64,000 nucleotides of DNA from a virus (IMGVR_UViG_3300028887_000002:148278-212277); one strand, 5' to 3'. Positions 1-64,000 are shown, counted from the first letter of the stretch. Program-made: numbers and translations. Notes: generated by a model not told the origin, from the letters alone.

Positions 1-733
1 TATACCAACAGTAACAGTTATGATAACGACCGAAACCACCCTTTCTATCAGCGAGACCGCCAGGGGTACTCATAAGGTGTATGATATGCGACCCATCGGG
101 ACCAGCCGTTACCTTGTATGCCAAGTCACACTGCAAATACTTGTTCTTTGTTGACATATCGGCAGCCGTAAGTGCAATGTCATAGAACGGAAGTACATAG
201 GCACCCATACCGATTCCATAGCCAGAGCCGAGACCGCCGTTGAATGCGGCAAGCGAACCAAGTTGTCCCACAACGCCACTACCGAAAACAGCACCGCCAC
301 CCCAAGCGTTTGCAAACATTGCAGGGTCGCTGGTAGGCGGGGTAATGAACAAGACCTTGTTAATTTCACGTCCAGCAGGTATGAGGTAACTTTGGCGACC
401 AGGTTCGATTACGAAGAAATCCTTCTTCAATTCCCACGGGCCTCTCTGCTGTAGACCGACTTCCTTTGAGAAATAGTATGAAAAATCTTTCGTTATATCA
501 AGCGTTCTAACCGACAATGCAAATGCAAGGTCAAGGCTTGATATGTTCTTCCCGTAAAGGTTAGCCCAGTTTGATTCTATTATAAAATTCTGCACACGCT
601 CCGAGTAATCCCCCACGGCAATTGCTAGGAGATTACATAACTGGTCGTCAGTAAGTTCAACCTTTCTTACGGGGGCACCTAACTTTGCCCTTACTATCTC
701 GAATAATTTTTGTTTTTCCTCGTCTAAAACCAT
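1..733 (-). CDS. Neck/head-completion protein, T4 gp13-like (3' end outside window)
   Basis: Manually translated from ATG at 733 on the minus strand, open to the window edge: MVLDEEKQKLFEIVRAKLGAPVRKVELTDDQLCNLL... The KLGAPV.xVELTDDQ start is characteristic of gp13-like neck proteins. It is missing from the ORF track because no stop lies in the window. Confidence 0.75.
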   Translation of the reverse strand, partial: MVLDEEKQKLFEIVRAKLGAPVRKVELTDDQLCNLLAIAVGDYSERVQNFIIESNWANLYGKNISSLDLAFALSVRTLDITKDFSYYFSKEVGLQQRGPWELKKDFFVIEPGRQSYLIPAGREINKVLFITPPTSDPAMFANAWGGGAVFGSGVVGQLGSLAAFNGGLGSGYGIGMGAYVLPFYDIALTAADMSTKNKYLQCDLAYKVTAGPDGSHIIHLMSTPGGLADRKGGFGRYHNCYCWY

Positions 734-751
734 AACAATTGATTTTTTATA

Positions 752-758
752 ATAAATA
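752..758 (-). promoter_or_regulatory. Putative late promoter element TATTTAT (for neck gene)
   Basis: ACTATTTATTAT on the minus strand, 18 nt before ATG 733. The same motif recurs upstream of many virion genes. Confidence 0.6.
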
Positions 759-803
759 GTTCAAAGGCATGAATATTTTGTTTCAAAAAACGATTGAACT
801 GAA

Positions 804-815
804 TATTTATAAATA
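804..815 (+). promoter_or_regulatory. Putative late promoter element (palindromic TATTTATAAATA)
   Basis: TATTTAT core, 19 nt before ATG 830. Confidence 0.55.
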
Positions 816-829
816 TATTTTTCAAAGAT

Positions 830-1234
830 ATGGCGCAGTATTTTGAAATAAATAAGAATGCAACACTTCCGTCGTTAAGACTTGAAGTTATAAACGACGG
901 TCGCAATGACTTTGGCAAACTCTACCTTGCACTACAGGGCAGTTCGTCGGTTACTTTTACAATGACCAACACTGCTACGGGTATAAAGAAGATTGCGAAG
1001 GCCAAGGCATATGTTGTTTATGACGAAAATAGCGACTGCGAGGAGAGATATTTCATAGAATACAGGTGGAAGAAGAGAGATACTAATGAACCAGGGACTT
1101 ATACTGGACATTTCCATATAGACTTCCAGTCGCCTGTATATATGGAAGGGGTTACGTTTCCGCAGGGCGAACTGATTGTGCCGATTGCCGAAGACCTTAT
1201 AATACTAGTCAACGATTCAATGATTAAGAAATGA
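830..1234 (+). CDS. Conserved phage protein, probably virion structural (BppU N-terminal-like)
   Basis: 134-aa ORF starting F.INKNATLP.L.L and containing IEY.W...DT..PG.Y.G.F.I.F, a pattern seen in baseplate-upper-type domains. It follows a TATTTAT element. Confidence 0.5.
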   Translation: MAQYFEINKNATLPSLRLEVINDGRNDFGKLYLALQGSSSVTFTMTNTATGIKKIAKAKAYVVYDENSDCEERYFIEYRWKKRDTNEPGTYTGHFHIDFQSPVYMEGVTFPQGELIVPIAEDLIILVNDSMIKK

Positions 1235-1271
1235 ATAACAAATAATAATAGTATAAATTAACAATAGAAAT

Positions 1272-2633
1272 ATGAAGAAACAAGTTATAAGAATGACACA
1301 GAACGGACTTCAGAGACTTATCAGCGAGTCAGTCCGCAGGATTCTCAAGGAGGCTGAAAAGGCTACGGGAGTTACTGGTTATGAGGAAGATTTACCTGAC
1401 GGTTGGACAAAGTATACCGACAAGAATGGTAAGACATCTTATTTTGATGAAGACTACAATGAATACATAAAGACATATACAAGTGATGGGCAAGAACGTC
1501 TTGTACCAGTTAATGATTTTGGAAATACTGAATTTCGCGGAAATAAAGGTATAGCAAATTTGTACAAATCAACACGTGGTAATTTAAAACTCGGCGACTT
1601 TAGTCAACTTGGTACGAAGTATGAACCTTATAATGTTCCAGGTGTTAAAGACCGCGAACACACAAACCTCAACGACTGTACTGATACCATCAGACGTATC
1701 TATACCATCAAGGATGCCAGGAAGCGTGAAATGGCGTTGCAGTACTTATATATGGACTTGAAGGATGATGCTTTGAGATATGGTAAGAGGATTTATGAAG
1801 CGGTTTGTGCAAGATATATGACTTATGATATGTTTGACGAAGCTGAATTGGAATCTTTTTTGTTAAAAATGTTAAACATGTGTCTAGGAATCGAAAAGGG
1901 TGAAAGTGGTACGGCAATCGCATTTAATCCAAATATGGAAGATGTTTCATTCAAGACATATTTCGCGCAAAAAATTGCAGGTAATTTACGTAACATTATA
2001 GATGAAAAGAAGAAACGTACCTTCTATAAGATAACCAAGTACGAGGCAGACAAGATGATGTTGAAGAGGTTACCAAAACGCGAATTCAACAAGATAGTTG
2101 ATGATATAAGGAGTAAATATGAAATAAAAGAATTAAAGCCTGGCACTTACGATTCATTAGAAGATATGGAATACACAACCAATGGTGTGGTTACCAATGA
2201 AAAACATGCTGAAATGATGAAAAAAGCAAACAGACTTGCAATTGAAAAAGTTTGGGAATTATTCCCCGACAGGACGTTCAACTCATTTGCGGAAATTCAA
2301 ACCAGACAAATACCAGATGTATTTAGAGTAAAGAAAGGTTCAGAAACAGAAAATGACAATAGATTCATTGTTAATAAGAGTGATGACTTGGACGACCCAA
2401 CTAAAGGTGAATACAATTACTACACAACAATTTCAAAGAAACCGTCAATGGATACTGACAGTTTGGATGACTTATCAAAAACATTAGGTAACGACCTTTC
2501 AATGAGTTCAGAACCTGAATATGGTGATAAGACATTAGGCATTAAGAAGCAAGGCAAGTCAGAACGACAATATGCTTTTGAAGCAATCAACCGCATAGTC
2601 AGAAAAGTTTTGACGGAAATGAGAAAAAAGTAA
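1272..2633 (+). CDS. LTE-leader protein (putative head-internal protein) with sigma-region-2-like segment
   Basis: N-terminus MKKQVIRMTQNGLQRLISESVRRILKE and C-terminus EAINRIVRKVLTE match the leader and tag family. The internal FNPNMEDVSFKTYFAQKIAGNLRNII resembles sigma region 2. Confidence 0.55.
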   Translation: MKKQVIRMTQNGLQRLISESVRRILKEAEKATGVTGYEEDLPDGWTKYTDKNGKTSYFDEDYNEYIKTYTSDGQERLVPVNDFGNTEFRGNKGIANLYKSTRGNLKLGDFSQLGTKYEPYNVPGVKDREHTNLNDCTDTIRRIYTIKDARKREMALQYLYMDLKDDALRYGKRIYEAVCARYMTYDMFDEAELESFLLKMLNMCLGIEKGESGTAIAFNPNMEDVSFKTYFAQKIAGNLRNIIDEKKKRTFYKITKYEADKMMLKRLPKREFNKIVDDIRSKYEIKELKPGTYDSLEDMEYTTNGVVTNEKHAEMMKKANRLAIEKVWELFPDRTFNSFAEIQTRQIPDVFRVKKGSETENDNRFIVNKSDDLDDPTKGEYNYYTTISKKPSMDTDSLDDLSKTLGNDLSMSSEPEYGDKTLGIKKQGKSERQYAFEAINRIVRKVLTEMRKK

Positions 2634-2641
2634 GAATTTTC

Positions 2642-2672
2642 TTTGTTAATTTAAAAATATAAGTTATCTTTG
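2642..2672 (+). promoter_or_regulatory. Bacteroidota-type sigma70 promoter (-33 TTTG / -7 TATCTTTG)
   Basis: TTTG at 2642-2645, a 19-nt spacer, and TATCTTTG at 2665-2672, upstream of the SSB gene. Confidence 0.75.
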
Positions 2673-2787
2673 CCGCGTTGAGATTTTGTGAAGATGCTTG
2701 ATAGAAAGCAGTGACGGGGGAGAACATAATCCTCCGTCCTTTAAAATTAAACATGGAAGCAAAATAATGATTAAAAATTAATTTAAA

Positions 2788-3723
2788 ATGTCACAAGATG
2801 TAAAAGATTACACAGACGAAATTTTCGATGATGTAGAACTTGAAAACAAGAAAGAGAAAGTTGAAAAACCACAGTTCAATCCATCAAACTACCTTGATGT
2901 GAAATTGAAGGATGGTGAACAAACCAGAGAGATTAAGATTAGGATACTCCCAGTATCTGCAACAAACCAGCACATTGCTGTGCCAATCAGAATTCATGCG
3001 TTGACCAATGTTAACAAGGACCTTATCAAGTCAGGCTTTAAGAATTACACCTGTCTCAATGATGAACATTTGGAACATAAGGATGAAAGAGGCTGTCCAA
3101 TATGTAACATGGCAAAGGAATTATTCAAGAAGGCTAACGAGGAAACCGACCCTATAGTAAAGAAGGCGTTATGCAAGGAAGCATACAAGTATGAGCCGAA
3201 AGTAGCTTATGTTGTAAGGGTTATTGACCGTAGCAAGGAAGATGAAGGTGTGAAATTCTGGAGATTCAACAAGTACGACAATCATAACGGTATATACGAC
3301 AAGTTGAAGACTATTTACGCACAGCGCAACAAGGAATCTTTGGATGACGGTGATGGACCATACAATGTATTTGACCTTCACAATGGGCATGACTTTATAA
3401 TTACCCTTACCAAAGGTGAGAATACCAACCGCACGGAAGTTTCCATTATGGATTCTTCAAGACAGACTCCGCTTTCAAAGGATGAGAAAAAGATTGAAGA
3501 GTGGGTCAACGACACCAAGAAATGGGAAGACGTTTATACGGTAAAGCCATACGATTACCTTGACATTGTTGTCAATAGTGGTATTCCGATGTTTGACAAG
3601 GAGAAAGGTTGCTTTGTTGACAGGACTGAGGTTGAGAAGGAGGAAGAAGATGTTACATACGAAGCCCCAATGGTTGCCGAACAGCCTGTAGCCCCCAAGA
3701 ACGATGATGACCTTCCATTCTAA
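2788..3723 (+). CDS. Single-stranded DNA-binding protein, T4 gp32-like
   Basis: IKIRILP, CPIC Zn-type motif, YVVRVIDR..EDEGVKFW, FD...GHDFII and the acidic C-terminal tail DDDLPF. First gene of the replication block. Confidence 0.8.
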   Translation: MSQDVKDYTDEIFDDVELENKKEKVEKPQFNPSNYLDVKLKDGEQTREIKIRILPVSATNQHIAVPIRIHALTNVNKDLIKSGFKNYTCLNDEHLEHKDERGCPICNMAKELFKKANEETDPIVKKALCKEAYKYEPKVAYVVRVIDRSKEDEGVKFWRFNKYDNHNGIYDKLKTIYAQRNKESLDDGDGPYNVFDLHNGHDFIITLTKGENTNRTEVSIMDSSRQTPLSKDEKKIEEWVNDTKKWEDVYTVKPYDYLDIVVNSGIPMFDKEKGCFVDRTEVEKEEEDVTYEAPMVAEQPVAPKNDDDLPF

Positions 3724-3742
3724 TCTTTAATAGAAAAAATTT

Positions 3743-4339
3743 ATGGCAAAATTAAATTTTAACTACGGCACAATGAGTAGTTCCAAGAGTGCAATCCTTC
3801 TTATGAAGGCGCACTCTTTTGAGACCGAAAACATACCGTTCCTCTGTATGAAATCAAGTATTGACACAAGGGACGGCGAGGGTATAATAAAATCAAGGAC
3901 AGGTATGTCGCACGACTGTATGGTGATTGAACCTGATGACAAAGTTTATGATACCATTGTAAACTATTGTTCAAACATCAAGAACAACGGGTATGAGACA
4001 CCCAAGTGGCTTTTGGTTGATGAAGCCCAGTTCCTTACAGCCGAACAGGTGGATGACCTTGCAAGGGTTGTTGACGAATTGAATATTGACGTGGAGTGCT
4101 ACGGTCTTAGGACAGACTTCAAGACGCGACTGTTTGAAGGAAGTCGCAGGTTGTTCGAGATTGCGGACAACATCAATGAAATCAAATCCATATGTCATTG
4201 TGGTAACGAGGCAAGTGTAAACGCCCGTATGATTGGTGATGTTCTTATTGTCAGTGGCGAACAGGTTATGGTCGGTGGAAACGATATGTACCGTCCGTTG
4301 TGCAGGAAATGTTATAACGAATATAAATGCAAATTATAA
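3743..4339 (+). CDS. tdk: Thymidine kinase (type II)
   Basis: YGTMSSSKS P-loop, KSSIDTRDG, VDEAQFL, YGLRTDFK.RLFEGS, and Zn ligands CHCG...CRKC. Confidence 0.92.
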   Translation: MAKLNFNYGTMSSSKSAILLMKAHSFETENIPFLCMKSSIDTRDGEGIIKSRTGMSHDCMVIEPDDKVYDTIVNYCSNIKNNGYETPKWLLVDEAQFLTAEQVDDLARVVDELNIDVECYGLRTDFKTRLFEGSRRLFEIADNINEIKSICHCGNEASVNARMIGDVLIVSGEQVMVGGNDMYRPLCRKCYNEYKCKL

Positions 4340-4351
4340 TTTTTAAGAAAC

Positions 4352-5584
4352 ATGACAAAGCAAGCGATTAAGAAGGGTGCTGGAACAGCATCGGTAACAA
4401 AGAAGGTCGGTCTTGCCGCCTTTAAGGAAAAGAAGGGTATGGTATATCACGAGGGTGATAATATCCAAAATACTGTAAGTAATGCAAACAAACCGTTGGA
4501 TTGGCTCATCATGCCAAAGGCTTTTAGTGATGCAACAAAACTCCCTGGTCTACCTAACGGTGTGGTAATCAGTGTGTTAGGACATTCCAACGTGGGTAAA
4601 TCTACATTATTGAACCACGCAATTGTGGCCGCACAGAGACAGGGTTACATACCAGTCATATTCGATACTGAGAATGCTTTTTCGTTTACTTACGCAAAGC
4701 AGATGGGTATGGAAGCCGAACCTATCTATGGTGATGTTGAAGTAGAAGTAGTAAACCCAGAAACTGGCGAGGTTACTATTGAAACGAGAAATGAAATTGT
4801 AAGTTGGGATGGCAATTTCCTTTACTACGATAACAAGCGTCTCATTGAACAGTACGGAAAATGGGATTATTCACAAGGCAAGGAAGTACAGAAGAGACGT
4901 AATATGGCAGTTATTGAGGATGTTGCAATGTGTATAAACGAACTCCTTGACGCACAGGAAGATGGTGAAATTGACATGGGATTTCTATTTGTATGGGATT
5001 CCGTAGGTTCATTATCTTCGTTCAAGACCTACAATGCAAAGGGTGTTGGCAACGCAATGTGGGATGCTGGTGCAATTAGTGTTGCGTTCAACCGCATAGT
5101 TAACGACCGAATACCATCTTCAAGAAAGGTGTCATCGAAATACACAAATACATTCCTTTACGTAAATAAGGTATGGATGGACGCTATGACCAATCCTGTC
5201 GGGCCTGCAATCATGCAGACAAAGGGCGGTAAGTCTCTTAAATACTCAACCCGTCTTGAGATACTTTTAGGCGGGCAACTGACTGCTGGTATTAAGAGAT
5301 TGACTGCGACATATAAGGGGCTTGATTATAGTTATGGTATCGAAACTAAGATTAAGATACTTAAAAATCATCTTGACGCACCGCATAATGTGTGTTATGA
5401 AGGCAAGATGATTGCTTCCGATTGTGGATTTATTGCACCTGATGAACTCGATGAATACAGAAAGAACCACATTGGTGACATACTCAAACAATTACAAGAG
5501 ATGTCAAATAGTAAGGAAACCATTGATGTAAAACAAGTTGAGTTTACTGAGAAACCTGATAGTGAGTATGAACAAGAAAATTAG
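4352..5584 (+). CDS. recA: RecA/UvsX-like recombinase
   Basis: Walker A GHSNVGKST, FDTENAF, Walker B VWDSVGSL, and GGKSLKYSTRLEI. Confidence 0.85.
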   Translation: MTKQAIKKGAGTASVTKKVGLAAFKEKKGMVYHEGDNIQNTVSNANKPLDWLIMPKAFSDATKLPGLPNGVVISVLGHSNVGKSTLLNHAIVAAQRQGYIPVIFDTENAFSFTYAKQMGMEAEPIYGDVEVEVVNPETGEVTIETRNEIVSWDGNFLYYDNKRLIEQYGKWDYSQGKEVQKRRNMAVIEDVAMCINELLDAQEDGEIDMGFLFVWDSVGSLSSFKTYNAKGVGNAMWDAGAISVAFNRIVNDRIPSSRKVSSKYTNTFLYVNKVWMDAMTNPVGPAIMQTKGGKSLKYSTRLEILLGGQLTAGIKRLTATYKGLDYSYGIETKIKILKNHLDAPHNVCYEGKMIASDCGFIAPDELDEYRKNHIGDILKQLQEMSNSKETIDVKQVEFTEKPDSEYEQEN

Positions 5585-5592
5585 AAAAATTT

Positions 5593-5624
5593 CTTGTAGG
5601 AACAAAAACATAATATTAATTTTG
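5593..5624 (+). promoter_or_regulatory. Bacteroidota-type promoter (CTTG-N20-TAATTTTG)
   Basis: -7 element TAATTTTG at 5617-5624, with TTG 20 nt upstream. Confidence 0.65.
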
Positions 5625-5646
5625 CAACACAAAAATTTTAGGAACT

Positions 5647-5889
5647 ATGAAAGTAACATTATTGAAAAAGGCTGACTATGAGTTCAAGCCAGAAAACATG
5701 ACAGCGATGCCGTTCGGCACATTTAACACCTTGATGAAGGTTGAACCCAAGAGTGAAGAAGAACTTCCATTGATGGTTGCATTCAACAACCGTGACGAGT
5801 ACGAGAAGAAGGCAAGTGACTTTGCTATTGACGAGACTAAGGAGGTATATATTAACGAGAAAGGTCAGATTTTTTGTCACCTGCAATAA
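5647..5889 (+). CDS. Hypothetical protein (80 aa)
   Basis: ATG after an AT-rich leader, phage-like codon usage, and a stop 10 nt before the exonuclease start. Confidence 0.6.
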   Translation: MKVTLLKKADYEFKPENMTAMPFGTFNTLMKVEPKSEEELPLMVAFNNRDEYEKKASDFAIDETKEVYINEKGQIFCHLQ

Positions 5890-5899
5890 CAATATCGAA

Positions 5900-7048
5900 A
5901 TGTCAACCCAACCGATACCCAACAAAATAAAGACTGCCAATCCCGAACTGTCCACCAAGAAGTTCAATACCTTACTGGTGGATGGTTCCAACCTATTGGA
6001 GGTATGTTTTAACGGGTACAAGAAGTTATCATCAAGCGGAAAGGAAATTGGTGCAATATACCAGTTCCTTCTTCAACTGAAACTTCTGTTACGGAAGGGT
6101 AACTTTAGGTACGTCTATTGTTTTTTTGACGGTGATTCTTCGGGACAATACCGTTTCAATTATTATCCAGACTACAAGGCGAACAGGGACAAGACTTTTG
6201 ATGAGGAGGAACTTTCTGACTATATGAAGGAAGTGAATGAACGTATCAGACGGATGCAAAAGCACTTCTTCAAACCCAAGAGGGATGAATCGGAAAAGGA
6301 AAACTTCTTTTGGCAAAGAAATGTTCTTATGGAATGCCTTGAGGAACTTGCGGTAAGGCAGTGTATTTGTGACAAGGTTGAAGCGGATGACCTTATAGGG
6401 TATTACGTAACACACAAGAAACCAGAGGAACGTATAGTAATATGCTCTAACGACAGAGACTTAACGCAGTTAATATCAGAAGATGTTATAGTGTATGTCC
6501 AGTCATTACATGATTTTGTGAATACGAAGAACCATACCAGTGTTATGGGGTATCATTATTCAAACGTCTTACTGAAGAAGATACTCTGCGGTGATACTTC
6601 CGACAATATTAAGGGGGTAAAGGGATTGGGTGAAAAAACATTATTCCAAAACTTCCCCGAACTTACGGAACGCCGTGTTACACTTAACGAGGTCATTACC
6701 AAGGCAAGTGAAATAAATGAGAAACGCAAGTCCGAGAAGAAGAAGCCGTTAAAGTGGGCAGAAAACATAGTAAATGGTACAACAGACGGTATACAGGGGG
6801 ATAAACTCTACGAGATAAACGAGAAGATTATAGACCTCAAGCATCCGTTGATGACAGATGAATCTGTTGAACTGATGGAATCCTTTATGTATGCCCCGAT
6901 GGATATGGAAGGACGTTCAATGGAGAACCTTTACAGGATACTGCTTGAAAATGAGATTGACGACCTGAAGGACGAGGGTGCTTTTGCAAACTTCTTCACG
7001 GAATTCAAATACCTAATTGACAAGGAGACAAAAAATTCACAAAACTAA
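5900..7048 (+). CDS. 5'-3' exonuclease / flap endonuclease (T4 RNase H / Pol I N-domain-like)
   Basis: LLVDGSNL, YKANR, EADDLI, SNDRDLTQL and the H3TH motif GDTSDNIKGVKGLGEKT. The start is moved from 5777 to ATG 5900 to remove the overlap with the upstream gene. Confidence 0.88.
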   Translation: MSTQPIPNKIKTANPELSTKKFNTLLVDGSNLLEVCFNGYKKLSSSGKEIGAIYQFLLQLKLLLRKGNFRYVYCFFDGDSSGQYRFNYYPDYKANRDKTFDEEELSDYMKEVNERIRRMQKHFFKPKRDESEKENFFWQRNVLMECLEELAVRQCICDKVEADDLIGYYVTHKKPEERIVICSNDRDLTQLISEDVIVYVQSLHDFVNTKNHTSVMGYHYSNVLLKKILCGDTSDNIKGVKGLGEKTLFQNFPELTERRVTLNEVITKASEINEKRKSEKKKPLKWAENIVNGTTDGIQGDKLYEINEKIIDLKHPLMTDESVELMESFMYAPMDMEGRSMENLYRILLENEIDDLKDEGAFANFFTEFKYLIDKETKNSQN

Positions 7049-7109
7049 TATTGTTTTTTATGAAACAAAGAGATTATTTTAAGAATGCTAACCTTTAAAA
7101 ACTTTTAAG

Positions 7110-7814
7110 ATGGACAACGAAAACAAAAAGAAATCAAACGATTTCTGGGAACGATTCCAATTTGTACTTTCAGTTAACGACAACATCGTATGTCAGCGAT
7201 ACTTCAAGATACTCGGCTTTAACCCCGAATGTATCGGCTCGTTGGAACTGAAGGAATGTATGGACGAATGCGTAACACTCATAAAGAGGGACTTGGAATC
7301 CAAGAGCCGTACTTATTTATGGTACACGGTAGATTCACCAGTTAAACTCTGTGGTTTTGAAAACCCTGAGGAGACTGAATACCTCACCTATGAGGGCATC
7401 GAGCCTTACGTTCCAGAACAACTCAATCCATACGATGTTTCATTCAAGTTTACATTCCTTATTGACGATGAAAAGATTTATGAATACCTCTGGGATGGGA
7501 CACAGTACCCCAAGTTCATAAGGAATACAGTTGACTTGCAGAACTCTAACACATTGTACAAGGATTCAGACCAGTCAAGCCTCAACTTCTCACAGAGTTT
7601 GAGCAAGAGGCTCACCTACGGCAAGCCCGACTACACCTACGTTATCATCAAGAACATAATCCACACAGCCACCAGAAGGAACAGCGACTATACCCATAGC
7701 GACCAGTATGGTGACAAGAAGATTATGTTGACCAAGGGTGGCGTACCGTTCAACAAGACAATGATACGCAACTTCTGGCAGAACAAAGGTGAAAAAGGCG
7801 GTAAGAAAAATTAG
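7110..7814 (+). CDS. Hypothetical protein in replication block
   Basis: 234-aa ORF with phage-like codon usage between the exonuclease and helicase; no recognisable motif. Confidence 0.65.
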   Translation: MDNENKKKSNDFWERFQFVLSVNDNIVCQRYFKILGFNPECIGSLELKECMDECVTLIKRDLESKSRTYLWYTVDSPVKLCGFENPEETEYLTYEGIEPYVPEQLNPYDVSFKFTFLIDDEKIYEYLWDGTQYPKFIRNTVDLQNSNTLYKDSDQSSLNFSQSLSKRLTYGKPDYTYVIIKNIIHTATRRNSDYTHSDQYGDKKIMLTKGGVPFNKTMIRNFWQNKGEKGGKKN

Positions 7815-7824
7815 TTAGTTCAAC

Positions 7825-7864
7825 ATGGGCGGTTCGTCAGTCATTGGCGGTCTGCCCACTTTTT
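7825..7864 (+). terminator. GC-rich hairpin plus T-tract
   Basis: TGGGCGG-ttcgtcagtcattggcggtc-TGCCCA followed by CTTTTT. Confidence 0.5.
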
Positions 7865-7874
7865 AAAGTTTTTA

Positions 7875-9335
7875 ATGATGCAGAAAACGGTTAGCAGGGA
7901 TAACTTGGGTTATCTCGGAGAAGATTATCAGAGATTATTACTAAAAGCATTTATAGAGGACAAGGACTTCTTCAAGTCCATAGAGCCGATAGTTGACCAG
8001 AATATGTTCACGATTGACGAACTGAAGCGACTGGTCGGATTTATGAAGGAACGCTTTGAGAAGGTTGGTACGGTTCCGACATATTATGATATGGAACTAA
8101 TGGTAAAAAGTAAGATTACCGAACCAATAACAATGAATAAGGCACTTGCATTACTCAAATCCTTGAAGGAATCGGAAAACACTAATGGTCTTGACCTTAT
8201 TGAGACTGAATGTGAACATTTCTTCAAACAGCAGAACCTTACAAAGGCTATAAACAAGGCGACACAGATTATAAAGACTGGCGATACAAACCGCTACGAA
8301 GAGATTGAAGGTTTGATACAGGACGCCTTGAATATAAACACCAAGCAGGACTGGGATATCCATACCCCCGATGAGTTTTTGGATGCAGCATTAAGTGATG
8401 ATTTCAGGGATACCATACCCACTGGGGTTGACAAGATTGACAAGATACTTATGGGCGGTCTTGGAAAGGGTGAACTAGGTGTAATCATAAGTCCTAGTGG
8501 TATCGGTAAAACATCCGCGACTTCTGGGTTTGCAACATATGCTTCGACATTTGCAACAGAGGCCAATAACGACAAGGGCTTCAAGGTATTTCATCTTTTC
8601 TTTGAGGATAAGGAAACCGCAATCCTGCGCAAATATTATGCATACCTTACTGGCTACGAGTCAACTTCAATGTCAGACCCGACAGTTAGGTCGGCAGTAT
8701 GGCAGATGATTAAGGAAGATGAAGACATAAAGATGAAACGCAAGATGCTGGATGCTAACATAAGGCTCAAACGTGCTGAGACTGGCGGTTACACTTGCAG
8801 TGACCTATCAAGAGACCTTGACCATATGATTTCAATTGGCTTTAAACCCGATATGGTCATAGTGGATTACTTTGAATGTCTCAAGGTTGAAAGAAGTAAC
8901 AGTGGTGATGACAAGTGGTCTCGTGAAGAACTTACAATCCGCAGGCTTGAATCAATTGCCCACAAGTACAACGTTGCCCTTTGGGTTCCAGTTCAAGGCA
9001 CAAAGGATTCAATGAACGTCGAATATGTTGGTATGAACCAGGGTGGTGGTTCGGTTGCAAAGGTCCAGGTCGGACACATAATTCTGTCATTTGCCCGTAC
9101 AGATGAAATGAAGCCAAAGAATAAAATGAACATATACCTTCATAAGTTTAGAGGCGGGGCTATAACACAGACACAGTTTATAGGGGTCACATTCAATAAC
9201 GGTACTTGCCGATTTGATATGACCGAAAGCGAGATGGTTGACAAGACGCTGGATTTTCAACAAAATCAATCCAGTAAGCAGTTAACTGCCTCAATAGCAA
9301 GGAATGTGTATGAAAATTCAAAAGTCAAAAAATAA
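7875..9335 (+). CDS. dnaB: Replicative SF4 helicase (DnaB / T4 gp41-like)
   Basis: IPTGVDKIDKILMGGLGKGELGVI, Walker A SPSGIGKTS, Walker B DMVIVDYFE, and KFRGG near the C-terminus. Confidence 0.9.
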   Translation: MMQKTVSRDNLGYLGEDYQRLLLKAFIEDKDFFKSIEPIVDQNMFTIDELKRLVGFMKERFEKVGTVPTYYDMELMVKSKITEPITMNKALALLKSLKESENTNGLDLIETECEHFFKQQNLTKAINKATQIIKTGDTNRYEEIEGLIQDALNINTKQDWDIHTPDEFLDAALSDDFRDTIPTGVDKIDKILMGGLGKGELGVIISPSGIGKTSATSGFATYASTFATEANNDKGFKVFHLFFEDKETAILRKYYAYLTGYESTSMSDPTVRSAVWQMIKEDEDIKMKRKMLDANIRLKRAETGGYTCSDLSRDLDHMISIGFKPDMVIVDYFECLKVERSNSGDDKWSREELTIRRLESIAHKYNVALWVPVQGTKDSMNVEYVGMNQGGGSVAKVQVGHIILSFARTDEMKPKNKMNIYLHKFRGGAITQTQFIGVTFNNGTCRFDMTESEMVDKTLDFQQNQSSKQLTASIARNVYENSKVKK

Positions 9336-9359
9336 GTGTAAAATTACGGAAGTTTAATG

Positions 9360-9366
9360 TATTTAT
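9360..9366 (+). promoter_or_regulatory. Putative late promoter element TATTTAT
   Basis: TGTATTTATTGTT, 33 nt before the RNR ATG. Confidence 0.4.
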
Positions 9367-9399
9367 TGTTCTTAAAAATAACAAATAAATAAAATTTTT

Positions 9400-12300
9400 A
9401 TGAATTACGTTGATAATGAATTAGAAGAATGGCTAAATCATAATGATTTAGGTTTGAGTATTGTCAGAAAGAAATATCTTGCGACAATAGGTAGTGATGA
9501 AGAAGGAAATCCAGTACAGGAAACATTTAGTCAGTGGATGGATAGGATTTCAAATGGTAATGCCGACATAAGAAAGTTGCTGGTTGAAAAAAAGTTTTTA
9601 TTTGGTGGTAGAATACTTTCTAACAGAAAAATCATTGACAATGGAATTAAGTCAACATTAAGTAACTGCTATGTCCTTTCAGTTGATGATAACATAGAGA
9701 GTATATATAAATGCTGTTCGGATATGGCTAGGACATATTCATACGGCGGTGGAGTAGGCATTGACATATCGAAATTAAGACCAAGAGGGGCAGTTGTTCA
9801 TAATTCAGCGAAAACAACAAGCGGTGCGGTTTCATTTATGAAAACTTTTGACGTTGTAACAGGTACTATTGGACAAAGTGGACGGCGTGGTGCTTTGATG
9901 ATAAGTTTGGATATTAGACACCCTGATATTGAAGAATTTATTGATATTAAAGCAAATACTACTGAAATTACTAATGCGAACATTTCGGTCAGAGTAAACG
10001 ATGAATTTATGAGTGCTGTTGAAAACGACAAGGATTACATCCTTAGATATCCTTGCGAAACAACATTATCCGAAACAATTACAGAAAGTTTGCCATATGG
10101 TGAGGTTAAATATGAAAATGGTGTTTACCTAAAAAAAGTTAAGGCTAAGGAACTTTTTATGAAAATAGCCAAAAATAATTGGGATTATGGCGAACCTGGT
10201 GTTTTGTATTGGGATACTATATGTAACTACAACCTGATGAGCGAGAATCCTAACTTCAAGTATGCAGGAGTAAACCCTTGCGTTAGTGGCGATACCCTTA
10301 TTTTGACTGATACGGGTTACAAGCGTATTGATAGTCTGGTAGGCAAGAAAGTAAATGTTTGGAATGGCTACGAATGGTCTGAAGTTGAACCTAGAATTAC
10401 TGGACATAATCAAGAAATGGTATTGATAACCTTATCTAACGGAATTAAACTCAATTGTACCAAATACCACAAGTTTGTTCTAAAGGATGGTAGTCGTGTT
10501 GAAGCAAAAGATTTAAAAATCAAGGATAAGTTGGTCAAATGTAATTTCCCTATTATCAATAGCGGTGAAACACATGAAGAGAAACTTTATTATACCTTAG
10601 GATTTTTTGCTGGTGACGGTTACTTCAAGAGAGAGGATGAACCTGTAATATATCTATATGACAAAAAGAAGTGTGTTTTACCTTACATACTTGATGGGGT
10701 AGTAAGAGAGGATGAAAAAGAAAAACGTTTAGCAATTACACTCACGAAGCATAGAGAATATTTCAAGGATAAAGATTATGTACCTAACTGTGAAGTCTCA
10801 TTAAAGGATAGGCTTGAATGGCTTTCGGGTTTAATTGATTCTGATGGGAATTGCAATGATGCAAGTGGGTCAATAACAATTTCTTCAATTACCCGCCAGT
10901 TCCTACAAGATGTTCAGTTAATGCTGAATACCTTAGGTGTTGCATCAACAGTAAATGTTATGCATAAGTCGGGAGACCGTAAATTACCGAAACATAATAA
11001 GAATAACGAATATGGTATATATCATTGCAACGAAAGTTATCGTTTGTGCATTGGTGCTAGCCAGGTACAGATGCTATTGCAACTTGGTCTCTCATTACAT
11101 AGAGTAAAGACTAATCCTAATGTAAGCAGGAATGCAAGCCGATTTATTGAAATAGTAAATATTGAAGACAACTCAACTTGCGATACCGTTTATTGTTTCA
11201 ATGAGCCTAAGAATCACACTGGCATCTTTAATGGTTGTGTTACAGCACAGTGTGCCGAAGAACCCCTACCAGATGGCGGTGCTTGCTTGTTGGGTAGTAT
11301 GAATTTGATGTGTTATGTCAAGGATAATGGTGAGTTTGATTATGATGAATTTGGTAAAGATGTTAGAATTGCAACAACTGCTCTCAATGAAGTACAACAA
11401 GAAGGAATAGAACTTCACCCATTACCAATACAGAAACAAACAGCATCCCAATTCAGACAGATTGGGTTAGGTATATTTGATTTGGCTGGTGCGTTAATAA
11501 AGATGAAAGTACGTTATGGGTCAGAAGAGAGTTGCAAAGTTGCATATGATATAACACACACAATGTTACTGGAAGCATTTAAACAATCTTGTGACCTTAA
11601 TACTGAAGGTGTTGTATATGAAGGAATGTTTGATAGCGAAATGTATAAGAAACAGATTAAACCCTATCTTCCACCTAAATACATAAATCGTTACCCACTA
11701 AATAGCCAAATATTAACAATTGCACCAACTGGTACATTATCAACGATGGTTAATGCTACATCAGGTGGTGGCGAACCAATGTTTGCAACTTATTACACTA
11801 GAACCACAAAGTCATTATACGGAAAAGATGTTACCTTTAAAGTATATCCGCAATGTATTCTTGACTTTTATAATGGTGAGCCTGAAACATTGGATGATTT
11901 GCCAGACTATTTTATTACAGCAGATAAATTAGACTGGAGAGAACGTGTTAAGATGCAAGGCACGTTGCAGAAGAATATTGACGCTAGCATATCTTCAACG
12001 GTTAACCTTAAAGAAAGTAGTACTATTGAAGATGTGTTTAACATATATCTGACTGCATGGAAAGAAGGTCTTAAAGGTATTACAATATTCAGAGACAATT
12101 GCAAACGTGTTGCAATTTTATCAAAACCAGTACAAGAGATTGAACCTTTAACGGAATTCAAAACAACAACAGCGCCAAAACGACCAAAAGCATTGGAGGC
12201 TGATTTTTATCAGATAAAAGCAATGGGTGAGGACTTTAGGGTATTCGTAGGATTATATGAAGGTCGCCCCTATGAGATTTTTGCAATGCCTTGTGAGTCC

Positions 12301-12669
12301 TGTGACAAATTACCATCACATAAAGGACAGATAATTAAAACCAAGAAGCGTACATATAGATTTGTATCCGATTTAGTTGATATTGAAAACATAGCGTTGA
12401 ATGAAGAAGGTGATAGAATTTATCGTAATGTAACCCTTCATGTTTCAGGAGCATTAAGACATGGTATGCCTATTAAGTCAATAATTTCCCTTGAAGAAAA
12501 ATGTAATGATAATATAATATCATTCAATAAGGCGATATCAAGAGTATTGGCTAAATACTTGCCCAAGGACACTATTACTGATGACACTTGCCCAGAATGT
12601 GGTAATAAATTGGTATTTGAAAACGGTTGTAAACATTGTCCTTCATGTGGATACTCACAATGTGGATAA
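9400..12669 (+). CDS. nrdJ: Ribonucleoside-diphosphate reductase, probably class II (B12-dependent), intein-containing, with C-terminal TSCPD-like and Zn-ribbon domains
   Basis: FLFGGRIL, SNCYVL, GGGVGIDISKLRPRG, NP/CAEEPL (split by the intein), ACLLGSMNL, TIAPTGTLS, DASISSTVN, GLKGITIFRD and CPECG...CPSCGYSQC. No ATP cone and no adjacent nrdB. Confidence 0.85.
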   Translation: MNYVDNELEEWLNHNDLGLSIVRKKYLATIGSDEEGNPVQETFSQWMDRISNGNADIRKLLVEKKFLFGGRILSNRKIIDNGIKSTLSNCYVLSVDDNIESIYKCCSDMARTYSYGGGVGIDISKLRPRGAVVHNSAKTTSGAVSFMKTFDVVTGTIGQSGRRGALMISLDIRHPDIEEFIDIKANTTEITNANISVRVNDEFMSAVENDKDYILRYPCETTLSETITESLPYGEVKYENGVYLKKVKAKELFMKIAKNNWDYGEPGVLYWDTICNYNLMSENPNFKYAGVNPCVSGDTLILTDTGYKRIDSLVGKKVNVWNGYEWSEVEPRITGHNQEMVLITLSNGIKLNCTKYHKFVLKDGSRVEAKDLKIKDKLVKCNFPIINSGETHEEKLYYTLGFFAGDGYFKREDEPVIYLYDKKKCVLPYILDGVVREDEKEKRLAITLTKHREYFKDKDYVPNCEVSLKDRLEWLSGLIDSDGNCNDASGSITISSITRQFLQDVQLMLNTLGVASTVNVMHKSGDRKLPKHNKNNEYGIYHCNESYRLCIGASQVQMLLQLGLSLHRVKTNPNVSRNASRFIEIVNIEDNSTCDTVYCFNEPKNHTGIFNGCVTAQCAEEPLPDGGACLLGSMNLMCYVKDNGEFDYDEFGKDVRIATTALNEVQQEGIELHPLPIQKQTASQFRQIGLGIFDLAGALIKMKVRYGSEESCKVAYDITHTMLLEAFKQSCDLNTEGVVYEGMFDSEMYKKQIKPYLPPKYINRYPLNSQILTIAPTGTLSTMVNATSGGGEPMFATYYTRTTKSLYGKDVTFKVYPQCILDFYNGEPETLDDLPDYFITADKLDWRERVKMQGTLQKNIDASISSTVNLKESSTIEDVFNIYLTAWKEGLKGITIFRDNCKRVAILSKPVQEIEPLTEFKTTTAPKRPKALEADFYQIKAMGEDFRVFVGLYEGRPYEIFAMPCESCDKLPSHKGQIIKTKKRTYRFVSDLVDIENIALNEEGDRIYRNVTLHVSGALRHGMPIKSIISLEEKCNDNIISFNKAISRVLAKYLPKDTITDDTCPECGNKLVFENGCKHCPSCGYSQCG
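10279..11250 (+). mobile_element. Intein with LAGLIDADG homing endonuclease (324 aa) at the RNR catalytic Cys
   Basis: Inserted at NP|C. Block A CVSGDTLI, block B CTKYHKF, endonuclease motifs LGFFAGDG and LSGLIDSDG, block F VYCFNEPKNHTGIFNG, ending TAQ|CAEE. Confidence 0.93.
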
Positions 12670-12790
12670 AACATATAAAGGTACAACTTGGTGAAATATA
12701 TGCCCAGAGGTCTATACATTCGTTAGTTATGACGGAACTATGACAGAATCGGTTGGTTGTTAGAAATAACTTTTCTTGGTTTCAAATTAT

Positions 12791-12825
12791 AAAAAACCTA
12801 TATTTATGTGTATAGGTTTTTTTAT
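12791..12825. terminator. Bidirectional-type hairpin with TATTTAT at the stem/loop
   Basis: AAAAAACCTATA-tttatgtg-TATAGGTTTTTT is a perfect 12-bp inverted repeat between nrdJ and the baseplate operon. Confidence 0.7.
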
Positions 12826-12831
12826 TTTATT

Positions 12832-13218
12832 ATGGCAAAGAGACAATTTTACGGCATAAAGTTTCCGATAACCATCAAGTCCGAACGAAAGACAGCACTT
12901 GACTTGTGCGAAACACCTTCGGAGAAGATAACAAGTGAACTTATGCACCTTATATTTACCCCGAAGCGGCAGAAGTTGAGAGACCCCGACTTCGGTACAG
13001 ACCTTATACAATACATATTCAGTCCCAACGACAGTCAGACTTGGGATGATGTGATGAGTGAGATAAAAACAAAGGTTTCAAGGTATATTCCCCAGTGTGA
13101 CATAAAGGACATACAGATTGTAATGAGTGATGACGGATTGGGGATTTACGCCAAGATAACATATTCCGTGACAATAAACGGAAATGAAACTACCAACGAA
13201 ATAATGACCAAACTGTAG
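12832..13218 (+). CDS. Baseplate wedge subunit, T4 gp25-like
   Basis: YGIKFP, LIFTPKRQKLRDPDFGTDL..YIF and I...V.RYIP, typical of the gp25/GPW family. Start moved to ATG 12832. Confidence 0.82.
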   Translation: MAKRQFYGIKFPITIKSERKTALDLCETPSEKITSELMHLIFTPKRQKLRDPDFGTDLIQYIFSPNDSQTWDDVMSEIKTKVSRYIPQCDIKDIQIVMSDDGLGIYAKITYSVTINGNETTNEIMTKL

Positions 13219-13222
13219 AAAG

Positions 13223-15250
13223 ATGGCGGAGAACAAGATTAGATATTCAGCAAGAACATACGATGAGGTAAGAAACGCAATAAACCAATTTACCCAGCGT
13301 TACTATTCAGACATATTCCATAGTTTCAATGATGCTTCAATAGGCTTATGGCTTGTTGATTTGGTATCGGATACATATGATGCCTTGAGTTACAACATTG
13401 ACAAAATGTATCAGGAAACCAACATTGATTCGGCGCAGTTGAGAAGTTCAATATTGCAACAGGCGAAGAACAACGGAGTTAAGGTTCCTGGTGCAAAGTG
13501 TGCATTGGTTGAGGTTGAAATCAGTTGCGAACTTCCAACCAACAATGGTGATAACAACTTGGCTCTTGCTGATGAAAGGTATGCACCTATCGTAAAGAGG
13601 GGTTGCCTTTTCAGTTCTGGTGAGGTAACCTTTGAACTTATGGAGGATGTTGATTTCAGTCAGCAATTCGATTCCAATGGCATATCAAACAGGAAGATTC
13701 TACCAAGACGCAACAGCAACGGAAACATAGTATCCTACATATATAGAAAACTCGCAGTCTGTGTGGCTGGTCAATCTAAAGTATACAAGAAGACTATAAG
13801 TGCATCTGACATTGAACCCTTTATGAACTTTGAAATACCCGATGATGGTGTAACCAACGTTGAGAGCATATTGCTCAAGCAGGGTAGCAGTTTGAAAGGT
13901 GAACCAGCATTGAATGAGTTCTATGTTGACAGGGAAAGTTTTGAGGATGTCAACGGCTATCCTACAATGAGGTACTTTGAGGTTGAAAATCTTTGTGAAC
14001 AGTATCGTTTCGGTCACGTTGAACAGGAAGTTAGTTCAATTGATGGGACAAGGACATATTACTCGCCAGTATGGGAGGTAATAGACAGCATTGACTTGGG
14101 TAATGGTACTGAAGAACCGATAAGGATGGCAATGCGTGGCAAATGGAAACGCTTGAAGAACAAGTTCATTACCGAATTTACTGACAAGAATAGACTGAAG
14201 GTTACTTTTGGTTCGGGCATTCGTAACCAATATGGGGTTATTCCTGACAACGCACATTTGTTTACCCAGTACCTTATGTCAAGGATGGAAGCCAATGACT
14301 ATATGGGCGTACTTCCAGAACCTAACACGACTATGTATGTATTGTATCGTGTCGGTGGCGGTGAGATAAGCAATGTTGCAAGCGGTACGGTCACCAATAT
14401 ACTTTACCTTTCAGCCGACATAAATGGCAACTGTGATGATGTTAAGAACGAGAGCAAGAAGATACAGGTAAGGCGTAGCATAAGCGTCAACAACCCAACT
14501 CCTTCATATGGAGGAAAGGATGTTCCAACCAACAGTGAGATAAAGTACGTTGCCAAGTATGGAACTGCTTCACAGAACAGGTGTGTTACTGTAAGGGACT
14601 ATTACGCAAGGCTTTTGGAAATCGAACCGAAGTATGGTTGTCCTTTTAGAACGGGCGTTGCCGAAGAGAACAATAAGATAGTGATATATACCTTGGGTTT
14701 GGACTACGAAGGTAAGTTAAAATCTATGCTTTCGGAGACCGTTGCTGAGAACATGAAGGAGTATCTTTCAAACTTTAGGATGATTAACGACTTCGTGGAG
14801 ATAAGGTCGGGACACATCATAAACCTTGCATTTGACATAGACGTATTCATTGACAAGGCTTATGACAAGAATAATGTTGTAAAAAATATCATTGAACTGG
14901 TTACGGCATACTTTGATGTTCGTGCACATCAGATGGGTGAGGATATATTCGTTGGCGACTTGGAGAAGGAAATATCAAAACTTGATGGTGTAGTGAACCT
15001 TATAGGGCTGAGATGTTATAACCGCACTGGTGAAGGTTATTCGCCAAACGTTGCAATGCAGAGCATGGTTGACCCGAACAGTTGTAATTATAATCCTGAT
15101 GACGAGAACACTAGTGGCAGTCTGGTTGATACCAACACCAGCCAGATAGACTTGCTTGCTAGTGACAAGATATTGTTCAGTGACATCAGCACGATGTTTG
15201 AGATTAAGTATCCAGGCAAGGATATTAGGGTGAATGTTAAACTTAAATAG
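13223..15250 (+). CDS. Baseplate wedge protein, T4 gp6-like (baseplate J family)
   Basis: Y.ARTYDE, F...SIG..LVDL, QET.IDSAQ.RSSI...AK..G, V.FGSG, YRVGGG..SNV, and GG.D.PT..EIK...K....QNRCVT..DY. Confidence 0.82.
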   Translation: MAENKIRYSARTYDEVRNAINQFTQRYYSDIFHSFNDASIGLWLVDLVSDTYDALSYNIDKMYQETNIDSAQLRSSILQQAKNNGVKVPGAKCALVEVEISCELPTNNGDNNLALADERYAPIVKRGCLFSSGEVTFELMEDVDFSQQFDSNGISNRKILPRRNSNGNIVSYIYRKLAVCVAGQSKVYKKTISASDIEPFMNFEIPDDGVTNVESILLKQGSSLKGEPALNEFYVDRESFEDVNGYPTMRYFEVENLCEQYRFGHVEQEVSSIDGTRTYYSPVWEVIDSIDLGNGTEEPIRMAMRGKWKRLKNKFITEFTDKNRLKVTFGSGIRNQYGVIPDNAHLFTQYLMSRMEANDYMGVLPEPNTTMYVLYRVGGGEISNVASGTVTNILYLSADINGNCDDVKNESKKIQVRRSISVNNPTPSYGGKDVPTNSEIKYVAKYGTASQNRCVTVRDYYARLLEIEPKYGCPFRTGVAEENNKIVIYTLGLDYEGKLKSMLSETVAENMKEYLSNFRMINDFVEIRSGHIINLAFDIDVFIDKAYDKNNVVKNIIELVTAYFDVRAHQMGEDIFVGDLEKEISKLDGVVNLIGLRCYNRTGEGYSPNVAMQSMVDPNSCNYNPDDENTSGSLVDTNTSQIDLLASDKILFSDISTMFEIKYPGKDIRVNVKLK

Positions 15251-15259
15251 ATATAAATA

Positions 15260-15511
15260 ATGGCTTGTGCATGTAAAGAGACCGCAAAGAAGGCGGGTGA
15301 ATTAAGTGAAGACAGTACCGTATTCGAGGAAATTAAGGGATGGAAAAAAGTATTGTATGCGATAGAAAAGTTCATAATATCGGTATTGGTATTTGTTATA
15401 ATAGTGGCAATTTCACCAATACTATTATTCGTTATGATATTCAGGGGGTTCTTAGGGACAAAGGATACTATAAAACTCAGCAAGGTGGTGAGTGTACTAA
15501 AAAAGTTTTAA
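15260..15511 (+). CDS. Small membrane protein with N-terminal MACAC
   Basis: 83 aa with the long hydrophobic segment FIISVLVFVIIVAISPILLFVMIF, tightly packed in the baseplate operon. Confidence 0.6.
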   Translation: MACACKETAKKAGELSEDSTVFEEIKGWKKVLYAIEKFIISVLVFVIIVAISPILLFVMIFRGFLGTKDTIKLSKVVSVLKKF

Positions 15512-15520
15512 GGCCAAGTT

Positions 15521-18500
15521 ATGAATAGCAACAGGAGTTATCGAGTAAGGACGGAAGTTGGGCAGAATAGCCCTAATGTCTTAAATGTCAAGATTGACAA
15601 TAGTTTTGACATATTGGAAATATTATCCCTTAAACTAGACCAGGAAAACCTATATCACCTTCCGAAGTCAAACTATGGGGTGATAATTGGGCGTGTTATT
15701 GCAAATAAAGGGTTTGGTGTTCCGAATGCAAAAATTTCCGTATTCATACCTAAGGATAGCACCGAAGAACTGACTCCACTATATACTTATTCAAGTCCGT
15801 TCAGCAACGGCTCTGATGGTGTTAGATACAATCTGTTACCTTCAATGGTAAATGAGGAATGTCATCAGGACGTTGGGACTTTCTTTACAAAGAAGACTTT
15901 GCTTGACAATAATACGGTTATTGAAATCTTTGAAAAATACTACCGATACACAACAACGACCAACAGTGCTGGCGACTTTTTCCTTTCGGGCGTTCCGACT
16001 GGTATGCAGCAGGTACATATGGACTTGGATATGTCGGATTGTGGGGTATTGAGCCAGACCCCAAGGGATATGATATATAAGGGGTACAATATCAACCAGT
16101 TTGAAAGTAACGTCCAGTTCAAGAAGAGCACAAACCTTAACAACCTTGCACAGATATTCACACAGAACAAGTCAATATATGTCTATCCGTTTTGGGGTGA
16201 CACAACAGACGAAGATACTAATTCAACGATAACAAGGTGTGACATTGAAATTGATTACGAGTTTGAACCCACCTGCATTTTTATGGGTAGTGTGATAACT
16301 GATACTGGCGATGCAAGTTTATCCAAGAAATGTCAACCAGATATTATGCTTGGCAAGATGTCCAATATGGTGACTGGTGAAGGTAGCATTGAAATGATTA
16401 GGAAAACCCCGAACGGGAAAGTTGAGGAATATTCAGTTAAGGGGCAAAAACTTATTGATGGTAACGGTGTGTGGTGCTATCAGATACCAATGAACCTTGA
16501 CTACGTTACCACAGATGAGTTTGGTAATCTTGTCGCTAGTGACAATCCAAACAAAGGGATTGCCACAAGAACAAGGGTAAGGTTCAGAATATCAATGATG
16601 GACATTGATGATGACAGCATTGCGCGTAAAAGGGCGAGATACCTAGTACCGAACAACCCTTTGCTTGACAGTACATATTATCCAGAGTTCAATAGAAACC
16701 ACGAGTTTGACTATGAGTTTGGTTCACTAACGGCAGATGAGAACTTCAGAGACCTCTATTGGAACAAGGTTTATACCGTAAAGAGTTACATACCGAGATT
16801 ACAGAAGAAGACCAATACCAAAAGGAAAAACTTTACGGGTATCAAGGCTGTAAACCATTATGGTGACAACAACCCGATGCCATATAACAACATACAGATA
16901 AAGTTCAACTTCGCATATAGGTTTATGTGCACCTTACTGATGTTTACACTTGTTTTAGTGGCAATAATAAACAGAACAATCTCACCATTGGGCGTGGCAT
17001 TGTTCAAGGTCGGTAGGATACTTTTCAGGGTTGGTAAGATGTTTAGTAATGGAGAACCAGATGCTTTCATAGAAAATAGAGACGATAGCGTTAATGATAA
17101 TGCTGATAATGGCAAAGGCAAAGGGCTTATGACAGCAGGATGTAGGCTTATGAGGACTGGTCTTAGCATGTGTATTGGGTTTGAAAGCGATTTATGTGAT
17201 GAGATTGGCGGGTTAGCAATAACAACATTTTATCCTGGTATAACCCCAAAATTTTACGAATTAAAAATGGCACCAGGCAGTGCTGGTAACATAATAGGCG
17301 ATAATGAAAATTATGGCAACGCGTGTATTGAAAATGGTTGGTTTCAAGCAACTAATAATGACCCTCTTTATACGGATATTAGCGGAATAATGAATTGTAT
17401 AGAGAATTCCCTCGCTGCTGAAAATGAAGTCATCTCATTTAATTTCCACAACGACTGGGTTAACGGTGTACTTTATTTCCCATTGTGGATGAGGGTTATA
17501 AGGCCAAAGAAGAAATTCTTTTTCAACCTATTTACCCGAAAAGCAAAGGATACCTATTGTAATGCATCAAGGTCACCCAAAGGACGTGGATTGAAAATAT
17601 ACCAGCCCTGCGCACCGATAAGGGAATTGGATGACAACAATCGGGAGAGTCTTCCGCCATTATTTAACGGTTACCAAGGCGCAGCATACAATCCTAATGG
17701 ACTGGGTGGTGGCGGTGGTCATATTTACATGCATACTAACAGATGGTTAGACATAACGGACTACTATATGGGTATTGGCAACGAAAGCAATGGGTATAGG
17801 TTTAAATCACATAAGAAAACCATCGGAATGCTAAAGACTGATAATGGTATAATAGTTGAAAGAGAGACAAAACTTGGGCAATATGTTTATTACTATTCGT
17901 GTGGTGAATATCAAGAAGCAAGAGGTGGAGCATATCCATTTCAGAGTGGGACAGATGTGATAAAAACGCTTTTTGCAACTGATATTGTCTTACTGGGCAG
18001 TTTAGACAAATGTGACAGTGATGGTGTCCCGCAGTTTTTTAAAGAACTTCCAAGCACAACATATAATATGCCACCATCGTTATTGTCATTGGACTATGAA
18101 GTTGATGATACAGGAGATATTCCGAATTCGGTTAATTCAACTGACGAAGACAGGAATGACGATATAATGGAGGCCATCAAGCCAGAGACATTACATACTG
18201 AATACAGTGGTGCAGACTGGGGTGATTCAAGTTATGATTTACATTACGATAATCGTCCCTATCATCCATTTACACTATTTCCATCAGGCTATGATTGGAC
18301 AATAGGTGGGATGATACGCAACATAATAAATTTCACACATGGTAATACAACACGTCCCATCTCAATACCAGTAATACCTGGCGGCGAACAGTTTGATAAT
18401 GGTGGATTGTTTTATGGTATAACTTGTAATTCGTCATATGTAAAGCCTAAGTCCTGCATAAATCTTTCAAGACAATGTGAGTTTGGTGTGACATTAGACC

Positions 18501-21500
18501 AGTCTATTGACATTCCAGGCGATTTAACAAGGGTAGAAAATGATAATTCTTACGGCCTATTATTACCTGACGGTTTCATTTCATATGATGAGATTGCAAA
18601 TCATGACGGACGCAGTATGTTTGCAACTATGAACTATGACCTTCTTAAATATAGGTTCGATGAAAGGACTGGCTACAAGAAGGTAGATTTTAGGCATAAG
18701 ACTGTTGATAATTTTGACGGTTCGTTGTCACGGCTTATGAAAAATGAACACGGGGGCTATGGCAACCCTTCTCCAAACGAAAGAAATTATGTTGACAACT
18801 ACAAATTAGAAACAGCCAGCAGGGATTATCTAAACTTTAGATTCGGTGATAAAAATGTTAATTACTACCGCATTAATGGCCGTTTCTTAGGTAAACCTGT
18901 AGACAAGAGAATTCCACAGTATAGAAATTCATTCTATTTTTATTTTGGACTAAAGGAAGGGAAGACGGCTATTGACCGTTTTAAAGCAGAATATTACGGA
19001 ACCTGTCCAGCCAATAGTGGTGAATATGCTGTAAAAGTGAAGTATAGAGCAAACGAATGGTGCATAAATGAACCGCATTCTGGTGCATATGTTGCGTTGT
19101 ATGCAAGAGATATCGTATTGCCGTATACTGTTTCATTCCTTAACAACGATGACTTGACTGCCGAGGTAATTGATTCTGATGGCTACATTGAGAATGAAAA
19201 GGTATATTTCGCCAGTGAACCAATTGAGGAGTTGGAAAGTGAAGGGTATTTTAGAGTTAACAAGCATTTACCTAACGCCCATTACACTGTGACAATTGTT
19301 GATGCTGAAAGCAACGTGACCAATATTGAAATAGCATTTGTAGTTCCTGTTATTGACGCACAAGTTGGTGCGATTAATTTCACAAAGACAAACGATGAAC
19401 TGTTTAATGACCCAAATATTGACTACTCTACAATAGCGAACGACACCACTACGATTGATAGCACAAGCCGTGAAATAGGCGGTTGCATTGCAATATCCAA
19501 TATCAACACCAACAGTGTAAGTGATGTTGTTAGGGTAAAAGTTGCGCCAGCAAATCCGTCAGACTTCCCATCAACAGACCCATTGGGTATTTATACTGGT
19601 TTTGAATATAGGATAGTTTTAGGCTCTTCATATTCAGGATGGTATGACAATCAAGGTACTGCGGTTGGTAATATGGGCAAGATTAAATATGATGAAACTA
19701 TTGATACGTTTCTGATTACACTTCCAAAGGGTGGTGTTTCATACAAAGTAACCCTAATTTCGCTTTGTGATGACGAAGAGACTGAAAACCAAACCATCAG
19801 TAACGTTTATGTTGACGAAGGGTCTAATAATATCTTATTGGTGAATGATATTGACTATCGTCTTTTTTCTAATTTTGAAAGTGGCGTAGATAACGATGGC
19901 GTCTTTGATTCGTCAGATATTAGGGGGTGGGTTGACATTGACAATCTGTCATATTCGGACAGTACTAATTTTACCCCGCAGGCATTAGTTCAAACCAAGT
20001 TAATAGATAGATTAAGTTTGGCTACACAGCCTTCGGGTGGTGATGTTGTTGATACTGCGGAATTATTAAGTAGTGAAACAGTTACAGGAAGTAATTCATC
20101 ATACAGATGGACTAGTGAATACAGACTACCGTTAACCGACCTACCTGTTGATATTCAGTCATACGAATCAATACCGACTACCAATGACGGCCTATACATT
20201 TATTACGAGTACAATCTAGTCAACTGGGAACAATACCCACGCCCAGAAGACTGGGTATTTAGTGATAACGACACATATGCAACCATAAATGATTCAAACG
20301 CTGATGATACATTCCATACTTGGCGAAGGATAGGTACTGATGAGAACAATTATGTATATAGGCACTATACAATAGAACCGCACAAGGAACTGTACAAATG
20401 GAACGGTACTTCATATGAACAAGTATTAGATGGCGACAATAACCCAGTATCCGACTATCAAGATGACCCGAACTTTGATTATGCAGGATATTACGACGGT
20501 ATGGATGGTGCTGGTAAGGAATCTTGGATAGAACTAATAAACGAATGTATTGACAAGAGGTACGATGTGGTAATGAAGATGAAAGATGCCTTCTGGATAC
20601 AGGATTATCAGGAGGGACAGCAGGATAATGATGGTAATACATTGTTGCTATCAACCATCGGCTATGACATACCATACACGAAAGTCATAAAATATACTGA
20701 CTATATGGACAATTTAAGTCTTCCAGTACAACCGACACCTTCAGTCCAGCAATATGAAACAACAAGCGACAACAAGCCTCATATTTGGTATCCGTTGGTT
20801 GATATGAGCGATAACAATACACTAATATGGAATAACAAGTTGCCATATGCTGTTGGTGTAAAATGTGGAAACGGAACTAAATTGCCGACGACAATCAATC
20901 CCAATACCGACATTAATACAACCAACAAGACTGAAATACTTTCACAGTTCACCAAGGTTCTCTATATGAACAAGACGTTTGATTTCAGGTATGTATGCTG
21001 GGGTGAGACTGGTGATACTAATAGCGGCTTTTATAGGGTATGGGACTATGATGCAAGACCAAGTAGTGTTACCCCTGCAATACCAGGCAGTAATTCACTT
21101 AACCCCATTGTGAAAAACGGAATATTTGCCATTGCAATTGAAAATGGAATTATAAATAGTGATATTGATTATAATAATAATGCGAGGGTCAACTTCATAT
21201 CCCAAAAAATAACAAACACAACAACCAACGTTGAGACTGAATTGAATATATGTAATTTTAGGGATTATACTACGAATATGTATGATACCGAAAGCCGAAT
21301 GCCAACTCGACGCACGCTGGTTGAAGACTTTTCATTAATAGATGAAAGTATTACTGATTTGGCTAACGATAGCAACACCAACCCAACTTTGAACAATTAT
21401 AGAGTATGGGAGAATGATAACAACGGATTGCAACTGCAAACATTTCCAAGGAGTAGCACAGACTGCTATTCAGTGGAGTTTACCCATCACTATATGGGTG

Positions 21501-22738
21501 ATGATGTGCAGATAGACGAATTGCAGGGTGTTAATGTAAAACCTGGACTTAAAGTCAGTCTGGAAGGAAGTTTGCTAACCAAGAACAGTTATTATGACGA
21601 TAACTTGTCATCTATAATAGATATGAATAACCTTGCCAACTGTATCATTACTCCACATATTAATAGTGACGAACTGAACATTAATGTAACATACTATTTG
21701 ATGCTACACGAATATGATGCCGTATTGAACATTCCGATAAATAATAGTTCAACATATAACGAGAAAAAGATGTATATGGAAAAGAACCCATATATTAACC
21801 ATTACAAATGCTTTGATGATAGTCATTCGGCTTTCCAATATGATAACATTGACTTTTATTTTGGAGAGGTTATGAAACCTTATAACGTGTTTACGTTTGC
21901 TAAGAGAAATGGTTTCTTTATCCCAGACCCGCAAAACCCAAATCCGCTGGGACTTGAATTTACTGACGAAAGCGGTAACATTGTAACATTGGAAGTGGCT
22001 GAAGCGACATCACTTGTCATAGGTAAGTGTACTAATGGTAGGGAAGAAGACATTCCACATTCATTTGATTTGAATGCACTTTTCGGCGAATATTCTTTAC
22101 CTGGAGTATCAAGAAGCACTTATGATACAAGCATTTGTTCGTCAGCACTATTCTATGTTATCGCAAAGGATGATGAGAGCAGGACATTGGCGGCATCACC
22201 GCTTATTGATATGATTGACTGGCAAGCACAGTTGGTGTACTATAACAGTGGCAATGACATTGTACTACGAATACATAAGCCATCCCTTAAAACTAGCATT
22301 AACACACCAGATGATGCCTTGAGATATTATTACTATTTCACTAAACCTTTGGTAATTTCACCTACGAAGGATGATGAAAGTTACTTCTTTGAAGTCGACA
22401 TACCAACTTGCTCGGCACAGCAAATCAATAGGTCGGGAAGCAATTGGCCAAGATGGTGGGAAATAACATTGTATAGTGGTGGAACTGCAACAACTAGCGG
22501 TATCACATTCATTAACGACAGCCAAAAGACTATGGCAGATGTACGCACATATTGGCAGAATCACTTTACTACTAATATCAATAACGATACTGAATGTCAA
22601 CTTTATTTTAGGGATATTATAGGGGTAGGACATTATAGTGAACACATACCAGTTGTCGATAATACGACTAAATGGAGTGATGACATATTAGGTGGGGCAT
22701 ATCCAATATATTATGACGGAACGACAGGTGACTATTAA
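15521..22738 (+). CDS. Very large (2405 aa) baseplate/virion structural protein
   Basis: N-terminal prealbumin/carboxypeptidase-regulatory-like fold signature (GVIIGRV....GFGVPNAKISVFIP; TTNSAGDFFLSGVPTGMQQVH). Asn/Asp/Tyr-rich, within the baseplate operon. Confidence 0.65.
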   Translation: MNSNRSYRVRTEVGQNSPNVLNVKIDNSFDILEILSLKLDQENLYHLPKSNYGVIIGRVIANKGFGVPNAKISVFIPKDSTEELTPLYTYSSPFSNGSDGVRYNLLPSMVNEECHQDVGTFFTKKTLLDNNTVIEIFEKYYRYTTTTNSAGDFFLSGVPTGMQQVHMDLDMSDCGVLSQTPRDMIYKGYNINQFESNVQFKKSTNLNNLAQIFTQNKSIYVYPFWGDTTDEDTNSTITRCDIEIDYEFEPTCIFMGSVITDTGDASLSKKCQPDIMLGKMSNMVTGEGSIEMIRKTPNGKVEEYSVKGQKLIDGNGVWCYQIPMNLDYVTTDEFGNLVASDNPNKGIATRTRVRFRISMMDIDDDSIARKRARYLVPNNPLLDSTYYPEFNRNHEFDYEFGSLTADENFRDLYWNKVYTVKSYIPRLQKKTNTKRKNFTGIKAVNHYGDNNPMPYNNIQIKFNFAYRFMCTLLMFTLVLVAIINRTISPLGVALFKVGRILFRVGKMFSNGEPDAFIENRDDSVNDNADNGKGKGLMTAGCRLMRTGLSMCIGFESDLCDEIGGLAITTFYPGITPKFYELKMAPGSAGNIIGDNENYGNACIENGWFQATNNDPLYTDISGIMNCIENSLAAENEVISFNFHNDWVNGVLYFPLWMRVIRPKKKFFFNLFTRKAKDTYCNASRSPKGRGLKIYQPCAPIRELDDNNRESLPPLFNGYQGAAYNPNGLGGGGGHIYMHTNRWLDITDYYMGIGNESNGYRFKSHKKTIGMLKTDNGIIVERETKLGQYVYYYSCGEYQEARGGAYPFQSGTDVIKTLFATDIVLLGSLDKCDSDGVPQFFKELPSTTYNMPPSLLSLDYEVDDTGDIPNSVNSTDEDRNDDIMEAIKPETLHTEYSGADWGDSSYDLHYDNRPYHPFTLFPSGYDWTIGGMIRNIINFTHGNTTRPISIPVIPGGEQFDNGGLFYGITCNSSYVKPKSCINLSRQCEFGVTLDQSIDIPGDLTRVENDNSYGLLLPDGFISYDEIANHDGRSMFATMNYDLLKYRFDERTGYKKVDFRHKTVDNFDGSLSRLMKNEHGGYGNPSPNERNYVDNYKLETASRDYLNFRFGDKNVNYYRINGRFLGKPVDKRIPQYRNSFYFYFGLKEGKTAIDRFKAEYYGTCPANSGEYAVKVKYRANEWCINEPHSGAYVALYARDIVLPYTVSFLNNDDLTAEVIDSDGYIENEKVYFASEPIEELESEGYFRVNKHLPNAHYTVTIVDAESNVTNIEIAFVVPVIDAQVGAINFTKTNDELFNDPNIDYSTIANDTTTIDSTSREIGGCIAISNINTNSVSDVVRVKVAPANPSDFPSTDPLGIYTGFEYRIVLGSSYSGWYDNQGTAVGNMGKIKYDETIDTFLITLPKGGVSYKVTLISLCDDEETENQTISNVYVDEGSNNILLVNDIDYRLFSNFESGVDNDGVFDSSDIRGWVDIDNLSYSDSTNFTPQALVQTKLIDRLSLATQPSGGDVVDTAELLSSETVTGSNSSYRWTSEYRLPLTDLPVDIQSYESIPTTNDGLYIYYEYNLVNWEQYPRPEDWVFSDNDTYATINDSNADDTFHTWRRIGTDENNYVYRHYTIEPHKELYKWNGTSYEQVLDGDNNPVSDYQDDPNFDYAGYYDGMDGAGKESWIELINECIDKRYDVVMKMKDAFWIQDYQEGQQDNDGNTLLLSTIGYDIPYTKVIKYTDYMDNLSLPVQPTPSVQQYETTSDNKPHIWYPLVDMSDNNTLIWNNKLPYAVGVKCGNGTKLPTTINPNTDINTTNKTEILSQFTKVLYMNKTFDFRYVCWGETGDTNSGFYRVWDYDARPSSVTPAIPGSNSLNPIVKNGIFAIAIENGIINSDIDYNNNARVNFISQKITNTTTNVETELNICNFRDYTTNMYDTESRMPTRRTLVEDFSLIDESITDLANDSNTNPTLNNYRVWENDNNGLQLQTFPRSSTDCYSVEFTHHYMGDDVQIDELQGVNVKPGLKVSLEGSLLTKNSYYDDNLSSIIDMNNLANCIITPHINSDELNINVTYYLMLHEYDAVLNIPINNSSTYNEKKMYMEKNPYINHYKCFDDSHSAFQYDNIDFYFGEVMKPYNVFTFAKRNGFFIPDPQNPNPLGLEFTDESGNIVTLEVAEATSLVIGKCTNGREEDIPHSFDLNALFGEYSLPGVSRSTYDTSICSSALFYVIAKDDESRTLAASPLIDMIDWQAQLVYYNSGNDIVLRIHKPSLKTSINTPDDALRYYYYFTKPLVISPTKDDESYFFEVDIPTCSAQQINRSGSNWPRWWEITLYSGGTATTSGITFINDSQKTMADVRTYWQNHFTTNINNDTECQLYFRDIIGVGHYSEHIPVVDNTTKWSDDILGGAYPIYYDGTTGDY

Positions 22739-22753
22739 ACCATAACAATATAA

Positions 22754-25700
22754 ATGTTTGATATAATGGAAATAAGGCGAACAGAGACAAATTCGGTCAA
22801 CAGCATAAACCTTGACAACAACATTAATGCTGAAATTATTCACACGTCAAGGCCAATGCCATTTGATAGCACTACGACTACTATCAATTCATATGAGGTT
22901 TTTATGAACGAGGCTGATTCGTGCGACAAGTATCGTCTTTTACTGAAAATCAACCCGTTCTGTACAAACATATTGTTTAACTCGTGTACTGAAATAGTTA
23001 AGAACGAAGGCGGCGGTAATAATGACGGTATTGAAACGGTATTGGACAATAGTATAAGTGCATATACCCCCGACTGCCCTAACGCTTACGGCAAGTACAG
23101 TAATATAAGCAGGGTTGATATGATAAGCAACACTGAGTATTCCAGAGAAGAAATAGGGTATACTTACCACCCTGGGTATGATATATTTGACAATCACATT
23201 CTACGCAACAGAAGTTATAATATTGTTAACTACATATTAAGTGGCGACAGGGAAAGAAACCATTTCAATACGATAAGCGACTATTCAAGATACAATGACG
23301 GCAGTCCAGTATTTATAACACCAAGACGGTTTACAGCAAGCAACAGTAACCCATTTACTGCGGACGTAAGGATTAAAAAGCATCTATATAAGGTTGACGA
23401 TTTGTATTCGTTCTTTGAATTGGATTCAGTCAATGAGAATCTCCGCGAGGAAAACGGGTGGTATGGATTCAAGAATACGACAGTAATTGAAAGCGTAGTT
23501 CCGCAATTAGTCGATGTAAATGAAAGACCTATGGATGTGAATAGGGTTATAAACAGTCGTGGCAACTGTGATTTCATTGATATGTATCCCGACAGGACGT
23601 TATTCTCCTTCAACCCCAAGTATAACCCTTATCGCAGACGCGAGGAGAATAATTGGGACGTAATACTCACATACCCATATAGGAATACTTATAATCACAA
23701 TATAGTTTCAAACTATCGTGATGAAAATGGTGAAATTGTAGACCCAGAATACAGAGTTAATGGACTCTTGGTCGCATCCTGCCAAAATGTTATGGACGGT
23801 AACGGGTCAAATGTAACGTTGTTTAGGACTTTTTCAAAGCACGGACTTAACAGTAGGGATAGTGTAATGTTCTCATACCTTGACCCCGAAAATAACAATA
23901 GCAGTGATTCGGTTTATCAAACCTTACCAAATACTTACTGGGTAACAAGGGTTGGTGACATTAACAATAATAACAAGGAGAACTTCTTTTACTTATCCGA
24001 TTATAATTTCTTAAACGACCTGTTTAGTGGTAGGATATTGGAAACATTTTATCATCCACTTGGTTCAGTATACACGGAAGACGTTGACTATGAACACACC
24101 TATGGCTCAGAACCCAATACAATCCCAAGCGACAATGGCGGTGTGATATTGATTTATTCATACGAAGTTGGCGGTGGCGGAGGCGTTGAATTGTCTGAAG
24201 TTCCAACGAATGCTGATGAAAACTCTGTGGAAAATATTACTGTTGATGGTGTGAACTACATATTAACCAGTACTTACTACGAGGTAGGTGATGGTGAAAA
24301 TCCTCCAAGTGTTATATTAAGCAATATCCTTTCAAGGATGAAGTTTAGGGTTTCAAGGGTCTACAAGGGCAAGAAGTCCGATTACTACATAAGGATATTC
24401 CGCAAACTCCCTAATTGGAAATACAGCAGAGAACAATTGACGGAATATGTTTCTGAAAACAGGAATTTGATGTATGAATTTACTTTGAGAAACGCTTGCA
24501 ATGAAGACGGTCATAACATTTTATTCAACCATTCCGTAACGCCGATGGCATTCAGTAATACAATTTATAATGATGCTGTTACACAATATCTTTTTACCGA
24601 CAGCATACAGGCTGAACACATCAAGGACAATCGTGGAAGGCCATTGTCATCATTTTACATAACAGTATTAAAGTCCAATCGTGGCTATCGTGAATGGTAT
24701 GGGCTTGGTACTAGCCGTAATATTGGTTCCGATAATGTTGAATACTCCCACTGTTTCGGAAAGTTGCTATCAGGATTCAACTATTTAGCCTTAAGCAGAG
24801 ACTCAAGACTATGGCCTGAAAGAAACTATCTTTCTGACATAGGTATATTAACTGACAAGAATATTATGGACGAATCTTTATATGGCATACCAACCAGTGC
24901 AAACGAATGGGTTGGGTTGCCAGATGATATTGGCATTAGCAATGATGAATTTGTTGGCGACATTTGCGAATGGAATGATTATGAATGTATTGAACGTGTA
25001 CTGGAAAAAGTTTGCTATCGTTTCAATACAGTACAGAGGGAATATGGCAGTGAGTTGTTGGATGATTTTAATTTTACTGACCACGAACTGACCAGTGACG
25101 ATTATGATATGGGTGGAAACGGACAAAACTGGGGTGGATTTAATGTTACGACATATGACAGGTATTCGCCTAATTTTCAGAATATGCTTACCAAACCCGA
25201 AGGGTATTTCTATAATCCCCACTATGAAGTGGTTATCAAAAAGTTCAGTAATACAATAAGTCAAGGTTCGCACGAACTTTTAAGTATCAAGAAAGCAACT
25301 CCCACTCAAGCAGACGGTATATTTATTAGGTTGGAGACGTATGGGAAACACAAGTTGACTTCAGAAGATTCGGTTTACTTATGTGATGATGTTTCACATT
25401 TGTGGTACTTGAATGATGTCGTCTATATTGACAGCCCAAATTCGTTTGTAATCAATATAATCCCAAGGGATATTGAACAAGTCGAAGAGAAACCTTATGT
25501 AGACTGGATAACAACTTGCGAAAACATCAATGGCGGTCTGTGGAAAGTAAGAGTTAGAAACAAGTCTATCCCCCGATATGCTTCAAATATTAGCGTCAAT
25601 ACATTCCTATGGCGAGATATATTGTCAAGCGTTGGTTCCGATTCGCTTGGCTATCCGTTTGCAAATGGATATAATTATATTGAACAAACTATTAATTTCT

Positions 25701-25873
25701 TCCTGAAACGCCAAGACCCATATGGATATAACGGTTTGTATTATGTACAAGCACCTGCTGATAGTGACAGGGAGTATTTGGCGAATAGTATGTTTCCTGA
25801 TGTGGAAGGTACGAAACCTATATTGGAAACCATATCATATGATAATTATATTATACCCGATGGTTTATGTTAG
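22754..25873 (+). CDS. Large virion structural protein (1039 aa)
   Basis: Long open frame co-directional with the baseplate operon; Tyr/Asn-rich. Confidence 0.6.
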   Translation: MFDIMEIRRTETNSVNSINLDNNINAEIIHTSRPMPFDSTTTTINSYEVFMNEADSCDKYRLLLKINPFCTNILFNSCTEIVKNEGGGNNDGIETVLDNSISAYTPDCPNAYGKYSNISRVDMISNTEYSREEIGYTYHPGYDIFDNHILRNRSYNIVNYILSGDRERNHFNTISDYSRYNDGSPVFITPRRFTASNSNPFTADVRIKKHLYKVDDLYSFFELDSVNENLREENGWYGFKNTTVIESVVPQLVDVNERPMDVNRVINSRGNCDFIDMYPDRTLFSFNPKYNPYRRREENNWDVILTYPYRNTYNHNIVSNYRDENGEIVDPEYRVNGLLVASCQNVMDGNGSNVTLFRTFSKHGLNSRDSVMFSYLDPENNNSSDSVYQTLPNTYWVTRVGDINNNNKENFFYLSDYNFLNDLFSGRILETFYHPLGSVYTEDVDYEHTYGSEPNTIPSDNGGVILIYSYEVGGGGGVELSEVPTNADENSVENITVDGVNYILTSTYYEVGDGENPPSVILSNILSRMKFRVSRVYKGKKSDYYIRIFRKLPNWKYSREQLTEYVSENRNLMYEFTLRNACNEDGHNILFNHSVTPMAFSNTIYNDAVTQYLFTDSIQAEHIKDNRGRPLSSFYITVLKSNRGYREWYGLGTSRNIGSDNVEYSHCFGKLLSGFNYLALSRDSRLWPERNYLSDIGILTDKNIMDESLYGIPTSANEWVGLPDDIGISNDEFVGDICEWNDYECIERVLEKVCYRFNTVQREYGSELLDDFNFTDHELTSDDYDMGGNGQNWGGFNVTTYDRYSPNFQNMLTKPEGYFYNPHYEVVIKKFSNTISQGSHELLSIKKATPTQADGIFIRLETYGKHKLTSEDSVYLCDDVSHLWYLNDVVYIDSPNSFVINIIPRDIEQVEEKPYVDWITTCENINGGLWKVRVRNKSIPRYASNISVNTFLWRDILSSVGSDSLGYPFANGYNYIEQTINFFLKRQDPYGYNGLYYVQAPADSDREYLANSMFPDVEGTKPILETISYDNYIIPDGLC

Positions 25874-27777
25874 AGTATAAGATAAATATTAATGAGTTGC
25901 AGCAGGAGGGGATAGTAAATATCCCAATATACCCCATAGAAGTTTATGAGGATGAGGAGAATTTTGAAACTATTGATATTATATGTTATTACGACCCTCT
26001 CAATGGAACAGTTAATGACGGTGACCGTGTAACCGCAGGGTTTACCCGACTGGAATATGTTGAGGACGTGGGAATCGTTGAAACTGACGAGACAAGAACT
26101 TATACTGCTGAATATGCGAACCCTGAACTCGGTTATTTTCAAATAACTGAACAGCGTTTTCTTGACTTGGCATTATCAAACATCATATATGATACTGATG
26201 AGAATGAACGTGTATATATAGATTTCGTGTTTGATGATGGACATTACTTTATGCCAACCGATGACATTGTGCTTTGGGTTCAGTTTACTTATAACGGGGA
26301 CATTTACGAATATGACTTTAACTGCTCCTATCACAGTCGTACTACATTGAGGTGGATGGCCGACCCAAACTATGAATATCTTGATTATTTTTTAAGTACA
26401 GTCTTTAACAACGACTATTATGAGTTGAGTGAAGAGATATTTGAAGACGCTGATACCCTCGATGAAGTGCCATTGGTCGCCGACATATATAGCCCGCAAC
26501 ATATAAGAACTCCAAATATTTACATTTGCAACGGAGAACCTACAATATGCAGTTACACTTATTATGAAAAGAAGAATGGTGAAGGTTCACTATACAATCT
26601 GAAATGCCATAGGGAACGATTGTTCTTTAAGGATGATGAAACAAGTGTAACAGTAGCCAAGACACTTAATAATAATGGATTGATAATTCCAATATCACAG
26701 TCCTTTGACGTAAGGACTTTTCAGGAGGAAAATATCAACGAGTATTTTGTTCGTGCTGAATCCGAAAGTGCAATTAACCCAATCGTTGACATGGAAAAAC
26801 TAACATACAAGCCGATGATACCAGTGCTTGATGAAAACAATAACATTATTGGATACGAAACCGCATTAAAAATTGTATTTAACCTTCATTTTAGAAAGCA
26901 CCGAGGTGAGAACTGGACTTGTTCAAATGAAAGCCTTTGGAATGGTATTGATGATGATGGTGAGTTTTTACCTGATAACTTTAGTTTTGATAATAAGTCC
27001 GACCAGTCTGATGTATTATGGTATTTAGGGTTTAGTGATAGTGACGTAAGATATCAGAAATCCAAACTTAAGAAGTCTTTCATCCATATTTCATTCTACG
27101 ATAGTATGGACAGTGGCAGTCAGAACCTACTTGCCTATTCAACGGCATATCTGGATAGCGGTTACTTATATTCAAAGGATATAAAATGTAATGAATTTAG
27201 CCCATACAGGTCGGTTGAAGGATTTACCGAAGAAGAGAGTGACCCGTTGACTAACATTGAAGGTGTGAGAACCTACACTGAACCTTACGGGGATGAAGTG
27301 GAAAGTTTAACTGACGACAAAAAAGAAGAACTTAGGTTGAGTTCAAGGATTGTAATTGAGGGTGAGAGCAATACCAAGACATCAAGTGAGGGATACAACC
27401 TTTACCTATGGAGTGATGATAGCACAAGAGTACCAACTGACATTTATATGAAAGTTGAGTTTAACCATGCTGGCTACGGAAGAATAATTCCTCTTATGAT
27501 GCCTTATATATACAATGAAGAACAAATGGGCATCAAGACCTTTGAAGACATAAGAAACGACTGGGTTGATGGTGATGGGTATGGTATAAAACTATATAAT
27601 AAGTATTCCTACATACATTTCAAGTATAGATATGATGAATACTCAAAGAAGTATATTTATTATATGGACAATGAAACATACGGTACTGATGTTGGATACA
27701 ATGATAAGAATTGTATTACAATAAATCTGTATGAAGCAAAAGTTTCGTTTATGCCCGCTGATGAAAATAACAGTTAG
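25867..27777 (+). CDS. Virion structural protein (636 aa)
   Basis: Acidic ORF overlapping the upstream gene by 7 nt, in the baseplate operon. Confidence 0.6.
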   Translation: MLEYKININELQQEGIVNIPIYPIEVYEDEENFETIDIICYYDPLNGTVNDGDRVTAGFTRLEYVEDVGIVETDETRTYTAEYANPELGYFQITEQRFLDLALSNIIYDTDENERVYIDFVFDDGHYFMPTDDIVLWVQFTYNGDIYEYDFNCSYHSRTTLRWMADPNYEYLDYFLSTVFNNDYYELSEEIFEDADTLDEVPLVADIYSPQHIRTPNIYICNGEPTICSYTYYEKKNGEGSLYNLKCHRERLFFKDDETSVTVAKTLNNNGLIIPISQSFDVRTFQEENINEYFVRAESESAINPIVDMEKLTYKPMIPVLDENNNIIGYETALKIVFNLHFRKHRGENWTCSNESLWNGIDDDGEFLPDNFSFDNKSDQSDVLWYLGFSDSDVRYQKSKLKKSFIHISFYDSMDSGSQNLLAYSTAYLDSGYLYSKDIKCNEFSPYRSVEGFTEEESDPLTNIEGVRTYTEPYGDEVESLTDDKKEELRLSSRIVIEGESNTKTSSEGYNLYLWSDDSTRVPTDIYMKVEFNHAGYGRIIPLMMPYIYNEEQMGIKTFEDIRNDWVDGDGYGIKLYNKYSYIHFKYRYDEYSKKYIYYMDNETYGTDVGYNDKNCITINLYEAKVSFMPADENNS

Positions 27778-27789
27778 ACAAGATTGACA

Positions 27790-30294
27790 ATGCAGACATT
27801 CAAGGTTACGATAAATAGGGAAGATTTAAGGTCGAGGGTTTGCAGTCTGTTTCCGTATTGTGAAATGGACGAGAACGGTGTATGGTCAGTACAGCAGGCA
27901 ACAAGTTCGATAGATGGTAGTTACGGCCACTTTATGGCTAACATAAGATTGCCTTACGATATAAATCTCTCAATATACGAGGCCATTTCAGATATCGCTG
28001 ATTATGATAGTTGGGATAGCACTAACACAATACCTTACACTTGCCAGTTGCCAATTGGTAACTACAATAGTCCTGAAATAATCCGCAGGGTTGAAAGTTA
28101 TACATATGTTGAACGCACAGAAGACATTGACACTGAACTGTATATTGAATACGAGCCATTACCTATGGCCACTTATAATAGCGAGGAACACATAAAAGTT
28201 CCGATTAGAAATAACTACGGAATACTGGTAAGGTGTGATGATGAGTTGGCTTACAGATATTACGACAAGGAACCAGTATACGGATATTATAGAAGAAACG
28301 ACATATTGGTCGGCGACAATGTCTATAGTTACAGGACTTTAATGAACCACTATTATGCATATCGAAACATATTGCATAAGACCAATCCCTTTATAATGTT
28401 TATTGAGAGAGGTATTGGTAGGATTGAAGTTGACAGAGTTGCATTGGGGCTTGATGACTATGAACGTTATCCTCTTGTACCAGATATAATATATTATTCC
28501 GAAGCAAGGGACTTGTCAAACGAATACTACAATTTAGCAAGGTTGTGTGATATGTACAACCAAATGATTCAACAGGATTCAACTTTCTATGATTCTGAAA
28601 TGTGTTGCAAATGTACAAGGTACGAACAGATGGGTGGCGATATAATGCTTAACTACCTCAATAATTTGGAAAGGGTGGCAATGGAAATAAGTGCAGAATA
28701 TCTTTCATACGCAGTTGACGACAAGACTAATGCTCCATATGAAGGGTTTCCTTCTAACTACATAGACTTTTCAATACGGCAGGAGTATAGCGACTTGGGC
28801 TATATGAGTTCATATGTAAATGAATTCATACCAGGCAACCGTTACTATCACGGGGAGTATCTGACTTATAACGGAGAAACTTATATAGTCCAGTTGAATA
28901 GATACAGGGAAGGCAGTGAGGATAATTATCCTTTCATATTGATGAACGGGGAATATTACCAATTGATTGAAAATGCTCAGGATTATGCCAATACTCCATT
29001 AAATTTCTATTACTATGTTGGTAATGAACCGCTTGAAGAAATAGCAGAACAACTTTCGCCCGAATATGATGGTATTGTCCACAATAGTCTATTCTATCTT
29101 TATGACGGCGTGGAACTTCACAATATTACCAACGACATCCACAAATATACTACAGGTATTTGGAACGAAACCACTGGCAGATTGGAATTTGATTCACAGC
29201 ATATCATTCCATTAAGAGAGTTTGTAACCAACGAAAATAGAATATGGTATGACAGCAACAATACTGACGGCAACAAATATAAGTTGTTTAACGAAGTTAC
29301 ATCACAGTGGACAAACATAGGGCAACTTGATGTTTACAATGGTGAATACTTGATGCAGAACGGCGCCTATTACCGATGGGATAGTGAAAGCCGACGTTAT
29401 GTACAATTAGATAGTGACTCAAACTTCCCAGACGTTTATACAGTAAGAGGTATTGCTGACAGCAAGTTGTTCGGTTTGAGGGGAAGTGTGCAATATACCA
29501 ACTCAAACGGCGAGGTTGAAACGCCAACTACTGGATACGACTGGCTGTTTTATTATAGAATAAACAGGGTTGAATCCTATCAGGTTACAACTGACGAGAA
29601 CGGAAATATTACAATGTGGCGCGATGAAGAATTAGAACCAGGTGATACGGCAAGATATTTATATGCTTATGGCAACGTAATTGAAAGTATTACAAACAAC
29701 TCCGAAGAAAGAACAATTACGATAAAGTATATTATTGGTTGTCATCTTCTTGCGACATACGAGGGTAGCGAACCTAACGATGATGATACTTTGATTCATT
29801 ACTATTCAAACTTTAGATATGACGAAAATGACGAACACGGCATAATCTATACTGAAATCTACAGGTATCTGGAAGGAAGCGAACTTGATGAACTTTGTAC
29901 TACTGGTGACGATTTTACTCATTATGTAAGGGACGAAATTGATGAAATTGAAGATTTCTACAACAAGTATCTTTTCTATAAGTTTGAAATGTATTCAACT
30001 GGTGTTACAACTGTAAATTTCTTGTTCAACAACCAAAACATACAAAGACAGGTCATAACATCCGAATATGAGGAGAATGTAATAAATGATATTGACCAGT
30101 TGCATGCCCCGTTGTTCAAAAAGGATTACTTTATCGGAGTTACTTATGAACCAGTAGTACAAGGAAACATCAATATAGTAAGAGGTAATGCTGCCGCTTA
30201 TGAACGATTCTCCAAACTTGGGGAGGTAAGGACAATGGAAGACCTTGAAAATTATGCCAACGGCGGATTTTTCAACATACAATCCGATAGTTAG
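27790..30294 (+). CDS. Virion structural protein (~834 aa)
   Basis: Tyr-rich ORF ending I.RG.AAAYERF.KLGEV.TMEDLENY.NGGFF. ATG 27790 is preferred to TTG 27784. Confidence 0.6.
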   Translation: MQTFKVTINREDLRSRVCSLFPYCEMDENGVWSVQQATSSIDGSYGHFMANIRLPYDINLSIYEAISDIADYDSWDSTNTIPYTCQLPIGNYNSPEIIRRVESYTYVERTEDIDTELYIEYEPLPMATYNSEEHIKVPIRNNYGILVRCDDELAYRYYDKEPVYGYYRRNDILVGDNVYSYRTLMNHYYAYRNILHKTNPFIMFIERGIGRIEVDRVALGLDDYERYPLVPDIIYYSEARDLSNEYYNLARLCDMYNQMIQQDSTFYDSEMCCKCTRYEQMGGDIMLNYLNNLERVAMEISAEYLSYAVDDKTNAPYEGFPSNYIDFSIRQEYSDLGYMSSYVNEFIPGNRYYHGEYLTYNGETYIVQLNRYREGSEDNYPFILMNGEYYQLIENAQDYANTPLNFYYYVGNEPLEEIAEQLSPEYDGIVHNSLFYLYDGVELHNITNDIHKYTTGIWNETTGRLEFDSQHIIPLREFVTNENRIWYDSNNTDGNKYKLFNEVTSQWTNIGQLDVYNGEYLMQNGAYYRWDSESRRYVQLDSDSNFPDVYTVRGIADSKLFGLRGSVQYTNSNGEVETPTTGYDWLFYYRINRVESYQVTTDENGNITMWRDEELEPGDTARYLYAYGNVIESITNNSEERTITIKYIIGCHLLATYEGSEPNDDDTLIHYYSNFRYDENDEHGIIYTEIYRYLEGSELDELCTTGDDFTHYVRDEIDEIEDFYNKYLFYKFEMYSTGVTTVNFLFNNQNIQRQVITSEYEENVINDIDQLHAPLFKKDYFIGVTYEPVVQGNINIVRGNAAAYERFSKLGEVRTMEDLENYANGGFFNIQSDS

Positions 30295-30319
30295 AGTTGA
30301 AAAAAAATCTAAAAAAGAC

Positions 30320-30326
30320 TATTTAT
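30320..30326 (+). promoter_or_regulatory. Putative late promoter element TATTTAT
   Basis: GACTATTTATAAT, 19 nt before ATG 30346. Confidence 0.65.
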
Positions 30327-30345
30327 AATCATAGAGACTGAAATT

Positions 30346-31263
30346 ATGGCAGGAAACAATACATACGGCATAGTAAGACCCGCATTGATTAGTGCAAACG
30401 ATGTGGAGATATTCTATAACTATCGTCCAACAAGAAGCAGTGCCGAGGGAACATCAACGGCATTTAGGAAGATTGACGACCCTAACGAGATTTTCTCGAA
30501 CTCCAATATGAACGAATCAGAGACAAACGACCTCCGTTTACCAGGTATGTATACTCTTAAACTTCCTATCAACTACTTTGGAAGGAAAGGATTTTATACC
30601 GTATATATCAGACCGAAGGAAATTGTGTGCACCATAAAGGATATTGGAGCATTGTCGGCATATCCTGAAATTAGGGGTATTGTGTTGGATTTGAACGAAA
30701 TGGATGGGGATACAAGGTCAATATTCAATAATGATGACTTGGTTGGTTATAGGGTTGAATACTACGACTATTCAAACGGATTAGTCAGACAGGACTACTA
30801 TAGGATAATAACAAGCAACAACCTATGCGAACCAGTTTCGCAGAACCTCACATCTGCAAATACCAATTCAAACGGATATAGGTTCAATGCAAGCGGCAGT
30901 ATGTGTTTCCTTACCGTAACACCATCAACAAGCCCGTCATTCAAGGCAAACGCAAAGCCTTATATAGGAACACCTAACCAAAGGATTGTTATAAGCAATA
31001 CGAAGTTTGACCCCATATCAATTGATATTGAAATGGTTGACCACGATATTGATACGGTAAGTATGATGCTTGAGGGCGAACAGGTTAGAAATCTTGACAA
31101 TGGTCGTGTATCTACATACAACTGGAATGGTGAAATTTATCATCAGGATGAATTCAGCACTATCAAGGATAGTTACACTGGACGTAGCATAGCGGAAGTT
31201 AAATTGAACAAGACTGGTAACATTGACAACAGCCTTGACTTAGAATCATTGAAAGGGGAATAG
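30346..31263 (+). CDS. Conserved virion structural protein (305 aa)
   Basis: ORF after a TATTTAT element, directly upstream of the gp7/gpI-like wedge gene. Confidence 0.6.
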   Translation: MAGNNTYGIVRPALISANDVEIFYNYRPTRSSAEGTSTAFRKIDDPNEIFSNSNMNESETNDLRLPGMYTLKLPINYFGRKGFYTVYIRPKEIVCTIKDIGALSAYPEIRGIVLDLNEMDGDTRSIFNNDDLVGYRVEYYDYSNGLVRQDYYRIITSNNLCEPVSQNLTSANTNSNGYRFNASGSMCFLTVTPSTSPSFKANAKPYIGTPNQRIVISNTKFDPISIDIEMVDHDIDTVSMMLEGEQVRNLDNGRVSTYNWNGEIYHQDEFSTIKDSYTGRSIAEVKLNKTGNIDNSLDLESLKGE

Positions 31264-31266
31264 GAG

Positions 31267-34200
31267 ATGGCACGATACCAGAAGATAACCAGCACCTACA
31301 TTGCAAGGACACACCATCAGAACTTTACCAATGGTACAATTTGGGAACGCAACTGGGTTACCATTGGCGAACGCCATAGACTTGAACCAGGTAAGCGAAG
31401 TGTTTATGGGAACTATAATTTCCTTTTCACTGACAATACCAACAGGACATACCGCAAGCGTCAGAACTGCGGACGATGGGTTGCACACCTTATGTATGGG
31501 GATGTCGCTGATGCTACTCCGCAGGTAAATGAATCAACGGTAAGTTGGGAAAGTGACGATATAAGGTCTTACGCTTACTACGGTTCTGCTTTGGAACTTG
31601 TCGAAAAGAGCGTTGTGAACATAATAAACGAGTTTCCAGGCAACATTACTGTTAGCAATGATTTGCTTATGCTTCCCAACGAGTATGGCGGTTTAACCCC
31701 TACTGATATGTACTGGCTGTCAAATCCGTTTGACATTGACCTTTACCACGAGGATATTGACCATTTCCCGTCAACGGCCAATATAATGAGGTTTATGTCT
31801 TTGTCGTGGCAGAACTACGAACTGATAACACTTGATGATAACGGCGCTATAATTAGACGTGACAACATTGCATCGTACATCATAAACAAAACTGACGAAA
31901 ACTTAGTTGACTATCACGATGAGAATTGGGACTATATATTATACGATGGGACATTCTATAAGTGGAATGAAGAGACTGGTGAATATGAACCGATAGTATT
32001 CAACGACTGCGACAACTACTTTGTTAGATGTGATGAATACATTAGGTATCTTGACAGGTATTACGAATGGGATGTTCAAAGGGGTGAATACATTGAAGTT
32101 AATATTCACGAGGTATGCCCAAGGGATTATGAGAACCTGTACATAATAGACATTGAAACCGACAACACTTCATCTTCTGGAACCCCCAATACATCATCAT
32201 CCTCTGGAACATCTTACGGGGTAACACTTTACGGCTATCGTGTTGGTAGTAATATATTATTTGCTACGAGAGACAGGAACTTCATAATACAGCCCCTTAA
32301 CGATGTAATCGAAGATTACTTTGACGGGTTGACTGCTTTTGAAAAACAACTCTTGACAAGAAAGACTAATCCGTTGTACCGCAACAGCTTTGTAACCCCT
32401 GTAGAAACAGACGAAGGTTTTGTAATGCAGAAGCAGAAGTATATTTGGCCATCAAACGGATACTGTATTGATGTTTCAAGCCCAGCATATTCAATATACT
32501 TGACTAGCCTTATTGAAATGGCTAGGAATATGGATAACTTCAATTCCAACAACATCATTGAACGGATGACCCACGAGAGCATCAAGAACTTTGACTGGTC
32601 GTACCGCAGGGTATATGATGACGGGGATGAAGTTGACAATATTGAAGGTGGCCAAAGAATGGAGGATATTCTTCTGATATACGGAAGGATATACGACGAT
32701 ATAAAGAGATACATTGATGGTATCTATTTCACCTCAAGGATTACATATGATAATTTTAACAACCTCTGTAACGCCGAGATTTCAGACAAGAATGAATTGA
32801 GAGGGTGGGAAATATACTCAACAATTTGGCAACCATACTATTACAGGGAGATTAATTCTGATGAAATCCCTGAAGACGTAAATATAACAACATATAACGA
32901 ACTGCCACGCAACATAAATGGAAACAGTCCAGAATATGTTGAAATAGACTGTACAAACCCGACCTACTACATAAGGACGGTTGAAAGTCCTAACGAACAG
33001 TATCTTGATGACGAGTACCTCTACGGATATTACGGGGAAAATCTTCCGTGGGTTACAAAGGTTGACCCTTGGATTATAACCAATTCGCAAGGATTTGCAT
33101 ATAGACTTATAGGCACAAGCATTGAGTTTGATTCTGCTTGTAATGACGTTAATGTACCTGGCTACTGGGACGAACACAATACCTTTACATATCTCCCGCC
33201 AGTAGTTACCGAGGATAGTCCCGAATATATTAGAGTGTATAACAATACTGTTGGCTTTTGGTACTATCAGAAAATCACATACTTTGACAATACACCATAC
33301 CTTCACGATAGATGGTATGGCGCAACGAACAAAAACTATATAACACCCATAGTAAATGACATTGAGTTCAACAGGAGGCTTTTCCTTTCAACATACAAGA
33401 TTTGGAATACGAAAGGAACGAAACACGGAATTGATATGGTTATGGCCATGTTCGGTTTCGGTCGCGAGGATGACGAAATTATGGGTGACTATACGCTGAC
33501 GGAAGAATACTTTACCTTCGTGCCAAGACGTTACGATGAAGTAATCTATCATTATGTACAGTTGTATGGTGACGACATTACGTGTGTGTATACAGGTCCG
33601 ACAGGTGTCGTGTGGGATGACCACAACACTTTTGAAGCCAAGCCTGTATATCCTACAGCCAATGATGAACAGTATCCAATATACATAAGGGTTGGTAGTG
33701 ATGAATACGGATATTCCTACTACGAAAAGGTACACGAGGAACTTTCACAGATGATAGAAAGACTTACTAGTCATAAACATTCATTCGACCCGTATGAACA
33801 GAATATGTTTATGGGTATTCCAATGTCGGATGCATATATCGGCGAAGACAAGTATATCATACCTTTCTATTCAGACAATAAGGAGTATGACGGGAACATA
33901 TATTTCCAGATGAAAGGTGGCTGGGCAAAACGCAGCACTGACATTAACTACAAGTACGACTACACGGAAACTTGGTCTTACCTCCGTTCAGTTTCAAATA
34001 TCAATGAGTTACTGGGATTAAGTCCGTTTGACCTTGAGAACGGCGACTTGATATATGTTGTATCGTTGATAGACCTGCCAAGTTACAACGATAGTGTACC
34101 TGACAACCTGTCACATTATTTCAAGGTTATTGATTCGACAATGCCCAACGAGTTCAGTTCGTGGCGAATGATACCTTTAAGCGGCGACATAATATACAGC

Positions 34201-36084
34201 AACTATGTACCGCTGGACGAAAATGTAACTCACGAGGACTACCTCCACGCAAAATACCTTGACGACATCATATCGTTGAACATTGGTAACAATCCGCATA
34301 CTGGTTATGGAAACTACGATATGGGACGCGAATATATCGACTATATGCAACTGCCGTACAAATATGCGATTGAGAACAATATGTTCGATACCTTCAGTGA
34401 TGCTGATGATGCCAGATATGTAAGTTTCCCGCACGAAGAGGTTGCAAGCAATGACAAGGTAAAGATTATAATACCCAACGGTAGCCTTATCCAATATACC
34501 AACTCGAAGGTATTGTATATGCATAACAACTTGGATAATGCGTATTTCAAGCAATTCTTCAATGATGTGATATTGAATTACCTCCTGCAAGTAATACCGT
34601 CAACCACGATATTGATACTGGACGGGTTTATGGATACTGATGAGAAGGAAGGTAGATTCTGTCACATTGAGGTTGAACACGAACCAGATGATTGGGGTAT
34701 GGCTTATCAGTCTGGTGATTACGCTCTGTGCAGTACCATAACAATCACAGCAATTCCGTTTGAAGGATACGCTTTCAGTCATTGGACTAATAGCAACGAT
34801 GAAACAATCAGCAACCTGCCGACTTACAGGGTAAGGGTTACTGGCGACGAAACCTACACTGCACACTTTATAAAGGCCTGCAAGGTTGATACGGGATTTG
34901 TTGGCGGACGTTGTGACGATGGTGAGATTGAACTTGTGAGAGATGATAGTTTGTACGCAGTCATACCACCTGTTGAATACACAATCACTTATACATCAAC
35001 GCAAGCGTTACCTGAAAGTAACTGGATAACTAACAATACAAACACGAGTAAAAACACATATAATACTAGAACTCATAAAGGTGTTCTTTACTTGAATGAT
35101 AATGTGACTACTATTGGTGGTGGTAGTAATATTGATTCCAGCCCTTTTTATCTTAACGAAAACATAACATCAGTAGATTTAAGTGAGAGTGGATTAACTA
35201 TTATTGATGGTTATGCATTTAGAGGCTGTAGTAATTTGTTAAATGTTATATTTTCAACAACACTTACCAAAATAAATTATTATGCTTTTTATGGGTGTAG
35301 TGGCATAACTGAATTAAACATTCCAGAAGGTGTAACAGAGATAAGTTATTCGGTATTTCGGAATTGCTCAAGTTTAAGGAGAGTCACGTTACCAAGTAGT
35401 ATTACTAGTATAAGCGTTAATACATTTGTTGACTGCAATGCATTGGAAAGTGTATATTTTCTAGGTAATATTGAACAGTGGTGTAGAATTACCTTCGGAC
35501 ATAGTGGTGGTAATCCACTTCAATTTGCGCATAACCTATACATTGACAACGAACTTGTTACTGATTTGGCTATACCCGAAAGCATAACAGAGATAAAAAC
35601 ACAAACTTTTTATAATGCAACTTGTTTGACTTCAGTTGCAATACCTAATACTGTTACAGATATTGGTGAAAATGCTTTTTTGGATTGTAGTGGTATAACA
35701 GGTACTTTAATAATACCTGATTCGGTCACGAACATTGCAAACGGGGCATTTTGTTATTGTACTGGTATTGAAGAAGTTATAATAGGAAATTCAGTTGTAA
35801 ATATTGGCAGTAATGCATTTACTGGGAATGTCTATACTGGAAGTAATTTATCACTATTAACTATAGGAAGTAATGTTCAAACAATTGGCGAACAAGCCTT
35901 TGGTTCTTGTAATAATTTATTAAACGTAACTTGTTTAGCAGCAACTCCACCGACCTTAGAGGCTGGTAACTTTGAAGTTGAGGGTGATAAACTTTATGTT
36001 CCGTCAGCATCAGTAAATACATACAAGAACCGAACATCGTGGAGAAATGCATTTGGAACTAACAACATATTGCCGATTCAATAA
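31267..36084 (+). CDS. Baseplate wedge protein (gp7/P2 gpI-like motif) fused to an InlB-B-repeat-like domain and BspA-type leucine-rich repeats
   Basis: FNRRLFLSTYKIWNTKGTKHGIDMVMAMFG (~33370-33460); ITAIPFEGYAFSHW...TYTAHF (~34670-34875); repeated I...AF.GCS.L..V.IP..VT.I (~35160-36050). Confidence 0.72.
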   Translation: MARYQKITSTYIARTHHQNFTNGTIWERNWVTIGERHRLEPGKRSVYGNYNFLFTDNTNRTYRKRQNCGRWVAHLMYGDVADATPQVNESTVSWESDDIRSYAYYGSALELVEKSVVNIINEFPGNITVSNDLLMLPNEYGGLTPTDMYWLSNPFDIDLYHEDIDHFPSTANIMRFMSLSWQNYELITLDDNGAIIRRDNIASYIINKTDENLVDYHDENWDYILYDGTFYKWNEETGEYEPIVFNDCDNYFVRCDEYIRYLDRYYEWDVQRGEYIEVNIHEVCPRDYENLYIIDIETDNTSSSGTPNTSSSSGTSYGVTLYGYRVGSNILFATRDRNFIIQPLNDVIEDYFDGLTAFEKQLLTRKTNPLYRNSFVTPVETDEGFVMQKQKYIWPSNGYCIDVSSPAYSIYLTSLIEMARNMDNFNSNNIIERMTHESIKNFDWSYRRVYDDGDEVDNIEGGQRMEDILLIYGRIYDDIKRYIDGIYFTSRITYDNFNNLCNAEISDKNELRGWEIYSTIWQPYYYREINSDEIPEDVNITTYNELPRNINGNSPEYVEIDCTNPTYYIRTVESPNEQYLDDEYLYGYYGENLPWVTKVDPWIITNSQGFAYRLIGTSIEFDSACNDVNVPGYWDEHNTFTYLPPVVTEDSPEYIRVYNNTVGFWYYQKITYFDNTPYLHDRWYGATNKNYITPIVNDIEFNRRLFLSTYKIWNTKGTKHGIDMVMAMFGFGREDDEIMGDYTLTEEYFTFVPRRYDEVIYHYVQLYGDDITCVYTGPTGVVWDDHNTFEAKPVYPTANDEQYPIYIRVGSDEYGYSYYEKVHEELSQMIERLTSHKHSFDPYEQNMFMGIPMSDAYIGEDKYIIPFYSDNKEYDGNIYFQMKGGWAKRSTDINYKYDYTETWSYLRSVSNINELLGLSPFDLENGDLIYVVSLIDLPSYNDSVPDNLSHYFKVIDSTMPNEFSSWRMIPLSGDIIYSNYVPLDENVTHEDYLHAKYLDDIISLNIGNNPHTGYGNYDMGREYIDYMQLPYKYAIENNMFDTFSDADDARYVSFPHEEVASNDKVKIIIPNGSLIQYTNSKVLYMHNNLDNAYFKQFFNDVILNYLLQVIPSTTILILDGFMDTDEKEGRFCHIEVEHEPDDWGMAYQSGDYALCSTITITAIPFEGYAFSHWTNSNDETISNLPTYRVRVTGDETYTAHFIKACKVDTGFVGGRCDDGEIELVRDDSLYAVIPPVEYTITYTSTQALPESNWITNNTNTSKNTYNTRTHKGVLYLNDNVTTIGGGSNIDSSPFYLNENITSVDLSESGLTIIDGYAFRGCSNLLNVIFSTTLTKINYYAFYGCSGITELNIPEGVTEISYSVFRNCSSLRRVTLPSSITSISVNTFVDCNALESVYFLGNIEQWCRITFGHSGGNPLQFAHNLYIDNELVTDLAIPESITEIKTQTFYNATCLTSVAIPNTVTDIGENAFLDCSGITGTLIIPDSVTNIANGAFCYCTGIEEVIIGNSVVNIGSNAFTGNVYTGSNLSLLTIGSNVQTIGEQAFGSCNNLLNVTCLAATPPTLEAGNFEVEGDKLYVPSASVNTYKNRTSWRNAFGTNNILPIQ

Positions 36085-36099
36085 TAACCAAAACCCGAC

Positions 36100-36106
36100 T
36101 ATTTAT
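36100..36106 (+). promoter_or_regulatory. Putative late promoter element TATTTAT
   Basis: GACTATTTATAAT, 8 nt before ATG 36115. Confidence 0.55.
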
Positions 36107-36114
36107 AATATAAT

Positions 36115-37911
36115 ATGATAGATTGCAGTACCAACATAATAGACTTAATAAACAACCACCCCGAACAGGTGCGTACTGCCTTGGGGATTGGTGATAATGA
36201 CAATTTCATAATACTTCAACCAATAAGTGGTGAGTATGCTGGACAGGACTGTATCTTTACTGACAATAGGGTCGATGACTATACTGGCGACATAACTGCA
36301 TATATAATCATTGGTCTTGGATATGAACCAAGTACGCCAGCACTTATTGACGGGGGCGGACAAATACTATCAAACGCACTGTTACCACTCAATGAGGATA
36401 ACAAAGATAACATTTATTATGCTATAATAAAAGGCTATTCCTGCGACATAAACAGTGGCTTTTTTGTTCAGACACAGAGGAAACGCTTTTGGGTTAACGG
36501 CTATGTTTGCGAGGAAGGTAGTGACCTTGGCAGAGTTGACGGCGGAAGGTTTGTTGAATATGGCGGTAATGTCACCTTGTGGGCGTACCCAAACGAAAGC
36601 GACTATACAGTAACTTGGACTGACACTTCCGACCCAGAAACCCCAGTAACTATAGACAGTAATGCATTGACACATACGATAAACAATATAACAAGGGACT
36701 ATTCAATTGAAACTTGTTTCGTTGTACCACCAGCAAAGCATACGTTCAGGGTATTTACCAATGACGGTAAAATCAGCAACTTGGATTTGGACAGAATGGT
36801 TGAGGGTTACAAACTGGGGGATGTGAGGGTTGACTTTATTCTTGAAGGTACTACATATACAATTGATACTAATAATTGTGATTATGGGCAGATTAAGACA
36901 TTTGACTTTAATACGGCACAGGAAAGTTGGATTAACTTCAGTTCAAATAGTGAACACAATCTTGACAGAGGCGTAATCCTTTACAACGTACCCGACAATA
37001 TTAGTTTGACAGTAACAAAAACCGCTTATAGCGATGTATGTTGTTATACCAACGACTGTTCGGACACTATGGCCTATACGTCATTCAAGGGATTTTATAG
37101 TTATGAAAGTGAGAATGATTACAATGACTTGAATAGTTGCGAAATGCAATATCCGACATATGCTTATGAGTTATATAGTGACGATAATACAGCCCCAGAC
37201 ATACACGACAGTTTGATACACTTCCTATCAAGTCTTCCCGAAACTGTAGGCTGTTGCGACTATTATTTTATAAAGGTTCCAACTGGTACGCCTAATGTCT
37301 ACAACTATTATCAGCGCGATACAGTAAGTGATACCATTTACCTTAAAACCATTGAGTGTTACGGGGAGTTGGACAATAGTGAAACGGTAGTAATACCTTC
37401 GTTAACCAGTGATATGTCGTATTTCTCAATCTTTGAACCGAACACAAATGCGATTAAACTGGTGAATGAAGTGTCGGAAAAGGTGACGATATCAATTCAG
37501 GACTATTGCGATTGCACGAATACAACCTATATACCGATACCATGCAACGAGGCTATCAACCCTATGTCATATGACAGCATACCGACAGTAAGTGATTATG
37601 AATATATTAGGGTAGGTAATGTTTGTTACCGAAGAAGTGACTATAGGGAAACTGGGGTATATAAATTAAACGGTTTTACTGATGTTACTATCAATGAAAT
37701 TGTAGGTAGCAAGGTTGGTATTCTCTGTACGGGTGATAACGACGGGTTTACTGGAGTTTACTACTGGGACGTTTTATTTAACCAGAGTAGCATACAGCAA
37801 TCCTTTGTATGTGAGGATAATTGCGAGGCAGTGACTTATGACAAATGCCCCAATTTTTATTTTGCAATGTGCCAAAGCGGTCTAACTATAACAATAAATA
37901 AAAGTGTTTAA
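36115..37911 (+). CDS. Cys-rich virion protein with a divergent InlB-B-repeat/Ig-like domain
   Basis: GRVDGGRFVEYGGNVTLWAYPN...VTW...I.NIT.DY.I..CF; 22 Cys counted in 598 aa. Confidence 0.55.
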   Translation: MIDCSTNIIDLINNHPEQVRTALGIGDNDNFIILQPISGEYAGQDCIFTDNRVDDYTGDITAYIIIGLGYEPSTPALIDGGGQILSNALLPLNEDNKDNIYYAIIKGYSCDINSGFFVQTQRKRFWVNGYVCEEGSDLGRVDGGRFVEYGGNVTLWAYPNESDYTVTWTDTSDPETPVTIDSNALTHTINNITRDYSIETCFVVPPAKHTFRVFTNDGKISNLDLDRMVEGYKLGDVRVDFILEGTTYTIDTNNCDYGQIKTFDFNTAQESWINFSSNSEHNLDRGVILYNVPDNISLTVTKTAYSDVCCYTNDCSDTMAYTSFKGFYSYESENDYNDLNSCEMQYPTYAYELYSDDNTAPDIHDSLIHFLSSLPETVGCCDYYFIKVPTGTPNVYNYYQRDTVSDTIYLKTIECYGELDNSETVVIPSLTSDMSYFSIFEPNTNAIKLVNEVSEKVTISIQDYCDCTNTTYIPIPCNEAINPMSYDSIPTVSDYEYIRVGNVCYRRSDYRETGVYKLNGFTDVTINEIVGSKVGILCTGDNDGFTGVYYWDVLFNQSSIQQSFVCEDNCEAVTYDKCPNFYFAMCQSGLTITINKSV

Positions 37912-37914
37912 CAA

Positions 37915-38235
37915 GTGAATATTAGTAATGACATACTTGTTTATAAGGCTTTCCCCGATGATGACAACCCCCTTGGATATCTCCCCATTGACGGCTCATT
38001 AATTAGGACTGGCGATGTAATTTATCTGGAAGTGTTACCTCCCACTGGCTATGGTGTCGCGCAAATAAAGGCCAACGGAACGCCGATTACTCCATTCCCC
38101 GATGTAGTTGAAGGTAGGTACAGGATAATCGTTAACGACTGTACCGACACATATACGGTTGTATTCGGGCGAATACAACATCTTGAAATAAGTGTAACAC
38201 AGAGTGATGTAGCCACGTATGAAGCGATTTTTTGA
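37915..38235 (+). CDS. Small Ig-like (bacterial repeat) domain protein
   Basis: GDVIYLEVLPPTGYGVAQIKANG...Y...V......V.F; GTG start. Confidence 0.5.
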   Translation: MNISNDILVYKAFPDDDNPLGYLPIDGSLIRTGDVIYLEVLPPTGYGVAQIKANGTPITPFPDVVEGRYRIIVNDCTDTYTVVFGRIQHLEISVTQSDVATYEAIF

Positions 38236-38259
38236 ATAATAGAATAGAACAATAAACGA

Positions 38260-38862
38260 ATGAGTACAATTGTAACAACACGGACATATCAGCAGGGTGA
38301 CAACTTTACATTCACTATTGCCGCCAAGAATGGCTATGGGATTAAGGTAAGCGAAATACCGTCTATGGCACAATACCTCAACGATGAATCCATTGATTCA
38401 CTCGGAGATATGTTTCCAGGACTTCATAACTACGGACTTTACCCAGCCGTCACCATTTCAGGACAACTTAACAACATATCGGTAAACTACAATGTCACAT
38501 TGGAGAATGATTCGTGCCGACAATTGCAGTATATGGTTAAGTTCAACGGAGGTACAGACCCTACGACAGGCAATCCAGTTATAATTAGCAATCCACCAGA
38601 AGAAATAAATCCATATTATTGGTCGCCGAACCCGTTGACGTTGATTACCCCAACAATTGATGGGGAGTCTTTGGTAGACCCCGATTCTGTACAATTTGTT
38701 ACGTGGCATTGCTTAACTGATGGGAACGACTATGTCGCAGGCTCACGAGTTTATGTTAACAACGACTTGAACTTTATGGCAGTATGGCAGCCAGCCCCAG
38801 TATCCGTGGGTGTTGAAAGTGATACTGAAAGCAGTACTGTACCTGAATTTGAAAACGAATAG
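38260..38862 (+). CDS. InlB B-repeat-containing virion protein
   Basis: YQQGDNFTFTIAAKNGY and YMVKFNGG...FVTW......Y.AGS.V.V..D..F.AVW. Confidence 0.6.
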   Translation: MSTIVTTRTYQQGDNFTFTIAAKNGYGIKVSEIPSMAQYLNDESIDSLGDMFPGLHNYGLYPAVTISGQLNNISVNYNVTLENDSCRQLQYMVKFNGGTDPTTGNPVIISNPPEEINPYYWSPNPLTLITPTIDGESLVDPDSVQFVTWHCLTDGNDYVAGSRVYVNNDLNFMAVWQPAPVSVGVESDTESSTVPEFENE

Positions 38863-38865
38863 CAT

Positions 38866-39888
38866 ATGTTGAGTTACACCATAGACAACCTTGCGGATAG
38901 TCCCTGCTACTTCTCCTACGTGGAGACCTCAACCCCCTATGACGACATATGGGTGTACGGGGTCAATGCTTTTCATTCTGAAGCAGATTTCAGGTCACAC
39001 TATACCCAAGGCACAATAACCGAACAGTCCCCCGACCACGTAAGGGTTGATGAAGGTAGCGGCTACATCTATTTCATAAAGACACTTGCATTCCCAAATG
39101 ATTCAGTACAGGTTGTAATGACTGTCGCCGTGGAGGGTGATACCAACAACAACTCGTTTGAAATATCCTGCGACTGCGAGTGGGTGGAACTGATACGCAA
39201 CAGGAACGTCATAAGGGTACTTACCGTTTCTAACTTCAACACCTACGACCGTAACGGCACGATAACCATAAGGAACAACCTCAACGCAAGGGATAGGATT
39301 ATGATACCCTTGGTGCAGGACGCAATGGAGTATATAATAAGGATTGGGCGAGTAGACTATACTAACAGCAACGGAACCCAATTGACGCTCAATCGGGACG
39401 AAGACCGTACCATTGCACTTCCTGTTACCCTTGACGCCCTCACCGACAAGACCGATACCGCCAACGAGACTATTACTGCAATAATATGGTCTAACGCCGC
39501 CGAGGGGAAGTTCAACATAAAGACCGTCCGCAAGTACGAACCTATCGGCACAATGGATGACCCAACACTGGATATAAGCGAGGAAGACGGACAGTACTAT
39601 GCCTTTATGCAACGGGTTAACGGTGAGGGACAGACAATTACATACAGACGGAAGGTCACAGTCATAAACAACATCGTATATGTCATAAAGAAATACGACA
39701 ACGGGCTGAAGGCATATACGACCTACAGAACCGAAGAAAACAACACCACTATAAGGGAACTGGTGCTTGTCAACTACGGACGGGTGTTTATGGTTAATGG
39801 GTGCTTCTACGATTTTGTCCTGTGTAATGCCGATGAACGGAACGTTGTCGCAACCCTGACGGTAAAATTCAGTGACAATCCGCAATAA
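38866..39888 (+). CDS. BACON-like domain virion protein
   Basis: FEISCDCEWVEL...VIRV.TV.NF....RNGTITI (~39150-39300) follows the BACON pattern W..V......V..N....R.G.I.I. Confidence 0.55.
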   Translation: MLSYTIDNLADSPCYFSYVETSTPYDDIWVYGVNAFHSEADFRSHYTQGTITEQSPDHVRVDEGSGYIYFIKTLAFPNDSVQVVMTVAVEGDTNNNSFEISCDCEWVELIRNRNVIRVLTVSNFNTYDRNGTITIRNNLNARDRIMIPLVQDAMEYIIRIGRVDYTNSNGTQLTLNRDEDRTIALPVTLDALTDKTDTANETITAIIWSNAAEGKFNIKTVRKYEPIGTMDDPTLDISEEDGQYYAFMQRVNGEGQTITYRRKVTVINNIVYVIKKYDNGLKAYTTYRTEENNTTIRELVLVNYGRVFMVNGCFYDFVLCNADERNVVATLTVKFSDNPQ

Positions 39889-39915
39889 CGCATGGGAAAA
39901 TTCTGTGAGAAAACC

Positions 39916-39922
39916 TATTTAT
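39916..39922 (+). promoter_or_regulatory. Putative late promoter element TATTTAT
   Basis: ACCTATTTATTAT, 25 nt before ATG 39948. Confidence 0.6.
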
Positions 39923-39947
39923 TATTAAAATTAATTGAAAATACATT

Positions 39948-41165
39948 ATGCCAACAGATACGATTACCCCGACCCTTGTGATAAACAAGTTGACCAAGTC
40001 GCAGTACGAAGGGATAGTAAACCCTTCCGATACCGAACTGTACCTCGTTCCTGATGACGATTTGAGGGAACATAGGAGTTACTACACCACTGGCACTGCA
40101 ACTGTTGACGGCGAGACTGTTGACGTTGACATAATGTACGAGGGGGTCGCCCCAGAGGGTAGCGTTGAGACTGATGCAGTATGGACAATTACAACTATTG
40201 TGGCGACAAAAGACGGCAATGTCCTTTCAAACGATGTTGATACCGACCAGACCTGGGATTTTCCAACTCCAACACCAGTCGTACCAGTAATAGGTACAAC
40301 ACCACCAATACTCTACCCAACTACTGCAAGTGATATTAAGACTACTTCAATGGTTGTGAAATCATCTGTTGATGGTAATGGCAAGATACTTACCGAGAAT
40401 GGCTTCGTATATAATACAAGTGGCAACCCAACTGTTAGTGATACAAAGGTAGTGTGTGATTTGGGTGTTGGTTGGATGGAAAAGAAGTTAGAAAATCTAA
40501 CTATGAATACTCAATACTATATTAGAAGTTATGGTGAAAATGCAAGTGGATTATCATATGGTAGTGAATCTTTATATAGAACAACGATAATACCTGATAT
40601 TTATCAATTAGTTGAATATTTAAAAACTACTGGAACTCAATACATTGATACTGATTATATAATAAAATCGAGTGACCGTGTATGTATTAAATCTTACAAT
40701 TATTTTATTTTTGGTGCAAGAGTTGGTACTGCGAATAGTGCTTTTAATTGTTTGTATTCGGGTAGTAATAGATTCAGATTAGATTACGGAACAATACAAT
40801 GGGATTCTGGACTTAGTTATCAATCAGGTTCTTTATGTGAAATGGACTGGAACGCAAATGTTGTTAATTTAACCTATGGCAATAATAATATAAGTCACAC
40901 ATTTACAACACAAAGTTTTACTTCATATAGTTGTTATATATTTGGTTTTAACGGTGCAGGAAATGTGAGTACTATTAGAGATGGTATGCAAGTTGTTAAT
41001 TTTAAAATATATGATAATACTAATACATTAGTTAGAAATATGTACCCAGTCTACCGCATATCTGACAACAAGCCAGGAATGTATGATATAGTGAATGGAG
41101 TATTCTACACTAATCAGGGTACAGGTGAGTTTATTGTAGGACCAGATAAGGAATGGGATGAATAA
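39948..41165 (+). CDS. Modular tail-fibre / receptor-binding-like protein (FN3 plus ConA-like C-terminal domain)
   Basis: N-terminal LTKSQYEGI...DTELYLV fibre motif; FN3-like ENGFVY.T...PT...L.NLT.NTQYYIRSY..N..G.SYG; C-terminal VEYLKTTGTQYIDTD...VRNMYPV.......GMYD.VNG.FY.N.G.GEF..G. Confidence 0.65.
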   Translation: MPTDTITPTLVINKLTKSQYEGIVNPSDTELYLVPDDDLREHRSYYTTGTATVDGETVDVDIMYEGVAPEGSVETDAVWTITTIVATKDGNVLSNDVDTDQTWDFPTPTPVVPVIGTTPPILYPTTASDIKTTSMVVKSSVDGNGKILTENGFVYNTSGNPTVSDTKVVCDLGVGWMEKKLENLTMNTQYYIRSYGENASGLSYGSESLYRTTIIPDIYQLVEYLKTTGTQYIDTDYIIKSSDRVCIKSYNYFIFGARVGTANSAFNCLYSGSNRFRLDYGTIQWDSGLSYQSGSLCEMDWNANVVNLTYGNNNISHTFTTQSFTSYSCYIFGFNGAGNVSTIRDGMQVVNFKIYDNTNTLVRNMYPVYRISDNKPGMYDIVNGVFYTNQGTGEFIVGPDKEWDE

Positions 41166-41219
41166 TAGTTATTTCTGAATTTTTTCTTAAAAACATTTTT
41201 CCGTTTGAAATATATTTCC

Positions 41220-41227
41220 TATCTTTG
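41220..41227 (+). promoter_or_regulatory. Bacteroidota-type -7 element TATCTTTG
   Basis: Exact -7 consensus followed by CG, 8 nt before the primase ATG. The -33 element is not at canonical spacing. Confidence 0.55.
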
Positions 41228-41235
41228 CGTCCGAA

Positions 41236-42210
41236 ATGGATGCATTGGTCAGCATATTGGATGTAATATTGGGGAACCACCTGAAGGAGAGTGGTTCTTG
41301 GTATAGTTACAACTGCCCCAAGTGCGCCGAGGCTGACGGCGTTGAATGCGACCACAAGGGCAACTTGGAGGTCAATGTTGAGGAAGGGTGGTGTCATTGT
41401 TGGAAATGTGGTTATGCTTCCACGATAGAAAGGCTTATAAAACCCTACGCTTCAACCTCACAATTTGATGAGTTTAAACTTATCGTAAGGAACATACGAG
41501 AATCCCAGTTATATTCGTTTAACGGAACAGATGAGGATTCAAATAAGAATGCCTTCTGTGAGAAACTTGAACTTCCCGAAACATATACATCATTATTGGA
41601 TAAACCCAATAAAGCAGTATGGGAATATTTAAGAAACCGTGGGATAAATGAAGATATTGTCAAGAGATTCAATATTGGTTATACCAAGCAATATGGCGAA
41701 GCGAACAACAGGGTGGTGATACCCTCCTACGACAAGTGGGGAGAACTGAACTACTGGGTGGGTAGGGATTACACTGGGAAGTCCAAATTGAAGTATAAGA
41801 ACCCGAAGGTTGACAAGAAGTCCATTGTATTCAACGAATACCATATAAACTGGTACGAACCTGTCACCGTGGTGGAAGGACCGTTCGACCATATTGTGGT
41901 TCCCAATTCAATACCCCTTTTGGGTAAGTCCCTAAACGAAGGGTTTATGGTGCTTGACGTACTGATGAAGTATAGCAGGGAAAAGATAAACATACTGCTT
42001 GATGATGATGCAAAGTCCGAGGCGTACAATATGTATAAGTTCCTTAACGGGTTTGATGAGTTCAAGGGAAGGGTAAGAGTGGTTGAATGTCCCGAAGGGT
42101 ACGATGCGTCAGACATATACAGGGACTTTGGTGTCCGAGGGATTGTTGATTTGCTTTGCGGGGCAAAAAAGATAAAGGAAGAAGATTTAATATTTGCAAA
42201 TATATGTTAG
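41236..42210 (+). CDS. dnaG: DNA primase (Zn finger plus TOPRIM; gp61/DnaG-like)
   Basis: CPKC...CHCWKCG Zn finger, YLRNRGI....VKRFNIGY, RVVIPSYD, KYKNP, VEGPFD, LLDDDA and GYDASD. Confidence 0.9.
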   Translation: MDALVSILDVILGNHLKESGSWYSYNCPKCAEADGVECDHKGNLEVNVEEGWCHCWKCGYASTIERLIKPYASTSQFDEFKLIVRNIRESQLYSFNGTDEDSNKNAFCEKLELPETYTSLLDKPNKAVWEYLRNRGINEDIVKRFNIGYTKQYGEANNRVVIPSYDKWGELNYWVGRDYTGKSKLKYKNPKVDKKSIVFNEYHINWYEPVTVVEGPFDHIVVPNSIPLLGKSLNEGFMVLDVLMKYSREKINILLDDDAKSEAYNMYKFLNGFDEFKGRVRVVECPEGYDASDIYRDFGVRGIVDLLCGAKKIKEEDLIFANIC

Positions 42211-42590
42211 TGGAATTAGATAATAAACTTTGTAGGGACATACGGGACTGGTGTGAACAGGTCAATATGCCGATAAACGAGTATATTGAGAGAGTGCTAC
42301 GGATGGACTTGTCGTTAAGAAAATATGGTGACCTGAACGAGAAGGTTGGCAAAAAACAAAAGGAAACGAAAAAGAAAGAACCAACAGTAGTAGTTGCACC
42401 TTATGAAACGGATATGAATGTACCGACAATTGGTCAAAGCAAGGGTACTCCAGCAAATAAGGAAATTAACGCCAAATATGCACAGGTAGAAAAAGATATT
42501 ACTGAGCCTGTGGAGAGTGATACACCCAAAGAAGAAGAACCTCAACCTAAACAACCTAAGAAAAAGCAACGCATAATAAACATACATTAG
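42204..42590 (+). CDS. Hypothetical protein (possible ribbon-helix-helix N-terminus, Lys/Glu-rich tail)
   Basis: ATG 42204 overlaps the primase stop; MLVELDNKL...IRDWCEQVNMPINEYIERVL. Confidence 0.55.
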   Translation: MLVELDNKLCRDIRDWCEQVNMPINEYIERVLRMDLSLRKYGDLNEKVGKKQKETKKKEPTVVVAPYETDMNVPTIGQSKGTPANKEINAKYAQVEKDITEPVESDTPKEEEPQPKQPKKKQRIINIH

Positions 42591-42605
42591 AAAAAAAATA
42601 TATTT

Positions 42606-45023
42606 ATGATAGAATTGAAAGCAACAGACCGTGTAGCATTTGACCTGCATATGTACCAGGTTGATTACAACGAGCAGAAGATTGAGCAACTGAAACGTGA
42701 TATATCTGAGAAGTACGGGTTGCCGTTGAAGAACATAACGATAAACTTCATTCCCATAACGAATACTGACGATGGACAGCAGATTTCACTGGCTTCCGAC
42801 ATAATCCATAACATACAGGATGCTAACTTCCAAGTTGAGTTGTTCAAGGAGTATATAAAATGTAAGGAGATAAAGGATATTGACTTTGATGAAATTGTTG
42901 CAATAGACAACAGGGTTAATTCCTATGTTGACTTCGAGCAGTATTCAAAGTTCAAGTCATACAAGTTCAAGTATGTGAAGTGGAGCAACTACCTGTCGTA
43001 TGGTGCTGACAACTACTTTGACTTTACTAATTTGCACGGTCTTGTGCTGTTGAACGGAAAACCAGAGAACCAGTGCGGTAAGACCACGTTTGCAATAGAT
43101 TTGCTGAGGTTTGCCTTATTTGGCAAGGCAGTAAAGTCCCCGACACTGGACAGTGTATTCAATGTATATCTGCCAGAGGCTACGGAAGTAATGGTGGAGG
43201 CTTGCATTGAGATTGAAGGGTGTGACTATGTAATAAGAAGGACTGTTACCCGACCAGCGTTGAAGAAACGTACCGAGAAGAGCAAGTGCAAGCAGAACCT
43301 TGAATACTTCAAGTTGACAAACGGAACCCTTGACCTTATTGAGAACTGCGAGGGCGAGAATACCGCAGAGACCAACAACATCATAAAGGATTGCATAGGT
43401 AATGTGGATGACTTCAACCTTGTAATATCTGCTACTTCCTATACACTGGGTGATTTGTTGAGAATGGGCAATACCGACAAGGCAAAGTTGTTTTCAAGAT
43501 GGATGGGGTTGTTAAGTATTGAGAAGAAGGAAGAGATTGCAAAGAAATTATGGAAGGATACCATTAGCCCGTCACTATTCTCAAAGAAATACAACAGTTC
43601 ACAACTTGAAGGCGAGATAACTGACTACAACAACTGCATAACACAGTCGGAGAATGATATTGCTGAAGCCAACAAGAGTGTTACGGCATTGCAGAAGGAA
43701 ATCAAGGAGAAGATGGACGAGCGTGACAAGGTTGTGACCGACAGGCGACCCGTAAGGAAGGAACTTGAAAAACTGGACGTTGAGACAATAAACAACCAGA
43801 TAGCATCAAAGGAAGATGAACTTGCAACCAAGAGGGGTATAATGTCACAGCACAAGGTTGAATACGAAAAGGTAAGGAACAGCAAGTTCGACAACGATGA
43901 ATATCAAGAGTTGTTGTCCCAGATAGAAGCCGAGAAGAACAAGAAACATGAACTGGACGGGTTGAATGTCGAACTTAAAACCAAGATTAATGCCTTGAAG
44001 GAAGACAACCGCCGTATTGCAACGCTTATAGAGAACAAGGTATGTCCTACCTGCAACCAGCCGATAGACGTTTCATTGCAGAATGGGCAGATTGAGGAAA
44101 ACAACAAGAAGATTGAGGGATATATCAACGAAGGTGTATCAAACAAGAACAAGATACTGACAATAGATGAAAAAATCAAGCAACTGACAGAAAAGTCCAA
44201 GGCGATGGAGGCATCAAGGGAGGAAGTCAATGAAAAGCAAAGGCTTGAACTGAAGATGACTGCGGTAAAGACCAATATTGACAACATCAAGTTGACCTTG
44301 CAGACATTGAAACAGCAACTTGCAGACATTGAGGAAAACAAGGAAAGCCTCAAGTACAACAACGAGATTGACCTGAAGGTGAACAACCTCAACATTGCAA
44401 TAAATACCCTTACAGCATCAAGGGACAAGAAACAGAGTGACATTGCAACCATACAGGGTAACATAAAGTTCTATAAACTTGAAATTGATAAGCGCAACGA
44501 AGTAATCGCCAAGATAAAGGAGGAGGAAAAACTCATAAGGGACTGGAACCTCTATCTTGAAATGGTCGGAAAGAACGGCATTATAAAGATAATACTGAGA
44601 AAGGCATTACCTATTATAAACAACGAGGTTGCAAGAATACTTGACGGCTTATGCGACTTCGAGGTTGTCCTTGACATTGACGACAAGAACAACGTAAGCA
44701 TTGACCTTGTAAGGGACGGTGAAAGTCTTGACCTTGGAACTTGTGCGTCTGGCTTTGAGGGGACTTTTGCATCATTGGCGCTACGTTCCGCACTTGCAAG
44801 CATATCGTCCATAAGCAGACCGAACTTCCTCTGCCTTGACGAGGTTGATTCGACAATATCTTCGGTGAACTACGACAAGTTGACGGAACTCTACCGCAGG
44901 ATACTTTCAAACTACCAGTTCATAATACATATAGTGCATAACGAACTCCTTGCGGACATCCATGATATGACGATTACGGTGGTAAAGGAAGGCAATGTTT
45001 CAAAAATTCAAAAAATTTCTTAA
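42606..45023 (+). CDS. sbcC: SbcC/Rad50-like ATPase (T4 gp46 recombination endonuclease subunit)
   Basis: WSNYLSYG, Walker A G..ENQCGKTT, long coiled coils with Zn hook CPTC, signature ASGFE, Walker B LCLDEVD, and the H-loop IVHN. Confidence 0.9.
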   Translation: MIELKATDRVAFDLHMYQVDYNEQKIEQLKRDISEKYGLPLKNITINFIPITNTDDGQQISLASDIIHNIQDANFQVELFKEYIKCKEIKDIDFDEIVAIDNRVNSYVDFEQYSKFKSYKFKYVKWSNYLSYGADNYFDFTNLHGLVLLNGKPENQCGKTTFAIDLLRFALFGKAVKSPTLDSVFNVYLPEATEVMVEACIEIEGCDYVIRRTVTRPALKKRTEKSKCKQNLEYFKLTNGTLDLIENCEGENTAETNNIIKDCIGNVDDFNLVISATSYTLGDLLRMGNTDKAKLFSRWMGLLSIEKKEEIAKKLWKDTISPSLFSKKYNSSQLEGEITDYNNCITQSENDIAEANKSVTALQKEIKEKMDERDKVVTDRRPVRKELEKLDVETINNQIASKEDELATKRGIMSQHKVEYEKVRNSKFDNDEYQELLSQIEAEKNKKHELDGLNVELKTKINALKEDNRRIATLIENKVCPTCNQPIDVSLQNGQIEENNKKIEGYINEGVSNKNKILTIDEKIKQLTEKSKAMEASREEVNEKQRLELKMTAVKTNIDNIKLTLQTLKQQLADIEENKESLKYNNEIDLKVNNLNIAINTLTASRDKKQSDIATIQGNIKFYKLEIDKRNEVIAKIKEEEKLIRDWNLYLEMVGKNGIIKIILRKALPIINNEVARILDGLCDFEVVLDIDDKNNVSIDLVRDGESLDLGTCASGFEGTFASLALRSALASISSISRPNFLCLDEVDSTISSVNYDKLTELYRRILSNYQFIIHIVHNELLADIHDMTITVVKEGNVSKIQKIS

Positions 45024-45083
45024 ACAAGACTTGTTTTTTTCTGACAAGATAGTTATATTGGCGAGAAAAAATTATTTTGAGAA

Positions 45084-45764
45084 ATGATTGAGAGTGAATG
45101 TAATAGTGTAAGCCTTTATTTTAAGGACATTGAGAAGATAAACCACCTGAAGCGCGAGGAGGAATACGAACTGGCTCGTAGGATAAGGGAAGGTGACGAG
45201 GAAGCCCTCAATACCCTTATAAAGTCCAACCTCAAGTTTGTAGTTTCTATGGCAAAGGAGTATACAAAGTATGGCGTACCCATAGCAGACTTGATTTCAG
45301 CAGGTAATATTGGACTTATTACAGCAGCAAAAAAGTACAGCGAATCCAAGGGGGTAAAACTTATTTCCTATGCTGTGTGGTGGATAAGAGATTCAATTAA
45401 CGAATGTGTCAAACAATATAAAAAGAAAAACATAACCAATGAAGAGGCTAATACCTACAGCATGGAGGAATACCGTGAATATGCTGACAAGATAAACGCA
45501 TCATTTGAGGAAGACGTGGTGGATGCACTTAACAACCGTTCAGCCATTGAAACCTTGATGACCTGTCTTAATGAACGTGAGGTTAAGGTGTTGACGCTAT
45601 ACTTTGGACTATACGGTGAAAAGGAAATGAACCTCAACGAAATATCGGATGTAATAAACGTAAGCGCCGAGCGCACAAGACAGATACTGCATATGTCGCT
45701 TGACAAACTCAGGGTGAGCGCACTTTGTAGCAAGGAATTTGAAAATCTGAAAAATTTGTGCTAA
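45084..45764 (+). CDS. Phage-encoded sigma-70-family RNA polymerase sigma factor
   Basis: Region 1.2 VSLYFKDI...L.REEEYELARRI.EGDEEA; region 2 NLKFVVS.AK.Y....DLISAGNIGLI.AAKKY....GVKLISYAVWWIR; region 4 LNEREVKVL.LYFGL....MNL.EIS..I.VS.ER.RQI...SL.KLR. Confidence 0.92.
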   Translation: MIESECNSVSLYFKDIEKINHLKREEEYELARRIREGDEEALNTLIKSNLKFVVSMAKEYTKYGVPIADLISAGNIGLITAAKKYSESKGVKLISYAVWWIRDSINECVKQYKKKNITNEEANTYSMEEYREYADKINASFEEDVVDALNNRSAIETLMTCLNEREVKVLTLYFGLYGEKEMNLNEISDVINVSAERTRQILHMSLDKLRVSALCSKEFENLKNLC

Positions 45765-45807
45765 TTTTCAGAAATGATTGATAATTATATATTATAAGTA
45801 AATTTTT

Positions 45808-46269
45808 ATGGCAACAAAGAAGAAAACTATCAGCAAGGAAGAGAGCGAAAGCCTCATAAACGATTTCATTGAAAGCAATACTGGAAAGACGATAACGGAG
45901 ACAAAGAAGAAACCAGCACAGAAGAAAAACCAACCGAAGGAAACGGCTGCCAAGCGCAAGATGAAACGTGTGTCGGAAGATGAACTTCCAAAGGAAACTG
46001 TTATGGAAGAAATCCCAACGGAAACCGTTATTGATGATGAGGTACTGAAAATTTTGGAAGAAAATGAAAAGACTGGGGAAGAAATGCCCACATACGAGGT
46101 GACGATAGTGGATGCACAACCTTTGGACAAGGTGGAAGTCGAAATGACAATTGAACCACCAAAGGCTGAAGAGAAACCAAAGGATAACCCAGAGGTGAAG
46201 AAGCCAGCAAGACCGAAGACGATGATGGAGGTTTACGGTTATTCGCATATGGGAATGATTTATGATTAG
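45808..46269 (+). CDS. Hypothetical Lys/Glu-rich protein
   Basis: 153-aa low-complexity ORF with an ATG after an AT-rich leader. Confidence 0.6.
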   Translation: MATKKKTISKEESESLINDFIESNTGKTITETKKKPAQKKNQPKETAAKRKMKRVSEDELPKETVMEEIPTETVIDDEVLKILEENEKTGEEMPTYEVTIVDAQPLDKVEVEMTIEPPKAEEKPKDNPEVKKPARPKTMMEVYGYSHMGMIYD

Positions 46270-46282
46270 TAACTAATTGATT

Positions 46283-46798
46283 ATGAATGGATATGACATT
46301 ATAAAGGAAGGCCTCAGCGTAATGAGGAGACAGAGGATGCTGACCGAGGAGGTCAACCGCAACAGCAATGATGCAGTTCCCTATTCAAGGGAGGACGAAC
46401 TTATGACCAGCATCATGGAGACGGCAAAGACCCAGTTCGGTGCTGACTTTTCAAAGTACAAGACCCCGATGCTCTACTACCCGAAGGATGGTGACGTGAC
46501 ATTGAGTGGCGAGATTTCAGACCTTAACGGCTTGAAGTTCCAGTTCAGATACAAGGATTCGTCTGGTAACGGCTGTTACATATTCGTGGATTCCGAAAAG
46601 AACGACGGCAACGGAAATACATCAAGTTTCATTCAACTTACTGATGAAACTATCCGTAAGTTCAACATCATATACGGAGTATTCAAGAACTGGAAACGTT
46701 CACTTGCAAGTGCCGAAGACATAAAGCCGATGTCGTTGAAGAACGAGGAGGAAGAGGACAGCAACCCGCCGATGGTTCCTGGTGACGACATAATGTAG
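46283..46798 (+). CDS. Hypothetical protein with an LTE site near the N-terminus
   Basis: MNGYDIIKEGLSVMRRQRMLTEE...; ATG 46283 is preferred to TTG 46277. Confidence 0.6.
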   Translation: MNGYDIIKEGLSVMRRQRMLTEEVNRNSNDAVPYSREDELMTSIMETAKTQFGADFSKYKTPMLYYPKDGDVTLSGEISDLNGLKFQFRYKDSSGNGCYIFVDSEKNDGNGNTSSFIQLTDETIRKFNIIYGVFKNWKRSLASAEDIKPMSLKNEEEEDSNPPMVPGDDIM

Positions 46799-46830
46799 GT
46801 CAATCATTTTCCTCAATATATATCTTCCCT

Positions 46831-46865
46831 CTCTTTTCAGCCAAGGTTGGAAAGAGATTTTTTTT
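46831..46865 (+). terminator. Intrinsic terminator
   Basis: CTCTTTTCAGCC-aa-GGTTGGAAAGAG followed by a T-run. Confidence 0.7.
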
Positions 46866-46886
46866 ATTATTTTTTTTATCTTGTAC

Positions 46887-46893
46887 TATTTAT
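46887..46893 (+). promoter_or_regulatory. Putative late promoter element TATTTAT
   Basis: TACTATTTATAAT, 32 nt before ATG 46926 and just after a terminator. Confidence 0.65.
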
Positions 46894-46925
46894 AATCATA
46901 ATAACGAAATAAAATTGATTATAAT

Positions 46926-47642
46926 ATGAAACAAAGAATTAGACTTACAGAATCTGACCTAAGGAATATTGTCAGAGAAGCAATCAACGAACTTGATTGG
47001 AAAACTTATGCTAATGCTGCAAATAAGTCACTTAAAGGTAACTATAAAATGCGTGAAAAAGGCAAATCCGATTCTTATAAGAATAACCGTGCAAAAAGAT
47101 TTGCTGATGCAGCCGTTAATGCTTTTAATCAAGAGTTTGGATACGACAATCGTACCCGTGGACATCACCAGTCATATAATATGGATTCATATTTACCTAC
47201 AGATGAATTTTATTATTCAGATGGCACTAGAGGAAGTTTTTTTGAAAGATGGTTAAAATATAGAAATATTGATATAGATGAATTGACTAATGATGAAATA
47301 GATAAGTTATATAACGAATTTCTTAGTAGTGAAGAAACTATAACATCAATGACCGTTAATAACACTGCTAGGGGATGGGATGGTGATACATATGGCGATA
47401 GTTTCACGGATACTTATACAATCAGCCCATATAAGTATAGTGAAACAGGTGAGGGTGATGAGTGGGACGAAACAGCATATCCTGATAAAGAAACTATTGA
47501 TGCTAGAAATAGAGGAAATAGAGAAGTTAGAGACTTTAAAAATGGTAAATATCATTATGAAAAAGGAGAGGGTTGGAAGAATCGGAGGAAAAATAATATT
47601 GATGAAACCATATCTCGTGTTATTCGCAATTATATTCGTTAA
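46926..47642 (+). CDS. LTE-leader protein (putative head-internal cargo)
   Basis: MKQRIRLTESDLRNIVREAINE ... IDETISRVIRNYIR; a stand-alone unit with its own promoter element and terminator. Confidence 0.65.
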   Translation: MKQRIRLTESDLRNIVREAINELDWKTYANAANKSLKGNYKMREKGKSDSYKNNRAKRFADAAVNAFNQEFGYDNRTRGHHQSYNMDSYLPTDEFYYSDGTRGSFFERWLKYRNIDIDELTNDEIDKLYNEFLSSEETITSMTVNNTARGWDGDTYGDSFTDTYTISPYKYSETGEGDEWDETAYPDKETIDARNRGNREVRDFKNGKYHYEKGEGWKNRRKNNIDETISRVIRNYIR

Positions 47643-47697
47643 ACCGCCAACTTCACACTCTCATAACTGAATGCACCGACACTCATTCCGAACATAT

Positions 47698-47726
47698 AAG
47701 CGAACCATAATTGATTCGCTTTTTTT
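47698..47726 (+). terminator. Intrinsic terminator
   Basis: AAGCGAA-ccataattga-TTCGCTT followed by TTTTT. Confidence 0.7.
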
Positions 47727-47749
47727 ATGCACTATTTGGTACATATTAC

Positions 47750-47756
47750 TATTTAT
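47750..47756 (+). promoter_or_regulatory. Putative late promoter element TATTTAT
   Basis: TACTATTTATTGTT, 23 nt before ATG 47780. Confidence 0.6.
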
Positions 47757-47779
47757 TGTTAATATAATGCATAAAAATT

Positions 47780-48436
47780 ATGACAGCAATATTGGAATTT
47801 ATCAAGAAATACTGGAAACTGATAGTGGGGATTATACTTATTGGTTTGATAGTCGCATTGGGCGTGACAATATCTTCAATGAGAAAGACCATCAAGAAGT
47901 ACAAGGAGAACTACGACATCGCCATGACGAACAACAAGGCGTACCAGGATGAAATCAATGGTCTTACAACCGACAAGCACGTCTATGAACTTACGATTGA
48001 TGAATTGAGAAATGCTAACGATTCCATATCACAGAAAATAAAGGAAGTCCAGAAGGAACTTGAAATAAAGGACAAGGAACTAGCCGCAGCCTCATATTCA
48101 CATTCAACGTTCGTAAAGCACGACACCATAAGGTTGACAGATACCATCTTCAAGGAGGAAACCTTTGCTTTCGATACGATAATAAGGGATTCCGTATGGT
48201 ACAAGTTGTCGCTTTCGCTTGCATACCCTTCAACCATTGTGGTAAATCCAGAGATAACCTCGGAGAAACTTATATACTATACCATTGAGAAGGAGACAAT
48301 CGAAGCCCCCAAAAAGTGTTGGCTGGCAAGGTTGTTCCAGAAGAAGCACAGGGTACTGAAGGTGCAAGTCAAGGAACTTAATCCATATATAACTGAGGAT
48401 AAGAACAGATTCATTGAAATAATCAAGAAAAAATAG
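47780..48436 (+). CDS. Membrane-anchored coiled-coil protein, possible spanin (Rz-like)
   Basis: N-terminal TM segment (WKLIVGIILIGLIVALGVTI), coiled coil, HDTIRLTDT, and C-terminal KKCWLARLFQKKH. Confidence 0.5.
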   Translation: MTAILEFIKKYWKLIVGIILIGLIVALGVTISSMRKTIKKYKENYDIAMTNNKAYQDEINGLTTDKHVYELTIDELRNANDSISQKIKEVQKELEIKDKELAAASYSHSTFVKHDTIRLTDTIFKEETFAFDTIIRDSVWYKLSLSLAYPSTIVVNPEITSEKLIYYTIEKETIEAPKKCWLARLFQKKHRVLKVQVKELNPYITEDKNRFIEIIKKK

Positions 48437-48450
48437 TATATATCAAAGAT

Positions 48451-48663
48451 ATGGATAAGTATAGAAGAATATTGAGACAGGTACTGAACGAAGAACTCTC
48501 AAAAAAGGATGTTGAGGAACTTGTATCCAACGAACTCGACAAGAAGTTCAAGACAAGGGATTTTGAACGTCTAATTAATCGTATTACTGCCGATGCCCTA
48601 GGTGAATTCTTTGATAAATTATGGATGAAGAAGCAGTTCATAAAGGATTGTATAAAGAACTAA
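48451..48663 (+). CDS. Small helical protein with LNE site
   Basis: MDKYRRILRQVLNEELSKKDVEELV...; 70 aa. Confidence 0.6.
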   Translation: MDKYRRILRQVLNEELSKKDVEELVSNELDKKFKTRDFERLINRITADALGEFFDKLWMKKQFIKDCIKN

Positions 48664-48675
48664 ATTTAGAGAGAA

Positions 48676-50685
48676 ATGAACAATATTACGACCAATAGAC
48701 CCCTATTGACCGAGTCGGCGGTAGACCGTGCCATTGATGCCATGATACAGCGCAACCTGCCCGACAATGCCAAAGGTTATATGGAAATCCCGATAAACCA
48801 ACTCGCAAAAGAACATCCTGAGATATTGAACAATGTGGCGCTCAACCAAACACCAGAAGTCATGGAAAAATACGGCGGTTTGAAACTGAAGGATTTCATC
48901 AGAGTATCAATTATGCAGATGTTCGACATTGGACGCGGTAAGGGTCCCAAGAAGTACATGAGGGGTATTTTCCGAATAATGCTGGATGAGATAAAATGTC
49001 TCCGCAACCCCGACATGAACCAAATCAACCAATTGAAAAACGATGTCATGTACATAATGCAAGCGTCAGAGAACGGCATCGACCAGGAAGCGGAAAATAT
49101 GGATGGCAACCTCAACGGTTGGTCGTTATCTAAAATAAACCAAACATTTAGGGAGAAACGCAAGAAATTCTTTGCGTCAATAAGGGACAGGCTAGGCGGA
49201 AAAAGTTTCAACGACAAACCGAGATACAGCAAAGTCGTAATAAATACGCATGAGGATGCTATGAAATACGCAAACTACGTTAAGTGGTGTATTACATTTG
49301 ATAATCCAACTAATTACGATTCGTACACGCAAGGGGGAAGGCGCTTTTATATATTTCTCCGTGATGGTTTTGAAAATGTACCGCGACAGATGGGTGAGAA
49401 CTGTCCTTTTGACGACTACGGGATGAGTATGGTGTCGGTATTGGTCGATACGGAGGGTAATATAAGCATAATTACCACAAGGTGGAACCATGACCATGAC
49501 GGTGAATTAAACCCGCCTTCACCCGAACAGGTTGAGATGGTTATGAATTTAATGGGTGTTAATTTATATAGGGAATGTCCGCCTTATACTAAAGAGGAAC
49601 TGAAGTCAATGGGTATTACCACGTTTGAAGATGTCCCCGAACTGCTTGTACAGGGGGTTGACCCAAGGGAGATATTCGAAAGGATTTATGCATTCTCCGA
49701 AGGTTTCGCATGGGTTGCGTTGAACGGCAAATGTAATTACCTCACCTCAGAAGGTCAGTTGTTGTCACCTAACCAGTGGTTTGATGGTGCTTATGATTTC
49801 TACGAAGGGTTCGCAAAGGTTTGGTTGAACGGCAAATGGAACTTCATAACTACCGAAGGTCAGTTGTTGTCACCTAACCAGTGGTTTGATGGTGCTGATG
49901 ATTTCTCCGAAGGGTTCGCAAAGGTTGAGTTGAACGGCAAATGTAATTACCTCACCTCAGAAGGTCAGTTGTTGTCGCCTAACCAATGGTTTGATTATTG
50001 TTATAATTTTTACAAAGGGTTTGCTGTGGTTGAGTTGAATAATAAAAGTTATCTTCTTCGTAGAGATGGATGGTTGTGTGATTATAACACAAAGCAACCA
50101 ATCCCCGAACTGAATGAGAATAAAGTTAATAAGCGCACCTTCTATATAAACGAAACAACAATAAACGACTTGTTTGATGCAAAGGATATGACTGAATACA
50201 AGTTCATATCAAATGTAAAGAAATTCCTTTCTCAGTTGATTGATGACCCAGTGAATGCTCAGCCGAGCAGGGTTTTAAAGTTTAATGGTCTCGATAGGAA
50301 GGAACTCATTAGTAAACTTATGGACAATGGCATTGTTATAAAGAAGGAACGCATATCCGACAGGGATGAGAATGGAAATCCCAAGACGGCGACAATGCTT
50401 GTGTCATTCAAGATTCCAAGGGAGGATTTCGACCATAAGATGAAGAAATTATACATAAGCCTCTTTGAAAATGTACAATCCCCCTATGAGTTCATATGTG
50501 AGGATGGTGGTGCTGGTGCATCGGGAGGTGCTTGCGCTGGCGGAGACTGTGGGTGTATGTCCTGTGGTGAGGCTTGTTCTGCGGGCGGTGCTACAAGTGC
50601 TGATACCAGTGGACAATTTATAACGCCGTTGTTCGGTACGATAGTTAGAAGAAAAAAGAAAAAATCTAAGAAAAATGCTGAGTGA
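48676..50685 (+). CDS. Multi-domain LTE-site protein with WG beta-repeats (possible head-internal polyprotein)
   Basis: LLTES at the N-terminus; a KWCIT...Y......FYIFL domain; 3.5 repeats of FSEGFA.V.LNGK.NY....GQLLSPNQWFD; then ELNE|NKVNKRTFYINE and a Gly/Cys-rich tail. Confidence 0.65.
   Translation: MNNITTNRPLLTESAVDRAIDAMIQRNLPDNAKGYMEIPINQLAKEHPEILNNVALNQTPEVMEKYGGLKLKDFIRVSIMQMFDIGRGKGPKKYMRGIFRIMLDEIKCLRNPDMNQINQLKNDVMYIMQASENGIDQEAENMDGNLNGWSLSKINQTFREKRKKFFASIRDRLGGKSFNDKPRYSKVVINTHEDAMKYANYVKWCITFDNPTNYDSYTQGGRRFYIFLRDGFENVPRQMGENCPFDDYGMSMVSVLVDTEGNISIITTRWNHDHDGELNPPSPEQVEMVMNLMGVNLYRECPPYTKEELKSMGITTFEDVPELLVQGVDPREIFERIYAFSEGFAWVALNGKCNYLTSEGQLLSPNQWFDGAYDFYEGFAKVWLNGKWNFITTEGQLLSPNQWFDGADDFSEGFAKVELNGKCNYLTSEGQLLSPNQWFDYCYNFYKGFAVVELNNKSYLLRRDGWLCDYNTKQPIPELNENKVNKRTFYINETTINDLFDAKDMTEYKFISNVKKFLSQLIDDPVNAQPSRVLKFNGLDRKELISKLMDNGIVIKKERISDRDENGNPKTATMLVSFKIPREDFDHKMKKLYISLFENVQSPYEFICEDGGAGASGGACAGGDCGCMSCGEACSAGGATSADTSGQFITPLFGTIVRRKKKKSKKNAE
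49693..50070 (+). repeat. 105-nt tandem coding repeats (WG repeats)
   Basis: Units start at 49693, 49798, 49903 and 50008 (last one partial). Units 1 and 3 are nearly identical at the DNA level. Confidence 0.9.
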
Positions 50686-50851
50686 CAGTTCAAATAATAT
50701 AAGAGAGAATATTGAGGCGTTGCAGGCTGAAATAGACCAGCAATACGAGGATTCCTATGGAAATCCCGACAAGAAGAAGATTCTTGACCTTGCAAACCGA
50801 ATAATGGTTCAAGGTTTGAAACTGAATGCAAAAAATTGTCAAAGATTTTAG
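50675..50851 (+). CDS. Small hypothetical protein (58 aa), not in ORF track
   Basis: Manually translated MLSDSSNNIRENIEALQAEIDQQYEDSYGNPDKKKILDLANRIMVQGLKLNAKNCQRF*; it fills the gap exactly. Confidence 0.5.
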   Translation: MLSDSSNNIRENIEALQAEIDQQYEDSYGNPDKKKILDLANRIMVQGLKLNAKNCQRF

Positions 50852-50872
50852 GTGAAATCTGATTTTACGATA

Positions 50873-50879
50873 TATTTAT
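50873..50879 (+). promoter_or_regulatory. Putative late promoter element TATTTAT
   Basis: ATATATTTATAAATA, 20 nt before ATG 50900. Confidence 0.6.
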
Positions 50880-50899
50880 AAATAAAAATTATTAGTACG

Positions 50900-51736
50900 A
50901 TGATAACAAGAAGAATCCCGATAACAGAACTCGCCCAGATTTTAATGGAGAGTACACAGAATGCATCCGAACCGAAGTTGGGCAAGAACGTTGCAAGTGA
51001 CGACAAGAAGAACAACGAAAAGGGTGTAAAGGACATGATGAAGGCAACAGCAGACTACAATAAGGTCGCTGAAAGAAATACCGAACCCGAAAACGAGAAC
51101 GGTATTGACTACAACTGCACTACACTTGAATACAGGTTCACTTCAGAACCCCCGAAGTCTTATAAGGACAGGGTAAAGAACCTTGCAGTAAACGGAAACC
51201 TCACCAACGACACTGATGAATCTCAAAGTACCAAGGGTAACGAGAAGTTCTATAACAACCGCAAGGAAATATCGAACAAGCGTGAAACCGAACGTAAGAA
51301 AAAGGCTGACGCTGGCTTGGTAGGCAGGGAACTGAAGGACGATGAGCAATATAGCCACAAGTCGTTCACTGTTTTTGCCGAAAGTGCCAACAAGGTAACA
51401 AAAAGACTTCATTTCAAGAACACCACATTCCTCACGGAGGCAGACCTTCTGAAGAGAATCCCCGATGACTACAAGAGAAAGGACGAGGTATTCTGCGTAA
51501 AGGACGCAAGCGGAACCGAATATATGCTCGAATGCAAGATTGACCCGACCTTCAAGATACCGCAGTTAAAGGTTATAGGTTCAATCAACGACAAGGTTAT
51601 CAATGAACAGTTCGACAGAATAAATCAACTTTCATCATATGACAGGAGCGACTTTAAGAATAACAGTGCTTCATGCAACGACAAGGTTAGTGAGATGCAC
51701 GAAATGCTTGAGGCTGTAAGACGCTGTCAAAAATAA
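50900..51736 (+). CDS. Charged hypothetical protein with multiple xxE sites (putative head/scaffold-associated)
   Basis: IPITELAQILMES, VFAES..., INEQFDRINQL; follows a TATTTAT element. Confidence 0.55.
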   Translation: MITRRIPITELAQILMESTQNASEPKLGKNVASDDKKNNEKGVKDMMKATADYNKVAERNTEPENENGIDYNCTTLEYRFTSEPPKSYKDRVKNLAVNGNLTNDTDESQSTKGNEKFYNNRKEISNKRETERKKKADAGLVGRELKDDEQYSHKSFTVFAESANKVTKRLHFKNTTFLTEADLLKRIPDDYKRKDEVFCVKDASGTEYMLECKIDPTFKIPQLKVIGSINDKVINEQFDRINQLSSYDRSDFKNNSASCNDKVSEMHEMLEAVRRCQK

Positions 51737-51766
51737 AGGTAATATCAAAAGGAAGGTACTTGGGAA

Positions 51767-52165
51767 ATGACAACACTTGAAATCATATTGACATTCGTAA
51801 GTTCAATTATTGTAACCTTACTTGGTGGACAGTCAATCTTGTTCTACAGGCAAAACAAGAAGATGAAGAAACTTGAAAATAAAGAAAAGGAGATTAGCAA
51901 TGACGCAAAGGTTTCCGATGGCTGGCAGGAATATGTCACTGAACTCAAAGGTGAAAAAAAGGAACTGAAGGATGAAATAGAGATGTTAAAGAGGGAACAT
52001 AACGAAGAAAAGGAGAAACTTGAAAAGACCATCAGTGACTATCGTGACAAATATTATGCTTGCCGTGAGGAAAAGGAATCACTAAAAGTTGAAAACGTCA
52101 AACTCACCCTTCTCAAGTGTGAAATTCCGAGTTGCCCCACAAGAAAACCACCTTCAGGATATTAA
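51767..52165 (+). CDS. Holin-like membrane protein (N-terminal TM plus coiled coil)
   Basis: MTTLEIILTFVSSIIVTLLGG TM segment, coiled coil, and C-terminal CEIPSCPTRKPP. Confidence 0.45.
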   Translation: MTTLEIILTFVSSIIVTLLGGQSILFYRQNKKMKKLENKEKEISNDAKVSDGWQEYVTELKGEKKELKDEIEMLKREHNEEKEKLEKTISDYRDKYYACREEKESLKVENVKLTLLKCEIPSCPTRKPPSGY

Positions 52166-52190
52166 ATAATAATAATAAAATAATTGACTT

Positions 52191-52562
52191 ATGAAACGAA
52201 CAATTAAACTCACAGAAAACGATTTAAAAAATGTAGTTAAAAAGGTTATTAATGAAATGGTTGATAATTCAATATTTCAGCAGTTTGACGACCATGGCGA
52301 TTTTTATTCGGGCTTAGCATATGTTTATAAGAATGGTTGTGGATATAATTATATAAAAAGTAATGGTCAATTACTATTTCCTAACAAATGGTTACAATGG
52401 GCATGGGATTTTAGTCCTAATGGAAAAGCAAGAGTAAGATACAATGATGAAGAATTTTTAATAAATACAAAAGGTGAAGTTCTTGACTATAATGGCACGG
52501 TAGATAATAATAAATTATTGGAAGAGGCGATTACCCGCGCAATTCGCAAACTCTTGCGTTAA
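52191..52562 (+). CDS. LTE-leader protein with WG repeat
   Basis: MKRTIKLTENDLKNVVKKVINE; FYSGLAYV.....YNYI...GQLLFPNKW; C-terminal LEEAITRAIRKLLR. Confidence 0.7.
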   Translation: MKRTIKLTENDLKNVVKKVINEMVDNSIFQQFDDHGDFYSGLAYVYKNGCGYNYIKSNGQLLFPNKWLQWAWDFSPNGKARVRYNDEEFLINTKGEVLDYNGTVDNNKLLEEAITRAIRKLLR

Positions 52563-52590
52563 TAATGATTGAATTTTTCTACTAGGTAAC

Positions 52591-52623
52591 AAAAAATCGA
52601 CCCAGCAAGGTTGATTTTTTTTT
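52591..52623 (+). terminator. Intrinsic terminator (possibly bidirectional)
   Basis: AAAAAATCGACC-cagcaa-GGTTGATTTTTT. Confidence 0.7.
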
Positions 52624-52659
52624 CTTATAGGGCTATTTTCATAGAAAAGATTTTAAAAG

Positions 52660-52839
52660 ATGGTAAAATTCATTTTAATATTCATATTGGTAATGGCATC
52701 TTTGGATATTACCAACGAGTTAAAAGAAATCGTCATCTGTTTCATCAAGGAACGGAAATACGAACTTTCAATAACGAGAAGGCTTTTCAGTTGGGCTTCG
52801 ATTGCCTACATATTAACAATCATAATTGTGGGGATATAA
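52660..52839 (+). CDS. Small two-TM membrane protein (59 aa), not in ORF track
   Basis: Manually translated MVKFILIFILVMASLDITNELKEIVICFIKERKYELSITRRLFSWASIAYILTIIIVGI*; stop 4 nt before the next ATG. Confidence 0.55.
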   Translation: MVKFILIFILVMASLDITNELKEIVICFIKERKYELSITRRLFSWASIAYILTIIIVGI

Positions 52840-52843
52840 TAGC

Positions 52844-53389
52844 ATGGGAAAGGAATTTAATGAAAGGATTGCTGAATTGTCCAAATACGGCATTTCGGTC
52901 AATGTATACGAGGGCAATTTCATTGTAAGTATCAGTTACCCTGTGGAGTGGAACATACTCAACCCCAAGGACAAGAACATCCTCATGTCACAGGCTGAGA
53001 ATAACCACCACCTGTTCTATTATGCAATGTCTTGCCAGTATGATATCGGTTTGATATTTGACACGATTGAAGGTACAATTGGCTATAACAAGGCTATTGA
53101 AATGAAGATTTCCCTTTTTAAGGAAAAGGTTGCGGAACTACAAGGGATATTTGCAGAAACCGACTACAATGAACTCAAGCAGTTGCAGTTCGTACTGCCG
53201 AAACCTCAGAAGAAGAGAGGTCGCAAGAAAAGCACCGAAAAGGTTGAAAAGGAAGAGGTCGTGGAACCTACAACTGAACCAACGGTTGAAACGGAAGAAC
53301 CTACAGAACAGCCGACAACCAACCCAGACGCATCGGAAATAGATGCAAAGGTTGCAATGGCACTGAAACAAACTAAATCAAGAAAATAA
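52844..53389 (+). CDS. Hypothetical protein
   Basis: ATG 52844 (MGKEFNERIAEL...); coiled coil followed by basic and Pro/Thr-rich segments. Confidence 0.6.
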   Translation: MGKEFNERIAELSKYGISVNVYEGNFIVSISYPVEWNILNPKDKNILMSQAENNHHLFYYAMSCQYDIGLIFDTIEGTIGYNKAIEMKISLFKEKVAELQGIFAETDYNELKQLQFVLPKPQKKRGRKKSTEKVEKEEVVEPTTEPTVETEEPTEQPTTNPDASEIDAKVAMALKQTKSRK

Positions 53390-53401
53390 AAACATACGAT
53401 T

Positions 53402-53806
53402 ATGAAAGAACTTATTATTGTGATAGCATACGTAATAGCGACATACGGATTGTCGGAGATGGTCGTCTTCGGGTACGGCCCGTTCGGTGTGTTCGAGAAA
53501 TGGCGTTCCCTTACTTCACGCATCAGTTACGGACTTGGGAAACTTTTCTCCTGCATGTTGTGCTTCCCCACGTGGGTTGGGCTTGGATTCAGCCTGTTGA
53601 ACATGTTTGCCTTCCCTATGTTCCCAATCACGCCGTTTATGGTCATATTGGGCGACACTATTGCGACAAACGCTGGCATGATGGTGGTAATCGCATTTAT
53701 GGATATGCTGTTCACCGCAGGGTCGTGCTGGATGCTCTATACGGTTGAGGATGCGCTTGAACGCAGTGGAAACGTTGAATATGAAGAAACTATAACTGAA
53801 GAATAG
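53402..53806 (+). CDS. Membrane protein, DUF1360-like
   Basis: Three hydrophobic segments and GKLFSCMLCFPTWVG (CxxC..xW). Confidence 0.6.
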   Translation: MKELIIVIAYVIATYGLSEMVVFGYGPFGVFEKWRSLTSRISYGLGKLFSCMLCFPTWVGLGFSLLNMFAFPMFPITPFMVILGDTIATNAGMMVVIAFMDMLFTAGSCWMLYTVEDALERSGNVEYEETITEE

Positions 53807-53814
53807 TTTGGCCT

Positions 53815-54060
53815 ATGGATGAGATTGAACGTGAAATACAGATTGCGAATACCGAACTTGAAACCCACAGGTATCTTACTGAAAAGACAAGGGACAATTT
53901 TGCAAACGAACTCCTTTCATACGACAGGGGCATGCTTGTCAAATCCTTTACAACCACGCCTCAGAAGTTCAAGAAGCCGAGGTCGGTGAGAAGGAAGGAA
54001 AGATGGGAACGCTTCATAATGAAACTTAAAAAGATTTTTGGAAATGACGGAACTGAGTGA
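53815..54060 (+). CDS. Hypothetical protein
   Basis: 81-aa ORF, tightly packed in the operon. Confidence 0.55.
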   Translation: MDEIEREIQIANTELETHRYLTEKTRDNFANELLSYDRGMLVKSFTTTPQKFKKPRSVRRKERWERFIMKLKKIFGNDGTE

Positions 54061-54310
54061 CCTTTATAACATAGCAAGCGCAGTTGACAGGGGACTGCTG
54101 GACTACAACGTAAAGAACCTCCGCGACATAAGGGGCGACATAACTATAAACATCAACCTGCCGAAGATTGAGGTACTTAACATAAACGCCGAGATATACG
54201 AGGCCAAGAACCATACACGGCTTGGTTGCGAAGACTGCGATGAACTCGAAATGTGGATTAACAGAATACATTTCATCATCACGACCAAAGAAGAGGAAAA
54301 GGAGGAATAA
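54044..54310 (+). CDS. Hypothetical protein
   Basis: ATG 54044 overlaps the upstream stop region. Confidence 0.55.
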   Translation: MTELSDLYNIASAVDRGLLDYNVKNLRDIRGDITININLPKIEVLNINAEIYEAKNHTRLGCEDCDELEMWINRIHFIITTKEEEKEE

Positions 54311-54329
54311 CTAACTTAATATTTTTGAT

Positions 54330-54599
54330 ATGAGAAAGATAATACAACTAACTGAATCCGACTTGCAAAATATAGTCACGGAATCCGTAAAGAGAATATT
54401 GACTGAAAATGATGACAATTCCAATAACCCCGAAAACCTTCCAAGATTAGCAGAACTTGGTGATGGTACTTATGATGGAACTTTGAAGGCTCATTGTTTC
54501 AATTATAACGGAAAAGACTATTGGTTGGAAACTGGAATTCGCACAATGATACCACAACCGTGGACGGTCACTATCAAAAATGGAAAAGTAGTGAAATAG
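54330..54599 (+). CDS. Small LTE-leader protein
   Basis: MRKIIQLTESDLQNIVTESVKRILTE followed by a ~60-aa beta-rich cargo. Confidence 0.7.
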   Translation: MRKIIQLTESDLQNIVTESVKRILTENDDNSNNPENLPRLAELGDGTYDGTLKAHCFNYNGKDYWLETGIRTMIPQPWTVTIKNGKVVK

Positions 54600-54620
54600 T
54601 GAACAATGATAACAAACATA

Positions 54621-54658
54621 AAAAAAGCACCCCAAACCAACGAGGTGCTTTTCTTTTT
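54621..54658. terminator. Bidirectional terminator between convergent genes
   Basis: AAAAGCACC-ccaaaccaacga-GGTGCTTTT with A and T runs on both sides. Confidence 0.7.
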
Positions 54659-54672
54659 ACGCCAAATTATTT

Positions 54673-55458
54673 TCAATTTACATTTGTCCATCCAGTCTTT
54701 TCGATAATCTTCGCCTTCAATTCCTTTTGGAAAACGTCGCTTATGGTACTTATGAATAGTAGGTTGGGGTGTTCCTTGCAGCGTTCCTTTAATATGTAGA
54801 AGAGTTCGTCTCTCAGGTCAAGCGACTTTATCCTTATGATGTCGAAATCATCATCGTTCATAACAATTATGTTTTTCTTGTATGGAATAACCCTCTTAAT
54901 GTTATCTTTGTCCAACAATATGTTATCAACAATCCATTCGGCGTTTTTCTTGTCGTTATATGGGTCATATCCATAGACAACGAATGTTTCAGGGAGAAAC
55001 CATTTTTCTTTTTTCACGATAGCGAAGTCAATCCTGTCGGTAAATGTATCCACGAGTCTGTCGTTTTCGTCACGGAACTGCCTTATGCCGTCATCCTCAT
55101 TGGGGTCAATTTTCTTCAGCAACAGCAGTTCGTACTTTACCTTGTCGCTGTCACGGGTTGCCTTTACGGGACATAGGGTGTCGTGGTTTTCTTTTACGAG
55201 TTTGTCGAATCTATCAAAAGCGGTGCTACGCCACATCTGCCCCACTTTCATAAGTTTTTTAATCTCCTGGTTGTCCTTTGCAAGTATGATGGAATACACG
55301 CCCTTGGTGTCGTTTATGCTTTCGTGGTACTTCTTGTTTGCCTCGCTCTTCTTCTTGTCCCACTTCTTCATATACTGTCGGTGGTGCTTGCGGGCATGTT
55401 CAAGTGCCTTCTTGTGACGGCGGGCTTTCTCCCTTTCCTTCCTTATTGACTCTCTCAT
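54673..55458 (-). CDS. Hypothetical protein (basic N-terminus)
   Basis: ATG at 55458 (MRESIRKEREKARRHKK...) is preferred to TTG 55509. Confidence 0.6.
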   Translation of the reverse strand: MRESIRKEREKARRHKKALEHARKHHRQYMKKWDKKKSEANKKYHESINDTKGVYSIILAKDNQEIKKLMKVGQMWRSTAFDRFDKLVKENHDTLCPVKATRDSDKVKYELLLLKKIDPNEDDGIRQFRDENDRLVDTFTDRIDFAIVKKEKWFLPETFVVYGYDPYNDKKNAEWIVDNILLDKDNIKRVIPYKKNIIVMNDDDFDIIRIKSLDLRDELFYILKERCKEHPNLLFISTISDVFQKELKAKIIEKTGWTNVN

Positions 55459-55509
55459 TGTAAAATAATATTTTGCATTAAATATAGGGAAAAATTGGAA
55501 ATTTCTCAA

Positions 55510-55516
55510 TATTTAT
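55510..55516 (+). promoter_or_regulatory. Putative late promoter element TATTTAT
   Basis: AATATTTATATAT, 28 nt before ATG 55545. Confidence 0.5.
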
Positions 55517-55544
55517 ATATTATAATAATTAAGAATTTGGAAAT

Positions 55545-57338
55545 ATGAACGGACACGGACTGTTTGACAGATATATGGATGACAATACCTTAAGGCTGTT
55601 GTCGGAAGACATTGAGGAGGTATACGATTTCCCTCGCAAGGCTGATACTGACGATATCCCAGAAAATGTTAAGGAAGAACTCACTGATGATGTAGATACG
55701 CTCACTAATAAGGTGTCTGAAATGAATAATACACCAGATGAATATGATAACGAAGAAGTATATAGTGAACTCGATGTGGTTAGAAATATTTTAGAATATA
55801 AAATGGGCTACAAGTTATGTACCGACAGGCTTTCAGCCATTGAACAACTTAATCCGAGGATAATAGTGAAGCGTGTCGCTGACAGTGACCTGATACCAAG
55901 GAAAAATATCGGCGAACCGAACGAGGAGAATATAGAAAGCATTTCAACCAAGATATTCAAACCAGAAAACATAAACAAATTGAGACAAATTAGCAAGGAA
56001 TATAATATTTCGGATGAAGAATTTGAAGATTTTTTAATCTCAAAAGGTTATGGTACTGGTCTGCATAGCGCGTCATTCAAAAGTAAATATACGCCACGAG
56101 AAGCAAAGGAGTCAAAGTTAGTTGCAGTGCCCGAACCCATTAAAATAAAAACCAATGGAAAGATTGACGGTAGTGGAAACTTCGCATATTATGAACTCGA
56201 AGACAACAATAAGATTGGCAAGAAAATAGTCAGTCCAGTCGGACGTTTCAACGGTTCATACATTAGTACTGGCAACAACTTTGTGGATGAAACAACCAAT
56301 ACAACATTTCATATTTTTAGGAAAGAAACTTCAGCCGACTACTTATACGGATATTTTAGAGACCGTGAGAAGGGGGATGAAGGATTATCAGAAAAGGATG
56401 TTGAAACGCAAATTGGTGGAAATGAAATGTGGAAGCAGAGGCTTGGAAATGCACTGCAAAAACATTCGATTATGAAAGGCGACCGTAAAGCCAATTCACA
56501 ATATTACCCATTCACATACAAGGATTATTTCTTTGTAAAGGATATTGACGGAACTTATGTTTGTATCAGGGTAGTGACCGCGCAAAGCAAACTGGGATAT
56601 CGTGAAAAAGGACAGTTAATGTATAAGGCTAAAAGTATTGATGTCGTTTACCTTGAAGGCTATATATTGCAAACTCCGCCACCATCAGCACTTGAAGATG
56701 AAACTGGTAATGACAAATCAATGTCCGAGGCAAAATTGATACGATACATAGATGACACTATAGCATATATCAGTTCTAACGAGTCCATTGACCCACGAAC
56801 ACCTGATTATAAGGGGTTTGTTGCTGACCCCAACAAGTATTGGGTCAAGATGGATAGTTTTATAAATTCAACCACTGTTATGATTAACACACTTGCCGCA
56901 TTTAGGGCAATATTCAAGCATATTGATATGAATATCGAAGACGCCAAAAATCTGCCTGACAGCGAAAAGTCTATGTATTATAGGGCTGAGATAAACCTAA
57001 AGAACCCTGAAAGGCTAAAAAATTATCTTTATGATTTCCAAAAACACTTTTATGGCGGTAACTGGCGCAAGATTGAAGGAATTGACCAGTATGCCAACAA
57101 CCCGAAAGTTTATGTCATAGTCCGCAGATGGTGTATACGACAATTGGAAGTTATAAAGAGTTTGGTTAAAAGAGATAAACCTAACTACGATGATGCTATT
57201 AGGACAAACCCAAAACAATTCGAAAAGTCCATTTGGAAACTTTATGGGTCTGACATCTCCATTGGCGATAACACTACTTCGCAAGGCCAAGATGTCATGG
57301 AGTCGATAAGACGCAGGTTGCTTGAATATTGCGACTAA
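55545..57338 (+). CDS. Large hypothetical protein with LSE site and C-terminal tag (putative head-internal)
   Basis: LRLLSEDIEE near the N-terminus and VMESIRRRLLE at the C-terminus. Confidence 0.55.
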   Translation: MNGHGLFDRYMDDNTLRLLSEDIEEVYDFPRKADTDDIPENVKEELTDDVDTLTNKVSEMNNTPDEYDNEEVYSELDVVRNILEYKMGYKLCTDRLSAIEQLNPRIIVKRVADSDLIPRKNIGEPNEENIESISTKIFKPENINKLRQISKEYNISDEEFEDFLISKGYGTGLHSASFKSKYTPREAKESKLVAVPEPIKIKTNGKIDGSGNFAYYELEDNNKIGKKIVSPVGRFNGSYISTGNNFVDETTNTTFHIFRKETSADYLYGYFRDREKGDEGLSEKDVETQIGGNEMWKQRLGNALQKHSIMKGDRKANSQYYPFTYKDYFFVKDIDGTYVCIRVVTAQSKLGYREKGQLMYKAKSIDVVYLEGYILQTPPPSALEDETGNDKSMSEAKLIRYIDDTIAYISSNESIDPRTPDYKGFVADPNKYWVKMDSFINSTTVMINTLAAFRAIFKHIDMNIEDAKNLPDSEKSMYYRAEINLKNPERLKNYLYDFQKHFYGGNWRKIEGIDQYANNPKVYVIVRRWCIRQLEVIKSLVKRDKPNYDDAIRTNPKQFEKSIWKLYGSDISIGDNTTSQGQDVMESIRRRLLEYCD

Positions 57339-57365
57339 TATCTGAAAGAAATTTTTCAAAAATTA

Positions 57366-57397
57366 TTTGCAACTTCCAAAAACTTCCATTACCTTTG
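57366..57397 (+). promoter_or_regulatory. Bacteroidota-type promoter (TTTG-N20-TACCTTTG)
   Basis: TTTG at 57366-57369 and TACCTTTG at 57390-57397, followed by CA. Confidence 0.8.
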
Positions 57398-57425
57398 CAC
57401 CATCAAACTTTAATTTTTAAGAAAG

Positions 57426-57887
57426 ATGGCAAAATTATCAGAATTATCAGAAGACAATGTAAAGATTGTCAACGATGTAATTGACGAACGTGACCTTAAC
57501 AGGTATATGGAGTTCAAGTTGTTTTCAATTTCGAAGATGGCTAGTGTAATAAAGGTGAACAAGGCGAGTGCGCAGACTGAAGCAATAGCAAAGAAGCAGG
57601 ACTTGTGCGTCATAACCATTTATGAGGAAGCATTTGACCGCCTTGACGAGCCGTCAAAGAAACTCATCGTGGAGAATGCAATATCACAGGTCGGCTACGA
57701 TACCGAGAAGGGTCGCATCATCATAACCCAGCCCGACATCTGCGTGACCTCTGGCGCAAGACAAATCTACGGGGACGCACTTCTCAACGCAGTCGAATCG
57801 TCGTCGCTTGCAATACAGCAGATTGCAGACGAGGAGAAGGAAAGGAAGGAATCCAAGAAGAGAGGAAGCAAGAATGCAGAACAATAG
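57426..57887 (+). CDS. Phage metallopeptidase-like protein lacking HExxH
   Basis: VITIYEEAFDRLDEPSKKLIVENAISQV...I.QPDI parallels the W..L...QK.AL.DHEL.H pattern of phage metallopeptidase-like proteins. Confidence 0.45.
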   Translation: MAKLSELSEDNVKIVNDVIDERDLNRYMEFKLFSISKMASVIKVNKASAQTEAIAKKQDLCVITIYEEAFDRLDEPSKKLIVENAISQVGYDTEKGRIIITQPDICVTSGARQIYGDALLNAVESSSLAIQQIADEEKERKESKKRGSKNAEQ

Positions 57888-58068
57888 CAATAATAGCATT
57901 GACGACAGTCCTGCCGCCGACTTCATAAGGGACGCCTGTGACGAATTCCTGAGAACAATGCCGTCAATATCCGATGATATGGGCAAGGTCATTGAGGAGG
58001 AAAAGAGAAAAATGCTTGAGGATTTCCAGAAGCAGAAAAAAGAAAAAGCGGATGAACCGTCTGATTAG
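57874..58068 (+). CDS. Small hypothetical protein
   Basis: ATG 57874 overlaps the upstream stop; 64 aa. Confidence 0.5.
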   Translation: MQNNSNNSIDDSPAADFIRDACDEFLRTMPSISDDMGKVIEEEKRKMLEDFQKQKKEKADEPSD

Positions 58069-58205
58069 CGGGCGGTTCTCCTTATGATACGCCTGGTTAC
58101 CCTGTTGATGTTACGGTCTTGGGGTGACGGTACTGGTGTCGGGTTCTTTACGATTTTCTTCGGCTGTACCGCCAGGACTTTTGCTCTACCACAATTACAA
58201 GCCAT
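58065..58205 (-). CDS. Small basic protein with N-terminal MACNC
   Basis: MACNCGRAKVLAVQPKKIVKNPTPVPSPQDRNINRVTRRIIRRTAR; preceded by a TATTTAT element. Confidence 0.6.
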   Translation of the reverse strand: MACNCGRAKVLAVQPKKIVKNPTPVPSPQDRNINRVTRRIIRRTAR

Positions 58206-58231
58206 AGTTAATTCAATTTTTTTTCTATGAT

Positions 58232-58238
58232 ATAAATA
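58232..58238 (-). promoter_or_regulatory. Putative late promoter element TATTTAT
   Basis: CACTATTTATAT on the minus strand, 26 nt before ATG 58205. Confidence 0.6.
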
Positions 58239-58275
58239 GTGAGGTGGTTGAAAAGTTTGAAAGAAAAAGTTATAA

Positions 58276-58310
58276 TGAACTACCCCCACCTGAAGGAAGG
58301 GGACTTCTTG
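58276..58310. mobile_element. Orphan IS200/IS605-family terminal hairpin (relic)
   Basis: TGAACTACCCCCACCTGAAGGAAGGGGACTTCTTG resembles the (G/T)NAACTACCCC..CTNAAG..GGGG.CTT ends of IS200/IS605 elements. No tnpA, tnpB or iscB is adjacent. Confidence 0.6.
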
Positions 58311-58343
58311 CCCGTATTATTAAATAAAAATTAATAAGAAAAT

Positions 58344-58871
58344 ATGTCAATAATTTTTAACAAATATGAAAACAAAATCGACCATTCGTGGTACGATTCA
58401 AGCAACGTGATTTACAGCGCCTGCTACGACAGCGATACTGCCAACAAGACATTGAAGGTTGTTTTCAAGAACGGCGGAACATACCTCTACAAGGACGTTT
58501 CGGTGGACGACTACATACAGTTCAAGATGGCTGAATCCAACGGTTCTACTTTCAACAAGTTGATAAAGAAGTACAAGACCGTAAGGCTTTCGGACACCGA
58601 CATGGCAAAACTGGAGGAAAAGAAAACCCAACTTATCAACGAAAGCAATGAGGTATCAGAAATAACATCCAAGTTATCATACACCCTGCAACTTGACAAC
58701 AACAACGGTAATTTCAGACTGCTTCTCAACGGAAAGCCCATATTCGAGGGGGTTGAGGAACACGTATCAATTGTAAGGCTTCTGAAGTCTATGGGTATTA
58801 CATACAACGCGGAAGTCACTGAAATCAGCCAGACCACAGAGGAGGACTTTGAAAGGGCATCTATTATATAG
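58344..58871 (+). CDS. KTSC-domain protein with C-terminal extension
   Basis: DSSNV..ACYD....TLKVVFKNGGTYLYKDV....Y..F..AES.GS.FNK.IK. Confidence 0.75.
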   Translation: MSIIFNKYENKIDHSWYDSSNVIYSACYDSDTANKTLKVVFKNGGTYLYKDVSVDDYIQFKMAESNGSTFNKLIKKYKTVRLSDTDMAKLEEKKTQLINESNEVSEITSKLSYTLQLDNNNGNFRLLLNGKPIFEGVEEHVSIVRLLKSMGITYNAEVTEISQTTEEDFERASII

Positions 58872-58882
58872 TCGATGCCTTG

Positions 58883-60358
58883 TTAGTTCAGATGTGCGTC
58901 CAATATCTGCTGGAGTATAGGTATTGTCACCGATTGTCCCAACCTTTGTGTCAGTCCGTCTGACAGCCTTTGCAACAGTGTGTTGACATTGGTGGCAATC
59001 GTACTTTGGTTTATGGCGGTCACTATTGCTTGTGTTGATGGCACATCAAGAGTACCCTTCTTTGCACACAATGTTGTTTCAGTTGGATTTGTTACAATGT
59101 CAGTCTTGACAGTACCTATGTTATTTGTAGTTATACTACCCCACGCACTACCGTCCCACTGGTAGCAAGCATCATTGTATTCTACTACATAATCAGTATC
59201 AGCAGCAACTGTATCTCCATCAATATCTATTGACTGCAATGTAGGGTCTGTTACTATATCTGTTGTGGTAGTCTTTAATTCAAACCAGTGCAACGTTCCA
59301 TAGTCAGCATATATGTATCTTGTTAAATTATATGTTGCAATATCATTTTCTTCTGCGGTTATAGTATCATACACATAATCTTTCAGTACAACTGTTTCGG
59401 GTGGGTAATCGGGTAAATAAGTACCAACAAGTTGATTAAATGCGTATGGAATGTCTTTCTTTACGTTTGCTGGGGTTGGGTATTGTTGAGTATTATTTAA
59501 GTCGTAATCAGTAACAATAAAAAATGGTGCAGTTCTAACTACTGATACATCATGCCATGTAAAATTTGTCAGGTTACCAATATTCAAATCCTTGACTTTC
59601 AAATTACCAATCGAATCAGTTGCCCAGCCACTATATTTGATTGAATCTCCGTAGAAATTAAGAGTAGCGCAAGATAAGTAATGCCCATTAAATAAATTAA
59701 GGTCGCCATTAATTGTCGCAGTTATATTCGAATCGCTATTATATTGTGCCAGAGTATAACTTCCGTTAATTGTGGTTGTTGAATTTAACATTAAGTCAGT
59801 AACATTACCATTAATAGTAACTGGTGTTGCAACATTATATAATATACCACCTTCCGAGGTTACATTACCAGTAATTGTTAATGATGATATAACAGTATTT
59901 AAGTTAAATAATGGTGCGTTCTTAAAAGTAACATTACCAAGTATATTGATAGAGTTGTTTCCATAAATTGCGCCGCCGCCAAATGATGCTGTACCAACTA
60001 TTGTAATGTCACCTATAAAAGTCCATATTTGTCCAGAATTAGAAGCAAATCTATACATCTGCTGGTCGCCTATTACGAAATTTGCTGTAACGTTTCTTGT
60101 AGCAAATGCTGAAATGTCTATTGCACCGCCAGAACTAACACCTATATCTGCATTACCAACATTATCAATGGTACCGTTGCCTATATTAATTCCAGACGTA
60201 CTTGAAATCTTTAATGTATATCCGTTCAGGTAGCAATAGTCGCCATTTTGAGGACTGTTGTTATAAGCACTCCACGTGTTAGTCTGCGCGTTGTAGACTT
60301 CCCATTTTTCTGGAGTACTCCAAAAGTTATCACCCGATATTGCGCGTAGAATTGCCAT
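58883..60358 (-). CDS. Beta-rich fibre/adhesin-like virion protein
   Basis: N-terminal W..PEKW......P.NGD..YLNG.TL, Asn/Gly/Thr-rich beta-helix-like repeats (TITGNV, TINGNV, TINGDL), and P.PANVKKD.PY...GT fibre motifs. Confidence 0.55.
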   Translation of the reverse strand: MAILRAISGDNFWSTPEKWEVYNAQTNTWSAYNNSPQNGDYCYLNGYTLKISSTSGINIGNGTIDNVGNADIGVSSGGAIDISAFATRNVTANFVIGDQQMYRFASNSGQIWTFIGDITIVGTASFGGGAIYGNNSINILGNVTFKNAPLFNLNTVISSLTITGNVTSEGGILYNVATPVTINGNVTDLMLNSTTTINGSYTLAQYNSDSNITATINGDLNLFNGHYLSCATLNFYGDSIKYSGWATDSIGNLKVKDLNIGNLTNFTWHDVSVVRTAPFFIVTDYDLNNTQQYPTPANVKKDIPYAFNQLVGTYLPDYPPETVVLKDYVYDTITAEENDIATYNLTRYIYADYGTLHWFELKTTTTDIVTDPTLQSIDIDGDTVAADTDYVVEYNDACYQWDGSAWGSITTNNIGTVKTDIVTNPTETTLCAKKGTLDVPSTQAIVTAINQSTIATNVNTLLQRLSDGLTQRLGQSVTIPILQQILDAHLN

Positions 60359-60360
60359 AT

Positions 60361-60507
60361 CTATTCAATTATATTTTTTAATTGTTCTATAATTTCACAG
60401 GCTTCTTGTTCACCATTACCATAAAATGTAGTATTGCCGTTGTGTATGATTGAAAGTGTAAAGTGTTCACCCTCTTTCGTATAGTTAATTAAAATCTGCT
60501 CGTTCAT
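60361..60507 (-). CDS. Small hypothetical protein (48 aa), not in ORF track
   Basis: MNEQILINYTKEGEHFTLSIIHNGNTTFYGNGEQEACEIIEQLKNIIE*; stop 2 nt before the fibre ATG. Confidence 0.6.
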   Translation of the reverse strand: MNEQILINYTKEGEHFTLSIIHNGNTTFYGNGEQEACEIIEQLKNIIE

Positions 60508-60529
60508 AATTGTAGTTCAATTAGTTTTA

Positions 60530-60764
60530 TTATTGATTTTTAATATGACATTCTGAAAAATGCATACGACAAGTTGCGGGCAAACAATTGATATTTGTCC
60601 GACAATATGATTGTTCAAAAAGTCTTGTTATTGCGTTATGCAGATAATGCCAATTGCCTATAAATCTAACGGCTGGGGGGGGTAGTAATAGATTGAATTT
60701 CAAGGAGATAATTATTCTTTAATTCCCTTGAAACCATAAGTCCGTTATCCGAAATGTTTAACAT
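60530..60764 (-). pseudogene. ORF frameshifted at a C8 (G8) tract; possible phase-variable gene
   Basis: ATG 60764 gives 32 aa ending ...TTPPSR* (stop 60666). Removing one C from the run at 60675-60682 gives a 77-aa ORF ending at 60530, 22 nt before the next ATG. Confidence 0.45.
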
Positions 60765-60783
60765 TGGTTTGAATGTTTTCCTT

Positions 60784-60790
60784 ATAAATA
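60784..60790 (-). promoter_or_regulatory. Putative late promoter element TATTTAT
   Basis: CTATATTTATAAG on the minus strand, 19 nt before ATG 60764. Confidence 0.55.
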
Positions 60791-60821
60791 TAGACGCTTC
60801 AGAAAAATATTTCAAGTTTTT

Positions 60822-60853
60822 CTTGATAGTTTTGAAAATTTAACCTATTTTTG
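60822..60853 (+). promoter_or_regulatory. Bacteroidota-type promoter (CTTG-N20-TATTTTTG)
   Basis: -7 element TATTTTTG at 60846-60853 followed by CG; TTG 20 nt upstream. Confidence 0.65.
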
Positions 60854-60874
60854 CGGAAAATTAATTGTAATAAC

Positions 60875-61483
60875 ATGGAAACACAAAACACGAATTTTAG
60901 AAACATTATTGCGGACAAGAAGAAGACTGCAATTCAGAGAATGAGAGGGATGCTGTTCAACATCAAGCGTGAATATAACCTCACGGACACCGAACTGTCA
61001 AAGGCGTTGGATATAAACGAGGATTTCCTGTACGACTTTATGCGTGAGAAGTATGATGGTGAAGTGCCGTTTGACTTTGTCACCAAGATGCTTGCAATAA
61101 GAAAGACAAGTGACGAGGAAGTCATAATGCCATTGGCCGACATTGTGATTGATGGCTTGTTCAATAATGCAAAGCCCAAGGAGACGTTGCACGACAAGGT
61201 TGGGGAACTCCTATCCATAATAGGTATTGAGAACGAGGAAGACATTGATAGGTTTATTGCCAACTCTAAGCTGGGGTATGGTAAGTGCCATTGCAAGGAC
61301 TGCGAGGATAAATCCCACAAGGAAGAAAAACCACAGACTGATAGCGATAGGGAAGAAGATACTTTCGGTGGGATGTGTGGTTGTTTATATTCAAAGGATA
61401 GCGACGGCAAAACCAACTTCCACATTATGGACACCAAGGAGATAGAGGAATTCTTTGACAGTATTTTTCCTAAGGAAGAGTAA
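60875..61483 (+). CDS. Hypothetical protein with HTH-like N-terminus
   Basis: IKREYNLTDTELSKALDINEDFLYDF; also CHCKDC and MCGC; ATG 60875. Confidence 0.5.
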   Translation: METQNTNFRNIIADKKKTAIQRMRGMLFNIKREYNLTDTELSKALDINEDFLYDFMREKYDGEVPFDFVTKMLAIRKTSDEEVIMPLADIVIDGLFNNAKPKETLHDKVGELLSIIGIENEEDIDRFIANSKLGYGKCHCKDCEDKSHKEEKPQTDSDREEDTFGGMCGCLYSKDSDGKTNFHIMDTKEIEEFFDSIFPKEE

Positions 61484-63244
61484 ATGGATTTCACACCTTC
61501 AAAGTATCAGCAGGACATCTTTGACTTCATCCAGCACGGCAACGGTAACGCTGTCATAAGCGCACTGGCTGGGTCTGGCAAGACTTTTACACTGGTCAAT
61601 TCCATGAAGTTAATACCTAAGAAAGAGAAATGCCTGTTTATTGCATTTAACAAGTCCATTGTCGAAGAACTCACGGAGAAACTAAAGGATAGACCTAACT
61701 GCACAATAAGGACTGTGCATAGTTTAGGCCTGTCCTTTTTACAGAATAACTTCGATGACCATATTGATGTTGACGAATACAAGTACAATTCCTTTTTAAG
61801 GGTGAATATCAGTAGACTTTCATCAATAGAGAACATCACTGATATGCCTTCAGATGAACTTAACGAATATTTGGGCAGGATTATATCACTTATAAATTTC
61901 AGCAGACTTAATCTTGCACAATCGGTCAACGAGATAAGGAACGTTGCATCAAACTATTCAATACCCATTGAGACTGACGAGGACAAGGTTACGCTTGAAT
62001 GCCTGAAGTGGGGAAAGGAAAATCTTTCCACAATAGACTATACCGATATGGTATGGCTACCGTTTGAACTATCCCTTAAGCCCGTTGCCAACAAGTACGA
62101 CTGGATATTCTTTGACGAGTGCCAGGACGCAAGCCTCGCTGGTATAAAACTATTCTTGCGTTGCTTCAAGAGAGGTACGAGGTTCGTTGCCGCAGGTGAC
62201 AGGAACCAGTGCATAAACATGTTCGCTGGCGCAAGCGAGGAGGCGTTTGACTTCATGTGCAACTATCAGAACACAACCGTATTTCCTCTTCCAATATCCT
62301 ACCGATGCGACAGGAAGATTATAGAGATGGCACAGGATATTGTCCCCGACATAATGCACAGGGATGATGCTGGTGAAGGTAGTGTTATTACGGATTGCTT
62401 CACAAGCGCAATTAAGGACGGCGATATGGTACTTTCACGAACAAAAAGCCCGTTGTTCCGTCTGTACACAAAACTCCTCAGAAAAGGCCGTAAATGCTTT
62501 ATAAAGGGACAGGATGGGGTTGATGGCCTGATTGAACTCCTCAACCTCTCCGAACAGGAGGAATTGAACCCAGAACTTGACAAGGTAGGAGTGTTTTCAG
62601 AACTGTATGAACATATGTTCAAGGAATGTAACAGATTGTTAGCCAAACGTGGTATTACCATTGAGGATGCGACTGTTTCACCTTATATAATGAACATATA
62701 TGATTCTATTTCAACACTTATAATATTGGCCGACCTATGCCATAACAGCCGTGAGGAACTTAGTACACTACTTGATAAGATACTAAACAGCGAACCCGAA
62801 GGAATATGCCTTTCAACAATACACAAGGCCAAGGGGCTTGAAGCCGATAACGTATACATACTCTGCCGTTCGTCAATGCCGATGAGCAAGGCAAAGAAGG
62901 ACTGGGAAAAAATTGAGGAGACAAACCTCATATACGTTGCTTACACAAGAGCAAAGCATAAGTTGGGTTTTATATCGGAGACTGAGATACCGCCATCGGG
63001 GGCATTGAAGGAAACCAATAGTATAATAGAAGACGTCGCTTCAATTGAGGGTAGGCTAGAAACATTACTTGGCTACGAGGTGACGGAACACATATCCGAG
63101 GAAGAACTCTCAAGGTTCAGAATCAAAGGGGCTACAAAAATAGAGCCGTTACATAAGGACGACAACACGATAAGTGTTACAAGTAATAGTATTACTATTG
63201 GCGAGGATGATGATTTGTTGAAGGAACTGGAAGAACTACTTTAG
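61484..63244 (+). CDS. uvrD: SF1 (UvrD/Rep-like) DNA helicase
   Basis: ALAGSGKT, FNKSIV, RTVHSLG, FFDECQD, AGDRNQ, LPISYRC, STIHKAKGLEA.NV and EETNLIYVAYTRAK. Confidence 0.9.
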   Translation: MDFTPSKYQQDIFDFIQHGNGNAVISALAGSGKTFTLVNSMKLIPKKEKCLFIAFNKSIVEELTEKLKDRPNCTIRTVHSLGLSFLQNNFDDHIDVDEYKYNSFLRVNISRLSSIENITDMPSDELNEYLGRIISLINFSRLNLAQSVNEIRNVASNYSIPIETDEDKVTLECLKWGKENLSTIDYTDMVWLPFELSLKPVANKYDWIFFDECQDASLAGIKLFLRCFKRGTRFVAAGDRNQCINMFAGASEEAFDFMCNYQNTTVFPLPISYRCDRKIIEMAQDIVPDIMHRDDAGEGSVITDCFTSAIKDGDMVLSRTKSPLFRLYTKLLRKGRKCFIKGQDGVDGLIELLNLSEQEELNPELDKVGVFSELYEHMFKECNRLLAKRGITIEDATVSPYIMNIYDSISTLIILADLCHNSREELSTLLDKILNSEPEGICLSTIHKAKGLEADNVYILCRSSMPMSKAKKDWEKIEETNLIYVAYTRAKHKLGFISETEIPPSGALKETNSIIEDVASIEGRLETLLGYEVTEHISEEELSRFRIKGATKIEPLHKDDNTISVTSNSITIGEDDDLLKELEELL

Positions 63245-64000
63245 GTACTTGATGAAGAGGCCTTCATTTGGTAGGCTATATTCGGTGTAGAATGATTCCA
63301 GCCCATGTTTCAAGTTCTTATGAAGTTGATTTGCTTCATAAAATCCATGAAATCTGCCAAAACTTTCGTTTCTACTGAATTTGTTCCTGTCAATGCGGTA
63401 TTTGTCATATGCATTCCGAAATTTATTAACAAACCTCTTATTTGCAAAGTGAATTCGTTGTCTCCATTGTTTCATCGTCATTCCGAGTTCTTTTACGTAT
63501 GGGGCAATTTCATTTGCGTGGGATTTGATGAAATCCAATGATTCTAAAACCTCTTTGTACATTGAAATATTTCTAAGAGAAAACTCAAAGGTTTCATTAG
63601 GGTTGAGGCTCATAAGTTGTGAGTAGAACTGATGTACCATAGCGTCCTGTTCGTGTGGGAAACTATAATAGGTTAACTCACCGACACGTTTCTTAACTTG
63701 GTCTTCACTACGAATGAATTCAACACATTTCTCATATAAGGTCTTTCTTTTCTCCATCCCACGACTATATTGATATAGGTGTGTTAATTCATGGTATATT
63801 ATTGACTTGAAAGTTTTTGTCATATCTTCGCCGACCCAAATCCCGATTACACGCATAAATCTATTTTCATAGTCCAGTTCACTATTCTCATCCAATTTTC
63901 GTTCGCAGTTCATAAGATAGTCACGTGTATTGGTATAAATATACACATAATATTCCACATTTAGCATTCCAACTTCTGGGGCAATGTCATTCACTGGGTA
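63236..64000 (-). CDS. Zincin-like (HExxH) protein, 5' end outside window
   Basis: IIYHELTHLYQ and a downstream HEQDA; the frame is open to the window edge. Confidence 0.6.
   Translation of the reverse strand, partial: YPVNDIAPEVGMLNVEYYVYIYTNTRDYLMNCERKLDENSELDYENRFMRVIGIWVGEDMTKTFKSIIYHELTHLYQYSRGMEKRKTLYEKCVEFIRSEDQVKKRVGELTYYSFPHEQDAMVHQFYSQLMSLNPNETFEFSLRNISMYKEVLESLDFIKSHANEIAPYVKELGMTMKQWRQRIHFANKRFVNKFRNAYDKYRIDRNKFSRNESFGRFHGFYEANQLHKNLKHGLESFYTEYSLPNEGLFIKYLK

Follow-up and report, generated by a model that had tools for sequence, protein, structure and literature searches.

A conserved helical leader on unrelated late proteins of a giant T4-like phage of rumen Prevotella, a candidate address label for head assembly

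A giant T4-like phage with a 339-kb genome, whose host is a rumen Prevotella, has roughly a dozen unrelated late proteins that are preceded by the same helix of 22–26 residues. Judging from sequence, this leader would most likely be a label by which proteins are loaded into the forming head and which is later cut off. That it constitutes a head-assembly address label, as a new variant of the targeting-sequence principle of T4, is a prediction to which we attach an even chance.

The initial annotation of the window, i.e., of the whole stretch of 64,000 nucleotides of this genome that was analyzed, had described four genes with nearly the same long leader on unrelated bodies. All four leaders match a profile made from the phage's own leaders, and they are real and far above what chance would give. 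The leaders, the proteins that bear them and their C-terminal helices are the following:

1272..1352, + strand: leader of gene 1272-2633, 27 aa, ends ILKE, profile E 1.2e-10
1272..2633, + strand: 453-aa leader-bearing protein, body without known family
2583-2630, + strand: C-terminal helix of the 1272 protein, resembling the second half of the motif
46926..46991, + strand: leader of gene 46926-47642, short 22-aa form, ends INE, profile E 3e-12
46926..47642, + strand: 238-aa protein of the 'LDWKTYANAA' family, with a relative in the head-gene cluster of the related phage G017 (L148:8425-8919)
47595-47639, + strand: C-terminal half-motif helix of the 46926 protein
52191..52256, + strand: leader of gene 52191-52562, short 22-aa form, ends INE, profile E 2.6e-9
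52191..52562, + strand: 123-aa protein with leader helix, linker, WG-repeat beta body and C-terminal half-motif helix, Pfam PF14903
52515-52559, + strand: C-terminal half-motif helix of the 52191 protein
54330..54407, + strand: leader of gene 54330-54599, 26 aa, ends LTE, profile E 3.5e-13
54330..54599, + strand: 89-aa leader-bearing protein, body without known family

The profile was run on the whole 339-kb genome, a check that had been proposed with the initial annotation, and it found 12 strong copies (E 2e-14 to 3e-9) and one further probable copy (E 6e-4), nothing else in the genome scoring below E 0.2. The position was N-terminal in the four window copies and in 10 of the 12 strong genome copies, while one copy was C-terminal, in the protein just upstream of the window, and another was internal to a 709-aa protein. 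The tag is thus mostly, though not strictly, N-terminal. Five shorter [LI]xE sites (46283, 48451, 48676, 50900 and 55545), which had been grouped with the long leaders, did not score with the profile, and they can be attributed to chance because 174 of the 403 phage genes (43%) hold such a tripeptide within their first 35 residues, versus 33% of random internal stretches.

Concerning the bodies, they are in general unrelated, as had been claimed, with two exceptions that appeared on comparing them: 46926 and genome 251077 form a paralog pair, and 1272 has a weak similarity, over 51 aa, to the tail of an ART-like protein that itself carries the motif (genome 234511-236640). The proteins 1272, 46926 and 52191 each finish with a C-terminal half-motif helix. 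An AF2 model of 52191, based on the single sequence, of low confidence (pLDDT 57.7) and used solely for the order of secondary-structure elements, displayed helix 9-24, strands 41-92 and helix 110-122. Searches of Pfam, PHROGs and NCBIfam with the leader proteins and their relatives, the scaffold-like protein considered below and ten large tagged proteins of other phages gave no match except for WG repeats and a sub-threshold ART-PolyVal match, and, when 1272 was compared with PDB sequences, the only match was a WW-like one without significance. The sigma-like cargo suggested at the outset was not supported: the sole sigma-70-family match among the scanned window proteins was 45084-45764, which has no leader, and no such family was found for the four leader proteins.

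The motif, with the consensus KKxIRLTESDLHRIVKESVKRILNE, combines a short strand with an amphipathic helix, after which comes a flexible linker. In a logo built from 214 copies, the glutamates E9, E18 and E26 were conserved in 97%, 86% and 88% of the copies, respectively, and the P3 position was L, I, M or V in 92%; directly past E26 the information fell from 3.4 to <0.6 bit, the residues that follow being rich in G, S and D. The [LIVM]-x-Glu end is, as far as sequences can tell, near-invariant, with conservation dropping abruptly after it. Both forms, of 22 and 26 aa, finish in [IL]-x-E in spite of the one helical turn that separates them. The terminal Glu was kept in 91–94% of the N-terminal and internal copies versus 6 of 13 C-terminal ones (Fisher p 3e-5), a pattern of loss to be expected if this Glu matters for the release of what follows. 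Among 10 paralogs in the phage, pS was 0.72 versus a pN of 0.33, with key residues near-invariant, and the conservation of the leader acts, as these values indicate, at the protein level. In 80 viral loci, 80% of the copies were N-terminal, 18% internal and 2% C-terminal, and most of the top database matches had 2–3 motif copies per protein. Internal copies come behind a translated 5′ leader (NENKQYK, from AATAACGAAAATAAACAATATAAA) and retain the start Met in 59% of cases; 75 internal copies have nothing but the helix, the 5′ part being absent.

The promoter-like elements and hairpins in the surroundings of the leader genes are the following:

804..810, + strand: TATTTAT promoter-like element, before gene 830-1234
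46887..46893, + strand: TATTTAT promoter-like element, 39 nt before 46926 and followed by AATAACGAAATAAAA leader sequence
50873..50879, + strand: TATTTAT element, before 50900
46830-46857: terminator-like hairpin, before the 46926 promoter
about 47700-47727: weak hairpin plus T-run, after the 46926 stop
52591-52620: terminator-like hairpin, after 52191

Several leader genes had been said to follow TATTTAT, but a copy of its own was found only for 46926 (at –39); 1272 and 52191 are located behind genes that have one (830 and 50900), and 54330 has no own copy. Since those upstream genes possess the element, co-transcription may be assumed: the copy at 804..810 is probably the promoter of 1272 as well, whose start lies 37 nt downstream of 830-1234, and that at 50873..50879 is the likely promoter of the run formed by 50900-51736, 51767-52165 and 52191-52562. 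The description of 46926 as a promoter-gene-terminator unit stands with respect to its own promoter-like element and the hairpin that precedes it, but after the stop there is only the weak hairpin with a T-run. In this genome, TATTTAT occurs upstream of genes 54 times in sense versus 25 in antisense, and it is found before the capsid, scaffold-like and protease genes; in relatives, it precedes capsid, scaffold, portal and protease genes, and 66 of the 106 viral genes with an N-terminal motif have it upstream. The ribonucleotide reductase gene at 9400 is also preceded by TATTTAT, so the element cannot be taken as a signal of structural genes only.

The genome encodes an S77 prohead protease (with an intein) and a gp23-type, i.e., T4-type, capsid protein. 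A capsid protein of this type was present in all nine complete viral records carrying the motif, and the S77 protease in the relatives G017, G022 and G024. The gene order of G017 is TerL, portal (PF07230), one gene, two motif genes, S77 protease, motif gene, scaffold-like and capsid, with a motif gene starting 5 nt past the protease gene. In six further relatives, the scaffold-capsid pair has 1–4 motif genes at a distance of no more than about 3 kb, and in this genome gene 261117-261467 is immediately upstream of the scaffold-like and capsid genes. The scaffold-like protein has conserved N-terminal helices that finish in (I/L)L(S/N/T)E and are followed by a variable acidic stretch. The resemblance of this N-terminus to the motif was not significant, and the view of the tag as a copy of it was dropped, the motif profile being negative on the scaffold-like proteins of nine phages. 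Alignment of the capsid protein to T4 gp23* left two equally possible I-x-E maturation sites, IKE44 and IYE60, which carry little weight because [LI]xE is a very common tripeptide.

If the leader is a head-assembly label, the tagged proteins would be late products, expressed from promoters of the class that also serves the capsid, scaffold, portal and protease genes, and the helix would dock them into the prohead scaffolding core. The S77 (gp21-type) protease would cut past the terminal Glu of [LIVM]-x-E, and possibly also past the LTE and V/I-K-E sites within the tag, and the cleavage would free the body inside the head. Some bodies could be core or assembly proteins like T4 gp67 and gp68, and others may remain as internal head proteins. 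As the promoter, the 5′ leader and the tag form one conserved DNA block before unrelated coding sequence, the block could also act as a homology anchor for swapping or fusing bodies, a role that would explain the internal copies.

This capsid-targeting and cleavage tag, put forward in the initial annotation, agrees with the S77 protease, the gp23-type capsid protein, the [LIVM]-x-E end, the common promoter and the position in the head cluster. Counted against it are the tag length of 22–26 aa, the roughly 20% of internal or C-terminal copies, the occurrence of 2–3 copies per protein and the IS1595 passengers described below.

The varied internal proteins of T4 have just a targeting sequence in common and are cleaved past L/I-x-E, while Alt is trimmed at both ends and core proteins are cut many times (PMC3012670, PMC9026906); the T4 targeting sequences measure 10–19 aa (PMC9026906). 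The T4 sequences (IPI, IPII, IPIII and the Alt propeptides) and the leader studied here are alike in being short tags, here mostly N-terminal, on unrelated proteins, with an L/I-x-Glu end and a gp21-type (S77) protease, and in that the tag doubles as a conserved anchor in hypervariable loci. The two-end processing of Alt has a parallel in the C-terminal copies of this phage and in its motif-bearing ART-like protein. On the other hand, the tag is here longer than the T4 range, the tagged genes are 8–30 per genome and scattered instead of gathered in one locus, there are internal and tandem copies as well as IS1595 passengers, and packaging and cleavage are predicted.

In T4, the genes of gp67 and gp68 are flanked by the portal gene (20) and the protease gene (21). 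The same place is held by motif genes of G017, G001, G005, G009, G021 and G022, which also encode small proteins; sequence similarity to gp67/gp68 was not found via Pfam, PHROGs or NCBIfam, and it is position that suggests a core-assembly role like theirs. The proposal that the cargo is loaded for injection was not supported; the T4 core proteins encoded at the like position are degraded, not injected. Other jumbo phages (phiKZ, 201phi2-1, SPN3US) have many head proteins with propeptides cut by gp175/gp245-type proteases (PMC9026906, PMC7411985). Their propeptides are likewise removed past Glu at short motifs, with redundant sites inside the propeptide, but they share no single sequence across all cargo, the motif is S/A-x-E and the phage lineage is another.

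Concerning its distribution, we read the motif as belonging to a clade of uncultured T4-like jumbo phages (300–410 kb) of Prevotellaceae. Extending the scan to relatives, as had also been proposed, gave 8–30 motif copies per complete genome; the related loci were gathered with a tighter alignment, the 12 own leaders of the phage being too divergent as a query. In public data, >5,800 protein clusters carry the motif, with bodies in the thousands. No phage of the INPHARED collection had the motif, tblastn of tagged proteins versus 50,697 phage records gave only weak matches, to one uncultured huge phage, megablast with 20 kb of the window gave no match, and a full-text literature search for LTESDL returned no paper. 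If the head-label reading is true, a single profile would be enough to pick out the proteins inside the heads of an entire clade of uncultured giant phages from rumen and gut; almost all of those clusters are without known fold or function, and some of the proteins may enter the host with the DNA. The leader would be a ready-made packaging tag for these phages, and the T4 targeting principle, which there serves three or four proteins, would be enlarged to dozens in each genome.

A different and, in our opinion, unlikely explanation is that of a general docking or oligomerisation helix, unrelated to the head, which would bring proteins together at a hub, be it a host protein, DNA or the proteins themselves, and would never be cut. 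It would suit the N-terminal, internal and C-terminal positions, often with 2–3 copies per protein, the half-motif helix at the other end of several window proteins, the residue pattern of an ordinary amphipathic helix and the presence of the motif on IS1595 elements in bacterial chromosomes. However, it leaves unexplained that the terminal Glu is among the best-conserved residues and is lost mainly where nothing follows, that the promoter is common to head genes, and that the genes keep a conserved place between portal and protease/scaffold/capsid. The T4-type capsid protein in every complete motif-bearing viral record (9/9) also goes against it, as does the phage structural-gene promoter that even the bacterial copies have.

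It is very improbable that the tag is a recognition signal for the Clp machinery of the phage itself, directing the timed degradation or unfolding of late proteins. The genome does encode two ClpP-family proteins, one ClpX-like protein and one ClpB/C-like AAA+ protein, the Met-basic-hydrophobic N-terminal starts and basic C-terminal ends presumably resemble ClpX signal classes, and a degradation tag would function in uninfected bacteria too. But Clp signals are short and unstructured, while here 20 helix residues are conserved, including an end that lies 26 residues from the terminus, and such a signal would leave the head-cluster synteny and the [LIVM]-x-E end unexplained. Hardly credible is a DNA/RNA element (promoter, 5′ leader and first codons) acting as a mobile expression or recombination cassette with the peptide as a mere by-product: although only the IS end(s), a 92-nt motif block and the transposase are conserved between IS copies, and internal copies follow the translated 5′ leader, often with the start Met, synonymous sites are saturated yet residues are kept in the 10 paralogs, the 75 helix-only internal copies have no 5′ part, C-terminal copies exist, and, as the T4 internal-protein loci illustrate, a cassette role can go together with a function of the peptide but cannot replace it.

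Outside phage genomes, cultured Prevotella/Segatella isolates have a tagged gene in their chromosomes, where it is a passenger of IS1595 elements, and the bacterial motif copies also carry the phage structural-gene promoter. Such passengers, in host chromosomes without a prohead, were not foreseen by the capsid-targeting reading and count against it. The transposase matches PF12762 (DDE_Tnp_IS1595) at E 9e-43 and 5e-46, plus the N-terminal zinc ribbon PF12760, and 24 of the 44 bacterial loci and 12 of the 80 viral loci contained an IS1595 transposase. In locus L016, inverted-repeat arms at 4984-5045 and 7878-7939 (62 nt), with a perfect 28-bp terminal repeat, enclose the motif gene 6001-6597; the flanks, checked for an 8-bp target-site duplication, are A/T runs (ATTTTTTT and TTTTAATT), so that no clear duplication is callable. 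The transposon link is new in itself, as it means that phage late-gene cassettes travel between phage and host chromosome on an insertion sequence, and it suggests that the phage head could be the target of proteins encoded by the host or by a transposon. It is conceivable, if decidedly unlikely, that the IS1595-borne gene is silent until phage late transcription and that its product is then loaded into heads as 'Trojan' cargo, serving the host (virion sabotage) or the transposon (cell-to-cell hitch-hiking), with the phage side being an open, expandable head-cargo system of thousands of cargo families. The elements resemble the IS1595 family in the DDE_Tnp_IS1595 and zinc-ribbon transposase, the terminal inverted repeats and the passengers inside them, but the passenger is here a phage-type gene with a structural-gene promoter and the head tag. 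Another difference is that the tag block is constant from copy to copy, whereas the passenger region is exchanged: across Prevotella isolates, the IS end(s), the 92-nt block covering the motif and the transposase are conserved, and the rest is unrelated.

The leaders quoted in the initial annotation were confirmed at the start of all four open reading frames that it had named (window 1272, 46926, 52191 and 54330). The phage record is 339,287 bp long, its ends are direct terminal repeats and its G+C content is 39%; a scan of the whole genome with a profile of the leader yielded 12 strong copies and one probable copy:

Window 1272: leader copy
Window 46926: leader copy
Window 52191: leader copy
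Window 54330: leader copy
Genome 27041 (-): motif copy
Genome 27097 (+): motif copy
Genome 115901 (+): motif copy
Genome 251077 (-): motif copy
Genome 261467 (-): motif copy
Genome 298819 (+): motif copy
Genome 147369-147812: C-terminal copy in a 147-aa protein, directly upstream of the window
Genome 234511-236640: internal copy, residues 592-616 of a 709-aa protein
Genome 215830 (-): probable copy

Two leader lengths were found, a 26-aa form ending in ...ESVKRILxE and a 22-aa form ending in ...xxINE, and both terminate in [IL]-x-E. The bodies that follow are unrelated, except for the pair 46926/251077, which is a recent duplicate, and one weak similarity over 51 aa. The five "shorter [LI]xE sites" that had been assigned to the same system failed to score against a 219-copy motif profile, and 43% of the phage genes have this tripeptide among their first 35 residues. 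These sites are due to chance and lie outside the feature.

Concerning the bodies, the four leader proteins gave no family match, with the sole exception of WG repeats in 52191. A sigma-like cargo is not supported: the only sigma-70-family match among the scanned window proteins (window 45084-45764; regions 1.2, 2 and 4) carries no leader. A second WG-repeat protein, of 669 aa (window 48676-50685; three repeats, a Gly/Cys/Ala-rich end GGAGASGGACAGGDCGCMSCGEACSAGG and then a lysine run), is not a member of the motif set. Proteins 1272, 46926 and 52191 end in a helix similar to the second half of the motif, basic and amphipathic in character:

Window 2583-2630: C-terminal helix of 1272, AINRIVRKVLTEMRKK
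Window 47595-47639: C-terminal helix of 46926, ETISRVIRNYIR
Window 52515-52559: C-terminal helix of 52191, EAITRAIRKLLR

The 709-aa motif protein matched ART below the Pfam threshold (24 bits, the cut-off being 31.2). Its tail (genome 234511-234800) has in common with protein 1272 (window 1389-1481) a short WW-domain-like stretch, PDGW...DEDYNEY, which gave no significant match in the PDB (E 0.41).

The conservation of the motif was analyzed in 214 copies. The best-conserved positions were E9 (97%), L12, E18, S19 and the terminal E26 (88%), while position 24 was L, I, M or V in 92%. Directly past E26 the information falls to background, the downstream residues being rich in Gly, Ser and Asp. 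The terminal Glu was retained in 91-94% of the N-terminal and internal copies versus 6 of 13 C-terminal ones (p 3e-5). In unbiased genomic loci the viral copies were N-terminal in 106 of 133 cases, internal in 24 and C-terminal in 3. Proteins carrying two or three motif copies are over-represented among the top database matches. Full-length internal copies retain the start-position Met in 59% of cases, and are preceded by NENKQYK-like peptides, which are what the 5' leader in front of free-standing motif genes encodes when read in frame. The internal copies look therefore like fused, once separate cassettes. The linker ahead of internal copies, ENKQYKxNTNM, seen at the bacterial locus L022 (5970-6000) and in many database proteins, is the conserved 5' untranslated leader in translated form, which suggests either gene fusions or internal starts.

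The genes for head assembly were located as follows:

Genome 22353-24155: S77 prohead protease, with an intein inserted in it
Genome 257402-259345: gp23-type capsid protein
Directly upstream of the capsid gene: scaffold-like protein, 513 aa, acidic and helical
Genome 261117-261467: leader gene, in the same orientation, upstream of the scaffold-like gene

The 513-aa protein is presumed to be the scaffold because of where its gene lies and because relatives conserve it. Eight relatives retain the scaffold-like/capsid pair, and seven of them have 1-4 leader genes no more than about 3 kb away from it. In the related phage genome G017 the genes run in the order terminase, portal (PF07230), a 537-aa gene, two leader genes, S77 protease, a third leader gene (5 nt past the protease), scaffold-like and capsid; one of the two paired leader genes belongs to the "LDWKTYANAA" family, shared with window gene 46926. 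In T4, the place of these leader genes is occupied by the prohead core genes 67 and 68. Inteins interrupt both the S77 protease and the ribonucleotide reductase (window 9400-12669). The latter intein matched LAGLIDADG homing-endonuclease domains, and the former was recognized in the sequence itself and through LAGLIDADG matches of the homolog in the related phage G022; protease homologs have inteins in G022 and G024, and not in G017.

The element TATTTAT occurs 25-50 nt ahead of the start codons of the capsid, scaffold-like and protease genes of this genome, and in relatives ahead of the capsid, scaffold-like, portal and protease genes. Within the window, the gp25 baseplate cluster and further large genes in that run have the element upstream as well. 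It was not found ahead of the gp32, thymidine kinase, UvsX-like, RNase H-like and helicase genes, and was present ahead of the ribonucleotide reductase gene. Upstream of genes the sense orientation was seen twice as often as the antisense one (54 versus 25). We infer from these positions that TATTTAT probably marks a late or structural promoter class, for which the sigma factor at 45084-45764 is a candidate reader. The statement that several leader genes follow this element holds for 46926, which has its own copy; 54330 has none, and 1272 and 52191 lie only downstream of TATTTAT-bearing genes, with which we infer that they are co-transcribed.

Taken together, the leader is best read as a putative head-assembly tag that the prohead protease would cut off, an interpretation to which we would give about an even chance. 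It would represent the principle of the T4 targeting sequence, made longer and helical and expanded on a massive scale, and the promoter-leader-tag block would double as a recombination anchor. One alternative is a tag recognized by a Clp system that the phage itself encodes, to which the gene content lends some support:

Genome 19152-19754: ClpP-family
Genome 243315-243845: ClpP-family
Genome 252753-253886: ClpX-like, separated from the capsid gene by about 3.5 kb
Genome 29129-31507: ClpB/C-like AAA+

Neither a Clp tag nor a generic docking helix, however, covers together the position-dependent terminal Glu, the head-cluster synteny and the promoter. A pure DNA cassette falls equally short of that combination and, as synonymous sites are saturated among the leader paralogs (pS 0.72) while the residues are retained, selection acts on the leader peptide and not on the DNA alone.

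The motif-headed proteins form a very large dark-matter set. A word-indexed search gave 5,632 matches among 8,000 scored candidates, and an exhaustive search 5,870 cluster representatives at E <= 1e-3 and 1,131 at 1e-10. The viral sample consisted of the best 80 loci, on contigs up to about 413 kb, the shorter ones tested being fragments (estimated 17-53% complete). A T4-type gp23 capsid protein was present in all nine motif-carrying records at least 90% complete, and complete genomes carry 8-30 copies. The motif was absent from the cultured phages of the INPHARED collection. The nearest cultured capsid relatives had only about 40% identity, over part of the protein, and a full-text literature search found no paper mentioning it.

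The motif was also found in 44 loci of bacterial genome assemblies, nearly all from Prevotellaceae or other Bacteroidales, including the cultured isolates Segatella bryantii DSM 11371, Prevotella sp. MA2016 and Prevotella sp. tf2-5. Most of these loci share only 0-2 open reading frames with the phage; the genes around them are ordinary bacterial ones. The link of the motif to IS1595 is an unexpected finding: an IS1595-family transposase (PF12762 and PF12760) lies convergent, directly after the motif gene, in 24 of the 44 bacterial loci and in 12 of the 80 viral ones. The element of a Prevotellaceae MAG (L016:4984-7939) is flanked by inverted repeats that include a perfect terminal repeat of 28 bp. 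They enclose the transposase and two passenger genes, a divergent open reading frame and the motif gene, the latter with a promoter of phage type. Such elements occur also in Prevotella isolates (loci L022 and L023), MA2016 and tf2-5 being strains with the IS, and there is a degenerate copy in Segatella bryantii (L021). When copies were compared across isolates, conservation was limited to the IS end(s), a 92-nt block over the motif and the transposase, the remainder being exchanged.

The free-standing bacterial motif genes have upstream TGATATTTAT and a AATAACGAA...TACGTATT leader, a region that is nearly identical to the one upstream of the G017 leader genes and falls in the class of the capsid-gene promoters. 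Because of this phage structural-gene promoter, late-gene cassettes of the phage carried by a transposon are a better explanation of the IS copies than ordinary cellular genes. The existence of the IS copies weakens any claim that the tag acts in proheads only. The NEIGDTxxGQ body family is IS-borne and also present in the head cluster of the related phage G001, and at bacterial locus L014 the divergent passenger gene is homologous to phage gene 20527-21282.
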